64,000 bases of DNA from positions 4,638-68,637 of the forward strand of contig CAZVZC010000001.1 of assembly GCA_964631415.1 (NCBI GenBank), written 5' to 3'. The notes under the pieces were generated by a model that saw nothing but the letters and a program-made list of their open reading frames with translations, had not been told where the DNA came from and did no database searches. How positions within the stretch are numbered: the stretch's first letter is position 1; every line of letters starts with the position of its first letter. Source of the stretch: an uncultured archaeon (GTDB taxonomy: Archaea > Asgardarchaeota > Thorarchaeia > Thorarchaeales > Thorarchaeaceae). Shown in pieces: positions 1 to 64,000 of this stretch. The position numbers were made by a program, and so were the translations under genes.

Positions 1-413
1 CCGGACTGTCTGAGTACGCAGGCCTTCACAATGCAATCATCGCCGATGCCGAAGAAACTGCTGCGGAAAAGGCCGACCTTGAGGAACATGAGGCGCCTGA
101 AGCTGAGCCAGAAGTGAGCGGACCCGAGATGGAGCTGGTCAGCGCGAATGCCGAAACAAGGGACACAGGATTCACACTAAGAGTGGTAGTGCACCTTGGC
201 CAGGTGGACGCGGATGAGCCTCTGGCGGACGTCCCAGTGATTGAGCTTCCTCGGAAAACCATCAGGGAGCAGGCCGTAGCCTATGGAAGCATAGCCGAAG
301 AGGTGACTAGGGCACTTAGAGGTTGGAACACCAGCAATGAGGTCAAACAGGAGATCATTGATGAGGTCTGTAGAGTACTGAGAAGAGAAGGTGCTCGGAT
401 ATCAGAAGAATGA
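1..413 (+). CDS. Hypothetical protein, 5'-truncated by window edge (acidic linker and C-terminal domain)
   Basis: Frame of ORF 114..413 is open back to position 3 (GLSEYAGLHNAIIADAEETAAEK...); stop at 411-413. Confidence 0.7.
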   Translation, partial: GLSEYAGLHNAIIADAEETAAEKADLEEHEAPEAEPEVSGPEMELVSANAETRDTGFTLRVVVHLGQVDADEPLADVPVIELPRKTIREQAVAYGSIAEEVTRALRGWNTSNEVKQEIIDEVCRVLRREGARISEE

Positions 414-554
414 TGTGGCTCACTGGAGTGGAAGTGCACTTCTCCAGAACCTGAGATGTCGAGCCAAGAATGCACCTATCTAGTAGACTAGATGCTTCGG
501 ATGAGAGTGATGTTACGACACGCAAACAGGAGTCTGAAGGAGTCACCTGAGTAT

Positions 555-938
555 ATGACTGCCAGTAGAACAACAAAGCCCGAAAGTGTTGACGAGTATC
601 TCGCGGTGCTTCCAGAGGATAGACGAGCGTTTCTCGAAAAGCTTCGCGCGGTGATTAAGGCGGCTGCACCTGGGGTCACTGAAACCATCAGTTACAGGAT
701 GCCCACATACAAGTACCACGGGAAGCCACTAGTAGGCTTTGCAGCGTTCAAGAACCACGTCGGCTTCTATGTCTGGAGTTCGTCTTTTCTGAATGCTTAC
801 AGAGAGGAAATCAAAGATTACGAAACCTCTGCCGGCACTATCCGCTTCCCGGTTGACAAACCGCTCCCCGTGACTCTCGTAAGGAAGCTCGTCAAGGCGA
901 GAGTTGCCGAGATCGAGGAAAAGAGTAAACAAACGTAA
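555..938 (+). CDS. DUF1801/YdhG-like protein
   Basis: SVDEYL...LRAVIKAAAP...ETISYRMPTY...VGFAAFKNHVGFY...GTIRFP pattern; ATG at 555 is a more plausible start than 492. Confidence 0.85.
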   Translation: MTASRTTKPESVDEYLAVLPEDRRAFLEKLRAVIKAAAPGVTETISYRMPTYKYHGKPLVGFAAFKNHVGFYVWSSSFLNAYREEIKDYETSAGTIRFPVDKPLPVTLVRKLVKARVAEIEEKSKQT

Positions 939-966
939 GGAATATGGAATGTGAAAGACAAGTTCC

Positions 967-1133
967 ATGCAGAAAATCACCCCGCATCTGTGGTTCGTGG
1001 ATGTCAAGCACAGGATCAAGAGGTTCTACAGGAGATGGCCTCATAACGCGGGACTCTTGAGTGCTGAGCTGTGGGTCAAGTGTTTCGTCAGCTGCTATCA
1101 CCTCAAGCGAGTTTCTGGGGGCTTAAGTTGACA
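967..1133 (+). pseudogene. Chimeric remnant: VOC/PhnB-like N-terminus fused to an IS6-like transposase C-terminus and partial terminal repeat
   Basis: 54-codon frame 967..1131 reads MQKITPHLWF then VDVKHRIKRFYRRWPHNA...WVKCFVSCYH; CTTAAGTTGACA at 1122-1133. Confidence 0.45.
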
Positions 1134-1196
1134 TACACGAAATTCCTCTAAGAGCCTTTAAGAACCACCTAGAGATAGATAGTTGTGTGATGGCAG

Positions 1197-1985
1197 TTGG
1201 AGAAGCCAATTCCAGTCGTATTCGGGAGCAGAGGTGCGAAAATCCAAGGGCTCTTCTACAAAGCCTCTGGAGTTGGACCATTGCCAGCAGCTATTCTATG
1301 TAATGGGTTTCCTGGAAACAACGCAGACGTGCTTGGACTTGGCGAGAGATTGATGAATGAAGGGTTTAGCGCCCTTGCCTTCAACTATCGTGGCACATGG
1401 GGAAGCGAGGGACCTCTTACAATCGCGAACTCGCTAGAGGATGTAGTTTCGACTATACGCTATATGAAATCCAGTCTTGCTGTTCGAGAGTTTGATGTTG
1501 ACTCCTCGAGTATTGCAGTTATAGGGTATAGTTATGGTGGCGGCATGGCTTTGTTGGGTTCGTTGAATGACCCCGCCGTACGGAGAGTGGTCTACATTGC
1601 TGGAGGTAACCTCAGCGAAGTCGGAAGGATGATGCAACAGAGTGATGATTTCAGGCGAGCGGTCTTGAAGATGGTGGACCAAGGAATATCCGATTCAGGT
1701 TTTAGAGGTTCGAAAGCTGAAGAGTTGTTTGCTGAAATATTTGAAGACATGGACAAATACGATGTGGTCAAGCAAGCTGAAGCACTATCTTACAAGGATA
1801 TCCTGATAATCGGTGGGTGGCGTGACCAAGAGAACACCATAGAACATCACATATTGCCTCTCTTCAGAGCGTTGCAGAGGCATGGAGCCAAGCAAGCGCG
1901 AATTGAAATCTTTGACACAGACCATTCATTTACCAACGTCAGGAGTCAGTTGGCAGACAGAATAGTGTCTTGGCTGAAAAGGTGA
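1197..1985 (+). CDS. Alpha/beta hydrolase
   Basis: NGFPG, FNYRGTWGSEG, nucleophile elbow GYSYGG, C-terminal DHSF; TTG start. Confidence 0.85.
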   Translation: MEKPIPVVFGSRGAKIQGLFYKASGVGPLPAAILCNGFPGNNADVLGLGERLMNEGFSALAFNYRGTWGSEGPLTIANSLEDVVSTIRYMKSSLAVREFDVDSSSIAVIGYSYGGGMALLGSLNDPAVRRVVYIAGGNLSEVGRMMQQSDDFRRAVLKMVDQGISDSGFRGSKAEELFAEIFEDMDKYDVVKQAEALSYKDILIIGGWRDQENTIEHHILPLFRALQRHGAKQARIEIFDTDHSFTNVRSQLADRIVSWLKR

Positions 1986-2074
1986 ATCTTATCCAACCTA
2001 CCGAAACTACGGTTGACAAGCAGTTTTGATTTTGCGGAAGAGCTACAGCTGAGCAATTGGACGAGGCTGAGCCT

Positions 2075-2167
2075 CTAATCTGGTATGCTTACCGAGAACT
2101 CACCCCCAGTCTGGATAATCAAGACTCCTGCATCAAGCACAATCACTGCGTCGTCTTCCTCTCTCAT
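2075..2167 (-). pseudogene. Truncated PIN-domain (VapC-like) toxin remnant
   Basis: MREEDDAVIVLDAGVLIIQTGGEFSVSIPD* overlaps the antitoxin 3' end; IVLDAGVLI resembles the first PIN strand with its Asp; stops after 30 aa. Confidence 0.55.
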
Positions 2168-2396
2168 CCAAGTGCCTCTCCATCGTCAGATCCGAATAGA
2201 GAGTGTCGAAGTCCACTCCAGCGATAGGAGAAGCAAAACGCCTCCATGCTTTCAGGTCAGTCTTCTTCCAGTACGCCTCGATTAAGAAGCGAACCACGGT
2301 ATCGAAGTTCACTTTTTCACGCGTTCTCTTCTGAATCTCACCTGCAATCCTGAGGAGTTCCTTCCTCGTGTCTTCCTTTATCGAGATGGTCGTCAT
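2133..2396 (-). CDS. VapB-like antitoxin (ribbon-helix-helix-like N-terminus)
   Basis: MTTISIKEDTRKELLRIAGEIQ...VNFDTVVRFLI; directly upstream of a PIN-like start. Confidence 0.7.
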   Translation of the reverse strand: MTTISIKEDTRKELLRIAGEIQKRTREKVNFDTVVRFLIEAYWKKTDLKAWRRFASPIAGVDFDTLYSDLTMERHLDERGRRRSDCA

Positions 2397-2510
2397 AGAC
2401 CCTCGCATGGTGATGCTATGTCTACTGTAATGAACACAGCGACGGCGCATAAGGAGTCCAAAAGGGCGCTTCCCGCCATTAGCAGAGGAATGAACTAGGC
2501 ATCACAATAG

Positions 2511-2823
2511 GTGCAGCGGCTCCTTTGGTTTCGCATGTCCTTTCCCCAACGATCCTCGGAGTTCTTCTCGGAGCGGCTTCCTCTGGGGCTCCACCACTCT
2601 TCCTAAGAGCTGCTCCATCCCTGGCCTGACCCGGTTCGGAAGTCTAAACGCACTGGCAGCAGTCCTACAACTGCCACTGGCGCCGTGACAGACTCCAGAG
2701 ACCACTCGTCATTGTCCTTCAGCGATTCTCATTAGGGTCGGGTTTCACGCTCTGCCGGGTTGCTGGTGCCACTATTGCCATGTGGTCGCGCTCGCGGCAA
2801 ACGAGTCACCCTACCCGCTGCAC
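2511..2823 (-). ncRNA. ffs: Archaeal SRP (7S) RNA
   Basis: Helix 1 GTGCAGCGG/CCGCTGCAC closes 313 nt; helix 6 with GTAG (GNAR) loop; helix 8 CCGGGTCAGG-CCA-GGGA-TGG-AGCAG; complementary Alu loops TTGCC/GGCAA. Confidence 0.93.
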
Positions 2824-2928
2824 TTCATCATCTTGGGCAGAGTCAAATTAAGGCTTCCGAAGCCCCCCATCAGTTGATACCCGCTTGGATTCTTCAGAAG
2901 AATGAAACAGAGTTCCAATCATGATATG

Positions 2929-4725
2929 TCAAACAAAGCCGCCACTTGCCCTCTTGATCTGGACTATCTCCTCAAGTACATCGATCTCCTGCTGAGATAG
3001 GTCCCCAGAGAACTTCGTTCGAGCGGCAATGATGTGCTTGTCAGGCATATCCACATAGAGCACCTCATTCTCCTTGATCTGACGTCCTACAGTGGGTCCC
3101 CTGATTGACACTGCGACCTCCATGCCTTCCGTGGCCTCGTCAATGTTAACGTTTCGATCCTGTATTTGAAGAATGGAACCCACACGCTTACCCGTGGAGC
3201 TAATCAGACCCAGTTTTGGTTTGATCATGCCATGGACCCTGACCCCAACGACAGCAGGATTGCTGCGTCTGAAGATGTACTCAGGCAGAATCTCTATCTT
3301 GCCAGGCCGCACTATTGAGCCAAGAGACTCCGCCTTGGCCTGTTCTCTCTTGACGATGAGCCATGCGTTGTACTCATCGAATAGACGATATATGACATCA
3401 CTCTGGAATATCTCTATGCCAAATTCAGCAGCCAAGTCTGGAATCTCCGGTGCCGCTTTGACATTGAACCCGAGTACGACAGCATTCAGAGGATCTGTGT
3501 CTCCGGCCGCTCTTGCCTCGAGCACGTCACGCTTGACTATCGGACCGACATCGGCCATCCTAACAGGTACCTTGTGGTCCTGTAGGTACTGCGTCACAGC
3601 CTCCAGTGACCCTAATGTGTCTGCTTTGAGTATTATGCCCGAGGAGTCTCTCTGAATGCGTATGGACTTGATCTCTTCACGAATCTTCTGTTTGATAGAC
3701 TCTAGGTTCTCTGGTCTGTCCACGGCATAGAGTGGGGCTCCAGCTGAGGCTCCAGAGATGTCTGGTGCTACTATCTTGACACCTGCCGCAGCATCCACCT
3801 CGGAAACACTGGTGAACTTCTCCCTTGGGTCTCGAATCTCATCGAGTGGTTTTGGCAACAAGAGAGCTCTCACTTTGGCAACAATCACGTCGTCCAAACC
3901 ACCCACCACGATGGTGTCCGTCTTCTTGAGCGTGCCCTCGTAGACTATGGTGTCTAATGTCAAGCCAAGGCCCGTTTCCTCTCTGACCTCTAAGACAGTT
4001 CCCTTCGCAGGACCAGAAACGACGTTCAGTCTTTCCTTCATGTACCTCTGTGTGAGACCGGCTAGAACCATTAGCAGTTCAGGAATCCCCTCCCCGGTCT
4101 TGGCGCTGGTCGGCACGATTGTGACCGTCCGAGCGAAGTCTGTCACTCGGTCGAAACGCTCTGAGTCTATACCATTTGCTGAGAGAGCTCCTACAATGTC
4201 ATAGAGTCGCTTGTCTACCTCACTCTTGGTCGCAGAGTTCTGGGCCTTCATTGCCTCAACGAGAGTCATGCCCGACTTGGTCATCCAACCGGGAATCTTG
4301 TCCAGCTTGTTTGCCGCCACAACAAAAGGAGTCCGTCCCGATCGAAGTATCTTGAGCGACTCATAGGTCTGCGATAGTGCTCCCTCGGTGATGTCGATGA
4401 CCAGTATCGCAATGTCTGCGACAGCTCCTCCTCTTCTTCTGAGGTTCAGATACGCCTCATGCCCGGGCGTGTCAATGAACAATAGCCCTCCAATGGAGAG
4501 ATCCGTCTTTGTGCTCTTCAGGAGGTTTCCGCATATTGAAACGATTGTTTCGGTCGGAAAGAACGAGGCGCCGATATGCTGGGTCATTCCTCCGGTTTCT
4601 CGTTCTTGCACAGCAGTGCCGCGCATCTTGTCGAGCAGAGATGTCTTGCCGTGGTCTATATGACCTAGGACTGTGACGATTGGGGAGCGTAGCTTGGTTT
4701 TTCCCCCTGTATCGGACTGCGTCAT
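2929..4725 (-). CDS. infB: Translation initiation factor aIF5B (IF2)
   Basis: LRSPIVTVLGHIDHGKT, DTPGHE, NKLD, KADTLGSLEA; start trimmed to MTQSD. Confidence 0.97.
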   Translation of the reverse strand: MTQSDTGGKTKLRSPIVTVLGHIDHGKTSLLDKMRGTAVQERETGGMTQHIGASFFPTETIVSICGNLLKSTKTDLSIGGLLFIDTPGHEAYLNLRRRGGAVADIAILVIDITEGALSQTYESLKILRSGRTPFVVAANKLDKIPGWMTKSGMTLVEAMKAQNSATKSEVDKRLYDIVGALSANGIDSERFDRVTDFARTVTIVPTSAKTGEGIPELLMVLAGLTQRYMKERLNVVSGPAKGTVLEVREETGLGLTLDTIVYEGTLKKTDTIVVGGLDDVIVAKVRALLLPKPLDEIRDPREKFTSVSEVDAAAGVKIVAPDISGASAGAPLYAVDRPENLESIKQKIREEIKSIRIQRDSSGIILKADTLGSLEAVTQYLQDHKVPVRMADVGPIVKRDVLEARAAGDTDPLNAVVLGFNVKAAPEIPDLAAEFGIEIFQSDVIYRLFDEYNAWLIVKREQAKAESLGSIVRPGKIEILPEYIFRRSNPAVVGVRVHGMIKPKLGLISSTGKRVGSILQIQDRNVNIDEATEGMEVAVSIRGPTVGRQIKENEVLYVDMPDKHIIAARTKFSGDLSQQEIDVLEEIVQIKRASGGFV

Positions 4726-4909
4726 CGACGACACCTCATAAGACGGCGCTGGGCGGACACCCATGGGTACTTTATGAAAGTGTCGTTCAGTATTAAGACC
4801 CCGACATGCTGACACCGCATGTGTGGTCACAAGCCTAAAATAACGGGCCCTTGCCAGAAGCGGCACGGAGAACAGTCACGTTTCTCATGTCCTAGCCATT
4901 ACAGGACTG

Positions 4910-5581
4910 GTGCAAGAGTTGGAACGGTCGCTAGTAGTGATCAAGCCCGATGGTGCAATACGGAGAAGAGTGGGTGCTTTAGTGGTTGATGCGCTTCTGG
5001 CAAGAGGCTACAGAATCAGAGCGTTCAAGGAAATGAAAGTCAATAAGTCCCTTGCAAGGAAGCACTATGCAGTCCACGAGGGGAAGCCTTTCTTTCCTTG
5101 GCTTGTTGACTTCATATCATCTGCTCGAGTTCTTGCAATGGTCTTTGAGGGAGAGAAAGCAATTCAAGGGATTCGTGATGCGCTTGGCGCCACGTTTGTT
5201 CAGAAGGCCGCACCTGACTCACTTCGAGGCCGCTATGGCATATGGGCTGGCATCAACATCGCACATGCGTCTGATGCTCCTGAAACCGCGGCCACAGAAA
5301 TTGCTTTGTGGACGAAGGAAGGCGGCCTGAGAGAGTCTGATACTGCAGAGAAGGAAGCGAGGGCTTACATTACGAAGTACAGGTCAGGCGACGCGGACTA
5401 CACGGCCCAGATCAGAAATCTGGTGAGGACATCAATCGAACAGAAGCATCTAACTTCAGATGTGCTTGCATCATTGGAGAAGCTGCTTGCAGAGGACTCA
5501 GCTGGAGTCAGTCGAGGTGAAATCAGAGCACTTGCACGCGCGATTGGCGACTTCATAAGGGAGGAGATTGGAAAGGCATAG
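4910..5581 (+). CDS. ndk: Nucleoside diphosphate kinase with about 90-aa C-terminal extension
   Basis: ERSLVVIKPDG, HYAVHEGKPFF, SLRGRYG, catalytic NIAHASD. Confidence 0.92.
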   Translation: MQELERSLVVIKPDGAIRRRVGALVVDALLARGYRIRAFKEMKVNKSLARKHYAVHEGKPFFPWLVDFISSARVLAMVFEGEKAIQGIRDALGATFVQKAAPDSLRGRYGIWAGINIAHASDAPETAATEIALWTKEGGLRESDTAEKEARAYITKYRSGDADYTAQIRNLVRTSIEQKHLTSDVLASLEKLLAEDSAGVSRGEIRALARAIGDFIREEIGKA

Positions 5582-5634
5582 ACCGAATGGCAAGGCCATT
5601 CCAATCGTTTCGAACAGCCTCGACAACTGACGGT

Positions 5635-5835
5635 CTATTTCTTGACCTTTCCACCTTTCTCATAGCTCAGGGTCCACTTTGTGTCCCTAGGCTTCATGTG
5701 TCTCTTCAGTCGGCAGACCTTGCACTTGTTGGAGCAGAACCAGAGCACACTCCCATCCTTGGTCTGGACAAAGGCCATACCCGTACCAGGCTCAATGTCC
5801 TTGCCGCAGAAGACACATTTCTGGATACCGACCAA
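5635..5835 (-). CDS. rpl24e: 50S ribosomal protein eL24
   Basis: CVFCGKDIEPGTG...FCSNKC...KPRDTKWT. Confidence 0.96.
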   Translation of the reverse strand: MVGIQKCVFCGKDIEPGTGMAFVQTKDGSVLWFCSNKCKVCRLKRHMKPRDTKWTLSYEKGGKVKK

Positions 5836-5837
5836 GC

Positions 5838-6059
5838 TCAGCGCCTCCTCATCTTTCGGGCTTCACGTTCAGTTTCCCGTAGGATGAGTACGTCCCCCAT
5901 CCTCACCGGACCCTTAACATTCCTTGTGAGGACTCGTCCCTTGTCCCGGCCTTCCGTTATCTTCACACGGACTTGGGTTATCTCACCGGTGACACCAGTC
6001 CTACCCAACAACTGAATCACTTCAGCCGGAATCGCAAGAGCTTCTTCTTCTTTGCTCAT
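5838..6059 (-). CDS. rps28e: 30S ribosomal protein eS28
   Basis: [16 protein letters not shown]...[11 protein letters not shown]...ETEREAR. Confidence 0.97.
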
Positions 6060-6080
6060 ACGGAAACATCACCTGGGGTC

Positions 6081-6452
6081 CTACTTTCGCAGAGCTGTGA
6101 TCTTGTCCACTATGTCTGTGATTAGGTCCTTTGCCTTTCCCTCAACAACAATCGCCACAGCCGCAGTGGGTCGCTCTATACCTGCAGCATTCCCGAGGTC
6201 TTTCTTGCTCTTCACAAAAATATAGGGCGCCTTCTTGTCATCGCAGAGACCGGGCAGGTACATTATCACCTCGGGTGGTTCAACATCTTCGGCTACCAGC
6301 ACCAGACGCGCTATGCCGCGTTCAATCGACTTGGTGGCCTCATTGATACCCTTCTTGATTCGGCCTGTGTCCTTCGCCATTTCTACGGCCTCTAGGGCCT
6401 TCTTCTGAAGTTCCTCGGTAGCTTCCCACTCGACAAAACTGGGTTTTGGCAT
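6081..6452 (-). CDS. rpl7ae: 50S ribosomal protein L7Ae (eL8)
   Basis: IKKGINEATKSIERG...AEDVEPPE...SKKDLGNAAG. Confidence 0.97.
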   Translation of the reverse strand: MPKPSFVEWEATEELQKKALEAVEMAKDTGRIKKGINEATKSIERGIARLVLVAEDVEPPEVIMYLPGLCDDKKAPYIFVKSKKDLGNAAGIERPTAAVAIVVEGKAKDLITDIVDKITALRK

Positions 6453-6458
6453 TCATCA

Positions 6459-6483
6459 TACCTCTGTTCGCACTTCATTGGTA
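6459..6483 (-). promoter_or_regulatory. K-turn/K-loop overlapping the rpl7ae Shine-Dalgarno (L7Ae autoregulatory site)
   Basis: TACC-AAT-GA-agtgcgaaca-GA-GGTA: C-stem, 3-nt bulge and tandem GA; contains GAGGT 7 nt before ATG. Confidence 0.7.
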
Positions 6484-6545
6484 ATGCATACGGGCAATGG
6501 GTCGCCCGTTTGCCGGGATATTCTCGTCGCCCTCGTGACGACCTC

Positions 6546-6553
6546 TTTTAAAA
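6546..6553 (-). promoter_or_regulatory. TATA box of the rpl7ae-rps28e-rpl24e operon
   Basis: TTTTAAAA about 95 nt upstream of rpl7ae ATG, ahead of a structured leader. Confidence 0.5.
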
Positions 6554-6582
6554 CTGTCGAAGCAGTTCAACGCCCGGAGTAT

Positions 6583-7563
6583 CTAGTATAGAGTGGCAAT
6601 GGTTTCAGAGAGCCGACTATCGTCGATGCCTCTGAGAACCGAGTATCTCTTCCTCTTCTCCATGATTTCTAAGGCATGATGAATATCATCAATAAACACA
6701 TCAGCGGCAAGTTTCATTTCCGTCAACGAGGCCGGCAACCCCCTTTTTCGCATTATGCGGAGAAGATCGTCAGCCCTGTGTTTCGTATGGCCCGCTTGGT
6801 CCAGATAATAGAGACATAATGGTGTCGCAAAGGCGACCTGAAGTCCATGTAGCTCCTGACTGTGCCTGTCCATCGCATGGGAGATTGCATGTTCTGTCCC
6901 TGAGCACGGTCTTGAGCTGCCGACCATGCACATTGCCCTGCCTGCATCTATCTCTGCCTTGACCAAGACCTCCAGACTATCATTTCTCATGACAGATGCA
7001 AGTGCGGACTCAACAACACGGTAGGCGGACTCATCAAAATACTCACCGTTATTCTCTTTGCCAAGCCTCCACTCTGCCAAGCTCGATGATTTGCAAAGGA
7101 CGTCGCCGGTGCCAGCCAGTTTGAGTCTGGGGGGAGCCCTTGACATGATAGACAGGTCGGCGACGACTGCAATTGGTCTCTTGCACTTTCTTGAGTACTT
7201 GTAGCCGTCCTGACTCACTGATGCGACATCGCTGGCGATGCCATCATGAGATGCGGCGGTCGGGATTGACACCCAGTCGCATCGTAGCTCAACAGCCAGC
7301 AACTTGGCTATGTCAAGGCTTCGTCCTCCTCCGAACCCAAGGATTACGTCGCCTTCATCTTGAGCAAACGCCCCGTCTTGGTAGTCTGATGCCATCAGCC
7401 ATGTCAGACCGCACTTGACGACTCCCTCTAACCGAGCGCCGTATTCCCCACGGATTATCTCGTCTGAAACACAAACCACATGCCGATATGGATCTAGGAT
7501 GCTGTCCAGCCTGTCCAGTGCGTTCTTGGCAACTATGACTGTGGCGGGACAAATGGATGCCAT
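6583..7563 (-). CDS. egsA: sn-glycerol-1-phosphate dehydrogenase
   Basis: GFGGGRSLDIAK, PTAASHDGIAS, SSRPCSGTEHAISHA, HGLQV. Confidence 0.88.
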   Translation of the reverse strand: MASICPATVIVAKNALDRLDSILDPYRHVVCVSDEIIRGEYGARLEGVVKCGLTWLMASDYQDGAFAQDEGDVILGFGGGRSLDIAKLLAVELRCDWVSIPTAASHDGIASDVASVSQDGYKYSRKCKRPIAVVADLSIMSRAPPRLKLAGTGDVLCKSSSLAEWRLGKENNGEYFDESAYRVVESALASVMRNDSLEVLVKAEIDAGRAMCMVGSSRPCSGTEHAISHAMDRHSQELHGLQVAFATPLCLYYLDQAGHTKHRADDLLRIMRKRGLPASLTEMKLAADVFIDDIHHALEIMEKRKRYSVLRGIDDSRLSETIATLY

Positions 7564-7759
7564 CCTGTCAGCTCCCCCCAACGGTTCCCTTTCATGCTGT
7601 TAAGCGCTTCTGTTCAGCACGCTCGTCACGGAAGGGGTCCTTCCACTCGCTTTAAGAGTCTGGCCGGTCCGTTTCGCCGTCCAAGTGTTACTTGAGTAAC
7701 ACGACGTCTGATATGTCCGCCGGCTGCTTGGAACCCAAGACGAATTGGAGTCACGTCGC

Positions 7760-8257
7760 ATGACCGAGTATGTCAAGGTCGCCCTTATGGGCTCTGGATA
7801 CGCCGGCAAGTCCACTTTGATCAAGCTGCTCACAGACAGGGCAGCAAGACTAGACTCCAACTATGTGCCCACTGCAGGAATGGACTGTGGCACCATTACT
7901 CTAGATAGTACCACCAAAGTGTCGCTTGTTGAGATGGGTGGCCAGTCTCACTTCGAGTTCTTGTGGCCTGATCTATTGAAGGGCAGTAAGATGGTCGTCG
8001 TGGTCACCGAGAGCACACCCAAAGCAGTGCTAAAGACACGTCAGCTTCTTGAGAAGTACAGGGAACAGCTAGTGGGTCTTCAAGTCATTGCGATAGCCAA
8101 CAAACAGGACGTATCTGGTGCGATGAGACCGGAGTCCGTACAAGACCTGCTTGGAGTCCCAACGTACGGCATGGTTGCGATTGACCCGAAGCAGAGGGTC
8201 AACGGCTACAGAGTGATAGTCAATGGGCTCAGACAGATGTGTCATGTGGCCGCATAG
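7760..8257 (+). CDS. Small Ras-superfamily (Arf-like) GTPase
   Basis: G1 GSGYAGKS, G2 YVPTAG, G3 EMGGQ, G4 NKQD, G5 GMVA. Confidence 0.85.
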   Translation: MTEYVKVALMGSGYAGKSTLIKLLTDRAARLDSNYVPTAGMDCGTITLDSTTKVSLVEMGGQSHFEFLWPDLLKGSKMVVVVTESTPKAVLKTRQLLEKYREQLVGLQVIAIANKQDVSGAMRPESVQDLLGVPTYGMVAIDPKQRVNGYRVIVNGLRQMCHVAA

Positions 8258-8424
8258 TCACGAGCCTGAGAGTCTTAGAGCAACACTTTTATGGATGACA
8301 CATCCCCGCTCAACCACCCAGGGCACGGGCGAGTGAGCTCAAGGGCCATCTGGTCTTTTGGCGAGTCCGTCCGGGCACGAGTATCTTTTGGGTAGGCCGA
8401 ACACCTCCGCGTTCAGGTGAGAAG

Positions 8425-9225
8425 ATGGAGATCACAATCATCCACAGAGAAAGTGACACAATTCACTTCCTAGTAGAGGGTGCAGATGTTGCGTTCGCCA
8501 ACGCTCTTCGACGGACCATGCTCACGCGGCTGCCAGCAATGGCCATAGACGAGGTGCTCGTACTTGAGAACACAAGCGTGATGTACGACGAGATTCTGGC
8601 ACACCGGCTTGGACTGGTTCCCTTGGTGACCAAACTCGACGACTATAACCTTCCTCAGGAGTGCGATTGTGAGGGGAAGGGCTGCAGTCTTTGCCAGTGT
8701 ACTCTCACCCTTGAGAAGGAGGCCGCTGACCAAGAGATAGTGGTGTACTCGAAAGACCTGCAGTCTCAGGACCCGAAGATAGTCCCGGCTTCAGGAGAAA
8801 TTCCGTTGGTGAAGTTGGCGCCGCACCAGAGGTTGATTGTTGAAGCGTACGCTCGTCTTGGGACTGGTACTGAGAACGCCAAGTTTCAGCCAGTTGCCAC
8901 TGTGGCTTACAAGTACGTACCAGTTGTGAGCGTGGATAAGGCAAAATGCGACCGGTGTGGTGCATGCGTTGAGGTCTGCCCGAAGAAGATTCTGAAACTG
9001 GATGGCGACAAGGTTTCTACGCAGAACACGTTGGACTGCAGTATGTGTGAGTCCTGTGTCCAGGAGTGTGAATCTGGCGCTATCACAATCGATTCAAAGA
9101 AGGACAGCTTCCTGTTCAAGGTGGAGTCCTCAGGAGCACTGCCGCCAGATGAGATTGTCGAGAGAGCAGCTGACCTTCTGAAAGAACGGATTCGTGTGGC
9201 CCTTGACTTTGCGAACTCACTGTGA
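8425..9225 (+). CDS. rpoD: RNA polymerase subunit Rpo3 (D) with ferredoxin-like insert
   Basis: FANALRR, ENTSVMYDEILAHRLGLVP; two CxxCxxCxxxC motifs; CDCEGKGCSLC. Confidence 0.96.
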   Translation: MEITIIHRESDTIHFLVEGADVAFANALRRTMLTRLPAMAIDEVLVLENTSVMYDEILAHRLGLVPLVTKLDDYNLPQECDCEGKGCSLCQCTLTLEKEAADQEIVVYSKDLQSQDPKIVPASGEIPLVKLAPHQRLIVEAYARLGTGTENAKFQPVATVAYKYVPVVSVDKAKCDRCGACVEVCPKKILKLDGDKVSTQNTLDCSMCESCVQECESGAITIDSKKDSFLFKVESSGALPPDEIVERAADLLKERIRVALDFANSL

Positions 9226-9236
9226 GGTGGTTAAGA

Positions 9237-9599
9237 ATGGTTAGATCTGGACCGACAGACCCCAATACGCGCGCCCTGATCAACGCGCTGAAGAAGATCT
9301 CGACCAAGCACGACGCTAGGATATGGAGGCGGGTTGCCGAACTGCTCTCTCGCCCCACGAGGCAGCGTGCAGCAGTCAATGTAGGTAAGATTGGACGTTA
9401 TACGCAGGATGGCGATGTTGTTGTCATACCTGGAAAAGTGCTGGGTTCCGGCAGTATATCGCACAAGGTCACTGTTGCTGCACTGAACTCCTCCGCTTCT
9501 GCTAGGTCAGTCATAGTTGGTGCAGGTGGTTCATTGATATCAATTGATGAGCTTCTCGACAAGATTCCCAAGGGGACTGGAATCACAATCATTACATGA
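9237..9599 (+). CDS. rpl18e: 50S ribosomal protein eL18
   Basis: IWRRVAELL, VNVGKI, PGKVLGSG. Confidence 0.95.
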   Translation: MVRSGPTDPNTRALINALKKISTKHDARIWRRVAELLSRPTRQRAAVNVGKIGRYTQDGDVVVIPGKVLGSGSISHKVTVAALNSSASARSVIVGAGGSLISIDELLDKIPKGTGITIIT

Positions 9600-9610
9600 A
9601 GGTGGCTTTG

Positions 9611-10063
9611 ATGAGTGAACAAACTGTAACAGTCTTTGATGCGGACGGCATGATTGCAGGACGCCTGGGGGCAATAGTGGCGAAGGCCATCCTCCTAGGA
9701 AATCATGTTGTGGTTGTGAATATCGAGAAGGCCATCATAACGGGAGACAGGAAGACAGTAATCGACGCTTACAAGACGAAGAGAAAGATTAGGAACTCAG
9801 CAAACCCGACTAAGGGTCCGTTTCATGAAAAACGCCCTGACAAGATGTTTCGCAGAATGGTACGAGGCATGCTGCCGTGGTCCACACCACGTGCTAGGGC
9901 TGCATACAAGCGAGTCCATGTCTTCATTGGCGTTCCAGAGGAGTTCACAGGAAAGGAGAAGACGGTTCTCGAAGACTCACGGTACAAGAGCCCTAGGCGG
10001 AAGCACGTGACGATAGGAGATTTGAGTCATGAGCTAGGCTGGACTGGTCTGGAGGTGGCATGA
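9611..10063 (+). CDS. rpl13: 50S ribosomal protein uL13
   Basis: DADGMIAGRL, GPFHEKRPD, RRMVRGMLP. Confidence 0.95.
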   Translation: MSEQTVTVFDADGMIAGRLGAIVAKAILLGNHVVVVNIEKAIITGDRKTVIDAYKTKRKIRNSANPTKGPFHEKRPDKMFRRMVRGMLPWSTPRARAAYKRVHVFIGVPEEFTGKEKTVLEDSRYKSPRRKHVTIGDLSHELGWTGLEVA

Positions 10064-10064
10064 A

Positions 10065-10463
10065 GTGCGTATTGTCGTAACCGCTGGTAAGAGAAAGACA
10101 TCATTGGCAAAGGCCACCATAAAGAGTGGCAGTGGCCGAATTAGGGTGAACGGAGGACCGCTTGAGATAGTCGAGCCCGAGATTGCACGGCTAAGGATAC
10201 AGGAACCGCTGATCCTGTTCGGTGAGGGCTGGAAAAAGTACGACATCCGGGTCAGTGTTCGTGGCGGTGGTTTCATGAGTCAGGCAGATGCGGTCCGAAT
10301 GTCCATAGCCACGTGTCTAATAGAGATGAGTCAAGACTTTGAGGCCCGCTCGAGAATGGTCGAGCACGACAGGACAATGCTCGTTGGCGATCCTCGCCGC
10401 ACTGAACCAAAGAAGTTTGGTGGGCCCTCGGCGAGATCTCGTTTCCAGAAGTCATACAGGTGA
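10065..10463 (+). CDS. rps9: 30S ribosomal protein uS9
   Basis: GKRKT, VRGGG, EPKKFGGPSARSRFQKSYR. Confidence 0.97.
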   Translation: MRIVVTAGKRKTSLAKATIKSGSGRIRVNGGPLEIVEPEIARLRIQEPLILFGEGWKKYDIRVSVRGGGFMSQADAVRMSIATCLIEMSQDFEARSRMVEHDRTMLVGDPRRTEPKKFGGPSARSRFQKSYR

Positions 10464-10475
10464 TGTGTTCACAAG

Positions 10476-10691
10476 ATGATAATCCCAGTAAGATGCTTCA
10501 CATGTGGAAAGGTTGTGGCCGACAAGTACGAACAGTTCAAGCGAGAAGTCCGACAAGGCGAGGACCCGGCGGTTGTACTGGACAGGCTCGGCCTTCATCG
10601 CTATTGCTGCAGGAGGATGCTCCTGTCCCATGTTGACATAATTGACAGCTTCATGGCATTCTCAACAGCTGAATCAACGGAGGCCAAGTAG
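10476..10691 (+). CDS. rpoN: RNA polymerase subunit Rpo10 (N)
   Basis: [12 protein letters not shown]...RYCCRRM. Confidence 0.97.
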
Positions 10692-10693
10692 TC

Positions 10694-11329
10694 ATGAGTG
10701 AAGGAAATGTAGCTGAGATTGAGCTGCTGACACCTATGGACAAGTACCTTGCTGCAGGTTGCCATATAGGAACACAGGTCAAGACGCAGGACATGGAGCC
10801 GTTTGTTTACAGGCAGAGACCAATCGGTCTATACGTCTTGGATGTCAGGAAGACCGACGAGCGAATCCGGGTCGCTGGCAAGTTCATCAATCGATTCAAT
10901 GCTGACCGAGTTGTCGCTGTTTCGGGACGTGTCTATGGTAAGAGGCCAGTCGAATCATTTGCCAACTACATCGGAGCACACGCTTTCACTGAGCGCTTTG
11001 TTCCGGGCACACTGACCAATCCGAACATCTCAGGTCCCCGAACATACGTGGAACCGGAACTCTTGGTCCTGACCGACCCTCGTACTGACCAGCAAGCGTT
11101 GTCTGAAGCAGCCAGAATTGGCATCCCAGTAATCGCGCTCTGCGATACAGACAATGTGACTGCCAATATTGACCTCGTTATTCCGTCCAACAACCGTGGG
11201 CGAAAGGCATTGGCACTCGTCTACTATCTAATCACAAAGCAAGTGCTTAGAGAGCGCGGTGATCTGACCGGTGATGCTGAGCCCTCCTTTACACCGGACG
11301 ACTTTGAGCCTCAGGTACAGCGGATTTAG
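10694..11329 (+). CDS. rps2: 30S ribosomal protein uS2
   Basis: YLAAGCHIG, RFVPGTLTNP, IPSNNRG. Confidence 0.96.
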   Translation: MSEGNVAEIELLTPMDKYLAAGCHIGTQVKTQDMEPFVYRQRPIGLYVLDVRKTDERIRVAGKFINRFNADRVVAVSGRVYGKRPVESFANYIGAHAFTERFVPGTLTNPNISGPRTYVEPELLVLTDPRTDQQALSEAARIGIPVIALCDTDNVTANIDLVIPSNNRGRKALALVYYLITKQVLRERGDLTGDAEPSFTPDDFEPQVQRI

Positions 11330-11341
11330 ACCTATGGTCTA

Positions 11342-11734
11342 TCAGTCCCGCGTAGAAACGATGCCACGATCCGCATCCACATCTACCCGTTGGCCTGTAT
11401 GCAGTCTTTCAATCTCTATCTGGTCAACTGCTGGAATCTCTGAGATGATACAGCCAACAGCAACGACAGGATCAACCGTCTTGTTGATGATTGCGGCGGG
11501 TGCCCTGCCTGTCTTCTTCAGGGCATAGAGCACATACGAGCCAACTGTGGAACCCTTACCCGTCGGAAAGACCAGGACTTTGCCGGAAACGGACTTTCCC
11601 TCGAGTTGATGCCCTTTCTCAACGATTACACCAGTTTCAGGATCACAGCCGCCATAGAACGAAACATCTTGGGTGGTCACTAAAGCCTCTCCTGAAACCT
11701 TGCCCCTGAATACCTTTCTCCCGGAGAGCTTCAT
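11342..11734 (-). CDS. Phosphomevalonate dehydratase small subunit (AcnX swiveling domain, DUF126)
   Basis: SFYGGCDPETG, LVFPTGKGSTVGSY; ATGA overlap with the large subunit. Confidence 0.9.
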   Translation of the reverse strand: MKLSGRKVFRGKVSGEALVTTQDVSFYGGCDPETGVIVEKGHQLEGKSVSGKVLVFPTGKGSTVGSYVLYALKKTGRAPAAIINKTVDPVVAVGCIISEIPAVDQIEIERLHTGQRVDVDADRGIVSTRD

Positions 11735-12915
11735 ACGACCGCTTCCCTGATGCACTGTTCGACCGTCCTTATCTCGGTCTTGAACTTGTTCTTTCCGCGC
11801 GCATAGAAGCATGCCTTTGCGGAATCGGTCATCAAACCCTTGAAGCGTCCCTTCAATGGCGCAACTGCACAGCAGGCGTCGCTTACGAGAAACGCACCCG
11901 ACCTCTCAATCTTGTCATAGTAACCCATCTTGACTGCCAAGTCTTTCGTAGGCCGGGCTGTCGTTATCCACACGGTCTTCCCATTCTTCACAGTCTTCCC
12001 ATCCAGCATTGTCGCTATCTGGGCTATCTCTCCTATGCTCGCATGCGGACATCCAATGCTGATGAAGTCGATTTCTGCACCCTCATCATCCAGCTTCTCA
12101 CGAGCCTTCTCTAGATCTTCCTGAACCACGACCTCTGTCTTCTCAGGTATTGCTGTCCTGCTGGGAGTGATTCCCTCCATGTGAAACATGGCAACACCTC
12201 CATAGGTCGCCGCTGACGCACAGAAGGACTTCAGGTCTTCAGTTGTCGCTTTTGAGATTCCAGTGATGAATGGTATCGCCTTGTTCGTTCGCTCACCAAT
12301 CACTTGGCCCAGTAGTCCAAAGTCGTCAGTTCCTCTGAGGTTTGCTCTGACTTCATACTTGACCTCTGCCACCCTGTTCTCGTCGAGATGAAACCCATAC
12401 TCAGCCGTCAGGCCCGTGAGTGCAGCAGCAAGGGCACTCGGTCCCCCCTCTCTGTTAGTCCTTGCACCGATGACCGAATTGGCGAAGCACACAGCAGAGG
12501 ACTCGGCCCATGCGATATGCTCACCATAATGCGGGAGGTTGCCGACCAAATATGGCGTGCATGTGCAGGTGGTCATCACTCCCATCTTAGCAAAGGCATC
12601 CACGACTCTTTCTTGGTTCTTTGCGAAGTCGGAACTGATACCGTGCTTTTCCCAGTCCTCAAGGTCCATACCTGCAGGATTGAGCGTCGTCAGTACTCTG
12701 ACTCGCCCATCCGCCGCCATATCCGACAGAAACTCGAGACCTGGCTCGCCGAGGTTGTCATATGAAACGCCGGCAATCTGAACACTCGATATAGGTATCA
12801 GTCGCTTTGCTCCATATATCTCACCAAGCAATGTGATTATCTCCATTGCCTTACGGGTTGCCTTGCCACGTTTTCCATCAAGCATCGCTCTTTCTTCCGG
12901 CTTCAGCTCAAGCAT
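11731..12915 (-). CDS. Phosphomevalonate dehydratase large subunit (AcnX, DUF521)
   Basis: TTLNP, CTCTPY, AWAESSAV, GARTNREGG, IGCPH, TDSAKAC. Confidence 0.9.
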   Translation of the reverse strand: MLELKPEERAMLDGKRGKATRKAMEIITLLGEIYGAKRLIPISSVQIAGVSYDNLGEPGLEFLSDMAADGRVRVLTTLNPAGMDLEDWEKHGISSDFAKNQERVVDAFAKMGVMTTCTCTPYLVGNLPHYGEHIAWAESSAVCFANSVIGARTNREGGPSALAAALTGLTAEYGFHLDENRVAEVKYEVRANLRGTDDFGLLGQVIGERTNKAIPFITGISKATTEDLKSFCASAATYGGVAMFHMEGITPSRTAIPEKTEVVVQEDLEKAREKLDDEGAEIDFISIGCPHASIGEIAQIATMLDGKTVKNGKTVWITTARPTKDLAVKMGYYDKIERSGAFLVSDACCAVAPLKGRFKGLMTDSAKACFYARGKNKFKTEIRTVEQCIREAVV

Positions 12916-12919
12916 CTTG

Positions 12920-14227
12920 TCAGTCCTCCAAGAAGCGCTTCAAGTCCACCTTGGGGAACTCTGCTTTCTCGAACCCCTTTCCTTTTGTTTCTAGAGCCTT
13001 CGTACAATCAAAGCCAATCTTGGTCGTCATCTTTGTGCCAGGTTCGGCACTAGGATCGAGCGAGCTTCCCGGCTCCCGTGCCTTTACATGCATACTCTTG
13101 TCGCCTTGGAAGCGGGTCGCCATCGCCCACTCTCTCTCTTGCTCGTTGTAGATGTCAATGTCTTCATCGTAGACCCAGACATGTTTCGCACTTGTATGCC
13201 CTGCAAATGCTCCCTCAATCGCCTTCAGGCCGTCGTCTGCATTCTTCTTCCTTATCTTCACAGCGACATGAAGCCAGCTTGCACCGCCCGGGGTAATGCT
13301 GGTGTCAAGGACTTCCACCCCACGTTCCTTGACCTTCCTGTAGACCGTAGGTTCTCGGGGCATCCCCATGAGTATCTTATGTTCCAGACGTCCTGGAAGC
13401 AACGCCTGCCAGATAGCTGTCTTCCTGTGGGTGACCTTTTTCACTTCGAAGACTGGCTCTTGTCGTACCACATCCACTGTCTCAGTCAGGTCTATGAATG
13501 GCCCCTCGGAATGTCTTTCCTTCTGAAACACCCTGCCTTCGAGCACAAACTCACAGTCCGCAGGTATCGTCAAGTTCACCGTCTTTGCCTTTGTGACCTT
13601 GATTGGCTTCAGAGCATTGGCTATATACAACTCATCGACACCCGTTTCCACTGATGTCGCTGCAGCGACGAGAACTTCTGGTGTGTTACCAATACAAAAC
13701 GCGACATCGACTTCTCCATTCTTCTCAAGGAACTTGTGAAAGTCGCGTCCGGTGACAACTCTCACTGCCATGTGATTCTTGTCGATTTGCATCGCTCTGT
13801 GGAAATCTAGGTTCTGTCCATACTCGGGGTCAACAGAAACGACAACGGCAGAAGAAACGTAGGGCCCCCCATCAATCACGTTGTGCAAGAGTATGGGCAG
13901 TCGATCCAAGTCCACAACACTCTCAACAACCTCCTGACATGGTGCCGTCTTTGCCTTCTCCGGAGGGCTTCGATGTTCTATTGCATTAGCCAGAATGGGT
14001 ATCATCTGGTCAGGTCTGATGCCAAAATAGTCTGCAATCTGTGTCTTGGTACAGAACAGATTGCCGGCGACGCGATACGCAGCCTCTTTCACGCTCTCAA
14101 ACAGCACGGGTGTAGGTTCTAGAGCCTTCAGAAGCCCAGCTATCTCTAATCTCTTCGAGATGGGCTTGCGTATCGTCTTGAGTATGCCTTGTGTAGCTAG
14201 CTTCTTGATGTAGTCTTCCAGAATCAT
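12920..14227 (-). CDS. UbiD-family prFMN decarboxylase (probable trans-anhydromevalonate-5-phosphate decarboxylase)
   Basis: DGGPY, EFVLEG, EGPF, WAMATRFQ, GSSLDPS, KIGFDCT; context with mvk and AcnX. Confidence 0.88.
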   Translation of the reverse strand: MILEDYIKKLATQGILKTIRKPISKRLEIAGLLKALEPTPVLFESVKEAAYRVAGNLFCTKTQIADYFGIRPDQMIPILANAIEHRSPPEKAKTAPCQEVVESVVDLDRLPILLHNVIDGGPYVSSAVVVSVDPEYGQNLDFHRAMQIDKNHMAVRVVTGRDFHKFLEKNGEVDVAFCIGNTPEVLVAAATSVETGVDELYIANALKPIKVTKAKTVNLTIPADCEFVLEGRVFQKERHSEGPFIDLTETVDVVRQEPVFEVKKVTHRKTAIWQALLPGRLEHKILMGMPREPTVYRKVKERGVEVLDTSITPGGASWLHVAVKIRKKNADDGLKAIEGAFAGHTSAKHVWVYDEDIDIYNEQEREWAMATRFQGDKSMHVKAREPGSSLDPSAEPGTKMTTKIGFDCTKALETKGKGFEKAEFPKVDLKRFLED

Positions 14228-14243
14228 GTCAGTGCAACTCCAT

Positions 14244-15185
14244 TCACTGTCCGAAGGTTGTCTTCCAGACCGCAGTGGCTCCTGTCTTTTGTAGCGCCTC
14301 TGCGACTTGATCAGTGGTGCGCTTGTCAGGGGCAAGAGATATCATCAATCCTCCTCTCCCGGTCCCGGTCAGCTTCGCACCCAATGCACCATTCCGCAGT
14401 GCTTCTTGTATCAAGGTTTCAAGTTCCGGGCAGGACACAGTCAGCAAACGCAGCATCTCCTGATTCTTGTTCATGAGCTGGCCTGTCTTCTTCAGGTCAA
14501 TACGAAGCAGAGCCTCACGGGCTTCTCTTACGAGAGCCTTGTACTCCTCCACGATGGAGTCAAACCATTTTGGATCGGCATTCTTCTTTGCTGCCACATC
14601 ATCGACGACTTTCTTGGTACTTGCAGTCAGTCCCGTAGACCCAATGACCAATCCAACCTGCTTCTTGAGCTTCAGCTTCTCAAACACGGGCGCACCACCC
14701 GCAGGATCTCTCACGTACCAGATTAGCCCTCCGAAGGTTGATGCGGTATTGTCTATTCCTGAGGGTGTTCCATGATAGCCTTTCTCACCCTCGTAGGCGG
14801 CTTCGTTGATCTGGTCCGCAGTCAAACCCAGCTGGAATTCTGCGTTCAGTGCCCGGGCTAGGGCAACACAGTTGGCAGCACTAGCTCCAATGCCAGATGC
14901 AGCTACCAAGTTTCCTCCGAGTTTGATGCGGACTCCTCTCTTGGAGAGATCCAGATCCAGATAGCGGATGACCTTGTCAGTCGAAACTTTCTGTTCCTCT
15001 GCCTTTTCCACCTTGTAGCCTGGCGTTTCTGGTCTCAGGTCTTCAATAGACCAACCTGGCGTGTCTGTCCTTGTTACTTCCGCAGTGGTTTCCGCGGCAA
15101 TGCCTGCTGCGACTGCAGGGAGCCCATACACTACAAAGTGCTCGCCAAACAGAATGACCTTTCCCTTGCCGGAACCCTGACCCAA
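14244..15185 (-). CDS. mvk: Mevalonate kinase
   Basis: GKVILFGEHFVVYG, GIGASAA, HGTPSGIDN, GAKLTGTGRGG; TTG start. Confidence 0.93.
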   Translation of the reverse strand: MGQGSGKGKVILFGEHFVVYGLPAVAAGIAAETTAEVTRTDTPGWSIEDLRPETPGYKVEKAEEQKVSTDKVIRYLDLDLSKRGVRIKLGGNLVAASGIGASAANCVALARALNAEFQLGLTADQINEAAYEGEKGYHGTPSGIDNTASTFGGLIWYVRDPAGGAPVFEKLKLKKQVGLVIGSTGLTASTKKVVDDVAAKKNADPKWFDSIVEEYKALVREAREALLRIDLKKTGQLMNKNQEMLRLLTVSCPELETLIQEALRNGALGAKLTGTGRGGLMISLAPDKRTTDQVAEALQKTGATAVWKTTFGQ

Positions 15186-15371
15186 TTCTCTCTCATCCTG
15201 CGGTTTAGTTTCGGCGCTTGCCTTTCGCTACTTTTGAACTTATTCTTCGGCATTATGCCATGCGACATTGAACGATTGATTTCAAGAAGCGGAGTGTGAG
15301 TATGATACTAGGTTATCGGTTTCATTGTGCCCGTAAGAGTGGGACGCACCCCACCATGCAGAAAAAGGTCG

Positions 15372-15510
15372 TGGTGGGCCGGGCCGGATTTCTCGGCCAA
15401 GAGCTGGGAATCAACTCCTGCGAACCGGCGGCCTCTTGGTTTTGCGCTCGTGGGCCGCAAGGCCACCGAGTCCCGAACCAAGAATCATAGCCAAGCTAGA
15501 CTACCGACCC
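15372..15510 (-). tRNA. tRNA-Pro(CGG) with two introns (37/38: 15441-15471; 56/57: 15392-15421), CCA encoded
   Basis: Acceptor GGGTCGG/CCGGCCC-A-CCA; anticodon stem CTTGG/CCAAG with loop TTCGGGA; T-stem GCCGG/CCGGC; BHB-like junctions. Confidence 0.9.
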
Positions 15511-15536
15511 ATGCCAAGGTGGACTCATGGTGGGAG

Positions 15537-16400
15537 TCATTTAATGGTTTCGTTCGACTGTGCCTGCAGAAACTCAACCGAGCCAAGGAAAACCCCATCA
15601 ATACTATAGACCTCGGACCTAGGAAGGTCGACACATCCACTTTCAAACAGAGGTCCCTGCAACTTGGCACCCTGTTGGTTGAGTGGAAGTCCTGTGATTA
15701 GTGTGTTGAAGCTTGGGAGAGTTATCAGGACCCCTTCGGAATCTTCATGATCCTGAGGAATGCCGATGTTCTCTCGAAGGCAGTCCTTGTTCAATCTCGA
15801 ACGGAGTATGACTGGCAGTGGTCCAGCATATCTTCTTCGAGTCTGTCTGCCGGGCAACCGCGCTGACACTACTCTTGTTCGTGTCAGGCTAGGGTGACTG
15901 TGCCCAATCACAATTAACCGCGAATGTAAGACCTCTGCTGACGGCCATGCATGACCATGGACTAGTCCAATGGAGCAATCGTCAGTTTCACAAAGTACAA
16001 CTCCTCTCACATCTGCCACTATGATATTCCTAGGCAGCAAGCTCTCAATCGCACCATCATGATTGCCAGGAATCAGAATCACATCAGTGTTCTCTGATAG
16101 TTGTGTCATGAAGTCCGGGATAGTCTGCCAGTTGAAGGTGCTGTCAGGGGAGATTGTGTGTTTCAAATCACCTATGATATAGAGTGCAGAAACCGAGTGC
16201 TTCTTGATCATGGTTTTGAGTTTCTTGAGCATTGACAGGTGTTCCGACGGGAATGACACACCACTGAGCTTGGACAGTTCGTCATGGAAACCCAAATGTA
16301 TATCGGACACTAGGAGTGCAGTGAGTGTATCAGTGTGCACTACCAAGCAGCCATTATCAAAGACTGTTTCCATCGATGTGCTGTGTGGATTCCGGAGCAT
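15537..16400 (-). CDS. Calcineurin-like metallophosphoesterase
   Basis: SDIHLG, GDLKH, GNHD, HGH, GHSHP, PSFN. Confidence 0.9.
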   Translation of the reverse strand: MLRNPHSTSMETVFDNGCLVVHTDTLTALLVSDIHLGFHDELSKLSGVSFPSEHLSMLKKLKTMIKKHSVSALYIIGDLKHTISPDSTFNWQTIPDFMTQLSENTDVILIPGNHDGAIESLLPRNIIVADVRGVVLCETDDCSIGLVHGHAWPSAEVLHSRLIVIGHSHPSLTRTRVVSARLPGRQTRRRYAGPLPVILRSRLNKDCLRENIGIPQDHEDSEGVLITLPSFNTLITGLPLNQQGAKLQGPLFESGCVDLPRSEVYSIDGVFLGSVEFLQAQSNETIK

Positions 16401-16436
16401 TTTAACATCGTCATGTAAAGAGGCCCGTGATTAGAG

Positions 16437-16823
16437 ATGGTCCTGAGTGCTCACGAGGTTGGACTCCTTGCTCGAGAGGAGTTGACGCAGGCCGACATCC
16501 AGTACTTCAGAGGTAAGTATGGTATGCGGTTCATGAGGGCATTGCGAGCAGTCGAAGAAGGACGCGTCGTCAAGTATCTTTTCAAGCCAAGTGGACTCAC
16601 TGCATGGGTCGTTCGAGGTGTCAAACGCGAGTACCTCGTGATTCCAGAGAACTACTGCAGCTGTAGAAGCTTCTACCAGTCGGTCGTTATTGCAAGGGAG
16701 GTTGACACTTGTTACCACATACTTGCACAGAAGATTGCAGAAGTCAAGGGGTCCTACGAAACAATCGATTCGACAGATGGTGAAAGAAGGAAGATGCATA
16801 TTGTATGGAGAAGGACTGACTAG
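16437..16823 (+). CDS. SWIM zinc-finger protein
   Basis: YCSCRSF...CYHILA (CxC-xn-CxH). Confidence 0.82.
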   Translation: MVLSAHEVGLLAREELTQADIQYFRGKYGMRFMRALRAVEEGRVVKYLFKPSGLTAWVVRGVKREYLVIPENYCSCRSFYQSVVIAREVDTCYHILAQKIAEVKGSYETIDSTDGERRKMHIVWRRTD

Positions 16824-16912
16824 ACGGTCCTACAGGCACGCCCCCTGAGGATAACTTTAAAAAACGCCCTCTGATGACGCTGGCCATCTAAGCACCTAGG
16901 TCGAACTGAGCA

Positions 16913-18007
16913 ATGCTGCGGCTTGATAACATGTTCAAAATCTGTACGGCCGTGATTACGCTCATGGTTGTCTTTTCGTGTCTAGAATCAACCGCAAGCG
17001 CTCAGGCCCCCCTTGATCCAGTCGTTATCCTATACGATGCCTCTCACGGACCACAGTTTGCAGCGGATGACGCCGACAAGGGGCTCAAGCTGATGCTTGA
17101 CATGGTCAATGCATCAACAAGATACGTAGTCCGCGTTAACGAGGCTTCTCCTATCAATGACACCATACTGAAGGATGTAGACGTCCTAATCCTTGCGTCT
17201 CCCGACCGGACTTATGAGTTCGCCAAATCGGAAGCTATGTCGGTCGTAGAGATGCTGAACAACGGCAGTTCATTGATGATACTTGGTGATCCCAACATAG
17301 ACTCGAACTCCACGTATTGGGCTGGTGAGCAGCCCTTCCAAGACTTGGGAGACAACATTGCAGTCAACCGCCTCTTGGACCTGCTAAACATCACTGGTGT
17401 TAGGTTCAGTATCAACGCGACCGGCGGGGACAACTTCTGGGCCGACACAATGTTTGACTATGACCGCGCCTTGAACAACACATATCCTTGGGTGATGCGG
17501 CTTGATCCCACGACATGGGACTCAAGTCATCCTATCTTCAAAGACATCAACGAACTGATTCTGATGACCGCTACCCTAAAGCCAGTGTCCCTAGTGAGTT
17601 CGATTGCACGAGGTGCGAAGACCTCATTTGCTCAGTTTAGAAAGGGTCCTAACACGTTCGCTAACATATCCTTCCCAAACATGAGCCTGACCGAGTTTGA
17701 CGAACGCCCACTCTCTTATTCAGCAATCAACGGCACACTCCCACCGTGGCTCTCAGCCTTTGAGTACAACAACAGCAGGATTGTGATATCGGGCTCCACA
17801 ATCATGTTCACAGGGCGTCTTCTTGATATGTATAATGCCGAGCTCAAATGGTTCTATGCGGCAGACAATTCCCGGCTCTTTATGAACATGCTGAGCTGGC
17901 TTTCCGAGGACTTCGTAGAAGCCGAAACAGCTGTCGTGCCGATGCTGTTGATCTCGTCCGCGATCCTTGTAATCGGTGTTGTCCTGTATCTAGCCAAGAA
18001 GAGGTAG
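16913..18007 (+). CDS. Type I membrane protein with GIFT/GATase1-like ectodomain (WBP1/OST48- or IFT52-like)
   Basis: Signal peptide, ILYDASHG, DVLILASP, GSSLMILGD, NNSRIVISGS...DNSRLFMNMLSWL, C-terminal TM then KKR; many N-x-S/T sequons. Confidence 0.7.
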   Translation: MLRLDNMFKICTAVITLMVVFSCLESTASAQAPLDPVVILYDASHGPQFAADDADKGLKLMLDMVNASTRYVVRVNEASPINDTILKDVDVLILASPDRTYEFAKSEAMSVVEMLNNGSSLMILGDPNIDSNSTYWAGEQPFQDLGDNIAVNRLLDLLNITGVRFSINATGGDNFWADTMFDYDRALNNTYPWVMRLDPTTWDSSHPIFKDINELILMTATLKPVSLVSSIARGAKTSFAQFRKGPNTFANISFPNMSLTEFDERPLSYSAINGTLPPWLSAFEYNNSRIVISGSTIMFTGRLLDMYNAELKWFYAADNSRLFMNMLSWLSEDFVEAETAVVPMLLISSAILVIGVVLYLAKKR

Positions 18008-18021
18008 AATGCGGAAGACGC

Positions 18022-18636
18022 TCACCAAGTGGGTATCTGTAAGCCCTCCGCCTGTAGAACCCTCTCTATCTCTCCTCTGAGCTCATCGATGTTCGTCCGC
18101 TGCTTAGCTGAGAGAGGGACAATCACCGGGGCAGGTTTCCTCTGCGGAAGCTTGTCATGGAGATACTCAATCTCCACTGCTCTGTTGCCACTCGGCAGCT
18201 TGTCAATCTTGTTAGCGACTACTATGACGTGTTGAGATATCTCAGAAAGGAAGGTATAGAATTCCACATCAATCGGGATTTCTCCCTTGTTCTCCCACCT
18301 CTCGACCAGCTCTCGGAACAGCGAGATGTCTATGATGAGTACCGCCAAGACTAGGCGACTGCTCCAAGCTTCAAGCTTCTGCACGAGTGCAGTCTTTGCT
18401 CGCTCAATGGCCTTCTTCCCCTGTCCAGCCATGTGGCCAAAGCCCGGAGTGTCCACAAAGAGCACGGCTCCGAGATCAATGCTCTTCTCCCATCGTGTGG
18501 TCCCCGGACGCTTGCCCACCTTGAGCTTTCTGCCTGTGAGTGCTCTCATTACACTGCTCTTGCCCACGTTGCTTCGCCCAGCGAATACGACCATGGGTTT
18601 CTGCTTCTCACTCCCAGAATGGTCTTGTTCTAGCAT
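18022..18636 (-). CDS. engB: EngB/YihA-family GTPase
   Basis: GRSNVGKSS, PGTT, DTPGFG, NKID, SAK. Confidence 0.9.
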   Translation of the reverse strand: MLEQDHSGSEKQKPMVVFAGRSNVGKSSVMRALTGRKLKVGKRPGTTRWEKSIDLGAVLFVDTPGFGHMAGQGKKAIERAKTALVQKLEAWSSRLVLAVLIIDISLFRELVERWENKGEIPIDVEFYTFLSEISQHVIVVANKIDKLPSGNRAVEIEYLHDKLPQRKPAPVIVPLSAKQRTNIDELRGEIERVLQAEGLQIPTW

Positions 18637-21448
18637 AGTTCCGCTCCGCCTCTGCAATCTGCCTGAGCAGACTGACTCTGTCTGTCATTCCCGGACGCAA
18701 TATACGAGATGCTGTCATCGGCCCAATTCCGCGTCCGGCTAGTGCTAGTAGGGCAATCCTGCCATACGTTGCCACAAGTTCCGCTGTCAGGACCCCGGCC
18801 GCATAGAGCTTTCTCTTATCATTAGGTACAGCTCCACCGGCTTTGACCAGCTTCATTATTCCCGGGAGCTCTGAGTCATCTGGAGAAACTGCTGCAATCA
18901 TCCTTGATCCACAGCTCGGACAGGACACAGTCTCGTCCAAAGTGGATATCGTCCGAACAGAGTTCCAATCTCCATTGGCCATACACACAAGCCTGAACTG
19001 CTTCGTGAGAAGTCTGGCCTCCATAAGCCGTAGAATCTCGTTCTCATCAGTGATTTCACCCAGCACCTCGAAGCGACTCTTCTCCTCAATTATCAAGCGT
19101 GCAAGTGGCGAGGGTCTATCGGTCACTACAGTATAGACCTCCACAGCTCCAGATGAGATTCGGTCGAACAAATCGACAACCATACTCTCGTCCAGTTTGT
19201 CATGTAGGACCTCTCTCATCGTTTCTTCATAGACAGGCCCGTCCTGAAAGGCATCTATCAGTCGTCTGACAGGGATGTCCTTGACCCTTACGTCTCTTCT
19301 GATCACACCCATTCTACGAGCGACATGAATGAATCGGGAAGCGAATGTCTGGGTGTGTTTCACTGCTAGTCGAAGTATTGTCGAAACCTGATTGCCTGTG
19401 TATCCCTTGAGTGTATCAACAACGCGGGTCGAGTCAAGCCGTGCCGTCGAAGTCAAGAGAATTCGATAAGGGTCTCTCTCAACACCTACATCCACCCCAA
19501 TGCTCGTTGTCAGTAGAGCCGCCACAACAATACCGAGGGCTTCATTCGCCTTAGTACCGAACGGGGTATGAATGACCAAACCCGCCCCGAAGTCCTCGAC
19601 CAAGACAGTGTCCACGGACGGCAGCCTACCCAATGACTCATGGCTTTCCGCCAAGGTTCGAATCACGTAGTCTTGTGTTGTTTCATCTATCCCGTAATGA
19701 GTCTGCAGCCAAGTCCGGGCGTCTGCACCCGGCCTCCTCATTATGGAGTCCCAGAGCTTGGCAACCTCAGATGCAACTTCATACGGGACCGGAATCATCT
19801 CACCAATCCAATGTGGTGCTTCAGTATCAATACTGCTTGCTGGTGAACAGAGGACTTCATCCTCATCCACACTCACAACAGTCCACGACTTACCCCTTAT
19901 GACAAGCAGCGAGCCGCCTTGCAGATTCTCCGTGACGTAGTCCTCGTCTAATACACCTATGGATGTCCTTGTAGTCATGTCGAGGGCGTTCAATTGTCTG
20001 ACATCTGGAATTGTGCTCAGGTGTTCGTAGTAGAAGACCCGTGTCCTCCTGCTAGCCGAAACCTTGGAGCTCTCCACGCGTACAATTCCTCTCTCCGCCA
20101 TGAAGTTCAACACTGAGCCGAGTTCCTCGTCCGTCACCCCGACGAACGGGTACGCTCCGCGTATCAATGCTGTGAGGTCCTTGCGGTCTATCTGACGCAT
20201 GTCGACAACAATCCCGGCTATCTGATGACATAGGACATCCCAAGCCTTCTCGTGTATGCTTGCATCCTCGACCTTGTTCGACAGGGCACGTCTGAGTATC
20301 ACTGCCGACTCAGTCACGTCATCGAGATTTACAGTTGCCAAGAACACCCCCTCCGCGATTCTGTCGAGCCCATGCCCGGCGCGCCCAGTACGCTGTAAGG
20401 CGCGGGCCACTTCTCGAGGGGACGAATACTGGACAACCAAGTCTGCCTGCCCAATATCTATGCCAAGTTCCAGACTTGATGTAGCGATGATGGCCCTTGA
20501 GAGCCCCTGCTTCAAACGAGTTTCAGCAGCCATTCGAGTGTCCTTTGATAGTGACCCATGGTGGACGTCGAACTCAAATGGAGGTTTGAGAGCATGCATC
20601 TTGGCGCCAAGAGCCTCCGCGAACGACCTAGTGTTAGTGAACACTATCGTCGAGTTATGTGATTGCACTAGGTCAACGATTCTTCGAAGCCTCGCTGTGG
20701 AGTTCACGGGATAGGAAATCCGCTTGGAAGTTACAATGTCTTCAGTCGTGGGTTGTGGCATCTCCACCCTCAGGTTCATTTTTCGTAGTCCATACCCCTC
20801 CCACAGAATCCTTGTTTGACCCAATACCCCGCTCAGAAGGGCTACAACGGTCCTTGGGTTTCCGACGGTCGCAGAAAGCCCTATTCGTTGTACTCGCGAC
20901 CCCACGACTTGGTCCAGTCGTTCGAGGCCTAGACTGAGCTGGGTTCCCCTCTTACTGTCGGCCAGTTCGTGTATTTCATCGACAACCACGGCAAACACAG
21001 TCTTAAGGTGATATCTGAGCCTCTGCGCCGGGAGGATTGCCTGAAGCGACTCAGGTGTAGTTATCAACAGGTGGGGTGGAGTGATTGCCTGCTGCCTTCG
21101 CACATACTGTGTTGTATCACCATGTCGGACAGCTACTGTGAAACCCAAGTGGTCACAGAGGGCTTCTATCCGTCCGAACACATCACGGTTGAGCGCTCTC
21201 AGCGGCGTTATGTACAGGATGTGAATCCCAAACAGGTCCTGTTTCAGCCGTTTCTCCTCAAGGAGTTTCAATAGCGGTAAGAGGGCCGCTTCAGTCTTGC
21301 CGCTGCCAGTGGGGGCAAGCAAGAGCATATTGCTCCGCTCAGCCAGTATTGTGGGAATTGCTCTCTCTTGGATCGGCGTGGGCGTCTGGATGCCCCGGGT
21401 TGACAGGAATCCAGAGATCTCCGGACCTAGAGAATCAAAGACATTCAT
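18608..21448 (-). CDS. lhr: Lhr-family SF2 helicase (archaeal Lhr with C-terminal Cys-rich domain)
   Basis: APTGSGKT, TPLRALN, DEIH, SAT, HHGS, TSSLELGIDIG, QRTGRAGH, STIPD. Confidence 0.93.
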   Translation of the reverse strand: MNVFDSLGPEISGFLSTRGIQTPTPIQERAIPTILAERSNMLLLAPTGSGKTEAALLPLLKLLEEKRLKQDLFGIHILYITPLRALNRDVFGRIEALCDHLGFTVAVRHGDTTQYVRRQQAITPPHLLITTPESLQAILPAQRLRYHLKTVFAVVVDEIHELADSKRGTQLSLGLERLDQVVGSRVQRIGLSATVGNPRTVVALLSGVLGQTRILWEGYGLRKMNLRVEMPQPTTEDIVTSKRISYPVNSTARLRRIVDLVQSHNSTIVFTNTRSFAEALGAKMHALKPPFEFDVHHGSLSKDTRMAAETRLKQGLSRAIIATSSLELGIDIGQADLVVQYSSPREVARALQRTGRAGHGLDRIAEGVFLATVNLDDVTESAVILRRALSNKVEDASIHEKAWDVLCHQIAGIVVDMRQIDRKDLTALIRGAYPFVGVTDEELGSVLNFMAERGIVRVESSKVSASRRTRVFYYEHLSTIPDVRQLNALDMTTRTSIGVLDEDYVTENLQGGSLLVIRGKSWTVVSVDEDEVLCSPASSIDTEAPHWIGEMIPVPYEVASEVAKLWDSIMRRPGADARTWLQTHYGIDETTQDYVIRTLAESHESLGRLPSVDTVLVEDFGAGLVIHTPFGTKANEALGIVVAALLTTSIGVDVGVERDPYRILLTSTARLDSTRVVDTLKGYTGNQVSTILRLAVKHTQTFASRFIHVARRMGVIRRDVRVKDIPVRRLIDAFQDGPVYEETMREVLHDKLDESMVVDLFDRISSGAVEVYTVVTDRPSPLARLIIEEKSRFEVLGEITDENEILRLMEARLLTKQFRLVCMANGDWNSVRTISTLDETVSCPSCGSRMIAAVSPDDSELPGIMKLVKAGGAVPNDKRKLYAAGVLTAELVATYGRIALLALAGRGIGPMTASRILRPGMTDRVSLLRQIAEAERNYARTRPFWE

Positions 21449-21684
21449 CCAAAGGGCTTCCTTTGTCGAAGTGTGTGACGAATCTCGTTCACTAGGATGC
21501 GGATGTCAGTTCTAAGCGTGACATCTGCCTCACGCGCTCTGTCTTCAAGCAGTTCTATGGCCTCATTTGGAGAGGAGGCTTGCTTCATTATTCTCTCGAC
21601 CAATGACTGCATCACATCTAGGTTCGATATGTGTGGTGCAGACCTCTCAAATGCCTGTTGGATTAATGCCTCTAAGTTCATCAT
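21445..21684 (-). CDS. Small helical hypothetical protein coupled to lhr
   Basis: 79 aa; ATGA overlap with the lhr start. Confidence 0.7.
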   Translation of the reverse strand: MMNLEALIQQAFERSAPHISNLDVMQSLVERIMKQASSPNEAIELLEDRAREADVTLRTDIRILVNEIRHTLRQRKPFG

Positions 21685-21704
21685 GAGGTTGTTTCAGACG
21701 TGCC

Positions 21705-21815
21705 CTACTCTTCCTCTTCCTCACCGTATGCGACGTAGCCCAATACAAGGAGAAGGGCCACAATTCCCAACACATACAAGACGATGTCGATGACTGGGAT
21801 TATGCTTGTCTGCAT
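21705..21815 (-). CDS. 36-aa single-TM microprotein (Ost4-like?)
   Basis: MQTSIIPVIDIVLYVLGIVALLLVLGYVAYGEEEEE*; fills the intergenic gap; TATA about 29 nt upstream. Confidence 0.65.
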   Translation of the reverse strand: MQTSIIPVIDIVLYVLGIVALLLVLGYVAYGEEEEE

Positions 21816-21843
21816 AGGTATCTGACGACCCCGTCTGAATGTC

Positions 21844-21851
21844 ACTTATAA
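21844..21851 (-). promoter_or_regulatory. TATA box of the microprotein-hypothetical-lhr-engB unit
   Basis: TTATAAGT positioned for a nearly leaderless transcript starting near 21820. Confidence 0.5.
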
Positions 21852-21882
21852 TCATTGCTGACTGAAGGGCTCTGTACTAAGA

Positions 21883-22134
21883 CTACTCCTCTGTCTTGCT
21901 GCCTTCATAGAACCGGTCGATGAAACTGCCATAGACGTCCACAGGCTCGGTGAGCGAATTGACTTCGTCGATAGTCATCTCAAGTCCGCAGGAGCCACAC
22001 TTGACCGTTGCCACTTTTTTCTCCCTGAGCAGCTCTATCTTGATTGCCGCATTACCACAGTCTGGACATTGATAGACATCAGGGATTCGCTTCTGCGGTC
22101 GTCGTCGAATCTTCTGCCTTCTTCTTCTTCCCAT
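21883..22134 (-). CDS. elf1: Transcription elongation factor Elf1
   Basis: MGRRRR basic tail, CPDC...CGSC, EPVDVYGSFID. Confidence 0.92.
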   Translation of the reverse strand: MGRRRRQKIRRRPQKRIPDVYQCPDCGNAAIKIELLREKKVATVKCGSCGLEMTIDEVNSLTEPVDVYGSFIDRFYEGSKTEE

Positions 22135-22291
22135 GATTCCTCACCTTTGCCTATTTCACACAGACCGAGCTACTAGGCACGGAGAAACAGAGCGAGTCCG
22201 GCCTCTGCTGAGATTCATTTAAGCGTTGCGTTGAGTCTTGATGAGTTCTGGTTCGAAGGCTTCTTATCGCAGTTGCCATGCGACATGACCG

Positions 22292-22525
22292 ATGTCTGCA
22301 TTGTCAAGGAATGCCGAGTGTGTACTGCAGATACTACAGTCTGCAGATACCCTGACAACATCCGAGATACTTGAGATGGCACGGAGAGCCGAGTACGCTG
22401 AGATGTGTAAGGACTGCGCAGGCGGCGACACCTTTGTTGCCGCAGCCAACCAGCTTGTTGAACAGGGGCTTATCACCAAGAAGCTGGGTAAAGGCGGATA
22501 CCACTGGCGAATCGTGAGGGGATGA
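22292..22525 (+). CDS. Small winged-helix-like protein with CxxC
   Basis: VLQILQ...LTTSEIL...CKDC...AANQLVEQGLITKKLGKGGYHW. Confidence 0.7.
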   Translation: MSALSRNAECVLQILQSADTLTTSEILEMARRAEYAEMCKDCAGGDTFVAAANQLVEQGLITKKLGKGGYHWRIVRG

Positions 22526-22529
22526 GAAA

Positions 22530-23792
22530 ACGGACACGGAGTACTGGGCGCGGATCAGGGATGACTTCCCTGTTCTCAAACGCACGGTCAATGGTCATCC
22601 ACTAGTCTACCTAGATAGTGCGTGCATGGCACTGAAACCCCGTCAGGTCATCGACGCAATGAACGAGTATTATGAGCAATATCCTGCCTGTGCGGGCCGC
22701 AGCATCCACAAGTTGGGACAAGAGGCCTCAGGCGCCTATTCAAGAGCTAGGGAGAAGATCGCTCGATTCATCAACGCCAGCGAGCCAAGCGAGTGTATCT
22801 GGACGCGAAATGCAACAGAGTCGCTCAACATAGTTGCGAGTGGTCTCAAGATTCCTAGGGGCTCCAAGATTGTGACGACGAGCCTAGAACACCACAGTAG
22901 CTCTCTTCCGTTTGTAGAAAGGGCAAGAAGAAGCCGTATGAGGATCGAGGTTGTCAGGGCGCACGATGACGGGACTTTCGACATTGAAGACTGGAAGAAG
23001 GCTATTGACAGCAATACGAGAATTGTTTCTATTGCGCACTCTTCAAACGTCACAGGTACTATCACTCCACTCAGGGACATAGTCGAGATTGCACACGATC
23101 GAGGTGCGTTGGTTGTGTCAGACGACGCCCAGTATGCTCCGCATCACCCACTTGATGTGCAGGACCTCGATGTTGACTTCTCAGCTATCTCAGTACACAA
23201 AATGTGTGGCCCAACAGGAATGGGCGTTCTCTATGGGAGAATGGAACTGCTAGAGTCAATGAGCATGTTCCTAGTCGGCGGCGATACCGTCAGCGATGTG
23301 AGGTTTGAGAATGGTCGTATACTGCCTCACTATCTGCCGCCACCAGCAAAGTTTGAGGCTGGACTGCAGAACTATGCAGGTGCTATCGGCGCCGGCGCGG
23401 CTGCAGAATACCTACAATCGATTGGCATGATTGAGGTCGAGAAGCGAGAGCGGGAGCTCTTGGCAATTATGCTCAAGGGCCTGAAGGAACTGGGGCATGT
23501 CCATGTGCTTGGGCCTGAAGACGTCAACCTTCGGAGTGGACTCGCAGCATTCTTTGTGGACACAGTCACATCAGCACACGACATCGCATCTTTCTTGAGC
23601 GACGAGTATGGAGTGATGATAAGGAGCGGGGTCCATTGTGCAGGACCTTTTCACTACCAGCTGGGAATCCCACCCGCGAGGGGGACTGCACGGGCTTCAA
23701 TATACATCTATAACAACGAAGCAGAAATCGGTAGACTCCTAGAAGGTCTTCATGCACTCATTGTTACAAGTTCAGGGAAAGAAACTCACTGA
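22530..23792 (+). CDS. sufS: Class II cysteine desulfurase (SufS-like); start non-standard
   Basis: IRDDFPVL...VYLDSA lies upstream of the ORF-track ATG 22626; SVHKMCGP (PLP Lys), RSGVHCA (catalytic Cys). Confidence 0.88.
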   Translation, partial: TDTEYWARIRDDFPVLKRTVNGHPLVYLDSACMALKPRQVIDAMNEYYEQYPACAGRSIHKLGQEASGAYSRAREKIARFINASEPSECIWTRNATESLNIVASGLKIPRGSKIVTTSLEHHSSSLPFVERARRSRMRIEVVRAHDDGTFDIEDWKKAIDSNTRIVSIAHSSNVTGTITPLRDIVEIAHDRGALVVSDDAQYAPHHPLDVQDLDVDFSAISVHKMCGPTGMGVLYGRMELLESMSMFLVGGDTVSDVRFENGRILPHYLPPPAKFEAGLQNYAGAIGAGAAAEYLQSIGMIEVEKRERELLAIMLKGLKELGHVHVLGPEDVNLRSGLAAFFVDTVTSAHDIASFLSDEYGVMIRSGVHCAGPFHYQLGIPPARGTARASIYIYNNEAEIGRLLEGLHALIVTSSGKETH

Positions 23793-23846
23793 GAACGCGA
23801 GACTTGAGCGTGAGCTGGTGTGGGGCCTTTTGCTCGTTGGCTGCAT

Positions 23847-25640
23847 TCAGCCCACAAGTTTGGTGACACTCTCTCTTAGGCGCTTGACCTCTTCTATCGG
23901 GTCCACGAGAATCAACTCGTTGGCCGATATCTGTAATGTTTCTCTGAATTTCGCCACACGCCCACGCACTGCAACATACCTCCCAAGCACTTTGTCGGAG
24001 TTCTTTTCAATTGGCAGTGTCTTGTTACCGGACTTGGCTATCAGTTCTTGAGCCTCTTGGGCTGTCATCTGGAGAAGGTCCTCTCCGGTCTTTCCGAAAA
24101 GTGTTACTTGTATCGACCCCGATCCATCATCAATAGTCACTTTGTACAACATACGGTACTCAGGTTTCTCAACTTTGCCGCAGTTCACACAGAAGTACTT
24201 TCCCTCTTTCTCCTCAGTTTTCTTCCTACACTTCGGACATGAGGCATAGACTGGACTTGTACGGGAAGGCACAACAATGATACCACAGACCTCAACGGTC
24301 TTCCCCTCCGCAGCATCATCGATCTCACTTATCATGACTCTCCCTGCTTGGATGGCAGGTCTTACTGCTATCTCGGAAAGGTCAAGCTGATCAAGGTGCG
24401 TGTCACTTGGATTGATCTTCATGTCTGACCGACGTCCAGCATGATACTCAACTCCGCCGCGGAAACCCTCCTTCACGTAGCCGTGCTGTATCCGGATGAC
24501 ATCTCCCTCTTGCAGGTCTTTTACCTTCTCAACATCCTCATTCCAGAACGTGACACGGACTGTTCCTGACTCGTCACCAATCACTATGTTCTGAACCTTG
24601 CCTTGTTTTCCTTCTCTCTCAAAAGATGTGGGCGGGAAGACTTTGGCAACTTTGCCCTCTATGTCGACGTCTCTCATCTCCACAGACAGGTCCACAATGC
24701 TCTTTCTACCCAGAGCCTCAACCACGGACTTGGCTCCCGCCGCCTTTGCAGGAGCTCTTGCAGCAGATATCTTCTGCTTTACGCCTCTCTCTATCTTGGT
24801 ACTTCTCCCGGCATGGACCTCAACCTCGCCGTTCCGCCCTGTCTTCGTATAGGCCCCACTGAGTCTTATGACTTCTCCTGGCTTTGCGTCTTTCATCTGT
24901 TCCGCATACTGATCCCAGAAGACAACCCTGACGCTACCTGTATCATCGGTCATTGTAGCACTTGCAACCTTCCCCTCTGCACCGTCAGACTTCCGAGTGA
25001 ATGTAGATATACCATAGAGCGCGTCTAGTCGCACAGTCAGGGTCACATCAAACATTTTGTCCTGAAGGTCCGCTATCTGGGCGCTCTTTGACTCAGCAGT
25101 CTTGATGTCTAGGTCCTCTGCCTCGTATTCGTCTAGTACCCTAATTCCTCCCATTCTGCCTAAGTTCAACTCAAGAGCATCTCTTAGTCCCTTCTTCACA
25201 TATGCTCCTCTGATTTGGACCACGGCCCCCAAAGTTATCGGGCCCTCCTCAATAGCATCTGCCATTTCATCCCAGAGGGCGACTCTAATCTGGCCAGTTT
25301 CGTCGGCCACGATGATGCTCGCCACTTTTCCTTCACCCCCGCTAGGCTTCGAGAAGGTTCGCAAGGCTCCAACATTGACAACCTTAGCAGTGAGCGTTAC
25401 GCTTCTACTGCTCTCGGTTATGTCCTCTACCCTCATTCGCGCATTAGGTGAAACCTGCTGCAGGTCAATCCCAAGCTCTCGGGCGACAATCATTGCAGCT
25501 GACTCCTCGTTGACGACCTCTGGGCCAAGTTCCTGACGCTTCTCGTCAATGAGCCTCAGAATGCCCTTGCGGTCGTATTCCGATGAATGCTTCAGAATCA
25601 GCTCAATGGTTTCTTCGAGTGTAAGCACAGTCAATTCCAT
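23847..25640 (-). CDS. rpa: Replication protein A large subunit (multiple OB folds and Zn finger)
   Basis: Repeated DETGQIRVALW/DDTGSVRVVFW/DESGTVRVTFW/DDGSG OB motifs; CPKC...CVNC. Confidence 0.92.
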   Translation of the reverse strand: MELTVLTLEETIELILKHSSEYDRKGILRLIDEKRQELGPEVVNEESAAMIVARELGIDLQQVSPNARMRVEDITESSRSVTLTAKVVNVGALRTFSKPSGGEGKVASIIVADETGQIRVALWDEMADAIEEGPITLGAVVQIRGAYVKKGLRDALELNLGRMGGIRVLDEYEAEDLDIKTAESKSAQIADLQDKMFDVTLTVRLDALYGISTFTRKSDGAEGKVASATMTDDTGSVRVVFWDQYAEQMKDAKPGEVIRLSGAYTKTGRNGEVEVHAGRSTKIERGVKQKISAARAPAKAAGAKSVVEALGRKSIVDLSVEMRDVDIEGKVAKVFPPTSFEREGKQGKVQNIVIGDESGTVRVTFWNEDVEKVKDLQEGDVIRIQHGYVKEGFRGGVEYHAGRRSDMKINPSDTHLDQLDLSEIAVRPAIQAGRVMISEIDDAAEGKTVEVCGIIVVPSRTSPVYASCPKCRKKTEEKEGKYFCVNCGKVEKPEYRMLYKVTIDDGSGSIQVTLFGKTGEDLLQMTAQEAQELIAKSGNKTLPIEKNSDKVLGRYVAVRGRVAKFRETLQISANELILVDPIEEVKRLRESVTKLVG

Positions 25641-25788
25641 CCTGATATTGAGCGCCAGATGCAGAATAGTCTTTTTGCACGCCTTTAAAGGGCTCTTCTC
25701 AGAATGTGAGGTTCCTCTGATAGCTGGCATCGCAGGAGCTTAGCGAAAACACAAAAAGCCAACGCTCGGTGGCAATCGATGATATCCA

Positions 25789-28700
25789 GTGAGTGATTCC
25801 GAGCCGAGTCTGCCAAAACACAGTGTGAGCTATGGAGAGTACTTCTCATCTCTCAAGAGAGAGGTAGAGCGAATCTATGGAGTTGCTGAACGCGCGAGGG
25901 CTGAGGGCTTCGACCCGGTGACTAGGGTTGAGATACCCCCGGCACATGATGTGGCCGCAAGGGTGGAGGCGACTCTTGACGGCCCCGTTGGAGTGGCCAA
26001 ACGAATCCGTGAACTTCAGCAGACCTTGTCTAGGGAGGAAGTGGCCTTTGCAGTGGCAAGGGAAATAGCGATTGGAGATCTTGGAGGGATCTCAGACCGT
26101 GAGAAAGCCGCAGACAAGGCAGTACGTGTCGCGTTGGCAGTAATGACTGAGAGCATCACTGCAGCACCTTTGGAAGGCATTGCCAAAGTTCGGATACGTG
26201 GTTCAGGTGAGGGCGAGTATCTGGCACTCTACCTTGCTGGCCCAATTCGTGCTGCTGGAGGCACGGACGCCGCAATGACCGTGCTTGTCACAGATCAAGT
26301 ACGCCAAGTATTGCATATCCCTGCCTTCAAGACAACCGACGACGAAGTGGAACGAGCAGTTGAGGAGGTCGAGCTGTACTCTCGTGCGTCGCACTTACAG
26401 TACCCGGTGTATCCAGACCTAATCAGGTTCGCAGCAGCGCGACTGCCCATAATGCTGACTGGTGAGCCAACCGAAGAGTACGAAGTCTCAGGTGGCCGAG
26501 ACCTTGAGCGCATCGAAACCAATAGGGTCAGGAGTGGTTTTGTTCTCGTCTTAAGTGACGGGGTTGTTGGCCGGTCCGCGAAGCTTGCAAAGATGGTCAA
26601 CAAGATCAAGGTGCCTGGGTGGGAGTGGCTTAGCGAGATTGCGGCCAAGACATCGAAGGCCAAGTCTTCAGAGGCAGATGAGTCTGTTCTCAAGAAGCTC
26701 GCACCGAAGCCTGAGTATCTAGCCGATGTGATAGGCGGAAGACCGGTGTTCTCTCACCCCTCTCGTATTGGCGGCTTCAGACTCAGGTACGGTCGGTCGC
26801 GCAACACCGGACTGGCGGGTGCCGGTATCAGTCCTGCCACCATGTTCCTAGTCGACGAGTTCCTTGCCCCCGGGACTCACATTCGTACCGAGCGACCGGG
26901 CAAGGGGGCAATTGTGGCTCCCGTAGACACTATCGAGGGACCAATAGTCCTGCTCAGGGATGGCTCGGTGAAACAGGTCAACACTGCTGAGGATGCTCAA
27001 AGCCTCGAAGGAAAGGTAGAACGTATCCTCTTTCTAGGCGATATCTTGATCGCGCTGGGTGAGTTCCTAGAGAACAATCACCCGCTGGTGCCCTCCGGGT
27101 ACTGCGAGGAGTGGTGGTCACATGACCTTGAGAAGGCTTACTCTCATCTGAGTGCAAAGCACGTTGACAAGCATCTTTCTGACACTGGAGTTACGCACGA
27201 TGACTTGAAGGGCTTCATCGAGTTTCCACTTACCAAGATTCCCACTCCAACCCAAGCTCTGCGCCTTTCGGAGCAGTTTCACGTGCCGTTGCACCCGAGA
27301 TACCTGTACCGATGGTCAGTTCTGAATACAGGGGAGGTTTCCGAACTAAGAGAATGGCTTCTGTCTAAGCATAGGATAGAACACCCTCCTGAGGGCGAAA
27401 CTCTTACCCTACCAAATGATCCGCATTACAAGGGCCTCCTCGAACGTCTTGGCGTCCCTCATATCGTGAGCCGCGACAAGGCGGACATCTGTCTTACTGA
27501 CAGCCCCGAAACTGTTCTCGTGCAGCTGGGCTCCAGAAACAAGCCTCTCAGTGGTAAGGATCCTCTTCAGATGCTGAACTCTGTCAGCAGCATGCTGCTT
27601 AGAGACAAGGCGGGGTTTTTCATAGGGGCAAGAATGGGCCGACCCGAGAAGGCTGAGGCGCGGAAGATGCACCCCCCTGTCCAAGTGCTCTTTCCCGTGG
27701 GCCGGACCACCGCTAGTGAGAGGAGACTGGAGAGAGTTGCTACGAGCACACAAGCCGTTTCCACTTTATCATCTTTTGATGATCTGGGGGACGGGCAGTC
27801 AAGCTATGCTGAAACATATGGACCAGAGATTGAGATGGTGTCGCGTGTATGTCCTAAATGCCAAACCCTGACATTCGAGTCACGTTGCCCGAAGTGTCTG
27901 CTACACACCGAAGTGAGTCGATGGTGTTCCCAAGACGGTTGTGGTCGTCCAATAGACCCGAGCACAGGGATGTGTCCTCTAAGTCACGACGTGAACATGA
28001 TTCGAGCCACAAGGAAGTATGTAGTTGACATTCAAACGCTTCTTGACCGCGTAAAGACCGAGATTGGTGAATCCCAGGCCTACAATCCACGAGGTGTACT
28101 TGGATTGACGAACGAGCTCAAGATTCCTGAATACGCCGGGAAGGGCATGCTCCGCGCCAAGCACGATGTATACTGCTATCGAGATGGTACTGCGCGCTTT
28201 GACTCGACGGACGCTCCCCTGACTCACTTCACCCCCCGTGAGATAGGAGTTTCAGTCGAACGTCTACGTGAACTGGGCTATCGCACTGACTATAATGGCA
28301 ATCTTCTCGTTTCAGACGACCAGATTGTGGAACTCAAGGTGCAAGACCTAGTTGTGTCCGAGAACTGTGCTGAGTATCTGTTCAGAGTGGGGTGTTTTGT
28401 TGATGACTGCCTTGAGAAAGTGTATAGACTGGAGCCGTTTTACAAGTTCGAAACGCAGGACGACATCTTGGGACAGCTCGTCATAGGTCTCGCACCTCAC
28501 ACGTCCGCAGGGATAATCGGCAGGATTATCGGTTTCACAGATGCGAGTGTCTGCTACGCCCATCCATACTGGCATGCCGCCAAGAGGAGAAACTGCGATG
28601 GCGACGAAGATGCAGTAATGCTTGTCTTGGAAGCTCTTCTCAACTTCTCAAGAGCCTACCTCCCTGCAGGCAGAGGGGGCTTCATGGATGCGCCACTTGT

Positions 28701-29337
28701 CCTGTCGGTTATTCTCAACCCGTCTGAGGTAGACGCCGAAGCGCACAACATGGATGTGTGCAGACGCTATCCTGCACAATTCTTTGAGATGGCTGCTGAG
28801 GCTCGTCACCCCAAGGAAGTCGAACGTCTAGTTGACATTGTAGCATCGAGGTTGAACACTGAGAACCAGTATGAAGGATTCGGTTTCACTCATGGCACTT
28901 CTCTGATTGACGCAGGTCCGCGTAATTCAAGGTACAAGACCTTGGGCAGCATGGAGGAGAAGCTGGATGCTCAACTTCGACTGGCTGGCCTAATCGATGC
29001 AGTAGACGCAAAAGACGTTGCCGAACGTGTCATATCACATCATTTCATCCGGGACATAAGAGGAAACCTGAGGGCCTACTCTACTCAAAAGATCCAGTGT
29101 ATAAGATGCCACAGAATCTATCGCAGAGTCCCGCTCTCTGGCAAGTGTGATTGTGGCTCCAAGCTCTCGCTGACTGTCAGACGCAAGAACATCTCAAAGT
29201 ATCTTGCCATAGCTCAGAGAGTGATTGACGAGCATGGTCTCGGCCAGTACCTGAAGGACGGGCTGAGGTTAATCAACTCCGCTATGGATTCCCTCTTTCA
29301 GTCTGAGCAGACTTCTCTGGCAGACTTTGCCGACTGA
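25789..29337 (+). CDS. polC: DNA polymerase D large subunit DP2
   Basis: GPIRAAGGT, GGFRLRYGRSRN, RMGRPEK, KRRNCDGDED, Zn fingers, C-terminal PIP box QTSLADF. Confidence 0.97.
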   Translation: MSDSEPSLPKHSVSYGEYFSSLKREVERIYGVAERARAEGFDPVTRVEIPPAHDVAARVEATLDGPVGVAKRIRELQQTLSREEVAFAVAREIAIGDLGGISDREKAADKAVRVALAVMTESITAAPLEGIAKVRIRGSGEGEYLALYLAGPIRAAGGTDAAMTVLVTDQVRQVLHIPAFKTTDDEVERAVEEVELYSRASHLQYPVYPDLIRFAAARLPIMLTGEPTEEYEVSGGRDLERIETNRVRSGFVLVLSDGVVGRSAKLAKMVNKIKVPGWEWLSEIAAKTSKAKSSEADESVLKKLAPKPEYLADVIGGRPVFSHPSRIGGFRLRYGRSRNTGLAGAGISPATMFLVDEFLAPGTHIRTERPGKGAIVAPVDTIEGPIVLLRDGSVKQVNTAEDAQSLEGKVERILFLGDILIALGEFLENNHPLVPSGYCEEWWSHDLEKAYSHLSAKHVDKHLSDTGVTHDDLKGFIEFPLTKIPTPTQALRLSEQFHVPLHPRYLYRWSVLNTGEVSELREWLLSKHRIEHPPEGETLTLPNDPHYKGLLERLGVPHIVSRDKADICLTDSPETVLVQLGSRNKPLSGKDPLQMLNSVSSMLLRDKAGFFIGARMGRPEKAEARKMHPPVQVLFPVGRTTASERRLERVATSTQAVSTLSSFDDLGDGQSSYAETYGPEIEMVSRVCPKCQTLTFESRCPKCLLHTEVSRWCSQDGCGRPIDPSTGMCPLSHDVNMIRATRKYVVDIQTLLDRVKTEIGESQAYNPRGVLGLTNELKIPEYAGKGMLRAKHDVYCYRDGTARFDSTDAPLTHFTPREIGVSVERLRELGYRTDYNGNLLVSDDQIVELKVQDLVVSENCAEYLFRVGCFVDDCLEKVYRLEPFYKFETQDDILGQLVIGLAPHTSAGIIGRIIGFTDASVCYAHPYWHAAKRRNCDGDEDAVMLVLEALLNFSRAYLPAGRGGFMDAPLVLSVILNPSEVDAEAHNMDVCRRYPAQFFEMAAEARHPKEVERLVDIVASRLNTENQYEGFGFTHGTSLIDAGPRNSRYKTLGSMEEKLDAQLRLAGLIDAVDAKDVAERVISHHFIRDIRGNLRAYSTQKIQCIRCHRIYRRVPLSGKCDCGSKLSLTVRRKNISKYLAIAQRVIDEHGLGQYLKDGLRLINSAMDSLFQSEQTSLADFAD

Positions 29338-29365
29338 AACCACCCGATTGCAGAGTCCTTTCCTC

Positions 29366-30241
29366 TCACTTCTCTGCTCTTGGACTAGGAGCAAGACGTT
29401 TCGCAGCCAGTTTGAGCAGGTCTTGGTCTTCAATCATACCGACGAGAGCACCTGCAGCAGACAGAACGGGTGCCTGATCGATCTCACTCTTCCTAAGCGT
29501 CTTTACGCAGTCTGAAACAGTGGCGACTTCACTCACACTGATCAGGTTCTTGGTCATCACTTGACTGACCGGCATGTTTGGAAGCTTCAGGAGTTTCTTG
29601 GTCACGAGTAGGAAGTCCTTAGAAGTCCAGCCCCACTCCACCGAGGCTTCGGTGCCACTATAAGTCTTAGACACGTTGTCTTCATGCGTTTCTTCTGAGA
29701 GGCGGATGTAGTCGCTGACAGACATCATCCCTGTCACCCCGCCTATTTCGTTGACAATCACCACGGCAGTCTTGTGCGCCATCTCCATGATCATATATGT
29801 GAGGGGCAGCGGGGTTTCTTCCCAGATCGCAGTCACACTTCTATTCACATGGTCCGCGATACTCGCGGACTGGAAATGCTTGTCCTCCTCCAGTACTGCT
29901 CCAAGAATGTCTGGAACCGACACGATGCCAACCAAGTCACCGCTCTTCACGACAGGCACTCTTCTAAAGCCCCTATCGAGCATGAGATCGACGACTTTCT
30001 TAGCATCAGTTTCGGGCGTGACCGTGACAGGGTCTCTGACCATCAACAAGGCCAGCTGATTCTCGTCTGGTTTCCGAAGCAGGTCGTGCCTCGTAATCAT
30101 CCCTACTAGGGTCTTTGTACCCTTCTTGCAGACGGGAAAACCACTAATCTGGGTTTCAGCCATCAGCTGTAGCACATCTTCTCTCGTACCCGGCACTGTA
30201 ACGTACCGCACGTCTGATTGCATGAATTCAGATACCTTCAT
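29366..30241 (-). CDS. CBS-domain protein (four CBS repeats)
   Basis: GFPV, LVGMITRHDLL, RRVPVV, LVGMI repeats. Confidence 0.88.
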   Translation of the reverse strand: MKVSEFMQSDVRYVTVPGTREDVLQLMAETQISGFPVCKKGTKTLVGMITRHDLLRKPDENQLALLMVRDPVTVTPETDAKKVVDLMLDRGFRRVPVVKSGDLVGIVSVPDILGAVLEEDKHFQSASIADHVNRSVTAIWEETPLPLTYMIMEMAHKTAVVIVNEIGGVTGMMSVSDYIRLSEETHEDNVSKTYSGTEASVEWGWTSKDFLLVTKKLLKLPNMPVSQVMTKNLISVSEVATVSDCVKTLRKSEIDQAPVLSAAGALVGMIEDQDLLKLAAKRLAPSPRAEK

Positions 30242-30436
30242 TGTTGGAGCAACTCCGGTATGGAATAGAAGGCTGCTGGTTCCTTGCACACATGCCACAC
30301 AGACTCTTGTAGTGGCATCTGGACCGGAACAAGACTAAGGCCCGGTGTTACCTTTTATGTCTATCTTTTGGAGGGCGTAACAATCTGATGACTTGCATCA
30401 TGCTTCTGTGTATGTCATACCCGGTTGATACCCGTG

Positions 30437-30997
30437 CTACCAAGGATGATCCTTGAGGCCAAGAAGATAGCCAAGAGCATTACTCAGCCAGTGCACAAAG
30501 AGGGTCGTCAGTATCAACACAATGGCATATTGTGAAGCCGGGTGCAGGAATGGCGATGCTGCAATCAGGGCCAGTATTATGAAGCCCAGTTGGTCGAGTA
30601 CAGGCGACGGATTTCCACTCTTTATACCAGCTCGTCTCTTGAAGAACGATCCAAGAAGATCACCAGTCAGTGCGCCCAAGGACAGCAGGAATGCCGAAGG
30701 CAATGTCATGAACAACACGACTTCCATATCCGGCGTGACCGTCACAAACATACTGAGCAAGGGGCGCAAGTATGGTGCGACAAGGGTCTGAGCCGCACCC
30801 ACCAGAGTGCCACAGATGACACCTAGTACAAAACCTCTAACGGTCTTGCTATTGCCAAAGAGCCTGTGCCCATCTCGTAGGACAAGCCCCCGGTCTATTG
30901 GCATACCTCCACCAAGGATGACAGGTGTGGAGTTCGCCACCCAAGCAGGTAGGCCCAACCATACAGCGAGTTCGAGAAGAGCCAGTGCTTCATACAT
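30437..30997 (-). CDS. carS: CDP-archaeol synthase
   Basis: PAWVANSTPV, PID, GNSKT, GDLLGSFFKRR, LDQL. Confidence 0.92.
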   Translation of the reverse strand: MYEALALLELAVWLGLPAWVANSTPVILGGGMPIDRGLVLRDGHRLFGNSKTVRGFVLGVICGTLVGAAQTLVAPYLRPLLSMFVTVTPDMEVVLFMTLPSAFLLSLGALTGDLLGSFFKRRAGIKSGNPSPVLDQLGFIILALIAASPFLHPASQYAIVLILTTLFVHWLSNALGYLLGLKDHPW

Positions 30998-31739
30998 CTG
31001 GGGTGTTTCCTTCCTCCGCCCTCTCCTCAGCCCATTTACCTGTTTCTACAGGCTCGGGAGTTGAAGAGAAACCTCTTCGAGTAAGGTACAGCACAGCCGT
31101 TCTTCTATCACCTTCAGGTCTTGTCCTTTCAATCACTCTCTGCGCCCGAGATTGTCCTATGTTCATCTGCACTACATAGTCCGCCCAGTAGTCCAAGATG
31201 TTCTTAGCCACAGGCTCGAAGGTACTGTAGTCACCTGGCACACCCCGTACTTGGTTGAGAACCAAGACTGCCATGTCACCCAGTCTTGCAAGTCCCTTCA
31301 AAAAGCCTGTCTGTCTATTCAATTCCCGATGAGCGACATAGTTGGTGGCCTTGTCCTCTAGCACAGCCCTATACAATCGAGTGATGGTGTCAACTACCAC
31401 GAGTCTGGTTCCCTCTCTTGCATAGAGCTCAAGATCATCTATTATCGCGCCTTGTTCATCAAAGTTCTTTGGTATGAGAATCCTGAGCATGTCCTCAATC
31501 TGGCGGAACTCCTTGTCAGCAATCTGTTCAAGTCTCTCTATTGGCGAAGAACTCTCTGAGTTGACATACACGGTCCGAACGCCAATTCTGCATGCGGAGT
31601 TCACAAACTGAAGGCCTAGAGTGGTCTTGCCAGAGGCGGCCTCACCATATACATGTGTAATCGTTCCTGTATGCAGGCCGCCGTCTAGGACTCGGTCGAG
31701 GGACAAAACGCCTGAAGGAATAGTAAGTCCGCGTTTCAC
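30990..31739 (-). CDS. radB: RadB-like RecA-family ATPase
   Basis: LDRVLDGG, YGEAASGKT, LVVVD, LNQV; no RadA N-terminal domain. Confidence 0.85.
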   Translation of the reverse strand: MKRGLTIPSGVLSLDRVLDGGLHTGTITHVYGEAASGKTTLGLQFVNSACRIGVRTVYVNSESSSPIERLEQIADKEFRQIEDMLRILIPKNFDEQGAIIDDLELYAREGTRLVVVDTITRLYRAVLEDKATNYVAHRELNRQTGFLKGLARLGDMAVLVLNQVRGVPGDYSTFEPVAKNILDYWADYVVQMNIGQSRAQRVIERTRPEGDRRTAVLYLTRRGFSSTPEPVETGKWAEERAEEGNTPDV

Positions 31740-31793
31740 TACTATTGTTTCGCACCAGATGAGTCATAAGCATAACGGGGGAATGGCTGACCA

Positions 31794-32564
31794 ATGGCTC
31801 AGAATGAGATTGCCATCGCGACTCGTGACCCAAGGGCCCTCTATCACGCTGTGAAGATACTCAGGGGGCTCAAGATTGGCTTCACAGTATGCGCTCCTAA
31901 TGACTTCGAGTGCGATATCGCAAGAGTCCTCATAACAACCGAGGCTGAGGAACCACAGAACAAAGATGAGCGGACTGTTCTTGTTGGGACTGATCCAGAC
32001 CCGGACTCAGTGACAATCGATATCATGGTCCGGCTTCTCGAAATCTATAATCCCGCATGTATCGTCATCGGTGTCGATCCTGGTATGCGATTCGGACTGG
32101 CATTAGTGATTGACGGGAAGTCCGTACACACGAGAAGCTCCTCCTCACCAATCGATGCTGTTCAACGCACTCTGAGCTGGATTGACCATGTGAAGCGACT
32201 ATACCACGACAGTGTGATCATAGTCAGGGTCGGAACTGGCTCTCCTCTCTACTCTGCACTCTATCTGCGCGGAATCTTCAGTAGAGGCAACGTGGCTATG
32301 GTGGAACTCGTGAATGAACAACACACGACATTCGCTGGTTCGCTACATTCCGACCAGTCTTCTGCATCCATGATTGCAGCTCGTCACGGACGTACTCCCA
32401 GTGAATCGGATGTCACGCTTGAGCCAAAGGATGGTCATGTGAGGTCCTTGAAGCGGCTTGTCGCCCGAATCACTGATGGCAGACGGTCATTGACAACAGA
32501 AGAGGCGCAGTCTGTCCTTGTCGGGACGTCGTCACTTGAGAGCATCATAAACGGAGTCGCCTAG
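31794..32564 (+). CDS. RNase H-like (YqgF/RuvC-type) fold protein
   Basis: IVIGVDPGMRFGLAL, RVGTG, VNEQHTT, SDQSSA. Confidence 0.65.
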   Translation: MAQNEIAIATRDPRALYHAVKILRGLKIGFTVCAPNDFECDIARVLITTEAEEPQNKDERTVLVGTDPDPDSVTIDIMVRLLEIYNPACIVIGVDPGMRFGLALVIDGKSVHTRSSSSPIDAVQRTLSWIDHVKRLYHDSVIIVRVGTGSPLYSALYLRGIFSRGNVAMVELVNEQHTTFAGSLHSDQSSASMIAARHGRTPSESDVTLEPKDGHVRSLKRLVARITDGRRSLTTEEAQSVLVGTSSLESIINGVA

Positions 32565-34489
32565 TTTGAGAAGAAGGCTGCCACTTGCTCCCCTACCGCA
32601 GAGGGGTCGTCCGGCATTGTTCTTGTCACTTCGTCCAACCATGACGGCATGAACCTGCGAAGGTAGGGTGTCGCAAAGCGCTTGTCCAAGAACACAATCG
32701 CACCTCGGTCAGACGGTCTTCGAACAGGTCTACCGGCCGCTTGGATAGCCCTTGTCATTGAGGGCAGGACGTAAGCGTACTGTCTCCCTCTGCCGTTGAA
32801 GCGTCTGTCAAAGTACTCTATCAGTGCTTCAGTGCGGGGCGTCGGTTTTGCATAGGGGACTCCAACAACCACGACACTCTCCATGGCAGGACCGGGGAAA
32901 TCCCCCCCTTCAGAGTTGCGGCCACCCTGTACACCGAGAAGGACAGCTCCCCCTTTGTCACCTCTGCTCTTGAAATCCTCAATCATTGTGTCGTTCTCAC
33001 TAGTCTTCATTCCCTGCTTCTCAACAAACAGTCTTCTCTTCAGCTTCTTCTCAAGACCCGCTTTGAGCAGTGACTCGGCCACGGAGTAGCTCGATGCAAA
33101 AACCCCCGTGTTGCCTGGTGTAGCATTTACGACGGCTACACAATGCTCTACCATGTGCTCAAACAGTGTTTCATTCCTGCCTTCATAGGAGGTGTCCAGC
33201 CCCTCGACAATGATTCCAATCCTACTCTCGGCTCCAAAGGGGCTTTGAAAAGCGACCTTTACAGTTTCGGGTCCAAGACCTAGCATGTCAGTGTATGCAT
33301 CGAGGGGCGACAATGTGCCTGAAACCGCAACAGAGCTATGAACAAGCTTCAGTATAGGAGTAGTGACACTGGTTGGGTCAAGAGCCAAGAGGTCAAGCGA
33401 AACTCTCCTGCTATCCCCTGTGCCCCGTTCTGAAGCCATTATGAAGGCATAGTCGTCACGTTCAGCATACCGCACCCATTTGCCGAGGAACTCTGCCACC
33501 CGGTGAATTGCTGAACGAGGGAGCTTCCCGGCTCTCAACAGCCCCTTCTTGATCTTCAATCCGGTTTCAGCCATATGAGAGATGATTTGAGTTTCACCAG
33601 TCAGCTCCGATGCCTCTACTGCGGCACTGTAGATGTCTAGAGGTTTGATGATTCTCTCCTCGTTCTCTTCCATCCCGCTGGATATCTCAAGAATGACCTT
33701 TGCCAGCCCGCGACAGAAAACTCTTGAAACAGAGTCGCTGTACGTTTCGGCCTCCTTCATTGCCTGTCTTGCTGTACCGACAGGAAGTGAGTCACTTGCC
33801 GAGTCGAGTGCCGTGAAAGGCACATTGTGCGCTTCATCTTCAACCAAGACAACTTTCGACATCGGCACCCCAAGATCAGGCATGAACGACTCAAATATGA
33901 ATGGATCAAAGACATAGAGATATGACAGGGCCACGACATCGGCGCCCTTTGCAAGTGACTTGGCCATTTCGTATGGGCAGACTGACCATCCCTTTGCGAT
34001 CCCAATTACATCGGATGCTGTGAGAATCCTCTTGGGCATGTCCTCGAAGGGGTCGTCTGACGCAACCAGTTTCTTCATGTGTTCGTGATAGGAGCACTTC
34101 CCAGTCGCTTTGAGCTGCCCGCAGATTTCGCTCAACGGTGCCACGAAGTCCGCATTCTCAAGCACAAACTGGTTCAGGCACATGTGCTGTCGTCCTCTGA
34201 AGGAGATACCGGTCACATCTTGGCGACCGGATATTACATCGAGCTCTTCCATCACCCGGTCTAGTTGCCTGTGTGTACGAGCACAGTACAGCACTTTGGC
34301 CCTGTTCTCTTTGACCCAAGGCAGAACGCCACATAGTGTCACACATGTTTTTCCGAAGCCATTGGGCGCTTCGCAGCATATGTTCTTTCCAGCGCTGACA
34401 GAGCTCTCTATCACCTGCATCATCTCCTCCTGTCCTCTCCGTTTCTCTGGGTATGGAAAGAAACTCGTGTGGGAGAGCCTGTCGCTCAT
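32561..34489 (-). CDS. xpd: XPD/Rad3-family Fe-S helicase
   Basis: EAPNGFGKT, RTHRQ, Fe-S Cys cluster, DEAH, SGTL, SEG, GVPY, QAAGR. Confidence 0.92.
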   Translation of the reverse strand: MSDRLSHTSFFPYPEKRRGQEEMMQVIESSVSAGKNICCEAPNGFGKTCVTLCGVLPWVKENRAKVLYCARTHRQLDRVMEELDVISGRQDVTGISFRGRQHMCLNQFVLENADFVAPLSEICGQLKATGKCSYHEHMKKLVASDDPFEDMPKRILTASDVIGIAKGWSVCPYEMAKSLAKGADVVALSYLYVFDPFIFESFMPDLGVPMSKVVLVEDEAHNVPFTALDSASDSLPVGTARQAMKEAETYSDSVSRVFCRGLAKVILEISSGMEENEERIIKPLDIYSAAVEASELTGETQIISHMAETGLKIKKGLLRAGKLPRSAIHRVAEFLGKWVRYAERDDYAFIMASERGTGDSRRVSLDLLALDPTSVTTPILKLVHSSVAVSGTLSPLDAYTDMLGLGPETVKVAFQSPFGAESRIGIIVEGLDTSYEGRNETLFEHMVEHCVAVVNATPGNTGVFASSYSVAESLLKAGLEKKLKRRLFVEKQGMKTSENDTMIEDFKSRGDKGGAVLLGVQGGRNSEGGDFPGPAMESVVVVGVPYAKPTPRTEALIEYFDRRFNGRGRQYAYVLPSMTRAIQAAGRPVRRPSDRGAIVFLDKRFATPYLRRFMPSWLDEVTRTMPDDPSAVGEQVAAFFSN

Positions 34490-34630
34490 GGGAATCGGGT
34501 TCCAGTGATTGGCCGACGACTGATAATGATGTTGTTTTGCTGTTGCCAGAAGCCCGGCAGAGGAGCTGTATTGGGAGCCATTCGGCATTGATTTATCGTT
34601 GACAGGCCGTCCATCTAGTCGGGACTACGA

Positions 34631-34975
34631 ATGGAATCAGGTGAGATTCAGGACTTTGAGAGCGAAACAGAGCGAGTTCGATTGAGATTACGCGTCATGC
34701 GTCTTGAGAATGGGCTCCTCATTCTGATCTCAGACTCAGAGAGGTTTCGCTTGGGTCTCTCGGCTGTGGCAATTCCGGCAGGGTCCGGTCGACAGGAACC
34801 TAGTTCCACAGGGTTCTTGTCCGTCGGAGAAGACGTAGTACAGGTGCGCATCCTAGCTGAGACTGTTGCAAAACGTACAGGCCAAATGTGCATGGTGGTA
34901 GCCGCAGTCAAGGAGCTAAACCGTACACTCATGATGGACATCACTAGGACTCTGAGGGAGCATGTCCCGAAGTGA
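34631..34975 (+). CDS. Proteasome assembly chaperone 4 (PAC4/PSMG4)-like protein
   Basis: RVMRLENGLLILI...LGLSAVAIP...SSTGFL...LAETVAKRTGQMCMV resembles the PSMG4 pattern (from memory). Confidence 0.65.
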   Translation: MESGEIQDFESETERVRLRLRVMRLENGLLILISDSERFRLGLSAVAIPAGSGRQEPSSTGFLSVGEDVVQVRILAETVAKRTGQMCMVVAAVKELNRTLMMDITRTLREHVPK

Positions 34976-35174
34976 CATAGTCAATCACATCTTGAACCCA
35001 CGTCCCGAGTCCTTCGACACGGCGTAGTGAGGCGAGGTAGTCGGCCCAATCGATTTCAAGCGCTTTCTTCCACTTGTCAAATGCAGAATATAGTCCGTCA
35101 AGGGCTTTTCGGTGATATCTACATAGCTCACTGCCATTTGCTGATTCACGACCGCAGAGCGGGCAGTCTGTCAG
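34944..35174 (-). CDS. 76-aa Zn-finger (CxxC...CxxH) protein downstream of topA, CTG start
   Basis: (L/M)TDCPLCGRES...LCRYHRKA...WKKALEIDWADYL...GTWVQDVIDY; GGAGGTGA 6 nt before CTG, which overlaps the topA stop. Confidence 0.8.
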   Translation of the reverse strand: MTDCPLCGRESANGSELCRYHRKALDGLYSAFDKWKKALEIDWADYLASLRRVEGLGTWVQDVIDYVTSGHAPSES

Positions 35175-37306
35175 ACGTCCTCACCTCCATTGGGCTGGTT
35201 CTTGGTTCTTCTCCTCGTCCTCCTCTTCTCAAGCAACTCAATGTCTTGTTGGCGGCCTGGGCATTTTGTCCAGTTCAGACAGGTTTCCCATCCTCTCTTT
35301 CCTGACAGGATCTTAATCATATGGTGACCACAATGAGGACAGGTCCTACCCAGCGGTACGAGCTTGCCTTTCTGCGGTAAAGGAAACGCGATATCACAGG
35401 TTCCCTTCTGATGGTTTGAACACCCTACAAACCTCTTTCCTGTCTTGGGTGAGTAGATTACAACTAGGACTCCGTCGGCACAACTGGGACACGGTCCTAT
35501 CTCCTGCTCTTCCCTCCAATACCTTCGCAGCCCCTTCGCCAGGGCTTGGCCTATGCTTTGCTCCTGCAATCTGAAGTTCTCTAGTAGTTTCACAAGTTCG
35601 TTCTTTGCATCCAAGAGGACTGCCCTTCTTTGTCCAATGCCTTGTTGGATTTCCTCCATCTTCAGCTCGAGTCTGCGTGTCATGTCAGCGGACAACATAT
35701 CGGGCACGTGTATTTGGAGAGCCTCGAAGGCCGCATAGCCCAATGCAGACAGTTCGAAGTGACTGCCGAGCGTATACCCCCTAGAGTTGATGGAGTCGAT
35801 GATTCCAGCACGGGTGGCTTTTGTACCTAAGTTCTCCTTCTCCAGCAGTTTCAGTAGACTGGATGGATTGAAACGAGGCGGCGGCGGTGTGTACTTCTCA
35901 TCAGCACGCACTGATGTTAGGTCGATCATGTTTCCCTCGCTAAGTGGAGGCATTGCTTTCTCATTCATAGTGGCATAGGGACTGTAGAGGCTGGTCCATC
36001 CTGCCTCAAGGACTGTCAAACCTCTCAGATAGAAGAGGTGTTCACCACATCTGATGTCGGCTATCACAACTTGCTTCACTGCAGGCTCCCCGAACAAAGC
36101 CAAGAACCTGCGCACCACCAAGTCATACACCCTTTCCTCGTTCGCTGCCAGCTTCTTTGTTGGCCGATTTCCCGTTGGGAGTATCGCAGGATGGGCTTTG
36201 TCTTCTTTCTCGCCCTGCATGGGTACTAAGCTCTTGTGCTGAAGAAGGCGCCTAACGAGGGGGGCGTATTTGCTCATCTTTCCGATGCCTTCGAGTGTTT
36301 GTCTAACGTCCAGACTCGGCGGCACTTTCTGGCTGTCAGTTCTAGGATATGTGATGAGTGCATCAAGATACAGTCCCTGTGCAATCTGCAGGGTTCGGCT
36401 TGGTCTGAGTTCGAAATGCCTGTATGCTTCTGTTTGGAGGTCACTAAGATTGAAGGGGGGCGGAGGCCTCTGTGAGGAGATTCTGCTACTGATTGAGCTC
36501 ACGCGAGCAGTTCTACCAAGGAGATCCTTCACCAAGGCATCTGCCTGTGCCTTTGTTTCAATCCTTCTATCACTGTACTCCAAGCTCACTTGCTGGCCAT
36601 CTACAACTCCGGTAGTAGACAAGGTCCAGAACGGTATCGGTACAAAGAGATTGATTTGCTGATCACGTTCCGCCACATATGCCAGAGCGGGACCTTGGAC
36701 CCTTCCTGTTGAAACTATTCTGAACAGTCCTGTCGTGTTCTTCATGGCGAGCGTCAGGGCGCGTGTGAGATTGATTCCATACAGCCAGTCCACTTCATGC
36801 CTAACACAGCCTGACTCGACCATAGGAAAGTCGAGAGTTGGCATCAGGGTCCCATAGGCTTTCTGCAATTCTGGTTTAGTCAAAGACGAAAAAACCATCC
36901 TCCGTGCTCTTGAGGGGTCGATGCCACAGACGTGTTTGACAATCAAATAGCCAATCAGACTTCCCTCGATATCATAGTCCGTGGCCACGACAAACCTGTC
37001 CGCATTCACAGAGAGACGCCTAATCAGTTCAATGACTGGTTTGGTACCTCCCGCGCTCTTTTCAACCTCGTATTTGGGTGCCCATTCCGTATCGAGTCGT
37101 GGGTATGTCCATCCTTTCTCTGTCTGCCGAAGCTCATACAGGTGTCCAAGAGCATAGACAACGGTGAGAGAATCGCCTTGGCATTTGCACTCGTAGTATG
37201 AGGCTCTTCCACTCTTGACTTCATGGAAACCATCCTGATCATCGAGAGCCTCGGCTATTCTCTTAGCCGCACTTGGTTTTTCCGAGATCACAAGGACCCG
37301 GGACAG
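35171..37306 (-). CDS. topA: Type IA DNA topoisomerase
   Basis: ISEKPS, GHL, ATDYDIEG, STGRVQ, ITYPRTDS, GTKATR, C-terminal Zn ribbons; first Toprim strand extends to CTG 37306. Confidence 0.95.
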   Translation of the reverse strand: MSRVLVISEKPSAAKRIAEALDDQDGFHEVKSGRASYYECKCQGDSLTVVYALGHLYELRQTEKGWTYPRLDTEWAPKYEVEKSAGGTKPVIELIRRLSVNADRFVVATDYDIEGSLIGYLIVKHVCGIDPSRARRMVFSSLTKPELQKAYGTLMPTLDFPMVESGCVRHEVDWLYGINLTRALTLAMKNTTGLFRIVSTGRVQGPALAYVAERDQQINLFVPIPFWTLSTTGVVDGQQVSLEYSDRRIETKAQADALVKDLLGRTARVSSISSRISSQRPPPPFNLSDLQTEAYRHFELRPSRTLQIAQGLYLDALITYPRTDSQKVPPSLDVRQTLEGIGKMSKYAPLVRRLLQHKSLVPMQGEKEDKAHPAILPTGNRPTKKLAANEERVYDLVVRRFLALFGEPAVKQVVIADIRCGEHLFYLRGLTVLEAGWTSLYSPYATMNEKAMPPLSEGNMIDLTSVRADEKYTPPPPRFNPSSLLKLLEKENLGTKATRAGIIDSINSRGYTLGSHFELSALGYAAFEALQIHVPDMLSADMTRRLELKMEEIQQGIGQRRAVLLDAKNELVKLLENFRLQEQSIGQALAKGLRRYWREEQEIGPCPSCADGVLVVIYSPKTGKRFVGCSNHQKGTCDIAFPLPQKGKLVPLGRTCPHCGHHMIKILSGKRGWETCLNWTKCPGRQQDIELLEKRRTRRRTKNQPNGGEDV

Positions 37307-37454
37307 TTCTGTTCGCCTCTGGTTCTCTCATTGCCATCGGTGTTCGTATGTTTTTAACAATGACTCCATGCCAAGACTACGCCATAGTACAGGCCTCCAT
37401 CTCACGATATTTTTAAAAGCGGACCTCCCGACCTCGCTCGTTGAGGTTTGCCTT

Positions 37455-37868
37455 TTGCCTGTATGGTGGCCGCGATTCATAATTAAGCCCCAAGTACGAC
37501 TCACGAGGCCCCGGTTTGGAATGCCCGCGCGTCCTCCTGACATAGTCCTCTTTGGAGGACTGTTGCTGGCCATCCTGTTTATTATGGGTGGCAACATATA
37601 CACGTTAGTCAAGACTCCGCCTGCGATTGCTGGTGACTCATCAGGAAACCCAATCCTTATTGCACCAGGCATTGATATTCAGCTTGGACTAGAAGGAATT
37701 GTGGCCTCGGTTGTCATTTTCATTGGAACCATTGGTATTGGTCTCGTCTATCTGTCCTCAAAGTATGTCTTCCAGCCTGGCTATGCAACACGCCTGATGG
37801 TTCTCGGTGCAATACTTGCAGGTGGCGCATTCTTAGTCATAAGCTACCTCTATGGTCTTAAGACATAG
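37455..37868 (+). CDS. OSTC/DC2-like (OST3/OST6 family) oligosaccharyltransferase subunit
   Basis: Three TMs; MGGNIYTLVKTPP...QLGLEGIVAS...IG pattern; GAGGT before TTG 37455. Confidence 0.75.
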   Translation: MPVWWPRFIIKPQVRLTRPRFGMPARPPDIVLFGGLLLAILFIMGGNIYTLVKTPPAIAGDSSGNPILIAPGIDIQLGLEGIVASVVIFIGTIGIGLVYLSSKYVFQPGYATRLMVLGAILAGGAFLVISYLYGLKT

Positions 37869-37955
37869 GGCACAAGACTTGTTTGTAGAACGTGCCATCG
37901 GTGCTCCGGTCTGACATAATACAATGAACAAGAGGAATTACCCCTCCCAAGTCAC

Positions 37956-38669
37956 TCATCTGAGCTGGGCATAGGGTACATCAGTTGCTGCAAGCAGAGC
38001 CGAAACGAGTTCTCTGGCTATCTCAAGTTTGATTCTCTTTCTTTCGTCAGCCTGATAATGAAACGCCTTGTCTGGTTTTGACCAGCGTCCAACCATGGTT
38101 CCGAAGTCCATTCCGGCCAGGACAATGCGTCTTGGCACGTAGTGCAATGCGATGTGGCATGCCCTATCTCCGTCAGTGAACCCACCCCATAGAAACGCTC
38201 TGTCAGTAGGCTCTACTTGAGTGCTCCCGAGTGCTTCCCTCAGCGTGGGAACGAACTGCTTGACTCTGTCCATGTTGTCGCCGTGGGCGTGTACTATTGG
38301 CAATGCTCCGTTCTCCACGATACGTTTCAGATCCCCACTGTTTCCGTCGAGGTCTGTCACAAGCACATCACAGTTCTGGTCCTGTTCCAAGAATGCAGTG
38401 GCTGCACCATCAGCAGCGACATAGACGGCATCCTGGAGCTCTGGCATCCGCATGGTTTCTCTAAGATGTCGTTCGAGAGAGGGCCCCGCCCCACACACAA
38501 CAACTGCGTGGTCATGGATTCGGCTTCTGAGCCGTGATAGAATCGGAGCGGGGTCTATGTTTCTGAGTAATGACGTGAGCAGGGCAGTTGCATTTCTGTC
38601 AGCTTCAACATTCAGCGCCAGCCTTCTGACTATGTCAAGATAGACTGGCTGCCAAACATGCCACTCCAT
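37956..38669 (-). CDS. mptE: 6-hydroxymethyl-7,8-dihydropterin diphosphokinase (MptE, DUF115)
   Basis: GAGPSL, AADGA, VTDLDG, HAHGDN, GGFTDGDRA, GMDF. Confidence 0.9.
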   Translation of the reverse strand: MEWHVWQPVYLDIVRRLALNVEADRNATALLTSLLRNIDPAPILSRLRSRIHDHAVVVCGAGPSLERHLRETMRMPELQDAVYVAADGAATAFLEQDQNCDVLVTDLDGNSGDLKRIVENGALPIVHAHGDNMDRVKQFVPTLREALGSTQVEPTDRAFLWGGFTDGDRACHIALHYVPRRIVLAGMDFGTMVGRWSKPDKAFHYQADERKRIKLEIARELVSALLAATDVPYAQLR

Positions 38670-38675
38670 GACGAA

Positions 38676-39890
38676 TCACCCGACTTGGAGATTGCGGTCG
38701 GCCATTAGCGACTGTATTGCATTGCCGATGTCTATGAGCCCGAAGTACTGCATCGTAGAGAGCCTCTTTGTCATTCTTCCAAGCTGAAGAGGTGTCCCCA
38801 TTATTAGGACGTCTGTGCTATCAATGCGATGATCTATAACATCGTGATGATAGGCCGCATCTCCTCCGACTGCAAGCATCTCCTGCTTGATTATGAGTGC
38901 TGCAGGGGTCGAAACTTCTCTGATTCGGAAGTTGAGCATCACTGCTTTCCCGGCCAACGGTTGGATGATCTCAGCACCTGCACCCAATTGCTCGATCACG
39001 AGTGCGGCCTCTCTCTCGTTGGACAGACTCACCAGCTCAACATTGTCCTTTGTCACCACAGGGGGGTGTTTCAGGGCCTGTCCAACTATCGCTGCCATAC
39101 GAGCCTCCTGCACATCGTGTGCACGGATTATGTCTGCACCGTTTACGACTGCCACCGATGTGGCAGCAATCGTGCCAGTGATACGCATGGACGGATCGGG
39201 CTGGTCAAGCAGCTGACCTATGAACGCCTTTCTCGATATTCCCACAAGGAGTGGACGTCCCAACAATGTGAATCGTCTGAGGTTTCTGACAATCGACAGG
39301 TCCACAGCAGCAGGCTTTCCGAAGCCAATACCTGGGTCTACGACAATCTGCTCTTGCCCAACACCCACATCGATTGCAGTCTTCATGCTCGTTCTGAGCG
39401 CATCCATTGTCGCATTCAGATCTGAGCACGGTTGTCCACAGTCCGCCATCAATATGATTGGCACATCTGCGTCTGCAATCAGCTTTCCCATTTTGCTGTC
39501 CATACGAAGTCCCGAAACATCATTGACGAGGGAAGCGCCAAGATTCAGTGCCGTACGTGCAACAGCAGCAGATGTGGTATCGATGGATACCGGAAGATGT
39601 GTGTTTTCGACGACAGTTGCGAATGCTTCCGAAACTCTTGTCAGCTCCTGATTTGCATCGACCTTGGTCGTACCATAGATGCTCTTTGGCGCCGTGGAAG
39701 CGCCACCCACGTCGATGATGTCTGCGCCTTCTCGTTCCATCTTTTGGACTAACTTTATCACATCATCCCTTGTGGTCGCCACGGATCCGCCATAGAACGA
39801 CTCAGGAGAGAGATTAATCACACCCATGACTCTGGTTGGATTGTCGCGTCCGACCCTGAGTCCACGGATGTCGGTTTCGTAAAGGCCCAT
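38676..39890 (-). CDS. folP: Dihydropteroate synthase with extra C-terminal domain
   Basis: MGVINLSPESF, DVGG, SIDT, NDVSG, DPGIGFGK, SRK, RAHDV. Confidence 0.92.
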   Translation of the reverse strand: MGLYETDIRGLRVGRDNPTRVMGVINLSPESFYGGSVATTRDDVIKLVQKMEREGADIIDVGGASTAPKSIYGTTKVDANQELTRVSEAFATVVENTHLPVSIDTTSAAVARTALNLGASLVNDVSGLRMDSKMGKLIADADVPIILMADCGQPCSDLNATMDALRTSMKTAIDVGVGQEQIVVDPGIGFGKPAAVDLSIVRNLRRFTLLGRPLLVGISRKAFIGQLLDQPDPSMRITGTIAATSVAVVNGADIIRAHDVQEARMAAIVGQALKHPPVVTKDNVELVSLSNEREAALVIEQLGAGAEIIQPLAGKAVMLNFRIREVSTPAALIIKQEMLAVGGDAAYHHDVIDHRIDSTDVLIMGTPLQLGRMTKRLSTMQYFGLIDIGNAIQSLMADRNLQVG

Positions 39891-39978
39891 GACTGGCTTT
39901 CCTCGGCTAGCCGATAGTATGGAAGAAGATAAAACCTAGAGGATGCGACAACCCGAACACCTGACGCGGTGAACGGTG

Positions 39979-41124
39979 ATGAGCGAAAGTCTAGGTAGAA
40001 CACACCTCTACGAATGGCACAAGTTGCACGGTGATGTTATCCCCTTCGCAGGTTGGGAGATGCCCGTTCGATACACGGACATCCGTGAGGAGCATATGGC
40101 TGTGAGAAGGGCGGTTGGGATATTCGATACTACACACATGTTTCGCTTTCTCATAAGCGGTCCTCAAGCAGCTGAATTCCTGCAGACACTCACTACAAAC
40201 AGCGTTTCCAAACTGGAAATCAATGAAGGGCATTACTCAACGTGTCTCAATGATAAGGCCGGGATTCATGACGATCTCATGATTTACAGAATTGGTGAGC
40301 AGAAGTACATCTGGATAACTAATGCCTCCAATGGTCCCAAAATCAAGGCTCACCTTACAACACATGCTAAGCGGTTCAAGGTTAGCGTTGAGGATAAGTC
40401 AAAGGACATTGTCATGATAGCAGTACAGGGACCAAAGGCCTTGGCTTTGCTGTCAAAGATGGCTGGCGAAGGCCTCAGGAAGTTCGCCCGGTTCAGCTGC
40501 AATCCTGTGAAGTTTGCAGGGCGCGACTGCTACCTATGTCGTACGGGTTACACCGGAGAAGAAGGCGGAGAAATCCTACTACTAGATACGCCGTTCAACG
40601 AGGCTGGAAAGAAGAAGGCCATCTCCTTCTGGGACGAGATACTCAAACAGGGGAAGGACCTAGATGTAAAGCCTTGTGGGCTCGGTGCTAGAGACTCGAC
40701 AAGACTTGAGGCTGGATTCGTACTATACGGGCACGAGCTAAATGAGGAAACTACTCCACTTGAGGCTCGGATTTCGTATGCAGTCAAGTTCAAGGTCGAA
40801 CCGCATTACATAGGCTATGATGCACTGCTGAAACAGAAGCAGGAAGGTGTCACTAGGGCACGCATTGGACTGTTGATGATAGACAAAGGTGTCCCCCGCG
40901 AGCAATACCCCGTCATGCTTGGCAACCGGCAGATAGGGGCCGTGACAAGTGGCGGTATGTCGCCCGTGCTCGACTGTGGCATCGCATTGGCCTACGTCAA
41001 ACCCGATGCCGTGAAGGAAGGTGACACCGTTGAAGTGGACATAAAGGGACGACTACGAAAGGCCCGAGTGACTGGCTGGCCGTTCTACAATCCTGACGAG
41101 TACGGCGAGAACAGGACCCGTTGA
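39979..41124 (+). CDS. gcvT: Glycine cleavage system T protein
   Basis: FAGWEMPVRY, FDTTHM, RTGYTGE, GLGARDSTRLEAG. Confidence 0.95.
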   Translation: MSESLGRTHLYEWHKLHGDVIPFAGWEMPVRYTDIREEHMAVRRAVGIFDTTHMFRFLISGPQAAEFLQTLTTNSVSKLEINEGHYSTCLNDKAGIHDDLMIYRIGEQKYIWITNASNGPKIKAHLTTHAKRFKVSVEDKSKDIVMIAVQGPKALALLSKMAGEGLRKFARFSCNPVKFAGRDCYLCRTGYTGEEGGEILLLDTPFNEAGKKKAISFWDEILKQGKDLDVKPCGLGARDSTRLEAGFVLYGHELNEETTPLEARISYAVKFKVEPHYIGYDALLKQKQEGVTRARIGLLMIDKGVPREQYPVMLGNRQIGAVTSGGMSPVLDCGIALAYVKPDAVKEGDTVEVDIKGRLRKARVTGWPFYNPDEYGENRTR

Positions 41125-41182
41125 TACACAAATTGATTTAAAGGGGCCTCGTTCCCACAGCAGAAACAGAAGGTGTGCGTAG

Positions 41183-41593
41183 ATGTCGAAAGGCACTTCC
41201 AAGGGTACCAAAGTTGTCGATGGTCTATACTACACGAAGGAACACGAATGGGCTAAGGTTGAGGGCGACCTAGTAGTCGTTGGAATCACCGACTATGCTC
41301 AGCACGCTCTTCACGAGATCACCTTTGTTGAGATCATGCAGTCCGGCACGACTCTGAAGGCCGGTGAGGAATGTGGTCTCGTCGAGTCGATGAAGGCTTC
41401 ATCCGATGTCTTCTCGCCAGTTTCTGGTCAGATAGTTGAGGTCAACACATCGCTAGAAGATGCCCCCGAAACTGTGAACGAGGACCCGTACGGAAAGGGT
41501 TGGATGTACAAAATACGCCCCTCGAATCTCAAGGTGGATTTGAAGAAGCTCATGGACAGCAAGACCTATGCCTCCTTTGCCGCCTCCAAGTGA
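41183..41593 (+). CDS. gcvH: Glycine cleavage system H protein
   Basis: YTKEHEW, GITDYAQ, lipoyl-Lys ESMKA, NEDPYGKGW. Confidence 0.95.
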   Translation: MSKGTSKGTKVVDGLYYTKEHEWAKVEGDLVVVGITDYAQHALHEITFVEIMQSGTTLKAGEECGLVESMKASSDVFSPVSGQIVEVNTSLEDAPETVNEDPYGKGWMYKIRPSNLKVDLKKLMDSKTYASFAASK

Positions 41594-41819
41594 AACCTGA
41601 TGTGGAAGTTGGCGCGGCATCAGCGGAGAGAGTCTGCTTTCCGAGGTTCAAGACTCGGTGGCTCATTGGATTTTTGAGTGTTGAGTGAAGAGTCTTACAG
41701 TCGTTTCCAAGTTGTTGTGCACGTGACCAAGACGGTACAATCGATTTACGAACAGCAACCTTTTTAGCGCATCCAAGAATCGCTCGGCCGGATGCGACCT
41801 TAATCGGAGACATCACTCT

Positions 41820-44612
41820 ATGCCGAGCCTGAGTCACTTCAAGAGATCCGCTAGCAGGTTTCTTCGTCAAGTCTTTCACAAACCAAAAGCAAAGATATCT
41901 CGAGGGTCGGTCCTTCTGGTCGTTGCTCTTTGTATCACAGTTATTGCTGCTATAGCGGTTCGTCTAGAGCCGCTGCTCGACTCACAACCGATTGTCCATG
42001 AGTTTGACTCGTGGTATCAGCTAAGAGTGACTCAGTATGTTGCTGCAAATGGTTATGCTGCATTCTTCAGCTGGTATGACCACATGAGTTGGGTGCCCTT
42101 CGGTCGTGACATAGCACTCTCAACCTACATTGGTGTGCCGTTCACAGCCGCCACATTCTACTTCCTTCTTAATGGAATAGGTATCAGTGTAGATTTGCTT
42201 GTTGTCTGCATCATGATGGCTGGGTTCATGGGCGGCTTCGCGACACTGGCCACATTCTTCTTGGGCAAGGAGTTGTCGAACAAGACAGTTGGACTCCTGA
42301 GTGCTCTCTTCGTGGCATTCATGCCTGCATATATCCAGAGGACAACAGCCGGCTTTTTTGACAACGAGTCTGTAGGTGTCTTTGCCATTGTGCTTGCTCT
42401 CTTGTTTTTCATGCGTTCTCTAAAGACCGGTTCTCTGCCTTCTGCAGTCGCTGCAGGCTTATCCTTGGGCTATTTACAACTGTCTTGGGGAGCAGCAGAC
42501 TTTCTTACGGACCTGCTTGCTCTCTATGCGCTCTTCATGTTAGTCGCAGGTCGTTATAGCCGTCGTCTTCTTTCAAGCTACCTGATCACAGTGAGTCTCG
42601 GCTTCTTCATTGCTAATCTGCTTCCTCGTAACAGTCTCCTAAGCTCAGGAGCGCTCACTTCTCTCACATTCCTTGCTCCGGTAGGGATGGGTGTCTTGCT
42701 TGCAGCTTATGAGGTCTGGCTGCGAGTTTCAAAGTATCGCGAGGCGACAGCAGGTGCACTGGCTCCTCACATGAAGCCAATCTTGCTTGGGATGATTGCT
42801 CCAGTCGTTGGCGTGACTGCCTACTTCGTGTATGCAGCCAGTCAAGGCCTGCAAATCATAACAACGAGTTCTAACCCCATAACTTTCGTTGGCGGCAAAT
42901 TCCTTGCTGTCATCAATCCCTTCTACCGACTTGACCAGCGTATCTTTGCATCCGTTGCTGAACATCTCCCTGCTCCTTGGGCGAGTTTCTATCAGACACT
43001 GATTGTGCTGATATTCTTCTTCCCGGTAGGTATGTACTTCCTGTTCAAGAGGGGTCGCGATGAAGACTGGTTGGTCGTCCTGTTCGGAGCCACTGCTGTA
43101 TACTTCACGGGCAGCATGATTCGACTGGGTCTGATTCTGGCACCAGCAGTTGCACTGCTTGCTGCTGTCGCCGTGAATGGTGTCCTGACACCATTCGCAA
43201 AGGTTGTTTCTCAGAAGTCGGTCTTCGAACGTCGCAGGTTTCGAATCAGCTCGTCCCTTACTTCAGAACACACAATTGCTGTGTTCGCATTCATAGGACT
43301 GCTGCTCTCGGTCAATGTCTATCTGGGTGTCCAGTACGCCGTCAGCGTAGGTGCTCCCGAGTTCGCGCCCTCAAAGCTCACCGACACGACGCAGTTCCTT
43401 GACTGGCAGACCGCAATGACATACGTCCGCAATGTTGTTCCTAAGTCGGCAACAATAGCCAGCTGGTGGGACTATGGATACTGGATAACGTGTGCCGGAG
43501 GGGGACGGTCGGTTGTGGACAATGCTACCTTCAATGCCACACAAATAGCTCTTGTGGGCTATGCCCTGATGGCTCTCAATCTCACTGAGTCGCTCAGAAC
43601 CTTCAGGCTGTGGAATGCAACACATGTGCTGGTCTACTGGGGGCACGAGATTTCGTCATTTGGCGGGGACGAGGGGAAGTGGCCTTGGATGGTCCGCATA
43701 GCTGAAGACTATCTCGGATCGTCAGTCATAGACGACGCCACATATCTGGGGGACAATCCCACGACCACGACAACAATCGAAACCGATTACACCCTGGCTG
43801 GTTTCTATTCCTCGACCCTGTACAAACTGTTATCATATGGTGAGCCACTGACCGAAACCGAAGCTGACGAGTTGGGTCTACCTAGTTTAAGGAAAGGGAT
43901 TGACTTCTACACGCCTTCAGGATACTCTTATCCAATCAGTTATGCGGGTGACACGGCATGGACTTCTCATATGCCCACCGACCTACATGGGGCATTCAAG
44001 GGTCCCTACTACAGCTCAGATTATGGTTTGGTCAAGATCTACGAAATTGACTACACCATGTATGAGCAGTACCTCAATAGGACCGCATCTCAGTGGGCCC
44101 CCAAGGTGGGCTCCTTGACAGGTGTCAAAGCTAACGGCAATCTCTCTGCCAGTGAGAAGGCCTTCCAGAGCTTCGATGGTATTCTTGGAGGCGGCTATGA
44201 TGCCAAAGTCTATGTACAAGCCAACTCCACACACATGTACTTTGGTCTTGAGATGGACGATTACCAAGTCGGCAGTGACGCCTTTGGCATACAGATTGCG
44301 CCACTCGGCCCGGTCACGACATCAGACCTCCGCATAGTGAACTACGCAGGCCATCAGTTCTATGACGGTCACATTGACTACAACGGTGATTGGACCTTCG
44401 ACTCAAGCGGAGCTAATGCAACGTTGTTTGGAACAGCGGAGAATGTCACAGAGCTGATATTTCCGCTCAACTCTCTCGATTCTCAGGATTTGGACCTGAA
44501 ACCGGGAATGAACTATCAGATACGATTGCTGTTCTGGGACAACGTTGATTCAGGGGAACCAACACTTGTGACCGAGTGGCAGACCATCTGGGTACCGGTG
44601 AGCTTGTACTGA
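41820..44612 (+). CDS. aglB: Oligosaccharyltransferase catalytic subunit AglB/STT3 with extra C-terminal beta-sandwich
   Basis: HEFD, DNE, SVAEH, WWDYG, GDEGKWPWMVRI; multiple TMs. Confidence 0.94.
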   Translation: MPSLSHFKRSASRFLRQVFHKPKAKISRGSVLLVVALCITVIAAIAVRLEPLLDSQPIVHEFDSWYQLRVTQYVAANGYAAFFSWYDHMSWVPFGRDIALSTYIGVPFTAATFYFLLNGIGISVDLLVVCIMMAGFMGGFATLATFFLGKELSNKTVGLLSALFVAFMPAYIQRTTAGFFDNESVGVFAIVLALLFFMRSLKTGSLPSAVAAGLSLGYLQLSWGAADFLTDLLALYALFMLVAGRYSRRLLSSYLITVSLGFFIANLLPRNSLLSSGALTSLTFLAPVGMGVLLAAYEVWLRVSKYREATAGALAPHMKPILLGMIAPVVGVTAYFVYAASQGLQIITTSSNPITFVGGKFLAVINPFYRLDQRIFASVAEHLPAPWASFYQTLIVLIFFFPVGMYFLFKRGRDEDWLVVLFGATAVYFTGSMIRLGLILAPAVALLAAVAVNGVLTPFAKVVSQKSVFERRRFRISSSLTSEHTIAVFAFIGLLLSVNVYLGVQYAVSVGAPEFAPSKLTDTTQFLDWQTAMTYVRNVVPKSATIASWWDYGYWITCAGGGRSVVDNATFNATQIALVGYALMALNLTESLRTFRLWNATHVLVYWGHEISSFGGDEGKWPWMVRIAEDYLGSSVIDDATYLGDNPTTTTTIETDYTLAGFYSSTLYKLLSYGEPLTETEADELGLPSLRKGIDFYTPSGYSYPISYAGDTAWTSHMPTDLHGAFKGPYYSSDYGLVKIYEIDYTMYEQYLNRTASQWAPKVGSLTGVKANGNLSASEKAFQSFDGILGGGYDAKVYVQANSTHMYFGLEMDDYQVGSDAFGIQIAPLGPVTTSDLRIVNYAGHQFYDGHIDYNGDWTFDSSGANATLFGTAENVTELIFPLNSLDSQDLDLKPGMNYQIRLLFWDNVDSGEPTLVTEWQTIWVPVSLY

Positions 44613-44656
44613 AAGGCATGCATGCGGTAGTCGGTCGAACAATCAGTCGTCCACGT

Positions 44657-44857
44657 TCAGGACTCTCTGGTTTCTATACCTGCCTCAGTTGTCACTCTAC
44701 GCGAGCTTCTCTTCGCTCTTCGACGATAGTCCCCATATTTGTCTTCGATAGAGAACCTCGCAGGCTGAGGGTCCTTGACTCGTCCTCCGCAGCTCGGACA
44801 GGTTTTGTCATGAAGAGTGTATCTGCCGCACACAATACACTTGAAGAGATGGGTCAT
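44657..44857 (-). CDS. nop10: H/ACA RNP protein Nop10
   Basis: CIVCGRYTL...CPSCG...PARFSIEDKYGDYRR. Confidence 0.93.
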   Translation of the reverse strand: MTHLFKCIVCGRYTLHDKTCPSCGGRVKDPQPARFSIEDKYGDYRRRAKRSSRRVTTEAGIETRES

Positions 44858-44870
44858 GTCGGAAGAGCTC

Positions 44871-45665
44871 CTACTTCCGGCTGAGGCTCACCGATCCCCC
44901 GTTGTTCTCGACGCTCTTCTTGACGACATTCATGATGTTCTGAAGCAGATCTTCTGCATCCTTGTATGTCGGGCCAACGATATGGAGTTTGTAGCGAGGG
45001 GCGCCCAAGGCATAGATCTCAACTGAGAGTCTCTTGTCGTCCTTTCCCTGTTCAAGCGCATCCGACAGAGCTTTCCTTATCACTTCTATTCCTGCTGGCC
45101 CGGGCACAACAACAGACAACTCGCCGTCTATGTCTACTGAAGGTATCTCGATGCGCACCTTTGCCAGGTCCGCTATCTGTTTCTTCAGCTTCTTGTCGGC
45201 CGTCACTTCTTCCAAGGCTTCCGCGCCGCCCTCTGCCGCGCGTTCAAGTCCTTTGTAGATCTCTCCGTATGTGTCCTCAAGAGGCCATCCCAGCTGCTCA
45301 TAGATCTGGTCAAGTGTCATCCCGTTCTCGTTGGCCACGCTCTCGAGGAGTTTCTCAGCTTTCTGGGCACGTTTCCATTCGTTGTTCTTTGCTCTCTTTG
45401 CCTCTGCAGACACTCTTCTGAGAGAGCAGTCGATGTGTTTCTTCTGTGTGTCTACCTGAAGCACCTTTACGACAGTCCTCATGTTCTCATGTATGTGGTT
45501 TCGAATGTTTCGCACCCACGTGCTGCTGATCTCAGAGATATGGATGAAACCCTCCTTGTCACCATACTCTGGCAGTGTCACATAGGCCCCATAAGATGCC
45601 ACCTTTGTGGCAACAGCCACTGCGTAGTCATCAGGCTGCGGCCACTCAGCACGCTTCTTGACCAT
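44871..45665 (-). CDS. eif2a: Translation initiation factor aIF2 alpha
   Basis: S1 domain GFIHISEISSTWVRNI, IDCSLRRV, GAPRY. Confidence 0.95.
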   Translation of the reverse strand: MVKKRAEWPQPDDYAVAVATKVASYGAYVTLPEYGDKEGFIHISEISSTWVRNIRNHIHENMRTVVKVLQVDTQKKHIDCSLRRVSAEAKRAKNNEWKRAQKAEKLLESVANENGMTLDQIYEQLGWPLEDTYGEIYKGLERAAEGGAEALEEVTADKKLKKQIADLAKVRIEIPSVDIDGELSVVVPGPAGIEVIRKALSDALEQGKDDKRLSVEIYALGAPRYKLHIVGPTYKDAEDLLQNIMNVVKKSVENNGGSVSLSRK

Positions 45666-45705
45666 GTATCACTGCCCTCCCAATCAAGTCATGACGTAAT
45701 GGCAT

Positions 45706-45906
45706 CTACTGAAGGGACTCGACTTCCCTAGCGTTAGTTTCAAGTCTGGCTTTTCCGCCGCTTGGCCTAGTCAAGACTTTTCCACACTTCAGGCACTTGA
45801 CTTCGGTCGTTGCATACGCGAAGATGATCTGCTCGTTCTCGCAGTCCAGACACTTCACTTTCAGGAACCGTGACTTGGGTTGCTGAACAATCTCTCGTCT
45901 GGCCAA
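45706..45906 (-). CDS. rps27e: 30S ribosomal protein eS27
   Basis: PKSRFLKVKCLDC...CLKC...PSGGKA; TTG start after GGTGA. Confidence 0.95.
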   Translation of the reverse strand: MARREIVQQPKSRFLKVKCLDCENEQIIFAYATTEVKCLKCGKVLTRPSGGKARLETNAREVESLQ

Positions 45907-46099
45907 TACTATCACCGCTGTAGTTCAAACATAATTGTCGCCGCAGTTGGGAAAACGATGCCCCACTTTGGGACTTGCTACGGCCGGGTCGAGCCATCAT
46001 TATAACTCTATCGACATAACGTCGAGCTTTGGCTTCAAGAGGACATGAGCGTCCGCCGAGCGGAGCGTACATCGCAATGAGATTTTGCTGTTGGCCGGG

Positions 46100-46381
46100 C
46101 TACGCACGAACAACCTCAAGTTTCTTCAGTCTCATTCCCTTGGTCATGAAGATGAATCCACAGACCTTGCACTTGTAATTGAGTGCAGTCTTCTTGGTTG
46201 TCTTGGCAAACTTGTGTTGGATTGGCTTTGGGAAAGAACCGTAGCCTTTCGTCTTTCTGTCCAGTCTTCGCTTGCCCTGCGCCCTCGAACGGTCCTGTCC
46301 TTTCTTGTAGGCAGATATGGTGTGTTCTGTGTACTTGTGGCATTTGGGACAGTATTTGTTCATCGACCCCTTGATGTTCAT
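46100..46381 (-). CDS. rpl44e: 50S ribosomal protein eL42 (L44e)
   Basis: YCPKCHKYTEH, GYG, AKTTKK, CKVCG. Confidence 0.95.
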   Translation of the reverse strand: MNIKGSMNKYCPKCHKYTEHTISAYKKGQDRSRAQGKRRLDRKTKGYGSFPKPIQHKFAKTTKKTALNYKCKVCGFIFMTKGMRLKKLEVVRA

Positions 46382-46470
46382 CTCAGAATCACCGGCGTTG
46401 GGCCGTCGGAAACGGCCATGAGTTGTTTATAACCATTGGGGCACGTCGCGCCCGGCTCTGAGCGGCGCGA

Positions 46471-46650
46471 CTACAGAATATGAGCTAAGATGGTAGCAAC
46501 CACAAGGATGGATGCGAATACGACGACGACAGTCGGGCCTATCTTCACACCTGGTGTTTCGTCTTCAAAGAACCTGATCAGCCCTGCACCACCAGAGGGC
46601 ATCGGTCCCTCGCCCTTCTTGCTCTTGCGCTTCTTGGCGGTCTTCGGCAT
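46471..46650 (-). CDS. secG: Preprotein translocase subunit Sec61beta
   Basis: MPKTAKKRKSKKGEGPMPSGGAGLIRFFEDETPGVKIGP then TM; 59 aa, absent from the ORF track. Confidence 0.92.
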   Translation of the reverse strand: MPKTAKKRKSKKGEGPMPSGGAGLIRFFEDETPGVKIGPTVVVVFASILVVATILAHIL

Positions 46651-46737
46651 CCTTTTGCCTCCTCGGTTGAGGGTCCAGCTGGTCCTGACCTTTTAATTCT
46701 TTTGACGCATCAAGGTAGAACGTGTGGGCCGGAGCCG

Positions 46738-47034
46738 CTACGGCTCTTGCGCACATTCACAAGGAGCCTTATGGCACCGAGAGCAGACGCCATTGTACTT
46801 CTTGCGTAGGGCAGTTGCGAGGTCGATATCAAGAAGATTGGCCAGTGAACACAGCCAAGCCAAGACGTCTGCCATCTCGTCAGAAATCTCGCTCCGATCT
46901 TTGTGTTTCAGAACCGCGTCACTGAGCTCGGCAAGTTCCTGCATTGCCCTCAACAGGGTTCTGTCGACTCCTCTCGCTTTATCCCTCTGGTAGTAGATAA
47001 GGCGCATTAGTTCTTGTGCTTCTCTAATCTCCAT
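46738..47034 (-). CDS. MazG-like nucleotide pyrophosphohydrolase
   Basis: QELAEL, DEMADVLAWL..LAN, KKY..CSRC..PCEC. Confidence 0.88.
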   Translation of the reverse strand: MEIREAQELMRLIYYQRDKARGVDRTLLRAMQELAELSDAVLKHKDRSEISDEMADVLAWLCSLANLLDIDLATALRKKYNGVCSRCHKAPCECAQEP

Positions 47035-47062
47035 CGAAATCCCACTCGGGAGTCAATGTGTG

Positions 47063-48385
47063 CTACTTGAATCTCAGATGGGCATAAGCAGGGGTTTCAG
47101 TGTCGAAGGCAAAGTGGACCTTCTGGTAGCTCTTTCTGAAGGTTTCAACCTCGGCAGCTATCTTCTTGACATTCTCACCCTTCACAACGACACGGTGCAT
47201 GAATTCTGAAATGGCGTCCATTTCGGGTTCCTTCATGCCTAGCCTAGTCATCTCACTGGTGCCCAGCCGAATCCCACCCGGTTTCTTGTAGTCGCGTCCC
47301 ATCTTCTTGTCCCAAGGCAGGAGGTTGCGATTGATGATTATGTTCGCTTTTTCAAGTTCTTCTTCAACAGTCCGCCCATTCTTCATTGGAGTGTCTGACA
47401 CATCGATGAGTATCGTATGCGACTCTGTGAAGCCCTTGTGGGCTGCCGCGACCTTCCACCCCTTGTCGTAGAGTGCCTGTGCAAGCGCCTTTGCATTCTT
47501 TATGATCTGGTCTGCATACTGTTCTCCGAACTCCATCATCTCGGCTAGTGCAACGGCAAGTCCGGCCACATTATGCAGATGGTGGTTGCTCATCATGGCA
47601 GGGAATGCGGCCTGCTTGATCTTCTCAGCGTATTCGGCCTTTGAGAGGACCAAGCCATGCTGTGGCCCCGGCATTGTCTTGTGGGTTGATGCAGTCACAA
47701 TGTCTGCACCCTCTCTCAGGGGGTCTTGGAACCGCCCTGCTGCGATGAGACCAGAAACATGTGCAGAGTCGTAACCGATGTGCATGCCATACTCATCTGC
47801 AACCTCACGGAACTCTTTCACTGGATGAGGAAACGGGAAGACACTTCCTCCGAAGAGCAGCAACTCCGTGTGCTTTCCCTCGGCTTCTAGGCTTCTGATC
47901 TCCTTGATGCTGGCATCGACGTCTATGTTGAACTCCTTCTCGTCAAAGGCGTAGTTGCGAACCTTGTGTCCTCTTACCGCTCCTGCGGTACCGCCGAGGT
48001 CTCCCCTGGCATGTGAGATATGGCCACCATGCGCAATCGACAGGGCGAACATCCTCGCGCCCGGCTCCATCATTGCAGTGTACATCATCAGGTTGGCGAC
48101 CACCCCCGACACTGGACGCACATCAGCAAACTCGGCTCTAAACAGCTTTTTCGCCAAGTCGATGCAGATCAACTCAACTTGGTCGATGTAGACACATCCA
48201 GCATACACGCGTTCACCCGGCCATCCTTCTGCATAGCGGTCTCTGAAGTCACACACTATTGCTGATCTTACAGCAGGTGAAGACACATTCTCCGATGCGA
48301 TCAGATTGATGGTCTTGGTCATCCAGTTATCGTGTTGCTCTATGAGACTGAACACCTTATCATACAGTTTTTTGTGCTCACTCAA
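47063..48385 (-). CDS. glyA: Serine hydroxymethyltransferase
   Basis: NLIASEN, YAEG, GGHISH, STHKT, GIRLGT; TTG start. Confidence 0.96.
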   Translation of the reverse strand: MSEHKKLYDKVFSLIEQHDNWMTKTINLIASENVSSPAVRSAIVCDFRDRYAEGWPGERVYAGCVYIDQVELICIDLAKKLFRAEFADVRPVSGVVANLMMYTAMMEPGARMFALSIAHGGHISHARGDLGGTAGAVRGHKVRNYAFDEKEFNIDVDASIKEIRSLEAEGKHTELLLFGGSVFPFPHPVKEFREVADEYGMHIGYDSAHVSGLIAAGRFQDPLREGADIVTASTHKTMPGPQHGLVLSKAEYAEKIKQAAFPAMMSNHHLHNVAGLAVALAEMMEFGEQYADQIIKNAKALAQALYDKGWKVAAAHKGFTESHTILIDVSDTPMKNGRTVEEELEKANIIINRNLLPWDKKMGRDYKKPGGIRLGTSEMTRLGMKEPEMDAISEFMHRVVVKGENVKKIAAEVETFRKSYQKVHFAFDTETPAYAHLRFK

Positions 48386-48516
48386 TTCCTGCACTTCCAG
48401 TCTGGAGTGGTGGTCCTGAAGTCGGAGAGCCACTCTTCGTTATATGACTTGCGTCAACACAGATTGGCATAGTACCGCAATCTCTATAAACTGAAACTAG
48501 GCTCCGGGCGTTTTGT

Positions 48517-48657
48517 GGGCCAGTGGCTAAGCCAGGTATAGCGACAGGCTCTTACGTTTCTCAGCGACGCCGCTGGGAGATGGAGATACCTGTTGGTCGG
48601 GGGTTCGAAAACCCCCCATATTCCATGGGGCGATCGACTGTCCCCCCTGGCCCGCCA
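48517..48657 (+). tRNA. tRNA-Lys(CTT) with two introns (37/38: 48555-48587; T-loop 59/60: 48610-48640), CCA encoded
   Basis: Acceptor GGGCCAG/CTGGCCC-G-CCA; anticodon stem ACAGG/CCTGT; T-stem GGGGG/CCCCC; strict BHB at intron 1; second intron could be shifted 1 nt (58/59). Confidence 0.9.
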
Positions 48658-48681
48658 TCTACTTCTCACCTAAGTTGGGAG

Positions 48682-49908
48682 TCAGTTTCGGTCAGAGGAT
48701 GAAACCACGGCCCGCAGATCTTGATACAGCCGAAGCAGTGACCTTGAGTGTTCTTGTAGGTCAAAGCGCTTCTCGACAGTCTTGCGAGCGTTTTTTCCTA
48801 GCCTCACCTGCAGTGCGGTGTCTGACATAATCTGACGGACCGCCTTCGCGAGTTCATCGACATCTCCAGGCGATACAGTGAAACCGTCATAGCCATCGGT
48901 GACTATCTCGCTGGGGCCCTGAACGTTCGAGGTGATGACGGGGATTCCACAGGCCATTGCTTCAATCACAGAAAGCCCGAATGGCTCCTCTCTGGATGGA
49001 TAGAGGAAGATTCGGATGCTGTTCATAAGACTCGGAATCTTGTCGATTGGTACAACACCCAAGTAGTCTACTTGCTCCATCACGTTCATTCTCTCGAACT
49101 CATCAAAGACCTTCCTACGAGATGAGCCATCGCCAGTAATCACAAGACGAATCCCCGGGAAGTGGGGCTTCAGAGCTGACAGCATCTCGGGAAAGAGGTC
49201 CACTGCCTTCATTCGTTCCAGTCTGCCAAAGAACCCTAGGTCCCACTTTCTCCTGAGCCCTGTCTGTGGCTGGAATGCGGAGAGATCCACTCCGAGGTAG
49301 AGCACATCTACTCTCATCCTCAGGCGTTTCGGGAGATGAGCTTGTAGTGCAACCCCCACAGCTCTGCTCACTGCAATGATTCTGTCAAATGGGCACGATT
49401 CTACGAGCTGCCTGTAGTCGGTGGTCGCCTCTCCGTTGGGAAGGATTAGAGCCTTTGGGAGACCGTGGATGGTCGCAAGGACTGGCACATTGATAAGTCC
49501 GTTCTTACGCAGCCTCTCAATCACCCTATTGAAGACCACGTACGTGCTGTGTGCGTGGATTATATCAGGGGAAACATTATGGACTAGGTTGCCGAGCTGA
49601 CCCGCGAGTATCTCAACGTCAGCGGCAACATCATCCTGCCTGAACATGCGTACAGCTGCTGCCACCCGCTCTTCTTCGAGTAGCGAGAGAAAGCCCCACT
49701 TCCGAGCTTCCAAGAGATTCCCTGGAAGGTGGAAGAGCGTGTAGGACGGCCGCTTCACCGACTCCGGGGAGTCCATACTTGGTGATTGAGTCACAACGAA
49801 CGACTCGTGCTCCTCCGATGCAAGCGCTCTTGAGAGATAGTGCAGGTAGGACTCGTAGCCTCCAACGCCCGAAGGGTTGAGGCTGTCACAGACGTGGAGG
49901 ATCCTCAT
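48682..49908 (-). CDS. Glycosyltransferase family 4
   Basis: MRILHV...GGYE, DIIHAH, GRL..MK, EPFGLSVIEAMACG. Confidence 0.92.
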   Translation of the reverse strand: MRILHVCDSLNPSGVGGYESYLHYLSRALASEEHESFVVTQSPSMDSPESVKRPSYTLFHLPGNLLEARKWGFLSLLEEERVAAAVRMFRQDDVAADVEILAGQLGNLVHNVSPDIIHAHSTYVVFNRVIERLRKNGLINVPVLATIHGLPKALILPNGEATTDYRQLVESCPFDRIIAVSRAVGVALQAHLPKRLRMRVDVLYLGVDLSAFQPQTGLRRKWDLGFFGRLERMKAVDLFPEMLSALKPHFPGIRLVITGDGSSRRKVFDEFERMNVMEQVDYLGVVPIDKIPSLMNSIRIFLYPSREEPFGLSVIEAMACGIPVITSNVQGPSEIVTDGYDGFTVSPGDVDELAKAVRQIMSDTALQVRLGKNARKTVEKRFDLQEHSRSLLRLYQDLRAVVSSSDRN

Positions 49909-49995
49909 CTGGCAGGCTCCTTTGGTTCGATTTCCAGACATCAGCTTAATCTGTCTAGCTCTCAGCATGTTTGAATCACCAAGAGGGCGCATGGC

Positions 49996-51078
49996 TTGAC
50001 ACCAAGTGCTCATATCGGTCTACCCAAGTATGTCAGGGACCGCGACATAGTCCATGACAGGGATGGACGTGTCTTTGTTGCTCTCGGCCATATTCAACCA
50101 AGTGACCGCATACTATCCTATCTCAAATACATCCCAGACCCGGGGGGCGAATGGCGCAGCGGCAACAACAGGTACCGACGTGTGTTCTGGGGTGGGGTAG
50201 ACTCCGTCACGAAGGGCATGGCTATGGTGCCCCCTGACTATGTAGTGGATGATGCTCACTTTGGTACCAGCCTATTGGAGCCGCCGAGAGATATCATCTC
50301 CAAGTACTTCAGCCCCGAGCTGCGACTAGGTGAAATCCTTCGCGAAGGCCCAAGTGATGAACTCGAGTCAGCTGCCAAGCATCTGGCTGAGGTGCTTCAT
50401 GATGCGCTTGGTATCCCTCTGGAACGCATTGGAGTCACAGGGAGCATTTGTTGGAAGGCACATGATCCAGCACATTCAGACATCAACATGAACATCTATG
50501 GTTTTGGAGAGGCGTGGCGTCTTCAATACGGTTACGAAGAACTCATAGAGCAGAACAGACATGTGACTCTGAGAAGCTACTCGGACTGGGGCTCTACTCT
50601 CTCCCGAATGACGGAGCGCTTTCCTCAGATGCCAGCTGGTGTAGTCGAGAATTTGTTCCTTCGACGTAGTGAACTGTGCATCGACGGTAGGTGCATTGGG
50701 GTCATGCCTGTGCTCTTGTCGAGCGAGGTGCCGATACGACATGGTAGCGAACACTACGTTTCAATGACTGATGACCCCGTGAGTATCACAATGGACATCA
50801 GTGATGTGAGATACGGTATCTTCATGCCTGCAGTGTACGAGGGCATATCGGAGCCGGTAGACGCAATACGTGGTGCCCGGGTCAGTCGCATAATGGTCTA
50901 CGATGGTGTGTTCAGAGGACTACTGCGTACTGGTGACCGTGTCGAAATGGTGGGAACTCTTCAGAGGGTCAGATCTGGCTCAGAAGCAGATGACGGGAAT
51001 GAGTTCTATCAGATTATGGTGGGTACGAAGAATGGTTACGGACGGGAGTTCATTCGTGTGATGAAGGCCAGCGTCTAG
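49996..51078 (+). CDS. Predicted nucleotidyltransferase (COG1665-like)
   Basis: RDRD...YLKY N-terminal domain; IGVTGS...SDIN Pol-beta-like motif; C-terminal OB-like domain. Confidence 0.72.
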   Translation: MTPSAHIGLPKYVRDRDIVHDRDGRVFVALGHIQPSDRILSYLKYIPDPGGEWRSGNNRYRRVFWGGVDSVTKGMAMVPPDYVVDDAHFGTSLLEPPRDIISKYFSPELRLGEILREGPSDELESAAKHLAEVLHDALGIPLERIGVTGSICWKAHDPAHSDINMNIYGFGEAWRLQYGYEELIEQNRHVTLRSYSDWGSTLSRMTERFPQMPAGVVENLFLRRSELCIDGRCIGVMPVLLSSEVPIRHGSEHYVSMTDDPVSITMDISDVRYGIFMPAVYEGISEPVDAIRGARVSRIMVYDGVFRGLLRTGDRVEMVGTLQRVRSGSEADDGNEFYQIMVGTKNGYGREFIRVMKASV

Positions 51079-51146
51079 TGCTTGCATGAATCGGACAATA
51101 CAGGTTCATCGGAAGTGTCTTAGGCACTGAATCGTAGCGCCAGTCG

Positions 51147-52208
51147 ATGTACTCTCCCAGACCCTTTCTCAGAATACCTGCAGGTGAAGGAAACTGGGTA
51201 AAGAAAGCTCTCTTGGCTGCGAATCTGCTTGACAAGGCATTCAGGATTGAATCTAGAGATGGTGTGCTGTTCATTCCTCTGAAGCATGAGATAGAACATG
51301 AGAAGATTCGAGAGATCATTGGAGCTGTAGCCTTCGAAACCGGTTTGAAGCGCTTCAATCCACTCTCCAAGCCCCCAAGAACACTCAGAGATGCATTAGC
51401 TGGCAGGATGAGCGCCGAGCATATGGAGTTGCTCCCCAGAGCGTATGATATGGTTGGTGACATCGCGGTGCTCGAACTGCCAGACGAGATAGCATCGCAT
51501 GGAAAACAGATTGGCGAGGCCTTCTTGGCAGTCCACAACAGTTTCTCGACGGTCCTAGCTAAGAGAGGTGCCGTGTCAGGTATCTCCAGAACACGACAGT
51601 ACGAGTTCCTTGCAGGCCAAGACAAGACAAAGACTGTTCACATAGAATACGGTTGCAGGATAGTCGTGGACTTGGCAAAGGCCTACTTCAGCCCCAGATT
51701 GCTTGAAGAGCACAGCAGGATTGCCAAGAAGGTGAAGGATGGCGAACTCATCATAGACATGTTCACCGGCGTCGGTTGCTTCCCTCTTCATATCACAAAA
51801 GCACACAATTCGCGCGTGGTGGCTATAGACATCAATCCAGGCGCAATCCGCTTGCTGGAAGAAAGCATGGGCATGAACCGGCTCAGAGGTGAGATAGTCC
51901 CGGTAGTGGCGGACTCAGGAGTCTATGTCCGGACCAACTTCTTCAGGAATGCCGATCGCATCATAATGAATCATCCCTCAGGGGCTCTGGAATTTGTTCC
52001 AGAGGCTTGTCATGCCATCAAAGACAATGGGACAATTCACTACCACACGTTTACAGGAGCAGACAATCCAGACGAAGAGATGATTGAGAAGGTCACCCAA
52101 CTGATTAAGAACAGCGGCCGGGATCTTGTTGAGATAACAGAACTGAAGCGTGTCCGCGAAAGTGCTCCTTATGAATATCAGATGGTTGCAGACTTGATCA
52201 TCCGCTGA
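51147..52208 (+). CDS. trm5: tRNA G37 methyltransferase, Trm5 family
   Basis: YDMVGDI, VLAK, HIEYGC, YFSPRL, DMFTGVG, DINP, IMNHP. Confidence 0.88.
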   Translation: MYSPRPFLRIPAGEGNWVKKALLAANLLDKAFRIESRDGVLFIPLKHEIEHEKIREIIGAVAFETGLKRFNPLSKPPRTLRDALAGRMSAEHMELLPRAYDMVGDIAVLELPDEIASHGKQIGEAFLAVHNSFSTVLAKRGAVSGISRTRQYEFLAGQDKTKTVHIEYGCRIVVDLAKAYFSPRLLEEHSRIAKKVKDGELIIDMFTGVGCFPLHITKAHNSRVVAIDINPGAIRLLEESMGMNRLRGEIVPVVADSGVYVRTNFFRNADRIIMNHPSGALEFVPEACHAIKDNGTIHYHTFTGADNPDEEMIEKVTQLIKNSGRDLVEITELKRVRESAPYEYQMVADLIIR

Positions 52209-52623
52209 TGTAGATGAGTTCACAATCTAGTACAGCATCAGGCTGCTTGAGCCTATCTACAAAACCACGGTCCAAGCCCGATGCCGCCTTGTTTGCTTGT
52301 ATGAGCACAGTTCGTCCGCACTCAAATGAACCGGTCCGTGCCACCATGCTTGTGGTATCAGTATACGTGAGACCTATACTGCCTCGGCCCACCACTTCCT
52401 CGGCCATGTCGTCTACCGCCATTCTGAGGACTATCTTGGTGTTCCTGTTTCTGGCCATGGCCTTTATCTCGTCATCCAAGTTTCGCAGAGTCTGGTTGGC
52501 GCACACGCCAACAATGCAGGTGCCACGCCTTGTGACATTCCTCTCTGTTGTTATCTCAAGCGTGGTATCATGTCTGCCCACTATCTCGCTGTGGCCTGCT
52601 GCCCGAAACCGGACGCTACGCAT
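52198..52623 (-). CDS. DUF371 protein
   Basis: GH....HDTTLEIT, RGTCIVGV, SMVAR, ANKAA. Confidence 0.87.
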   Translation of the reverse strand: MRSVRFRAAGHSEIVGRHDTTLEITTERNVTRRGTCIVGVCANQTLRNLDDEIKAMARNRNTKIVLRMAVDDMAEEVVGRGSIGLTYTDTTSMVARTGSFECGRTVLIQANKAASGLDRGFVDRLKQPDAVLDCELIYISG

Positions 52624-52682
52624 GTCCTACTGAGTGCTCTCAAGGCTTTTATCATTGCACGTATCTCCGCTTTACGATTGGT

Positions 52683-53360
52683 ATGCCTGAGAGCCGCTTG
52701 GAAACTGAAAAGGAGGGACTGGTTCAGCGGTTGAAGGCCAGCGGTTATCTCGCAAGCGAACAAGTGGAACGAGCATTCAGAAGAGTACCACGCGAAGAGT
52801 TCGTATTGCCTGAGCTTCGGAGCGAGGCATATCGCGACACGCCCCTCCCGATATGTTGTGGACAGACGATATCTGCGCCCCATATGTGTGTAATCATGTG
52901 TGAGGTGCTGGAGCTCAGGGAAGGGCTCAAGGTGTTGGAGGTGGGTGCAGGATCTGGATATCACGCTGCACTCTGTGCTGAGATGATTGCACCTGCGAAC
53001 GCGCAAAAGCTTGGCCATGTATATACAATCGAGATCATGGATGGGCTCATCGACTTCGCACGAAGGAATCTCGAGCGGACCGCTTATGGCAGTAGGGTGA
53101 CGTTGATTCATGGTGACGGCGGCAAAGGTCTTCCCCAGTACGCGCCTTTCGACAGAGTAATTGTCACAGCGGCTGCTCCATCTGTGCCTCCACCCCTAGT
53201 CGACCAGCTTGTTCCTGGAGGCACAATGCTGATACCAGTAGGTGGGCGTGGTTTCTTCCAAGAACTGCTGGTCCTGAGAAAGGACTCAAAAGGCAGAATC
53301 AGCACAAAGAACTGGGGTGGTGTCGCATTTGTGCCTCTCACAGGTGAGTATGGACACTGA
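52683..53360 (+). CDS. pcm: Protein-L-isoaspartate O-methyltransferase
   Basis: VPREEF, GQTISAPHM, LEVGAGSGY, APFDRV, FVPL. Confidence 0.94.
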   Translation: MPESRLETEKEGLVQRLKASGYLASEQVERAFRRVPREEFVLPELRSEAYRDTPLPICCGQTISAPHMCVIMCEVLELREGLKVLEVGAGSGYHAALCAEMIAPANAQKLGHVYTIEIMDGLIDFARRNLERTAYGSRVTLIHGDGGKGLPQYAPFDRVIVTAAAPSVPPPLVDQLVPGGTMLIPVGGRGFFQELLVLRKDSKGRISTKNWGGVAFVPLTGEYGH

Positions 53361-53362
53361 GC

Positions 53363-54046
53363 TCACATAACAAGGTGAAGTGGCACCACCCTGAGGGTTA
53401 GGGCTTCATCGACCCCTAGACCAAGCTTCTTCCTCAGGTTCACAGGCGCAATCACCTCGAGAATGTCCTGACTGTGATGTGTTCTCTGAGCAATGACGAC
53501 TGCGCCCTCAATCTTGTCGTTGACTCTCACTCTGTAGCAAATCACGTCACCGAATGTTCTTCCTTCCCTTGTGAAGCCAGTGACAACCAGTGGTGGGGTA
53601 TGTTTCATCCTGCTGACTGCTCTCTGCGACTCCTCGTCAGCGACTTTCACATTCAGAGTACCAGAGAAAGGAGTGAAACCAAGTGCGTTCTTGAATCGCG
53701 AGGAGTAGGCGTCCACATAGTATGCTCCTTCACCAAGACCGTCCACAATACGGCCGCGAATCAGAATCTCGTTTCCAGCCGGCGCCAAGGCGGTTTCTAG
53801 GCCACCGAGAACCTGCACCAACTCGTTGTGGCCCATCTCCGTAAGTTCGACCCCCATACCATTGGCCGTGTGTGTGCGGCTTATGTATCCATTTTCAACA
53901 CAATAAGTCATGCGACGTGATGCGGTCTGCTGGCTCACTCCCATGAGATTGCCGAGTTGACGAGTGGTCAAGGTCACCCGTCCATGTACTGCTCCCAGTT
54001 GGGCCAATGAGTAGAGGGTGAACCACGTTTCGGGTTCAATCAACAC
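53363..54046 (-). CDS. ribK: CTP-dependent riboflavin kinase with N-terminal wHTH (RbkR-like)
   Basis: HTH SQQTASR; GLGEGAYY, GTLN, RTHH, EVIAP..LR. Confidence 0.9.
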   Translation of the reverse strand: MLIEPETWFTLYSLAQLGAVHGRVTLTTRQLGNLMGVSQQTASRRMTYCVENGYISRTHTANGMGVELTEMGHNELVQVLGGLETALAPAGNEILIRGRIVDGLGEGAYYVDAYSSRFKNALGFTPFSGTLNVKVADEESQRAVSRMKHTPPLVVTGFTREGRTFGDVICYRVRVNDKIEGAVVIAQRTHHSQDILEVIAPVNLRKKLGLGVDEALTLRVVPLHLVM

Positions 54047-54708
54047 GCGCCGCCTCCATGAAGTGTTTCCGCCATCGACTTCGCGATGCTATGAGCTCTG
54101 CGGAGTGGCTCGGGGAAGCCATGAACGGAAGTCGCCCTGACGACCTCAAGGGCGGTTTCAAGACTGATTCTATGTCCAACTGACACGTAGACCGGCCTTT
54201 TCCTATCATTGAGCCACAGTGCCGAGCCGACGGCCTGCCCGGCGTCCACGATTCCAGCTGTGTCACCAGAACGAGTCTGAATCTTCCCCTGTAGAAGAGT
54301 CTTAGTAATGCCAATGGTCTGCTTATCCATTGTAACTCCCAAGTATGAGGCGAGACCAAGTCTGCGGGGATGAAGAACGCCGTTGCCATTGATCAAGATG
54401 GGCCCAGTTGGCTCCAATTCACCGAGAATCGCAGCAACTACTGGGCCCTCACGCAACTGAAAGAATCCCGGCAGGTAGGGTGTCCTACACTCACATGTTC
54501 TCTTCCTAATCTGCACCACAATCTGACTGTGGAGGTCCATCACTACAGCACAGCCCAATGCATCAGTATCTGTGTAAGCAACGTCTATGCCAGTGACAAG
54601 TAGGCCATCGAACGGTGGCTCGTCGCGGACGATGACTCTATTCGCGAGTTCCATCTGCTGAGTTTCAGCCTGTGCTACTGCCTGAATGAGCTCAGCATTT
54701 GCGGTCAT
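54040..54708 (-). CDS. nfi: Endonuclease V homolog with D->N in the catalytic DGxG motif
   Basis: GIDVAY, PYLPG, RE, INGNGVLHPRRLGLAS, PVYVSVGH, PEPLRRAH. Confidence 0.9.
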   Translation of the reverse strand: MTANAELIQAVAQAETQQMELANRVIVRDEPPFDGLLVTGIDVAYTDTDALGCAVVMDLHSQIVVQIRKRTCECRTPYLPGFFQLREGPVVAAILGELEPTGPILINGNGVLHPRRLGLASYLGVTMDKQTIGITKTLLQGKIQTRSGDTAGIVDAGQAVGSALWLNDRKRPVYVSVGHRISLETALEVVRATSVHGFPEPLRRAHSIAKSMAETLHGGGAC

Positions 54709-55348
54709 CTCTGGTGCGCTCCTCGAAGCCCCTGAGCTCTCCTATGAGCTTGGACTGCTGTACCCCTGCGGTGAGGTCTCCGCGGGTCCGCTCCACGAGC
54801 GACCTAGCGACATCACACTTCCTGCGAAGGTCCGGGACCAAGGCATTTGGGAAATCGAATGATAATAGTCCATCCAGTGTTTCTTCCATGAGTCCCAAGA
54901 GTTGCTCAGCCCGCTCGACATCGTCTGCACGTAGAGAGTCGAGTACTGCTCTTCTGAGTTCTCCAACCGCATCTGCGAGGCCTGTAAGGAACGGCCTAGA
55001 AGGTATGCCATGCTGCTGAGGTGGAGTAAACGTGCCTTCACTAAGCAGAGAAACCACATTGGCCGCCTCAGCTATCTCTTGGTACGCGTTATCCAACAGC
55101 CTGGAGGAAAGCATGAACTCGCTCTGTGAAATCTCTCGGCTCGCCTCGGTCAGGATGTCTTGGGCTTCGTAGATCAGTCCAGACGCATCAGCATACTCTC
55201 TCCTGTGTGCACACTTCACTGACTCTGCACATTTTCTTACAGCCTCTCTTGCCAGAGGTAGGACTTTCTCACGAATGCTGTCGTCGTTCTCAATCTCCGT
55301 TTTGAGGGGCTCTAGGATTCTTTCAAGCTCCACATAGTCCACCTTCAT
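54692..55348 (-). CDS. Translin/Trax (C3PO)-family ribonuclease
   Basis: RE....R, YQEIAEA, GLADAVGELRR, LRRKCD. Confidence 0.88.
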   Translation of the reverse strand: MKVDYVELERILEPLKTEIENDDSIREKVLPLAREAVRKCAESVKCAHRREYADASGLIYEAQDILTEASREISQSEFMLSSRLLDNAYQEIAEAANVVSLLSEGTFTPPQQHGIPSRPFLTGLADAVGELRRAVLDSLRADDVERAEQLLGLMEETLDGLLSFDFPNALVPDLRRKCDVARSLVERTRGDLTAGVQQSKLIGELRGFEERTRDDRKC

Positions 55349-56316
55349 AGTGTCTGTATACTCTCTGGGTGCCGCTCTCGAGATAGAAGCACAACACGGC
55401 TTTCAACTTGTTCATCAAGAGGGGTATATCCAGTGATTGCCGATATCCTCTCTGCAAATGCACGTATGTCCCGGTGAGAGGGAACATTCTGGAGGCCCAG
55501 TCTTCCTCTTGACGAGCCCAAGGGCATATACCCCTTCACCTCCACGAAGTCTGGTTCTCCCTTCAGAATCATGTTGCCATAGGCCCTTGCATTATGCATG
55601 TTGCGGCCTGAAACCATTGTGAGCCTATTGACGCACCTGCAGTTGAGTGACCTGAGCAATTCCTGCGTTTCGTTAATCAGCTCCCATGAGTGGAGATATG
55701 CTGGTCGGCATAGAAGCCTGTAAGTCTGTTCATCGGGTGCGGCAAGCGTGACATACAACTGAGTTGGGAGTGAGATCTCTCTTAGGACTTCGGGACGCGT
55801 GCCATTAGTGACAAGGAATGATGTCATCTTTCGATGACGGATCTCATCAATCAATGGCCCAATCATAGGATACAGGGTAGGTTCTCCGGACAGTGAAATA
55901 GCCACATGTTTCGGGTCGCGTGCCTCCCGATACTTCTCCTCCGGAACCCTCGCTCCCGCTTCTGGATTGTAGCCTCCTAGTGCCCGCTGATTTGCCATCA
56001 ATGCGGCGTCCAAGAGATCTCGTGGAGGTAGTACATCTTCTTCCGACACGTCTGTCTGATTCCAGTCGATGCTGATGTCAGATGGCGTCACGCGCCAACA
56101 GAATCCACATTGCTGAGTACACTTGTCCACCAGTGGAGTCATCTGGATGCATCTATGTGACTCAATCCCATAGAATCGCTGCTTGTAGCAGACATCACCA
56201 AAAAGGAGGCTCTTTCTCTGCCATTGACAGGCCTTGAATGCTCCTCTCTCCCCAAGAATGTCATACCCCTGATGCTCAAGCTTCTCCCTGAGCTGGGTCG
56301 GCATCTCTGCGTTCAA
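55345..56316 (-). CDS. taw1: 4-demethylwyosine synthase (radical SAM)
   Basis: CYKQRFYGIESHRC, CTQQCGFCWR, ISLSGEPT, EVKGY; exact start uncertain (56367, 56316 or 56304). Confidence 0.93.
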   Translation of the reverse strand: MNAEMPTQLREKLEHQGYDILGERGAFKACQWQRKSLLFGDVCYKQRFYGIESHRCIQMTPLVDKCTQQCGFCWRVTPSDISIDWNQTDVSEEDVLPPRDLLDAALMANQRALGGYNPEAGARVPEEKYREARDPKHVAISLSGEPTLYPMIGPLIDEIRHRKMTSFLVTNGTRPEVLREISLPTQLYVTLAAPDEQTYRLLCRPAYLHSWELINETQELLRSLNCRCVNRLTMVSGRNMHNARAYGNMILKGEPDFVEVKGYMPLGSSRGRLGLQNVPSHRDIRAFAERISAITGYTPLDEQVESRVVLLSRERHPESIQTL

Positions 56317-56414
56317 GTTCGGCTCTCTTGGCTTGAGAGAGGACGACGTCTTATGAGCGTTTGGCAATAGTCACCGACGAACAAGTCTGTGTTAAGACAC
56401 AAGCCAAGTCGCAC

Positions 56415-57680
56415 TCATGTGCACCGAGAGGACAGCTTCTCGGCCAAGTGCTCCTGTGTAGTCCATGACCCAGTGAGGTTCCCACGTTTCGCAAGTCTAC
56501 CCAATGTCTTTCTTGTTTCTTCATTGAGATGGCCCGGCGGCATGTTCTCGTAAGCACTTCCGGGTAATGGCAAGAACACATGAGCGTGAATCTTTGCGCC
56601 CATCTCTATCAGAGTCAGGCATGTTTCTATATTGGTCCTCACATCATCGTCATTCTCGCCAGGTAGACCGAAGATCATATCTACCTGAGGCACGAAACCG
56701 CTGTCCAGAGTTGTCCTGACAGCCATCATTCCATCTTCGACAGTATGCTTTCTGTTGATGGCTTCTAGAATACGGTCACTGCCTGACTGTAGCCCTATCT
56801 GGAGGGTTTCGTTGGAAACATATTGTCGCAGTATGCCCAGAGTGTCGCGGGTTACAAAGTCAGGTCTCACTTCTGACGGGAAGGAACCGAAGAACACTTC
56901 CTCAAGCCCTTCTATCGAGGTCGTTTCGCTTAGGAGTTGTTCCAGTTTCTCCGGTGCCACGCGTCTACCTGAACCCCCGAAACAGAGGGCGTTCGGAGAC
57001 AGGAACCAGGTTCGCTTGAAGTTCCTCTTCTGTACTGCAAGACGAAGCCAACTAACTATGGACTCCACTGACCTGTGTCTCACTGCTCCTCCCGTGAGGA
57101 AGGGAGTGCAACAGAACTTACATGCAAAAGGACAGCCACGGGTGACCTCGATGGGACCGACAATGTTCAGATCCAGTGCGAATGGTGGATAGTCATCGAG
57201 AGTCACTCTCGGTAGATCGCGGGGCTTTGGGTATGTTTCCATATGCTCAGACACAACACCCTCCACCCCTCCCACGTCCCCTCCACTCATTAATCGCCAT
57301 ACCATCTCTGGAAAAGCCTTTTCGCCCTCACCGACCAAGACATAATCGAATCCGGCATCCAACAACTCCCAAGGTCTTGCACTCGCATGTGGTCCCCCCG
57401 CAAGCAGCGTCACGGTATCCCCAAACTGACCACGGACTCTCCTGACCTCATCAGATACTCGATTCACCTGTGTCGACATGACTGAGTATGCGACTGTGAC
57501 ATGCCCTTGTCTGAGATACTCCGTGATGGCTTCATTTGGAGATCTGGAAGGTGCAAGGACTCTCAGACTGCTCAGTTTCGGCTCCGATTCGATTGCCCCG
57601 AGCAGGGCCGCTACACTATAGCGCGATTGCTGGTAGAAGCGGAAGATCAATGTGTGGTCAATCACGTGTCGCACGCGCAC
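56415..57680 (-). CDS. B12-binding domain/radical SAM protein (TIGR04013-like)
   Basis: AGGPH, GEGE, EVTRGCPFACKFC, FPSEVRP, QSGS, DMIFGLPGE. Confidence 0.87.
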   Translation of the reverse strand: MRVRHVIDHTLIFRFYQQSRYSVAALLGAIESEPKLSSLRVLAPSRSPNEAITEYLRQGHVTVAYSVMSTQVNRVSDEVRRVRGQFGDTVTLLAGGPHASARPWELLDAGFDYVLVGEGEKAFPEMVWRLMSGGDVGGVEGVVSEHMETYPKPRDLPRVTLDDYPPFALDLNIVGPIEVTRGCPFACKFCCTPFLTGGAVRHRSVESIVSWLRLAVQKRNFKRTWFLSPNALCFGGSGRRVAPEKLEQLLSETTSIEGLEEVFFGSFPSEVRPDFVTRDTLGILRQYVSNETLQIGLQSGSDRILEAINRKHTVEDGMMAVRTTLDSGFVPQVDMIFGLPGENDDDVRTNIETCLTLIEMGAKIHAHVFLPLPGSAYENMPPGHLNEETRKTLGRLAKRGNLTGSWTTQEHLAEKLSSRCT

Positions 57681-58270
57681 TAATTGAGTACTTTCTCCTG
57701 TACTCCCTCTTTGGTGACAGACATGACACGGATGTCACCACCGGACTGGACATCACGCGCAATTCCTGCCTTGACTGCCTTCACTGCGACATCCTCTGCC
57801 TCTTTCACTGTGAGCCCCTGTTTGAACTCTCTCTCGAGAACACCGTAGGCCATCTGCATTCCTGATCCTGCGGCAGTGTACTCGTCAGGAATCAATGAGC
57901 CACCCATGTCTAGAGTATACAGTGCAGGACCATTCTTGTCGACACCCACAATCACTGTTTGGACGTAGAGCGGGTCGACTCTTCTCGCGTAGAGCGTGTT
58001 TGCCACAATCTTGGAGAGCGTCTTCACTGTGATTGGCTTCTTCTCACTGAGTTCGTACAGTTTGATTTGAACATGAAGACGGTTGACAAGCATCTGATAG
58101 TCAGAGGTCAGCCCGGCGGAAGCCAAGACAATAGTGTCTGTCAGCTTGAATGCCTTGATGCCTTTCTCGCTCAAGACGAATGTACCCCAGCTCACCAATG
58201 AATCTGTTGCCACTATTGCTCCATCGCTACACTTGATGCCGACAACGGTCGCGCCTGTTGGTATTGACAT
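57680..58270 (-). CDS. psmB: Proteasome beta subunit, probably non-catalytic (Ala in place of Thr1)
   Basis: TGATVVGI, GSG...AYGVLE, RDVQSG. Confidence 0.92.
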   Translation of the reverse strand: MSIPTGATVVGIKCSDGAIVATDSLVSWGTFVLSEKGIKAFKLTDTIVLASAGLTSDYQMLVNRLHVQIKLYELSEKKPITVKTLSKIVANTLYARRVDPLYVQTVIVGVDKNGPALYTLDMGGSLIPDEYTAAGSGMQMAYGVLEREFKQGLTVKEAEDVAVKAVKAGIARDVQSGGDIRVMSVTKEGVQEKVLN

Positions 58271-58325
58271 GGTCAAGATGCCTCCGTCCGAAGAACTCTG
58301 GTACAGCTATGGTCAGTTGCGGTCC

Positions 58326-58333
58326 TTTTAAAA
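58326..58333. promoter_or_regulatory. Palindromic TATA box between divergent psmB and nog1
   Basis: TTTTAAAA about 55 nt from both starts. Confidence 0.45.
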
Positions 58334-58387
58334 CGCTTTTGAACTGTCCCTATCATCACCAGATATGCCGTAGGAGTAGTCTCTCAA

Positions 58388-59464
58388 GTGCCATCTCTGA
58401 ATCCATTCACAGACATTCCAGTATTGATGACCTCGGAGGAGATAATCGAGTATGCGCACAACAGGTCAGTCAGAAAGAGTGCAAAAAGTCCCGTACGGAT
58501 GTCGAAAATTGAGAAGACTCGCATAAGGGAGATAGCTAGGACCCAGGAGTTCACCAGACAAGTGAGGACCAAGCTGAAGGCGACCGTTGAGGCCTTTCCG
58601 TCTCTGGACCGACTTCATCCGTTCTATATGGAGTTGACCGAGATACTCATCGGCGTGGACAAGCTGAAACAGGCACTAGGAGCCATCTTCAACTGTATCG
58701 GTCCGATAGACAGGATAGCAGACTCGCAGATTGCAGCCATGAAGCGTGCAGACGTACTTGGTCAGATCAAGACGTTGCGGAGTGCTACAAAAGGACGCAT
58801 CTCCTCAATCGTACGTCAAACAGCCAAGAACCTCGACACGGTCATTCAGGCAAAAAAGGTCTTGAGTGGCCTGCCGGGAGTGAATCCGGGTTCACCCACA
58901 ATCGTGTGTGCAGGTTTTCCTAATGTAGGAAAGTCTACTCTCGTAAAGGCGGTTTCGACGGCTGAGCCTGAGATTGCCTACTATCCATTCACAACTCGTG
59001 AGGTGATAATTGGGCATATGACTGTGGACAACCAAGTCATTCAGGTGGTCGACACACCGGGCATCCTAGACCGGCCGATGAGTCAGAGAAATCAGATTGA
59101 GAGGCAGGCCATTGCCGCCCTGAAGTATCTGGCGAATGTCATCATATTCATGATGGACCCATCAGAGGCCTGTGGGTGGAGTTTCGACGAACAGATTCAT
59201 CTGCACGACGAGGTACGTAGAATGTTTCCAGTGAACCCCGTCATCGTTGTATTCAACAAGGTGGACATAACCCCTCAGGATCGTCTTGAGGCAGCAAGGG
59301 CGAGGATTCCAGGGGCCCGCGAGATTGTGGCTTCACAAGGGACAGGCCTCCAAGAACTCATGAAAGAGGTTATTGAAGCCGTAGATTTGTCGTCACTGCA
59401 GGAAGTCATAGATGCGTACCTTTCAGCGCTGCCCAAGGGTGAATCCCATTCCTCGGATGCGTAA
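58388..59464 (+). CDS. Nog1-family GTPase
   Basis: FP....LHPFY, GFPNVGKS, YPFTT, DTPGILDR, NKVD. Confidence 0.92.
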   Translation: MPSLNPFTDIPVLMTSEEIIEYAHNRSVRKSAKSPVRMSKIEKTRIREIARTQEFTRQVRTKLKATVEAFPSLDRLHPFYMELTEILIGVDKLKQALGAIFNCIGPIDRIADSQIAAMKRADVLGQIKTLRSATKGRISSIVRQTAKNLDTVIQAKKVLSGLPGVNPGSPTIVCAGFPNVGKSTLVKAVSTAEPEIAYYPFTTREVIIGHMTVDNQVIQVVDTPGILDRPMSQRNQIERQAIAALKYLANVIIFMMDPSEACGWSFDEQIHLHDEVRRMFPVNPVIVVFNKVDITPQDRLEAARARIPGAREIVASQGTGLQELMKEVIEAVDLSSLQEVIDAYLSALPKGESHSSDA

Positions 59465-60493
59465 CACTCCCGGCCCTCCAACCTCTCCTTCGATCTCGGC
59501 CTTCACACCGAGAATAAGATGAGCGACCCAGACGTTCGTTTCTAGGTGCGACGTGACTTCGGTCACCCCAATCCGACTATCTCCTGATGCCACAGCCATG
59601 TATGGCACCAACATGTCACTTAGGTGTGAATCAACAGCCTTTCCTGTGGAGAGCTCATGAATGAGCTGATGAGCTGCTTCCGAACCAACGTTCTCAGCAG
59701 TCTTGCCTCTCTCTCCCAAGTTATCAGAACCTAGCCTGACACCGTTCTCTGACTCTGCCCAGAGCACAATACCACTACCCGGCCCGAGATGCGGATCCTT
59801 GGCCTTGGGATATGCTTCTCGTGAGATATGGACTCTCTGAATGCTATGATCGCGTAGCACCTGTTCTGCAGATGCAGCCTGTCTCTCGGCCACATGGGAC
59901 GGAAGTTTCACACAGTGCGACACTCCGCCTATCTCCCTAAGGCTTCCGAACTCAATCAGGTCAAGTGGCGAAACCTCACTGACTGAGCTTGTCGTACACG
60001 AAACCCTGCCTCCTCCTGCAGGATAGTGACCACGCTGTTCCTGCACCAAGTTCACGACCGGCCCCATACGGCGAAGCGTGTACAGGAACACTTCACGTAG
60101 ATAATCGACAGGAGGGCTCCAGGCGACATCAGTGCCGCCGACTAAGTGAAAGCTGATAGGTTCGCCAGACAGGATTGCAGGCGGCAGAATCGCCTGAAGA
60201 ACAAGCGATATTGACCCTGCAGTTCCAACATCGAAGGTGAAATCGCCGCCGCCTCTCCGGACGGGTTCAAACCGGACTTCAGTGCTACCCACTTTCAGAC
60301 CGCTGACTCTTGCCTTAACGATTCTTGCAGCCAGTTCTACCCCTGCGATATGCTGGCTCTTCAGGCCGGGATCGGGCCTGTTTGCGCGTATGTTGAATAT
60401 TCTCACCGGTTGCATAGCAAGTGCTGACAGCGAAACTGCTGTGCGCAGTATTTGCCCACCACCCTCACCATGGGAACCATCAATGTCAATCAT
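59423..60493 (-). CDS. rtcA: RNA 3'-terminal phosphate cyclase
   Basis: DGSHGEGGGQILR, IRANR, GGTDV, RGHYP.GGG, DSHLSD. Confidence 0.94.
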   Translation of the reverse strand: MIDIDGSHGEGGGQILRTAVSLSALAMQPVRIFNIRANRPDPGLKSQHIAGVELAARIVKARVSGLKVGSTEVRFEPVRRGGGDFTFDVGTAGSISLVLQAILPPAILSGEPISFHLVGGTDVAWSPPVDYLREVFLYTLRRMGPVVNLVQEQRGHYPAGGGRVSCTTSSVSEVSPLDLIEFGSLREIGGVSHCVKLPSHVAERQAASAEQVLRDHSIQRVHISREAYPKAKDPHLGPGSGIVLWAESENGVRLGSDNLGERGKTAENVGSEAAHQLIHELSTGKAVDSHLSDMLVPYMAVASGDSRIGVTEVTSHLETNVWVAHLILGVKAEIEGEVGGPGVLRIRGMGFTLGQR

Positions 60494-60649
60494 ACTGGCT
60501 CACTTGTAGGCGAAAGGATGTGTCGGTGGTTAAGGCCTTTGGTGCTGAAACTGCAGCAAACGAGAAGTAGAGTTGTTTGACGTTCGCTGACTTGTGCACG
60601 AGGTCCCAACGCTTATTTGCCATTTGAGTCACAAGTCGAACGGATTGAG

Positions 60650-61171
60650 ATGCGGTCACTGTTTGTAGGGCGTTTTCAGCCGTTACACAAGGGTCACATA
60701 TACACTGTCAAACAGATAATCGACAGGGGCGAAGACCTAGTCATTGCCATAGGCAGTGCTCAGTACTCCCATACTCCTGACAACCCCTTCACAGGAGGTG
60801 AGAGGCTGATGTTCTGGAAACGCGCCATCATAGATGAAGGCCTCCCGCTTGAGCGTATTGACATTGTACCAGTGCCTGACATCGGTATCCATCCACTGTG
60901 GGTTTCGCACCTCCGGTCATTAGTACCGCATTTCGACATGGCATACAGTCACAACCCCCTTGTCAGGAGGCTTCTGAAAGATGCTGGGTTCGAAGTGGCC
61001 GAAACCGGGCTTCTTGAGCGAGGAACGTACAGTGGCAGGCACATCCGGGATCTGATGAGATGGGGCGGCGAATGGGAACCCCTCGTACCTGAGGGAGTAG
61101 TAGAGATAATCAAGCGGCTCCAGCTTGACGAGCGTGTCAGGGAGATTGGTGAGGCCACAATCACGCGATGA
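60650..61171 (+). CDS. Nicotinamide-nucleotide adenylyltransferase
   Basis: GRFQPLHKGH, GSAQYSH...NPFT.GER, NPLV. Confidence 0.92.
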   Translation: MRSLFVGRFQPLHKGHIYTVKQIIDRGEDLVIAIGSAQYSHTPDNPFTGGERLMFWKRAIIDEGLPLERIDIVPVPDIGIHPLWVSHLRSLVPHFDMAYSHNPLVRRLLKDAGFEVAETGLLERGTYSGRHIRDLMRWGGEWEPLVPEGVVEIIKRLQLDERVREIGEATITR

Positions 61172-61322
61172 AGGCCACAATCAGTATGACTTAAATACTG
61201 AAAGCAGAGGACTCTCCATTGGTGAACGAGCAATGCTAGGTGAGCGCGTTCCGCACTATCAATAGAGCGCTTCTGAGTCCTAGCCAGTTTCTCGCACTTC
61301 AGTCAAATCAGAGGATACCAAA

Positions 61323-62807
61323 ATGAGCGACAGTGAAACCCGTGGGGCTGAGGCTGAGGTAATATTCCACATCAGCAAGAAGAACCGGTTTCCAGACTGG
61401 TATGGAGAAATATGCAGAGTTGCAGAATTGGCTGACATAAGGTATGGTGTGAAGGGCTTCACTCCGTTCCTGCCATGGAGCGTCATGACCATGGAGGTCA
61501 TGTTCGACATTCTTGAGAGGGTCCTGCAACGCAAGGGGCACCTGCCAATGTTGTTTCCGAGTGTCATTCCAGAGAGCAGTCTGACAAAAGAAACCGAGCA
61601 TGTGCAGGGCTTCACTCCGCAAGTGTTCTGGATAAGCGAGTTCGGTGAGGGTGTGAAGCTGGAAGAGCGGCTTGCTCTGAGACCGACAAGCGAGACCGCG
61701 ATATACCCTATGTACTCCTTGTGGATTCGGAGCTGGCGTGACCTGCCTCTCAAGAGATACCAGCGGTGTACAGTGTTCAGGTCGGAGGTCAAGAGTACTA
61801 GGCCATTCCTCAGGGGCCGTGAGTTCCTGTGGATTGAGAGTCATAATGTATTTGCTACGCACGAAGAGGCTCTGGCACAAGTCAGGGAAGACCTTGAAAC
61901 CACTAAGGAGGTCATCACGGAGGAGTACGGCATCCCGGTGATGGTGTTCAAGCGCACTCAATGGGACAAGTTCCCAGGAGGGGTGAACACATACGCCGCA
62001 GATACACTCATGCCAGATGGAAAGGTGCTGCAGCTGCCTTCCACGCACGATCTGGGGGACAACTTCGCCAGGTCGTTTGATGTGAAGTACGTGAACAAAG
62101 ACAATGAAACAGTATACGCGTTTCAGACCTGCTACGGTCCTGCCATCTCCCGAATCTACGGCGGTATGATATCAGTCCACGGGGATGATAACGGTCTCAG
62201 GTTGCCCTTCAAACTGGCGCCATATCAAGTGGTAATCGTGCCAATATTCAAGGGCAAGAACATTGACGAGGTGCTGCAATACTGCCGCGGTATTGAGTCC
62301 TCGTTCAGAGATGCTGGTATCAGGGTCTATCTCGATGACCGCGACTCCACGCCCGGTTGGAAGTACAACTACTGGGAGATGAAAGGAGTCCCAATCAGAG
62401 TTGAGGCCGGACAGCGTGAAGTAAAGCAGCGGAAGGTCGCAGTCTTTCGCAGAGACAGAATGAGTAGGGAAACAGTCGGTCTTGAAGGGCTGACAAAGAG
62501 AGTGACGGCCCTTGGCTCCGAGATAGATCGTGCGCTTAGATCCGAGGCTGAGGCGAGGTTCGAGGGTCTAGTAGTCGACGCAGAGTCGCTAGGCCAAGTT
62601 GAGGACGCCCTAGACAAGGGAAAGATTGCACGAGTCCCATTCTGTACGAGCCAGATTGATGGGATGAGCTGTGGCGAGGAAATCAAGAACAAGACTGGTG
62701 GCGAGGTCCGTGGCACAAGAATCGACGTCGAGGAGAAACCCACAGGTGTCTGCGTCGTTTGCGGCAAGGTCGCACAGGAGTTTGTCTATGTGGCACGCTC
62801 ATACTGA
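61323..62807 (+). CDS. proS: Prolyl-tRNA synthetase (archaeal/eukaryote type)
   Basis: RPTSET, PFLRGREFLW, HGDDNGL, C-terminal Zn site and ARSY. Confidence 0.96.
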   Translation: MSDSETRGAEAEVIFHISKKNRFPDWYGEICRVAELADIRYGVKGFTPFLPWSVMTMEVMFDILERVLQRKGHLPMLFPSVIPESSLTKETEHVQGFTPQVFWISEFGEGVKLEERLALRPTSETAIYPMYSLWIRSWRDLPLKRYQRCTVFRSEVKSTRPFLRGREFLWIESHNVFATHEEALAQVREDLETTKEVITEEYGIPVMVFKRTQWDKFPGGVNTYAADTLMPDGKVLQLPSTHDLGDNFARSFDVKYVNKDNETVYAFQTCYGPAISRIYGGMISVHGDDNGLRLPFKLAPYQVVIVPIFKGKNIDEVLQYCRGIESSFRDAGIRVYLDDRDSTPGWKYNYWEMKGVPIRVEAGQREVKQRKVAVFRRDRMSRETVGLEGLTKRVTALGSEIDRALRSEAEARFEGLVVDAESLGQVEDALDKGKIARVPFCTSQIDGMSCGEEIKNKTGGEVRGTRIDVEEKPTGVCVVCGKVAQEFVYVARSY

Positions 62808-62905
62808 GTGTTGTTTCTCTCTGCAGAGTTGCTGTGACTTGGAGTAAGGCTTTAAGGAGGACCCTTCTGAGGGGAGAAGACAGTCTTGGCTCAGGGGTAT
62901 CGAGA

Positions 62906-64000
62906 GTGAGCGTTTCAAACATCTCGGACATTCCAGGCGTTGGCGACAAGATCAAGAAGGCACTGATAGACCACTTCGGGAGTGAAGCAGTTGCTCTGAA
63001 GGTGATACTGGACTCTCGTGTAGACTTGGTTTCAGCCGTACCAGGCATTGGGGACAAGCAAGCAGTCAACATCGTGAAGGCCGCTTTCGAAGCTCAGTTC
63101 GGGGCAAGTGCCAACATGATTCTTCGGAGCCCAGACCTGAGAAAGATTTTCGATTCAACTATGGACATAATCCGAAGCTATGCCAACACGGGCTATGCCA
63201 AGGACAAGCTTCTCCTTTACTTCCCTCTGCCTCCGGAGAAACTTGATGTGATACTCGAGCGGCAGAGGTACTTCAGTGATGCCGCAGACATGGCCCGGAA
63301 ACTGAGTCCTGAGCAACGCGAAACCCTGAGGAGTCTGCTTGGGCAAGTCCGTGGACTTCACAAGAAGGTCCAGCAACGAAGGTTGGAAGGACGGGTAATA
63401 ATCACAGACGACGACAAGGTGTTTGACACACTTGTCAAGGATGGTGTTGACAAGTGGTGTCCTGTGTATGTCCTCTCTCAGGGAGAGAGTGGTGCTGACT
63501 ATGCTCAGGGCTATGATCTCGTGATGTTCATCTCACCCACAGGCACCTATGACGAGTCCATTGACGCGCTTGACAATGTGGAGATTTTGGGCAAGGGATG
63601 GACAGCTGATGACGTTCTTCCCGAGAGGACTGTAGGCTTCTATGGCAAGAACTACAGAGTGATTGACGCCGCATGCAAGCTAGCGAAGGAGTTTGGCTCA
63701 TTCCCATCTAATGACTCGGTCAGGACCTTCTTGAAGGGGCTAGATTTTCAGAAGCTAGAACAAGCAGGCGAGGTACTGAAATGCTTGGACGAGGAGGGTG
63801 ATGTCGCAGAGGGCGTGGATCCCGAGCTTGACAGATACAGGAAGGCTGTCAAGGCGTTCCCGACTGCAATAGCAGAGATCGAATCTTGGCTCAATGAAGA
63901 AATCACTTCGAGAATCTCGAAGAGCCAAGTCACTCTCGGGGGTCAGCAGATAATAAGCATCCTGCAGTCTGCAGATGTCGAAGGAGCTGATGCCAGTGTA
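62906..64000 (+). CDS. HhH-containing archaeal MutS2/MutS5-like protein, 3'-truncated by window edge
   Basis: Frame open from GTG 62906 to the window end; two HhH motifs IPGVG/VPGIG; YANTGYAKDKLLLYFP; ATPase domain not visible. Confidence 0.7.
   Translation, partial: MSVSNISDIPGVGDKIKKALIDHFGSEAVALKVILDSRVDLVSAVPGIGDKQAVNIVKAAFEAQFGASANMILRSPDLRKIFDSTMDIIRSYANTGYAKDKLLLYFPLPPEKLDVILERQRYFSDAADMARKLSPEQRETLRSLLGQVRGLHKKVQQRRLEGRVIITDDDKVFDTLVKDGVDKWCPVYVLSQGESGADYAQGYDLVMFISPTGTYDESIDALDNVEILGKGWTADDVLPERTVGFYGKNYRVIDAACKLAKEFGSFPSNDSVRTFLKGLDFQKLEQAGEVLKCLDEEGDVAEGVDPELDRYRKAVKAFPTAIAEIESWLNEEITSRISKSQVTLGGQQIISILQSADVEGADASV

Follow-up and report, generated by a model that had tools for sequence, protein, structure and literature searches.

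A probable core of a eukaryote-type oligosaccharyltransferase encoded in a Thorarchaeota genome

Asgard archaea are the nearest known relatives of eukaryotes, and one aspect of how the secretory pathway of the endoplasmic reticulum (ER) began is how a single-subunit enzyme gave rise to a multi-subunit, translocon-docked oligosaccharyltransferase (OST). Eukaryotic OST-A docks on Sec61 via DC2, Ost4 packs between TM1 and TM13 of STT3 and, to our knowledge, the sole role of DC2/OSTC is in OST-A. OST subunits were reportedly described in Asgard archaea in 2017 and again in 2023, so the locus described here adds nothing new in principle. The closest described systems are the human OST-A assembly of STT3A, OST4 and DC2 on Sec61 (6S7O, 8B6L) and the yeast subcomplex II of Stt3, Ost4 and Ost3/6 (6EZN, 6C26). 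Most archaeal AglB enzymes, on the other hand, act as single subunits (Table 1 of PMC7226087). As a set, the Asgard OST subunits are already in the literature (Eme et al. 2023, PMC10307638) and have also been described for MK-D1 (Carilo et al. 2024, PMC11417166). In these reports STT3, Ost3/6 and Ost1 are widespread in Asgard archaea, most classes have Ost4 and Ost5, and Wbp1, Swp1 and Ost2 are found in Heimdallarchaeia only. Our scans agree with this distribution.

Here we describe a window, i.e. the whole stretch of 64,000 nucleotides that was analysed, from the Thorarchaeota contig CAZVZC010000001.1, an assignment with which the names of the homologues, likewise Thorarchaeota, agree. The following features of the window are discussed:

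16913-18007, plus strand: GIFT-domain type I membrane glycoprotein (364 aa; ABC_transp_aux/GIFT at 2.3e-8)
21705-21815, minus strand: single-helix microprotein, a candidate Ost4 analogue (36 aa, hydrophobic short ORF)
37455-37868, plus strand: DC2/OSTC-like protein, an OST3/OST6-family membrane module (137 aa, three helices, TTG start; PF04756)
41820-44612, plus strand: STT3, catalytic oligosaccharyltransferase subunit (930 aa; PF02516 at 1.9e-52)
46471-46650, minus strand: Sec61beta/SecG-type translocon subunit (59 aa; PF03911 at 9.4e-14, 51.6 bits with a cut-off of 27)

What was established directly is which genes are present, the families they belong to, their conservation and the order in which they lie. 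We consider it probable, though well short of assured, that the window encodes the core of a eukaryote-type OST. In this explanation STT3 would move a lipid-linked glycan onto N-x-S/T sites of proteins exiting the SecY/Sec61 channel; a Thorarchaeota cell has no ER, which would place the complex in the cell membrane. On the model of human OST-A, the DC2/OSTC-like three-helix protein would pack on the membrane domain of STT3 and may link it to the Sec61beta-containing translocon. The 36-aa membrane microprotein is a candidate that could occupy the Ost4 position. Likely further partners lie outside the window, namely an Ost1-like FKBP/Ig-like fusion and a two-helix Ost5-like candidate. The GIFT protein is a heavily glycosylatable, surface-anchored paralogue of Wbp1/OST48 from an Asgard-wide family, and the OST-like genes are spread through an inherited housekeeping block, in which they would not be co-transcribed. 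All of the physical associations are ones that we infer.

STT3 is present as a single copy in this 2.16-Mb, 85%-complete genome. Like its human and yeast counterparts it carries eukaryotic STT3 motifs (HEFD60, SVAEH378, WWDYG549 and DEGKWPWMVRI617), so that the acidic first-loop motif, the SVSE-type EL5 motif, WWDYG and the DK motif are combined with an N-terminal membrane domain, as expected of a eukaryote-type STT3. Among solved structures the best matches are human STT3A (1.7e-85), human STT3B (1.9e-74) and yeast Stt3 (2.3e-72), while fragments of archaeal AglB match in the same search at only about 1e-5. On these motifs and matches, the STT3 of the window is of the eukaryotic type. It differs from the STT3 of the human and yeast systems in a C-terminal region of about 200 extra residues, which has no family match.

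The DC2-like protein has three helices and no thioredoxin domain. Its gene is taken to start at TTG 37455 because the N-terminal WWPRFIVKPRVRLTRPRF segment is kept in homologues; GAGGT stands before this start. PF04756 scores 35.4 bits (cut-off 27) over profile positions 186-288 of 294, which is the membrane part only. This is the membrane-only form seen in OSTC/DC2: a score above the cut-off, the last three helices of the family and a length near 150 aa. A family profile built from 26 homologues matched OSTC alone among PDB sequences (6s7o_H, 1.8e-6), with residues 12-136 aligned to 15-142 of 149, so that the three-helix protein and DC2 of human OST-A match from end to end. No Ost3, Ost6, TUSC3 or MagT1 chain was matched by the profile in the PDB at E values up to 10. 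The short membrane-only form is present in 184 of 201 Asgard genomes. Judged by these alignments, the window encodes specifically a DC2/OSTC-like type of STT3 partner, and the two would pair here by homology to human OST-A. This sharpens the published picture: what has been called Ost3/6 in Asgard archaea is a DC2-like membrane module, the type by which OST-A is docked on Sec61, a point that, as far as we have found, is not remarked upon in PMC10307638 or PMC11417166.

The Sec61beta protein combines its family match with a hydrophobic C-terminus of the tail-anchor type, so that the window shares this translocon subunit with the human system. The OST-like genes do not form an operon, and this reading was rejected since unrelated housekeeping genes lie between them on both strands. 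Between the GIFT and DC2-like genes these encode a GTPase, Lhr, SufS, RPA, PolD, RadB, XPD, TopA and eIF2alpha, an arrangement that points to inherited gene order. The two genes lie about 20 kb apart in all Thorarchaeota-family genomes for which both positions are listed, and they are linked in three Asgard families at distances of about 20 kb, 2.2-39 kb and 43-48 kb, respectively. The RadB/RPA/DC2/GIFT block recurs in another Asgard family. The original prediction had named a eukaryote-style STT3, an OSTC/DC2-like protein with three transmembrane helices and a Sec61beta just beyond them, and had cautioned that proximity is weak evidence for genes outside a single operon; the results above bear out each of these points, including the caution.

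The 36-aa peptide is a real, conserved gene. Its short open frame is kept in 24 of 24 and then in 43 of 43 Thorarchaeota-family genomes, and the homologues have 36-38 aa and one helix each, which is the size and helix number of Ost4. Its tail is acidic (EEEEE) and it has no basic residues. None of 11 peptide members matched the Ost4 family (PF10215) at E values up to 10, the Pfam Ost4 search of the genome did not pick the ORF, and Ost4 was not among the PDB matches of the peptide profile. A protein atlas search reached a best score of 0.84 with unnamed clusters and gave no support for Ost4. PF10215 gave four weak matches over the 201 Asgard genomes, none of them in a plausible short gene, and the Ost4 sequence test is therefore low in power. 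The searches neither support nor firmly exclude an Ost4 identity. The peptide is a candidate Ost4 analogue with no statistical link to Ost4. Compared with human OST-A and yeast subcomplex II, then, the Thorarchaeota set has only a candidate for the Ost4 equivalent, and the searches for KCP2, DAD1 and ribophorin II came up empty.

The GIFT protein shares several features with Wbp1/OST48. Like them, it combines a signal peptide with an extracytoplasmic GIFT domain and one C-terminal helix followed by a short basic tail (KKR), i.e. the GIFT fold, type I topology and basic cytosolic tail of Wbp1/OST48. It also has the R-[VI]-x-x-S-G-S...F...N..L...W segment, although IFT52 has this segment too. 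Identity to Thorarchaeota homologues is 55-71%. The protein has 11 N-x-S/T sequons and therefore resembles an OST substrate. The best sequence and fold matches of the protein and its family are the IFT52 GIFT domain and bacterial GldG (ABC_transp_aux). IFT52, however, is a cytosolic protein and GldG carries a helix at either end, whereas the GIFT protein is secreted and has a single C-terminal helix, as OST48 does. A profile of the wider GIFT family matches OST48 at 8e-11, and family profiles match IFT52 at 2.6e-13 to 4.3e-13. A profile restricted to Thorarchaeota found no OST48 in the PDB and only a weak IFT52 match. An AF2 model with a pLDDT of 86 gave equally good Foldseek matches to IFT52 (1.6e-8) and OST48 (6s7t_G, 1.8e-8); a first model, from 25 close homologues, had a pLDDT of 58 and was dropped.

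Other features set the GIFT protein apart from Wbp1/OST48. OST48_N (PF03345) reaches only E 0.136 and 11.9 bits, far short of the cut-off of 36. The second (middle) lumenal domain of OST48 is missing: the GIFT domain leads straight into the helix, which starts at about residue 335-341, and Pfam-positive Asgard Wbp1 proteins have 431-460 aa versus 364 aa here. Proteins of this build, with a signal peptide, a GIFT domain and a single helix, form a family that occurs in 161 of 201 Asgard genomes, whereas Pfam-level Wbp1 occurs in only 5 of 201, none of them from Thorarchaeota. The Thorarchaeota GIFT profile misses most Pfam-positive Wbp1 proteins, and in four genomes (G038, G140, G100 and G145) OST48_N and the Thorarchaeota-like GIFT family each have their best match in a different gene. 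A tree places the GIFT protein outside the clade of the Pfam-positive Asgard Wbp1 proteins, with the two groups separated at 98% SH-aLRT support; this tree has no root, includes no eukaryotic sequences, and its groups were initially chosen by profile scores. Orthology with Wbp1/OST48 was rejected on the coexisting genes and this split. From these comparisons the GIFT protein is a member of an Asgard-wide family paralogous to Wbp1/OST48, and Wbp1/OST48 is the wrong annotation for it. This family of GIFT domain plus helix is not described in PMC10307638 or PMC11417166. The original prediction had proposed a GIFT-domain type I membrane protein and an Ost4-like peptide as OST accessory subunits. 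Both genes exist as described; the GIFT protein fails as the OST48 counterpart, being a paralogue that lacks the second lumenal domain, and the peptide's relation to Ost4 is not detectable in Pfam or the PDB. It had also considered that the accessory candidates may fall in other families, and the GIFT protein groups with the Wbp1-paralogous Asgard family.

Two further features lie outside the window in the same genome:

L064:1504-4461: Ost1/ribophorin-I-like domain protein (985 aa, FKBP fusion; PF04597)
L007:1471-1665: Ost5/TMEM258-like candidate (65 aa; PF05251)

Ribophorin I, DAD1 and OST5 had been suggested as subunits to look for in the rest of the genome. The first was found as a ribophorin-I-like domain, DAD1 was not found, and OST5 has a weak candidate: PF05251 scores 23 bits, below the cut-off of 27.4 (E 9.9e-5), in a protein with two hydrophobic segments. 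Neither DAD1 (Ost2) nor KCP2 has a family match in the 85%-complete genome at E values up to 1. Swp1/ribophorin II has no match in the genome at E values up to 10, and since the control genomes were equally blank this is a weak negative. At 85% completeness, the missing DAD1 and Swp1 are not proof of absence.

Could all of these proteins form one OST-A-like, translocon-docked complex, with STT3 and the DC2-like protein joined by the GIFT protein in place of OST48, the peptide as Ost4, and SecYE-beta? The architectures do resemble eukaryotic subunits: the GIFT protein has type I topology and a basic tail, and OST48 is matched by its wider family, also in fold; the peptide is as short as Ost4 and, like it, has one helix; and the GIFT and DC2-like genes are linked across three Asgard families. 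That said, RPA and RadB are part of the linkage too, which makes inherited gene order the likelier reason for it. The GIFT protein is a Wbp1 paralogue without the second domain, for which IFT52 is as good a match as OST48, and the searches yielded neither Ost2 nor Swp1, with which Wbp1 is grouped in subcomplex III. Neither Pfam nor the PDB gives an Ost4 signal for the peptide, which has an acidic tail and not one basic residue. We therefore regard the full complex as distinctly unlikely. The same grade applies to a bolder proposal, that the GIFT family is an unrecognised archaeal accessory of the OST or translocon, an older sister of Wbp1/OST48 and its stand-in where subcomplex III is absent (e.g. 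in Thorarchaeia), with the peptide as the Thorarchaeota Ost4 and the GIFT/DC2 linkage (2.2 kb in another Asgard family) functional and not only inherited order; we think this improbable, to much the same extent.

It is also unlikely, in our view, that STT3 acts alone in the manner of AglB and that the other proteins have unrelated roles, e.g. that the OST3/6-family module transports ions and the GIFT protein binds glycans or has a structural part in the envelope. Single-subunit action is the rule in archaeal AglB, the OST-like genes are not an operon, and the sequons of the GIFT protein suit a substrate. But AglB is a far more distant match to STT3 than STT3A, STT3B or yeast Stt3 are. Nearly all Asgard archaea have a member of the DC2-like family, which can be aligned along its whole length with a subunit whose sole role, so far as known, is in OST-A, and Ost1-like and Ost5-like genes are present in the genome as well.

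One further point of detail concerns the Ost1-like domain, which in Thorarchaeota lies within a large FKBP fusion and is overlooked by whole-protein scans. The protein is type I, with a signal peptide, FKBP and Ig-like domains, a helix close to residue 793 and a tail, also helical, of about 170 aa, so that it pairs an Ost1/ribophorin I domain with a cytosolic tail. Scans of the whole protein and of the genome miss the domain; when residues 401-799 are scanned alone, PF04597 reaches 30.6 bits (cut-off 25).

All the genes named in the original prediction, a parts list for a multi-subunit oligosaccharyltransferase (OST), are present in the window according to gene calls and family scans. The observation is therefore confirmed, while its interpretation is partly supported. 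The candidates are:

16913-18007, plus strand, GIFT-type protein (GIFT domain)
21705-21815, minus strand, hydrophobic 36-aa open reading frame (short ORF)
37368-37868, plus strand, ORF containing an OST3_OST6-family membrane protein that starts at TTG 37455 (Pfam family match)
41820-44612, plus strand, STT3 (PF02516)
46471-46650, minus strand, Sec61beta

The window spans 4638-68637 of contig C1 (G000:C1). The host genome (2.16 Mb, 81 contigs, 85% complete) is that of an Asgard archaeon, because close homologues of the window proteins carry the source name Thorarchaeota. The concept of a multi-subunit OST in Asgard archaea has already been published (PMC10307638).

The solid core consists of a eukaryote-type STT3 and a DC2/OSTC-like partner; outside the window the genome adds an Ost1-like gene and perhaps an Ost5-like one. 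STT3 is single-copy, matches PF02516 at 1.9e-52 and carries the predicted motifs HEFD (residue 60), SVAEH (378) and DEGKWPWMVRI (617), as well as WWDYG (549). Among all solved structures its best matches are human STT3A (1.7e-85), STT3B (1.9e-74) and yeast Stt3 (2.3e-72), far ahead of archaeal AglB fragments, which reach ~1e-5 at best and in the C-terminal domain only; the label "eukaryote-style" is therefore correct. Past its region of alignment to eukaryotic STT3 the protein has ~200 extra C-terminal residues (~730-930, window 44000-44612), which host several sequons and match no Pfam family. Downstream of STT3, at a distance of 4 kb, a GT4-family glycosyltransferase is encoded (48682-50013, minus strand, Glycos_transf_1 at 1e-40); it could take part in glycan assembly.

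The predicted OSTC/DC2-like protein with three membrane helices is also borne out. It scores 35 bits in Pfam (PF04756, cut-off 27) over profile positions 186-288 of 294 only, a span that corresponds to the three C-terminal helices of Ost3/6. Among 26 aligned homologues the basic N-terminus, M-x-P-W-W-P-R-F-I-V-K-P-R-V-R-L-T-R-P-R-F, is conserved, and we therefore place the start at the TTG codon, with GAGGT upstream and a product of 137 aa. When the family profile was run against 177,635 PDB sequences, the sole match was OSTC/DC2 (6s7o_H, 1.8e-6, residues 12-136 against 15-142 of 149), with no Ost3, Ost6, TUSC3 or MagT1 chain at E up to 10. OST3_OST6 matches occur in 184 of 201 Asgard genomes. 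Among the matches listed, those to the membrane part (profile ~165-294) fall almost entirely in frames of ~140-210 aa, and the N-terminal part is matched by short genes of its own. Judged by these short, membrane-only frames, the DC2-like form seems to be the one usually present in Asgard archaea. Asgard "OST3/6" has been on record since 2017, as quoted in PMC10307638 and PMC11417166; we found no paper in the open literature that names it DC2-like.

The search for further subunits in the rest of the genome, suggested in the original prediction, was partly successful. A direct scan of the host genome for Ribophorin_I returned nothing. However, the family matches within ~990-aa proteins of other Thorarchaeota, and the host has its own copy (51% identical) on the same contig at 149429-152383, at ~149.4-152.4 kb and ~81 kb past the window end (locus L064:1504-4461). 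Scanned whole, this protein yields FKBP_C and Big_7 only; residues 401-799 alone give Ribophorin_I at 30.6 bits (cut-off 25), and the Ost1-like part thus escapes whole-protein and genome scans. It is a 985-aa type I membrane protein in which FKBP prolyl isomerase, Big_7 Ig-like and ribophorin-I/Ost1-like domains are joined, with a signal peptide, a helix near residue 793, a ~170-aa Lys/Glu-rich helical tail and 19 sequons. Ribophorin I has the same layout of signal peptide, helix and tail. A 65-aa, two-helix Ost5/TMEM258 candidate (G000:C23, locus L007:1471-1668) stays under the 27.4-bit cut-off with a score of 23 bits. No DAD1, ribophorin II or KCP2 turned up in this 85% complete genome.

The GIFT-domain membrane protein also exists as described, with a signal peptide, one ectodomain, a helix from ~residue 335-341 and a KKR end. 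It contains 11 N-x-S/T sequons, the Asn being invariant at several of them across 25 Thorarchaeota homologues, and shares 55-71% identity within Thorarchaeota. A profile of Thorarchaeota sequences gave a weak IFT52 match alone against the PDB. A full-library profile search yielded 285 relatives, the closest named ones from Baldr-, Hermod-, Odin-, Hel-, Loki- and Hodarchaeota. The profile of 85 representatives matches IFT52 (4e-13) and OST48 (8e-11), and individual representatives match ABC_transp_aux (54/85), IFT52_GIFT (53/85) and OST48_N (23/85). With an AF2 model from 109 sequences (pLDDT 86, pTM 0.85), Foldseek placed the IFT52 N-domain (1.6e-8) and human OST48 (1.8e-8) jointly at the top. 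On these profile and Foldseek matches the protein has a GIFT domain, and it is no nearer to OST48 than to IFT52. Behind the helix, many members outside Thorarchaeota (loci L041, L046, L048 and others) extend into a long, strongly basic cytosolic tail of up to ~85 aa with K/R runs, whereas the Thorarchaeota proteins have KKR alone.

Is this protein then the OST48 subunit, known in yeast as Wbp1? The Wbp1 fold includes a GIFT domain (PMC7226087). Yet OST48_N (PF03345) matches the window protein at an E value of only 0.136, and is above cut-off in 5 of 201 Asgard genomes (frames of ~430-590 aa), none of them in the Thorarchaeota family, in agreement with Eme et al. (PMC10307638), whose Wbp1 occurrences were confined to Heimdallarchaeia. 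The Thorarchaeota GIFT profile has matches in 161 of the 201, and it misses 4 of the 7 Wbp1-type proteins that OST48_N matches, even when the database is tiny. Four genomes of the comparison set (G038, G140, G100 and G145) have one gene that scores best with OST48_N and another that is the best match to the Thorarchaeota profile. In an unrooted maximum-likelihood tree of 28 non-eukaryotic proteins, with groups chosen beforehand by profile score, the seven Wbp1-type proteins fall on one side of a branch (98% SH-aLRT) and the window protein clusters with Thorarchaeota-like paralogues from the genomes that encode the Wbp1-type proteins. Wbp1-type proteins also have ~100 more lumenal residues, whereas in the Thorarchaeota-like proteins the helix comes straight after the GIFT domain. 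The assignment as OST48 thus fails on the poor OST48_N match, the co-existing Wbp1-type genes, the tree split and the shorter lumenal part; we conclude from these comparisons that this is not Wbp1 but probably a member of a sister family with a wide distribution.

The 36-aa peptide, proposed to be Ost4-like, is a real gene. A six-frame search found a short open frame (39-59 aa) of the same pattern in 24 of 24 Thorarchaeota-family genomes, and a profile search found the peptide in 43 of 43, with the consensus MQ-x(3-5)-IP-I-x-x-I-x-L-x-x-L-G-I-V-A-L-L-L-I-L-G-Y-x-x-Y-G-E-E-E-E-E. None of the Pfam, PDB and protein atlas searches tied it to Ost4, a weak negative since the Pfam Ost4 model is nearly blind in the 201 Asgard genomes scanned. 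The C-terminus of eukaryotic Ost4 is basic, whereas the peptide has an acidic tail and no basic residues. The proposed Ost4 relationship is thus unproven. A 79-aa ORF without a family match (21445-21684, minus strand) lies between the genes for the peptide and for the Lhr helicase, and overlaps the start of the latter by 4 bases.

As the original prediction stated, the candidates are not in one operon: an operon is ruled out by unrelated intervening genes on both strands (GTPase, Lhr helicase, Elf1, SufS, RPA, PolD DP2, RadB, XPD, PAC4-like, TopA, FolP, GcvT/H and eIF2alpha). The distance between the GIFT and DC2-like genes is nevertheless 20-28 kb in all 28 Thorarchaeota-family genomes with both listed, 2.2-39 kb in another Asgard family and 43-48 kb in a third. 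We read this conserved order as inherited gene order; the linkage of the GIFT and DC2-like genes may also have a functional basis. The compact Asgard version of the block also contains RadB, NAD synthase and RPA. At locus L057:6134-9852 (G157:C1) and others of that family, the two genes are co-oriented at a distance of only 2.2 kb, with RadB and NAD synthase between them and RPA just outside, a compact form of the 20-kb block in the window. Two of the intervening genes are eukaryote-signature genes, namely the Elf1 homologue (21883-22134, minus strand, 2.9e-19) and the PAC4-like proteasome chaperone (34631-34975, plus strand, PF16093 at 4.9e-6, below cut-off).

Follow-up and report, generated by a model that had tools for sequence, protein, structure and literature searches.

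The minus strand of a 64,000-nt stretch of an Asgard (Thorarchaeota) archaeal genome (contig CAZVZC010000001.1, assembly GCA_964631415.1; hereafter the window) carries a 36-codon open reading frame, the micro-ORF, which is a genuine conserved gene under purifying selection and whose place in its operon is conserved as well. We propose that its product, a peptide with a single transmembrane (TM) helix, could be a small Ost4-like accessory subunit of the oligosaccharyltransferase (OST) AglB/STT3, and we give this proposal an even chance of being right. Docking of the peptide on AglB is only predicted, from a co-folding model, and we infer its common descent with Ost4. The coordinates of the micro-ORF and of the other features considered here are collected in Table 1.

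Table 1. Position of the features discussed, in the numbering of the window.
Feature	Position	Strand	Remarks
Micro-ORF	21705..21815	(-)	36 codons + TAG stop; ATG 21815-21813, TAG 21707-21705
TATA box ATTATAAG of the micro-ORF promoter	21845..21852	(-)	inside the conserved motif TCAGcAAtgaTTATAAG
Elf1-type zinc-ribbon transcription elongation factor	21883..22134	(-)	directly upstream of the micro-ORF; PF05129, E 2.9e-19
Spacer, micro-ORF stop to p79 start	21685..21704	(-)	20 nt; no TATA box, no T-run terminator
p79, 79-aa soluble four-helix bundle, PF2048.1-like	21445..21684	(-)	synteny, structure model
Lhr-type DEXH helicase gene	18608..21448	(-)	NCBIfam PRK13767, E 1.5e-149
EngB GTPase gene	18022..18657	(-)	directly downstream of lhr
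DC2-like ORF (putative)	37455-37868		first reading of the window
AglB/STT3, predicted partner	41820..44612	(+)	Pfam PF02516, E 1.9e-52

The micro-ORF is a conserved gene

The original prediction described an unlisted 36-aa ORF with a single TM segment and a TATA box upstream. It is present as described, on the minus strand, and on reading the sequence the 3' end of ATTATAAG lies about 30 nt ahead of the ATG. This spacing predicts that the micro-ORF mRNA is leaderless or near-leaderless. A longer frame of 46 aa can be opened from a GTG at 21845. This frame begins right after the TATA box, which its start codon abuts, and its additional residues are unconserved, so that we retained the ATG at 21815 as the start. 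When the 46-aa frame was used as the query of a protein homologue search, it returned just two close relatives, both unnamed. The micro-ORF is absent from the annotation track of the host genome; relatives of it, which span 33-44 aa, are called as protein in some public records.

A six-frame search recovered the peptide in 24/24 genomes of the same GTDB family, and a family profile found it in 75/76 other genomes of the host's family, f1 (E 1e-8 to 1e-20), almost always as a single copy. The f1 copies are frames of 33-39 aa that run from a conserved Met-Gln start to an acidic G-E-E-E-E-E tail followed by the stop codon. Every one of them is preceded, at the same distance, by the motif TCAGcAAtgaTTATAAG, which is at least 80% conserved over 33 distinct loci. 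Among the 33 distinct genes, the mean pairwise difference at codon positions 1, 2 and 3 amounts to 0.355, 0.207 and 0.627, respectively, and the median dN/dS is 0.19 (159 usable pairs, with dS near saturation).

The peptide itself consists of a single hydrophobic helix, at approximately residues 5-30, and of a tail of five Glu. In the alignment of the peptides (A1), residues L13, G17, A20, L21, Y27 and G31 are invariant or near-invariant, and they fall on one face of the helix. After the invariant Tyr27 come V/T/S/M-A/V/I-Y/W-G and a series of Glu residues, with no His and no basic residue in this region.

Occurrence in other Asgard families

A search across Asgard genomes had been put forward with the original prediction as a way to find out whether the ORF is conserved, and conserved it is: besides the nearly complete coverage of f1, diverged copies were detected in 10 further families. 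These weaker profile matches are small frames in which a hydrophobic helix ending in (I/L)(L/I)LAY is followed by 3-4 residues and an acidic tail. When single small frames at E ≤ 5e-4 with the cross-family profile A3 were counted, 11 out of 30 sampled Asgard families turned out to have the peptide family, namely f1 (75/76 genomes with a match), f2 (1/1), f3 (2/4), f7 (1/5), f9 (10/68), f13 (3/3), f15 (3/4), f16 (4/5), f19 (5/6), f21 (2/3) and f22 (15/21). The genomes searched from f5, f12, f14, f24 and f27 gave no match to this profile. Across families, the most conserved feature of A3 is the terminal Glu run.

When A3 was compared with 1.84 billion representative proteins, 23 clusters were retrieved, all of 29-53 aa and all built on the same design as the micro-ORF peptide; none of the 23 is Ost4-like in the sense of having a YH motif and a basic tail. 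Few single-TM microproteins of about 35 aa are Asgard-wide, and the peptide family is among them. In f22 (L067-L072), the peptide has a conserved TTG start located after a GGAG and a much longer acidic tail, NEEEEDLEEELEI.

Sequence comparison with Ost4

The likeness to Ost4 was originally put forward on the basis of length and residue pattern. For the comparison, we took both the human and the yeast sequences from the PDB, the human OST4 sequence being identical to that of entry 2LAT. The part of the claim that concerns the 36-aa length, the single TM helix and the register of a Gly and a Tyr holds; the acidic tail, the lack of a YH motif and the silence of the Pfam model of Ost4 go against it. 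Indeed, PF10215, whose gathering score is 25 bits, gave no match at E ≤ 10 for the micro-ORF or for 16 members of its family. A six-frame search with the same model over 301 Asgard genomes yielded nothing above the cut-off, and the micro-ORF was not among the weak matches; noise-level matches to PF10215 were found in 10/14 control genomes. Similarly, the profile of the peptide family retrieved no Ost4 chain from the PDB at E ≤ 10, and the ESM Atlas returned nothing for the micro-ORF peptide. Searches of Pfam, NCBIfam and PDB sequences with the peptide or its profile recognised no family. They gave only weak matches of TM composition, to DUF4500 (5/16 members, best E 0.0017), SecD/F, CP43 and a TM segment of an efflux pump (E 0.23).

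We also searched in the reverse direction. An HMM made from human and yeast Ost4 ranked the micro-ORF 269th among the 51,715 ORFs (stop to stop) found in the host, with 2.2 bits, and the top matches of this HMM in the host genome are not credible.

The comparison of profiles, also suggested with the original prediction, came out on both sides. Aligned by hhalign with human and yeast Ost4 (two sequences only), A3 scored 14.2, above all of 200 column-shuffled controls (median 6.5, maximum 12.3); the probability is 4.9%, PF10215 gives no match, and the P value of 0.008 is inflated, since the micro-ORF had been picked out for its resemblance to Ost4 in the first place. In the resulting register, residues 10-27 of the peptide lie on residues 8-25 of human OST4, with G17 on G15 and Y27 on Y25. 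The profile-profile likeness to Ost4 appears weak and order-specific, and falls in the expected G-x9-Y register; we consider it suggestive. Sequence homology of the peptide to Ost4 is unproven.

An alternative Ost4 candidate was encountered in another Asgard family and was rejected. This 38-aa intergenic ORF of genome G163 (L088:1480-1593, plus strand) is the best small-frame match to PF10215. Its TM segment, LGMSLFLLIVL, is nearly identical to the LGVSLFLLVVL of human OST4, and it has a basic tail. Since it is found in only one genus (G163, G129), we set it aside as an ORF that is either very narrowly distributed or due to chance.

The remark, made at the outset, that no archaeal Ost4 was known is out of date. 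Eme et al. 2023 (Nature 618:992; PMC10307638) report that most classes of Asgard archaea have homologues of both Ost4 and Ost5, and of OST subunits their supplementary discussion mentions only Ost5 and Wbp1. A 2024 study on translocon proteins of Prometheoarchaeum lists only OST1, OST3/6 and STT3 (PMC11417166).

Predicted complex with AglB

AglB is the only STT3-family gene of the host genome. We co-folded its residues 1-560, that is the membrane domain up to the WWDYG motif, with the peptide, using a 20-row alignment for AglB (A2) and alignment A1 for the peptide. This check had been proposed with the original prediction, and the pair passed it, the peptide being placed by the model in the position and orientation of Ost4. 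The co-fold score was 0.69 (0.67-0.71 in three runs) against 0.00 for the best of three controls; the replacement partners in two of these controls folded with low confidence (pLDDT 31 and 44) and were perhaps not membrane helices, so that their 0.00 is uninformative with respect to other TM helices. In the calibration of the method, the mark applied is reached by 58/80 solved complexes and by 2/110 mismatched pairs, figures that are a rough guide only because our own alignments were used. At least 83% of the contacts were common to the runs, and the pLDDT of the partner was at least 73.

In the model, residues 5-32 of the peptide contact AglB residues 28-54 (TM1), 155-167, 453-464 (TM12) and 485-508 (TM13). 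The segment 28-54 is the first hydrophobic one past the basic N-terminal tail of AglB, and the segment 485-508 is the last one before WWDYG. Residues 16-17 of the peptide are in contact with AglB 39-43, and residues 23-26 with AglB 32-36. These pairs of contacts would make the peptide helix antiparallel to TM1, with its N-terminus out, its C-terminus in and its acidic tail at the cytoplasmic face. According to a review of the yeast OST structures, Ost4 sits between TMH1 and TMH13 of Stt3, and residues 18-24 of Ost4 are critical; charged substitutions there destabilise the Stt3-Ost4-Ost3 subcomplex (PMC7226087). In the hhalign register, they correspond to residues 20-26 of the peptide, which lie inside the predicted AglB interface.

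On the other hand, STT3-Ost4 complexes have already been solved, and the co-fold pass may for this reason reflect the memory of the model and not binding. Conservation of the AglB residues in the predicted interface does not exceed that of the other residues of these helices, a comparison of low power. With an equally low power, no covariation between the peptide and AglB was seen at the predicted contacts over 14 pairs (mean MI 0.196, background 0.199). Finally, we compared the acidic tail of the peptide with the basic N-terminal tail of AglB in six families and saw no consistent relation; in f22, the longest of the acidic peptide tails goes with the least basic AglB tail.

Gene neighbourhood and alternative roles

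The view that the micro-ORF is the first gene of the lhr unit is borne out by the short spacer that separates it from p79, which holds neither a TATA box nor a terminator, and by the overlap of the p79 stop codon with the Lhr start by ATGA. The sigma-70/terminator scan is uninformative for an archaeon and served only to confirm that no hairpin/T-run terminator follows the micro-ORF. In two relatives, p79 and Lhr even share one open frame, without a stop in G008 and with one in-frame TAG in G015. The spacer between micro-ORF and p79 measures 3-25 nt (median 20) in 24/32 distinct f1 loci and often contains a GGAG/GGGAG-like motif.

The adjacency of micro-ORF and p79 is also seen in f2, f7 and f15, with Lhr next in f15, and in f19 a 105-aa ORF that weakly matches a four-helix domain (Cbl_N) comes next downstream. 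In f13, the micro-ORF is near RPA and Elf1 and is not beside p79; nor is it beside p79 in f21, or in f22, where a HerA-like ATPase gene and the gene of ribosomal protein S3Ae flank it. Variants of the arrangement exist: G025 has the order micro-ORF, p79, EngB, without Lhr, and in f2 and f7 (L043-L045) a gene for a SWIM-zinc-finger-like protein (CxC...CxH) replaces Elf1 upstream of the micro-ORF/p79 pair. None of the conserved neighbours of the micro-ORF (p79, Lhr, Elf1, RPA, S3Ae) is a glycosylation gene. In many f1 genomes (e.g. G000, G001, G002, G010, G013, G019, G020, G023), the micro-ORF and AglB share a contig, at a distance of about 20 kb, which we read as general large-scale synteny and not as linkage.

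The structure of p79 is modelled with confidence as a four-helix bundle (pLDDT 92). Its best PDB match is 6E4J, the NMR structure of PF2048.1 from Pyrococcus (TM 0.76/0.83, rmsd 0.9 Å, 25% identity). The papers retrieved on PF2048.1 treat it solely as a test case for NMR and describe no function, and the public homologues of p79 carry PF27357. In the window, p79 is translationally coupled to Lhr, and it may be an uncharacterised accessory module of Lhr.

These data provide the main rival to an Ost4-like role, namely a lineage-specific partnership, at the membrane, of the peptide with p79 and, via p79, with Lhr. Its cytoplasmic acidic tail could then, for instance, tether p79 to the membrane or regulate it there, and the likeness to Ost4 would be coincidental. 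The micro-ORF stands 3-25 nt ahead of a p79 homologue in f1, the pair is adjacent in f2, f7 and f15, with the 105-aa Cbl_N-like neighbour of f19 as a further case, and p79 in turn overlaps Lhr or is fused to it; adjacency across such divergent families usually means a shared function. We nevertheless hold this partnership to be unlikely, as the micro-ORF is found away from p79 in f13, f21 and f22, the relatives of p79, such as PF2048.1 of Pyrococcus, are seemingly soluble, and the conserved face of the peptide lies within the membrane and not in the tail.

One would also wonder whether the peptide could be the small subunit or regulator of another membrane complex, such as the translocon, a transporter or a respiratory complex. 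Many single-TM microproteins of bacteria and eukaryotes act in this way, and the peptide is a generic one, with one conserved small-residue face of the helix (A1), no recognised family and weak matches to unrelated TM families (DUF4500, efflux pump). However, no alternative partner is suggested by the gene neighbourhood, and AglB, the one partner tried, passed the co-fold with controls at 0.00, which leaves this idea distinctly unlikely.

Another hypothesis lies in the position of the micro-ORF as first cistron, 3-25 nt from p79. It could mainly be a translated uORF, the translation of which, possibly slowed at the Glu run that is so well conserved in A3, controls p79/Lhr, while the peptide has no role of its own. 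We judge this to be very improbable: the helix is under purifying selection and has specific invariant residues (G17, A20, L21, Y27), the gene is found away from p79/Lhr in other families, and many of the spacers have a GGAG-like ribosome-binding motif of their own.

As for a chance ORF in an intergenic promoter region, which a short, hydrophobic frame left uncalled in the annotation track might well be, the conservation data refute it for practical purposes and its probability is negligible, since frame, start, stop and promoter are kept in 75/76 f1 genomes, relatives exist in 10 other families, some public records call the frame as a protein, dN/dS is 0.19 and third positions vary three times as much as second positions.

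Proposed function of the peptide and its implications

To come back to the Ost4-like proposal, the micro-ORF would have a TATA promoter of its own and would be the leading cistron of a message that continues with p79 and Lhr. The helix of the peptide would insert into the membrane with the N-terminus out and the C-terminus in. Its small-residue face (G17, A20, L21, L24, Y27) would pack in the groove formed by TM1 and TM13 of AglB, with a contribution of TM12, and the Glu-rich tail would come to lie at the cytoplasmic face, beside the basic N-terminal segment of AglB. We infer that the peptide would stabilise AglB or recruit Ost3/DC2. In eukaryotes, Ost4 stabilises Stt3 and helps to recruit Ost3/6.

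To our knowledge, every archaeal oligosaccharyltransferase characterised so far consists of a single subunit, and an OST of several subunits is seen as an elaboration of eukaryotes. If the peptide does occupy the Ost4 groove of AglB, it would define a concrete and testable minimal archaeal OST subcomplex. One could go further and assume that the peptide family is the true evolutionary precursor of Ost4, that a multi-subunit Asgard OST core made of AglB/STT3, the Ost4-like peptide and an Ost3/DC2-like protein existed before eukaryogenesis, and that the gene was long kept as the leading cistron of the p79/Lhr message. We regard this scenario as possible, if rather doubtful; were it true, the glycosylation machinery would be tied, in an unexplained way, to an operon of genome maintenance.

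Genes like the micro-ORF are easily missed, as it falls below the gene-caller cut-offs in the host genome. If the Ost4-like proposal is right, the present data would put sequence, promoter and operon detail behind a claim to which Eme et al. 2023 (PMC10307638) give one line. The value of our proposal is moderate, because the idea has already been published and the evidence that counts most comes from structure prediction, which perhaps draws on solved eukaryotic complexes.

Comparison with known systems

The closest parallel can be drawn with Ost4 itself (PF10215; PDB 1RKL and 2LAT; complexes 6EZN, 6C26, 6S7O and 6S7T). Both peptides are 36-37 aa long and have one TM helix, and in both a Gly and a Tyr are spaced ten residues apart, G17/Y27 in the micro-ORF peptide and G15/Y25 in human and yeast Ost4. 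They also share a short Met-x-Ser/Thr-acidic N-terminus. The peptide is moreover predicted to have its N-terminus out and its C-terminus in, as in Ost4, and to sit against the catalytic subunit, of the STT3 family, between TM1 and TM13. In contrast, there is no significant sequence or profile match between the two. The peptide ends in five Glu (GEEEEE), Ost4 in a short tail that is polar or basic. Where the Ost4 helix closes on the cytosolic side with a conserved Tyr-His, the peptide has a Tyr without the His. The peptide is also encoded in a helicase operon, and its binding to AglB is a prediction. The Asgard Ost4 homologues of Eme et al. 2023 are likewise claimed counterparts of Ost4 and may or may not be the same peptides; they are claimed for most Asgard classes, and the peptide family occurs in 11 of 30 sampled families.

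A second parallel concerns a functional class. KdpF, AcrZ, CydX and sarcolipin are single-TM microproteins that act as partners of larger membrane proteins, and their partners have been shown experimentally. The micro-ORF peptide has no sequence relationship to them, and its partner is a predicted one. It resembles them in its general build, with about 30-40 aa, one conserved helix face and a predicted packing on a multi-pass partner.
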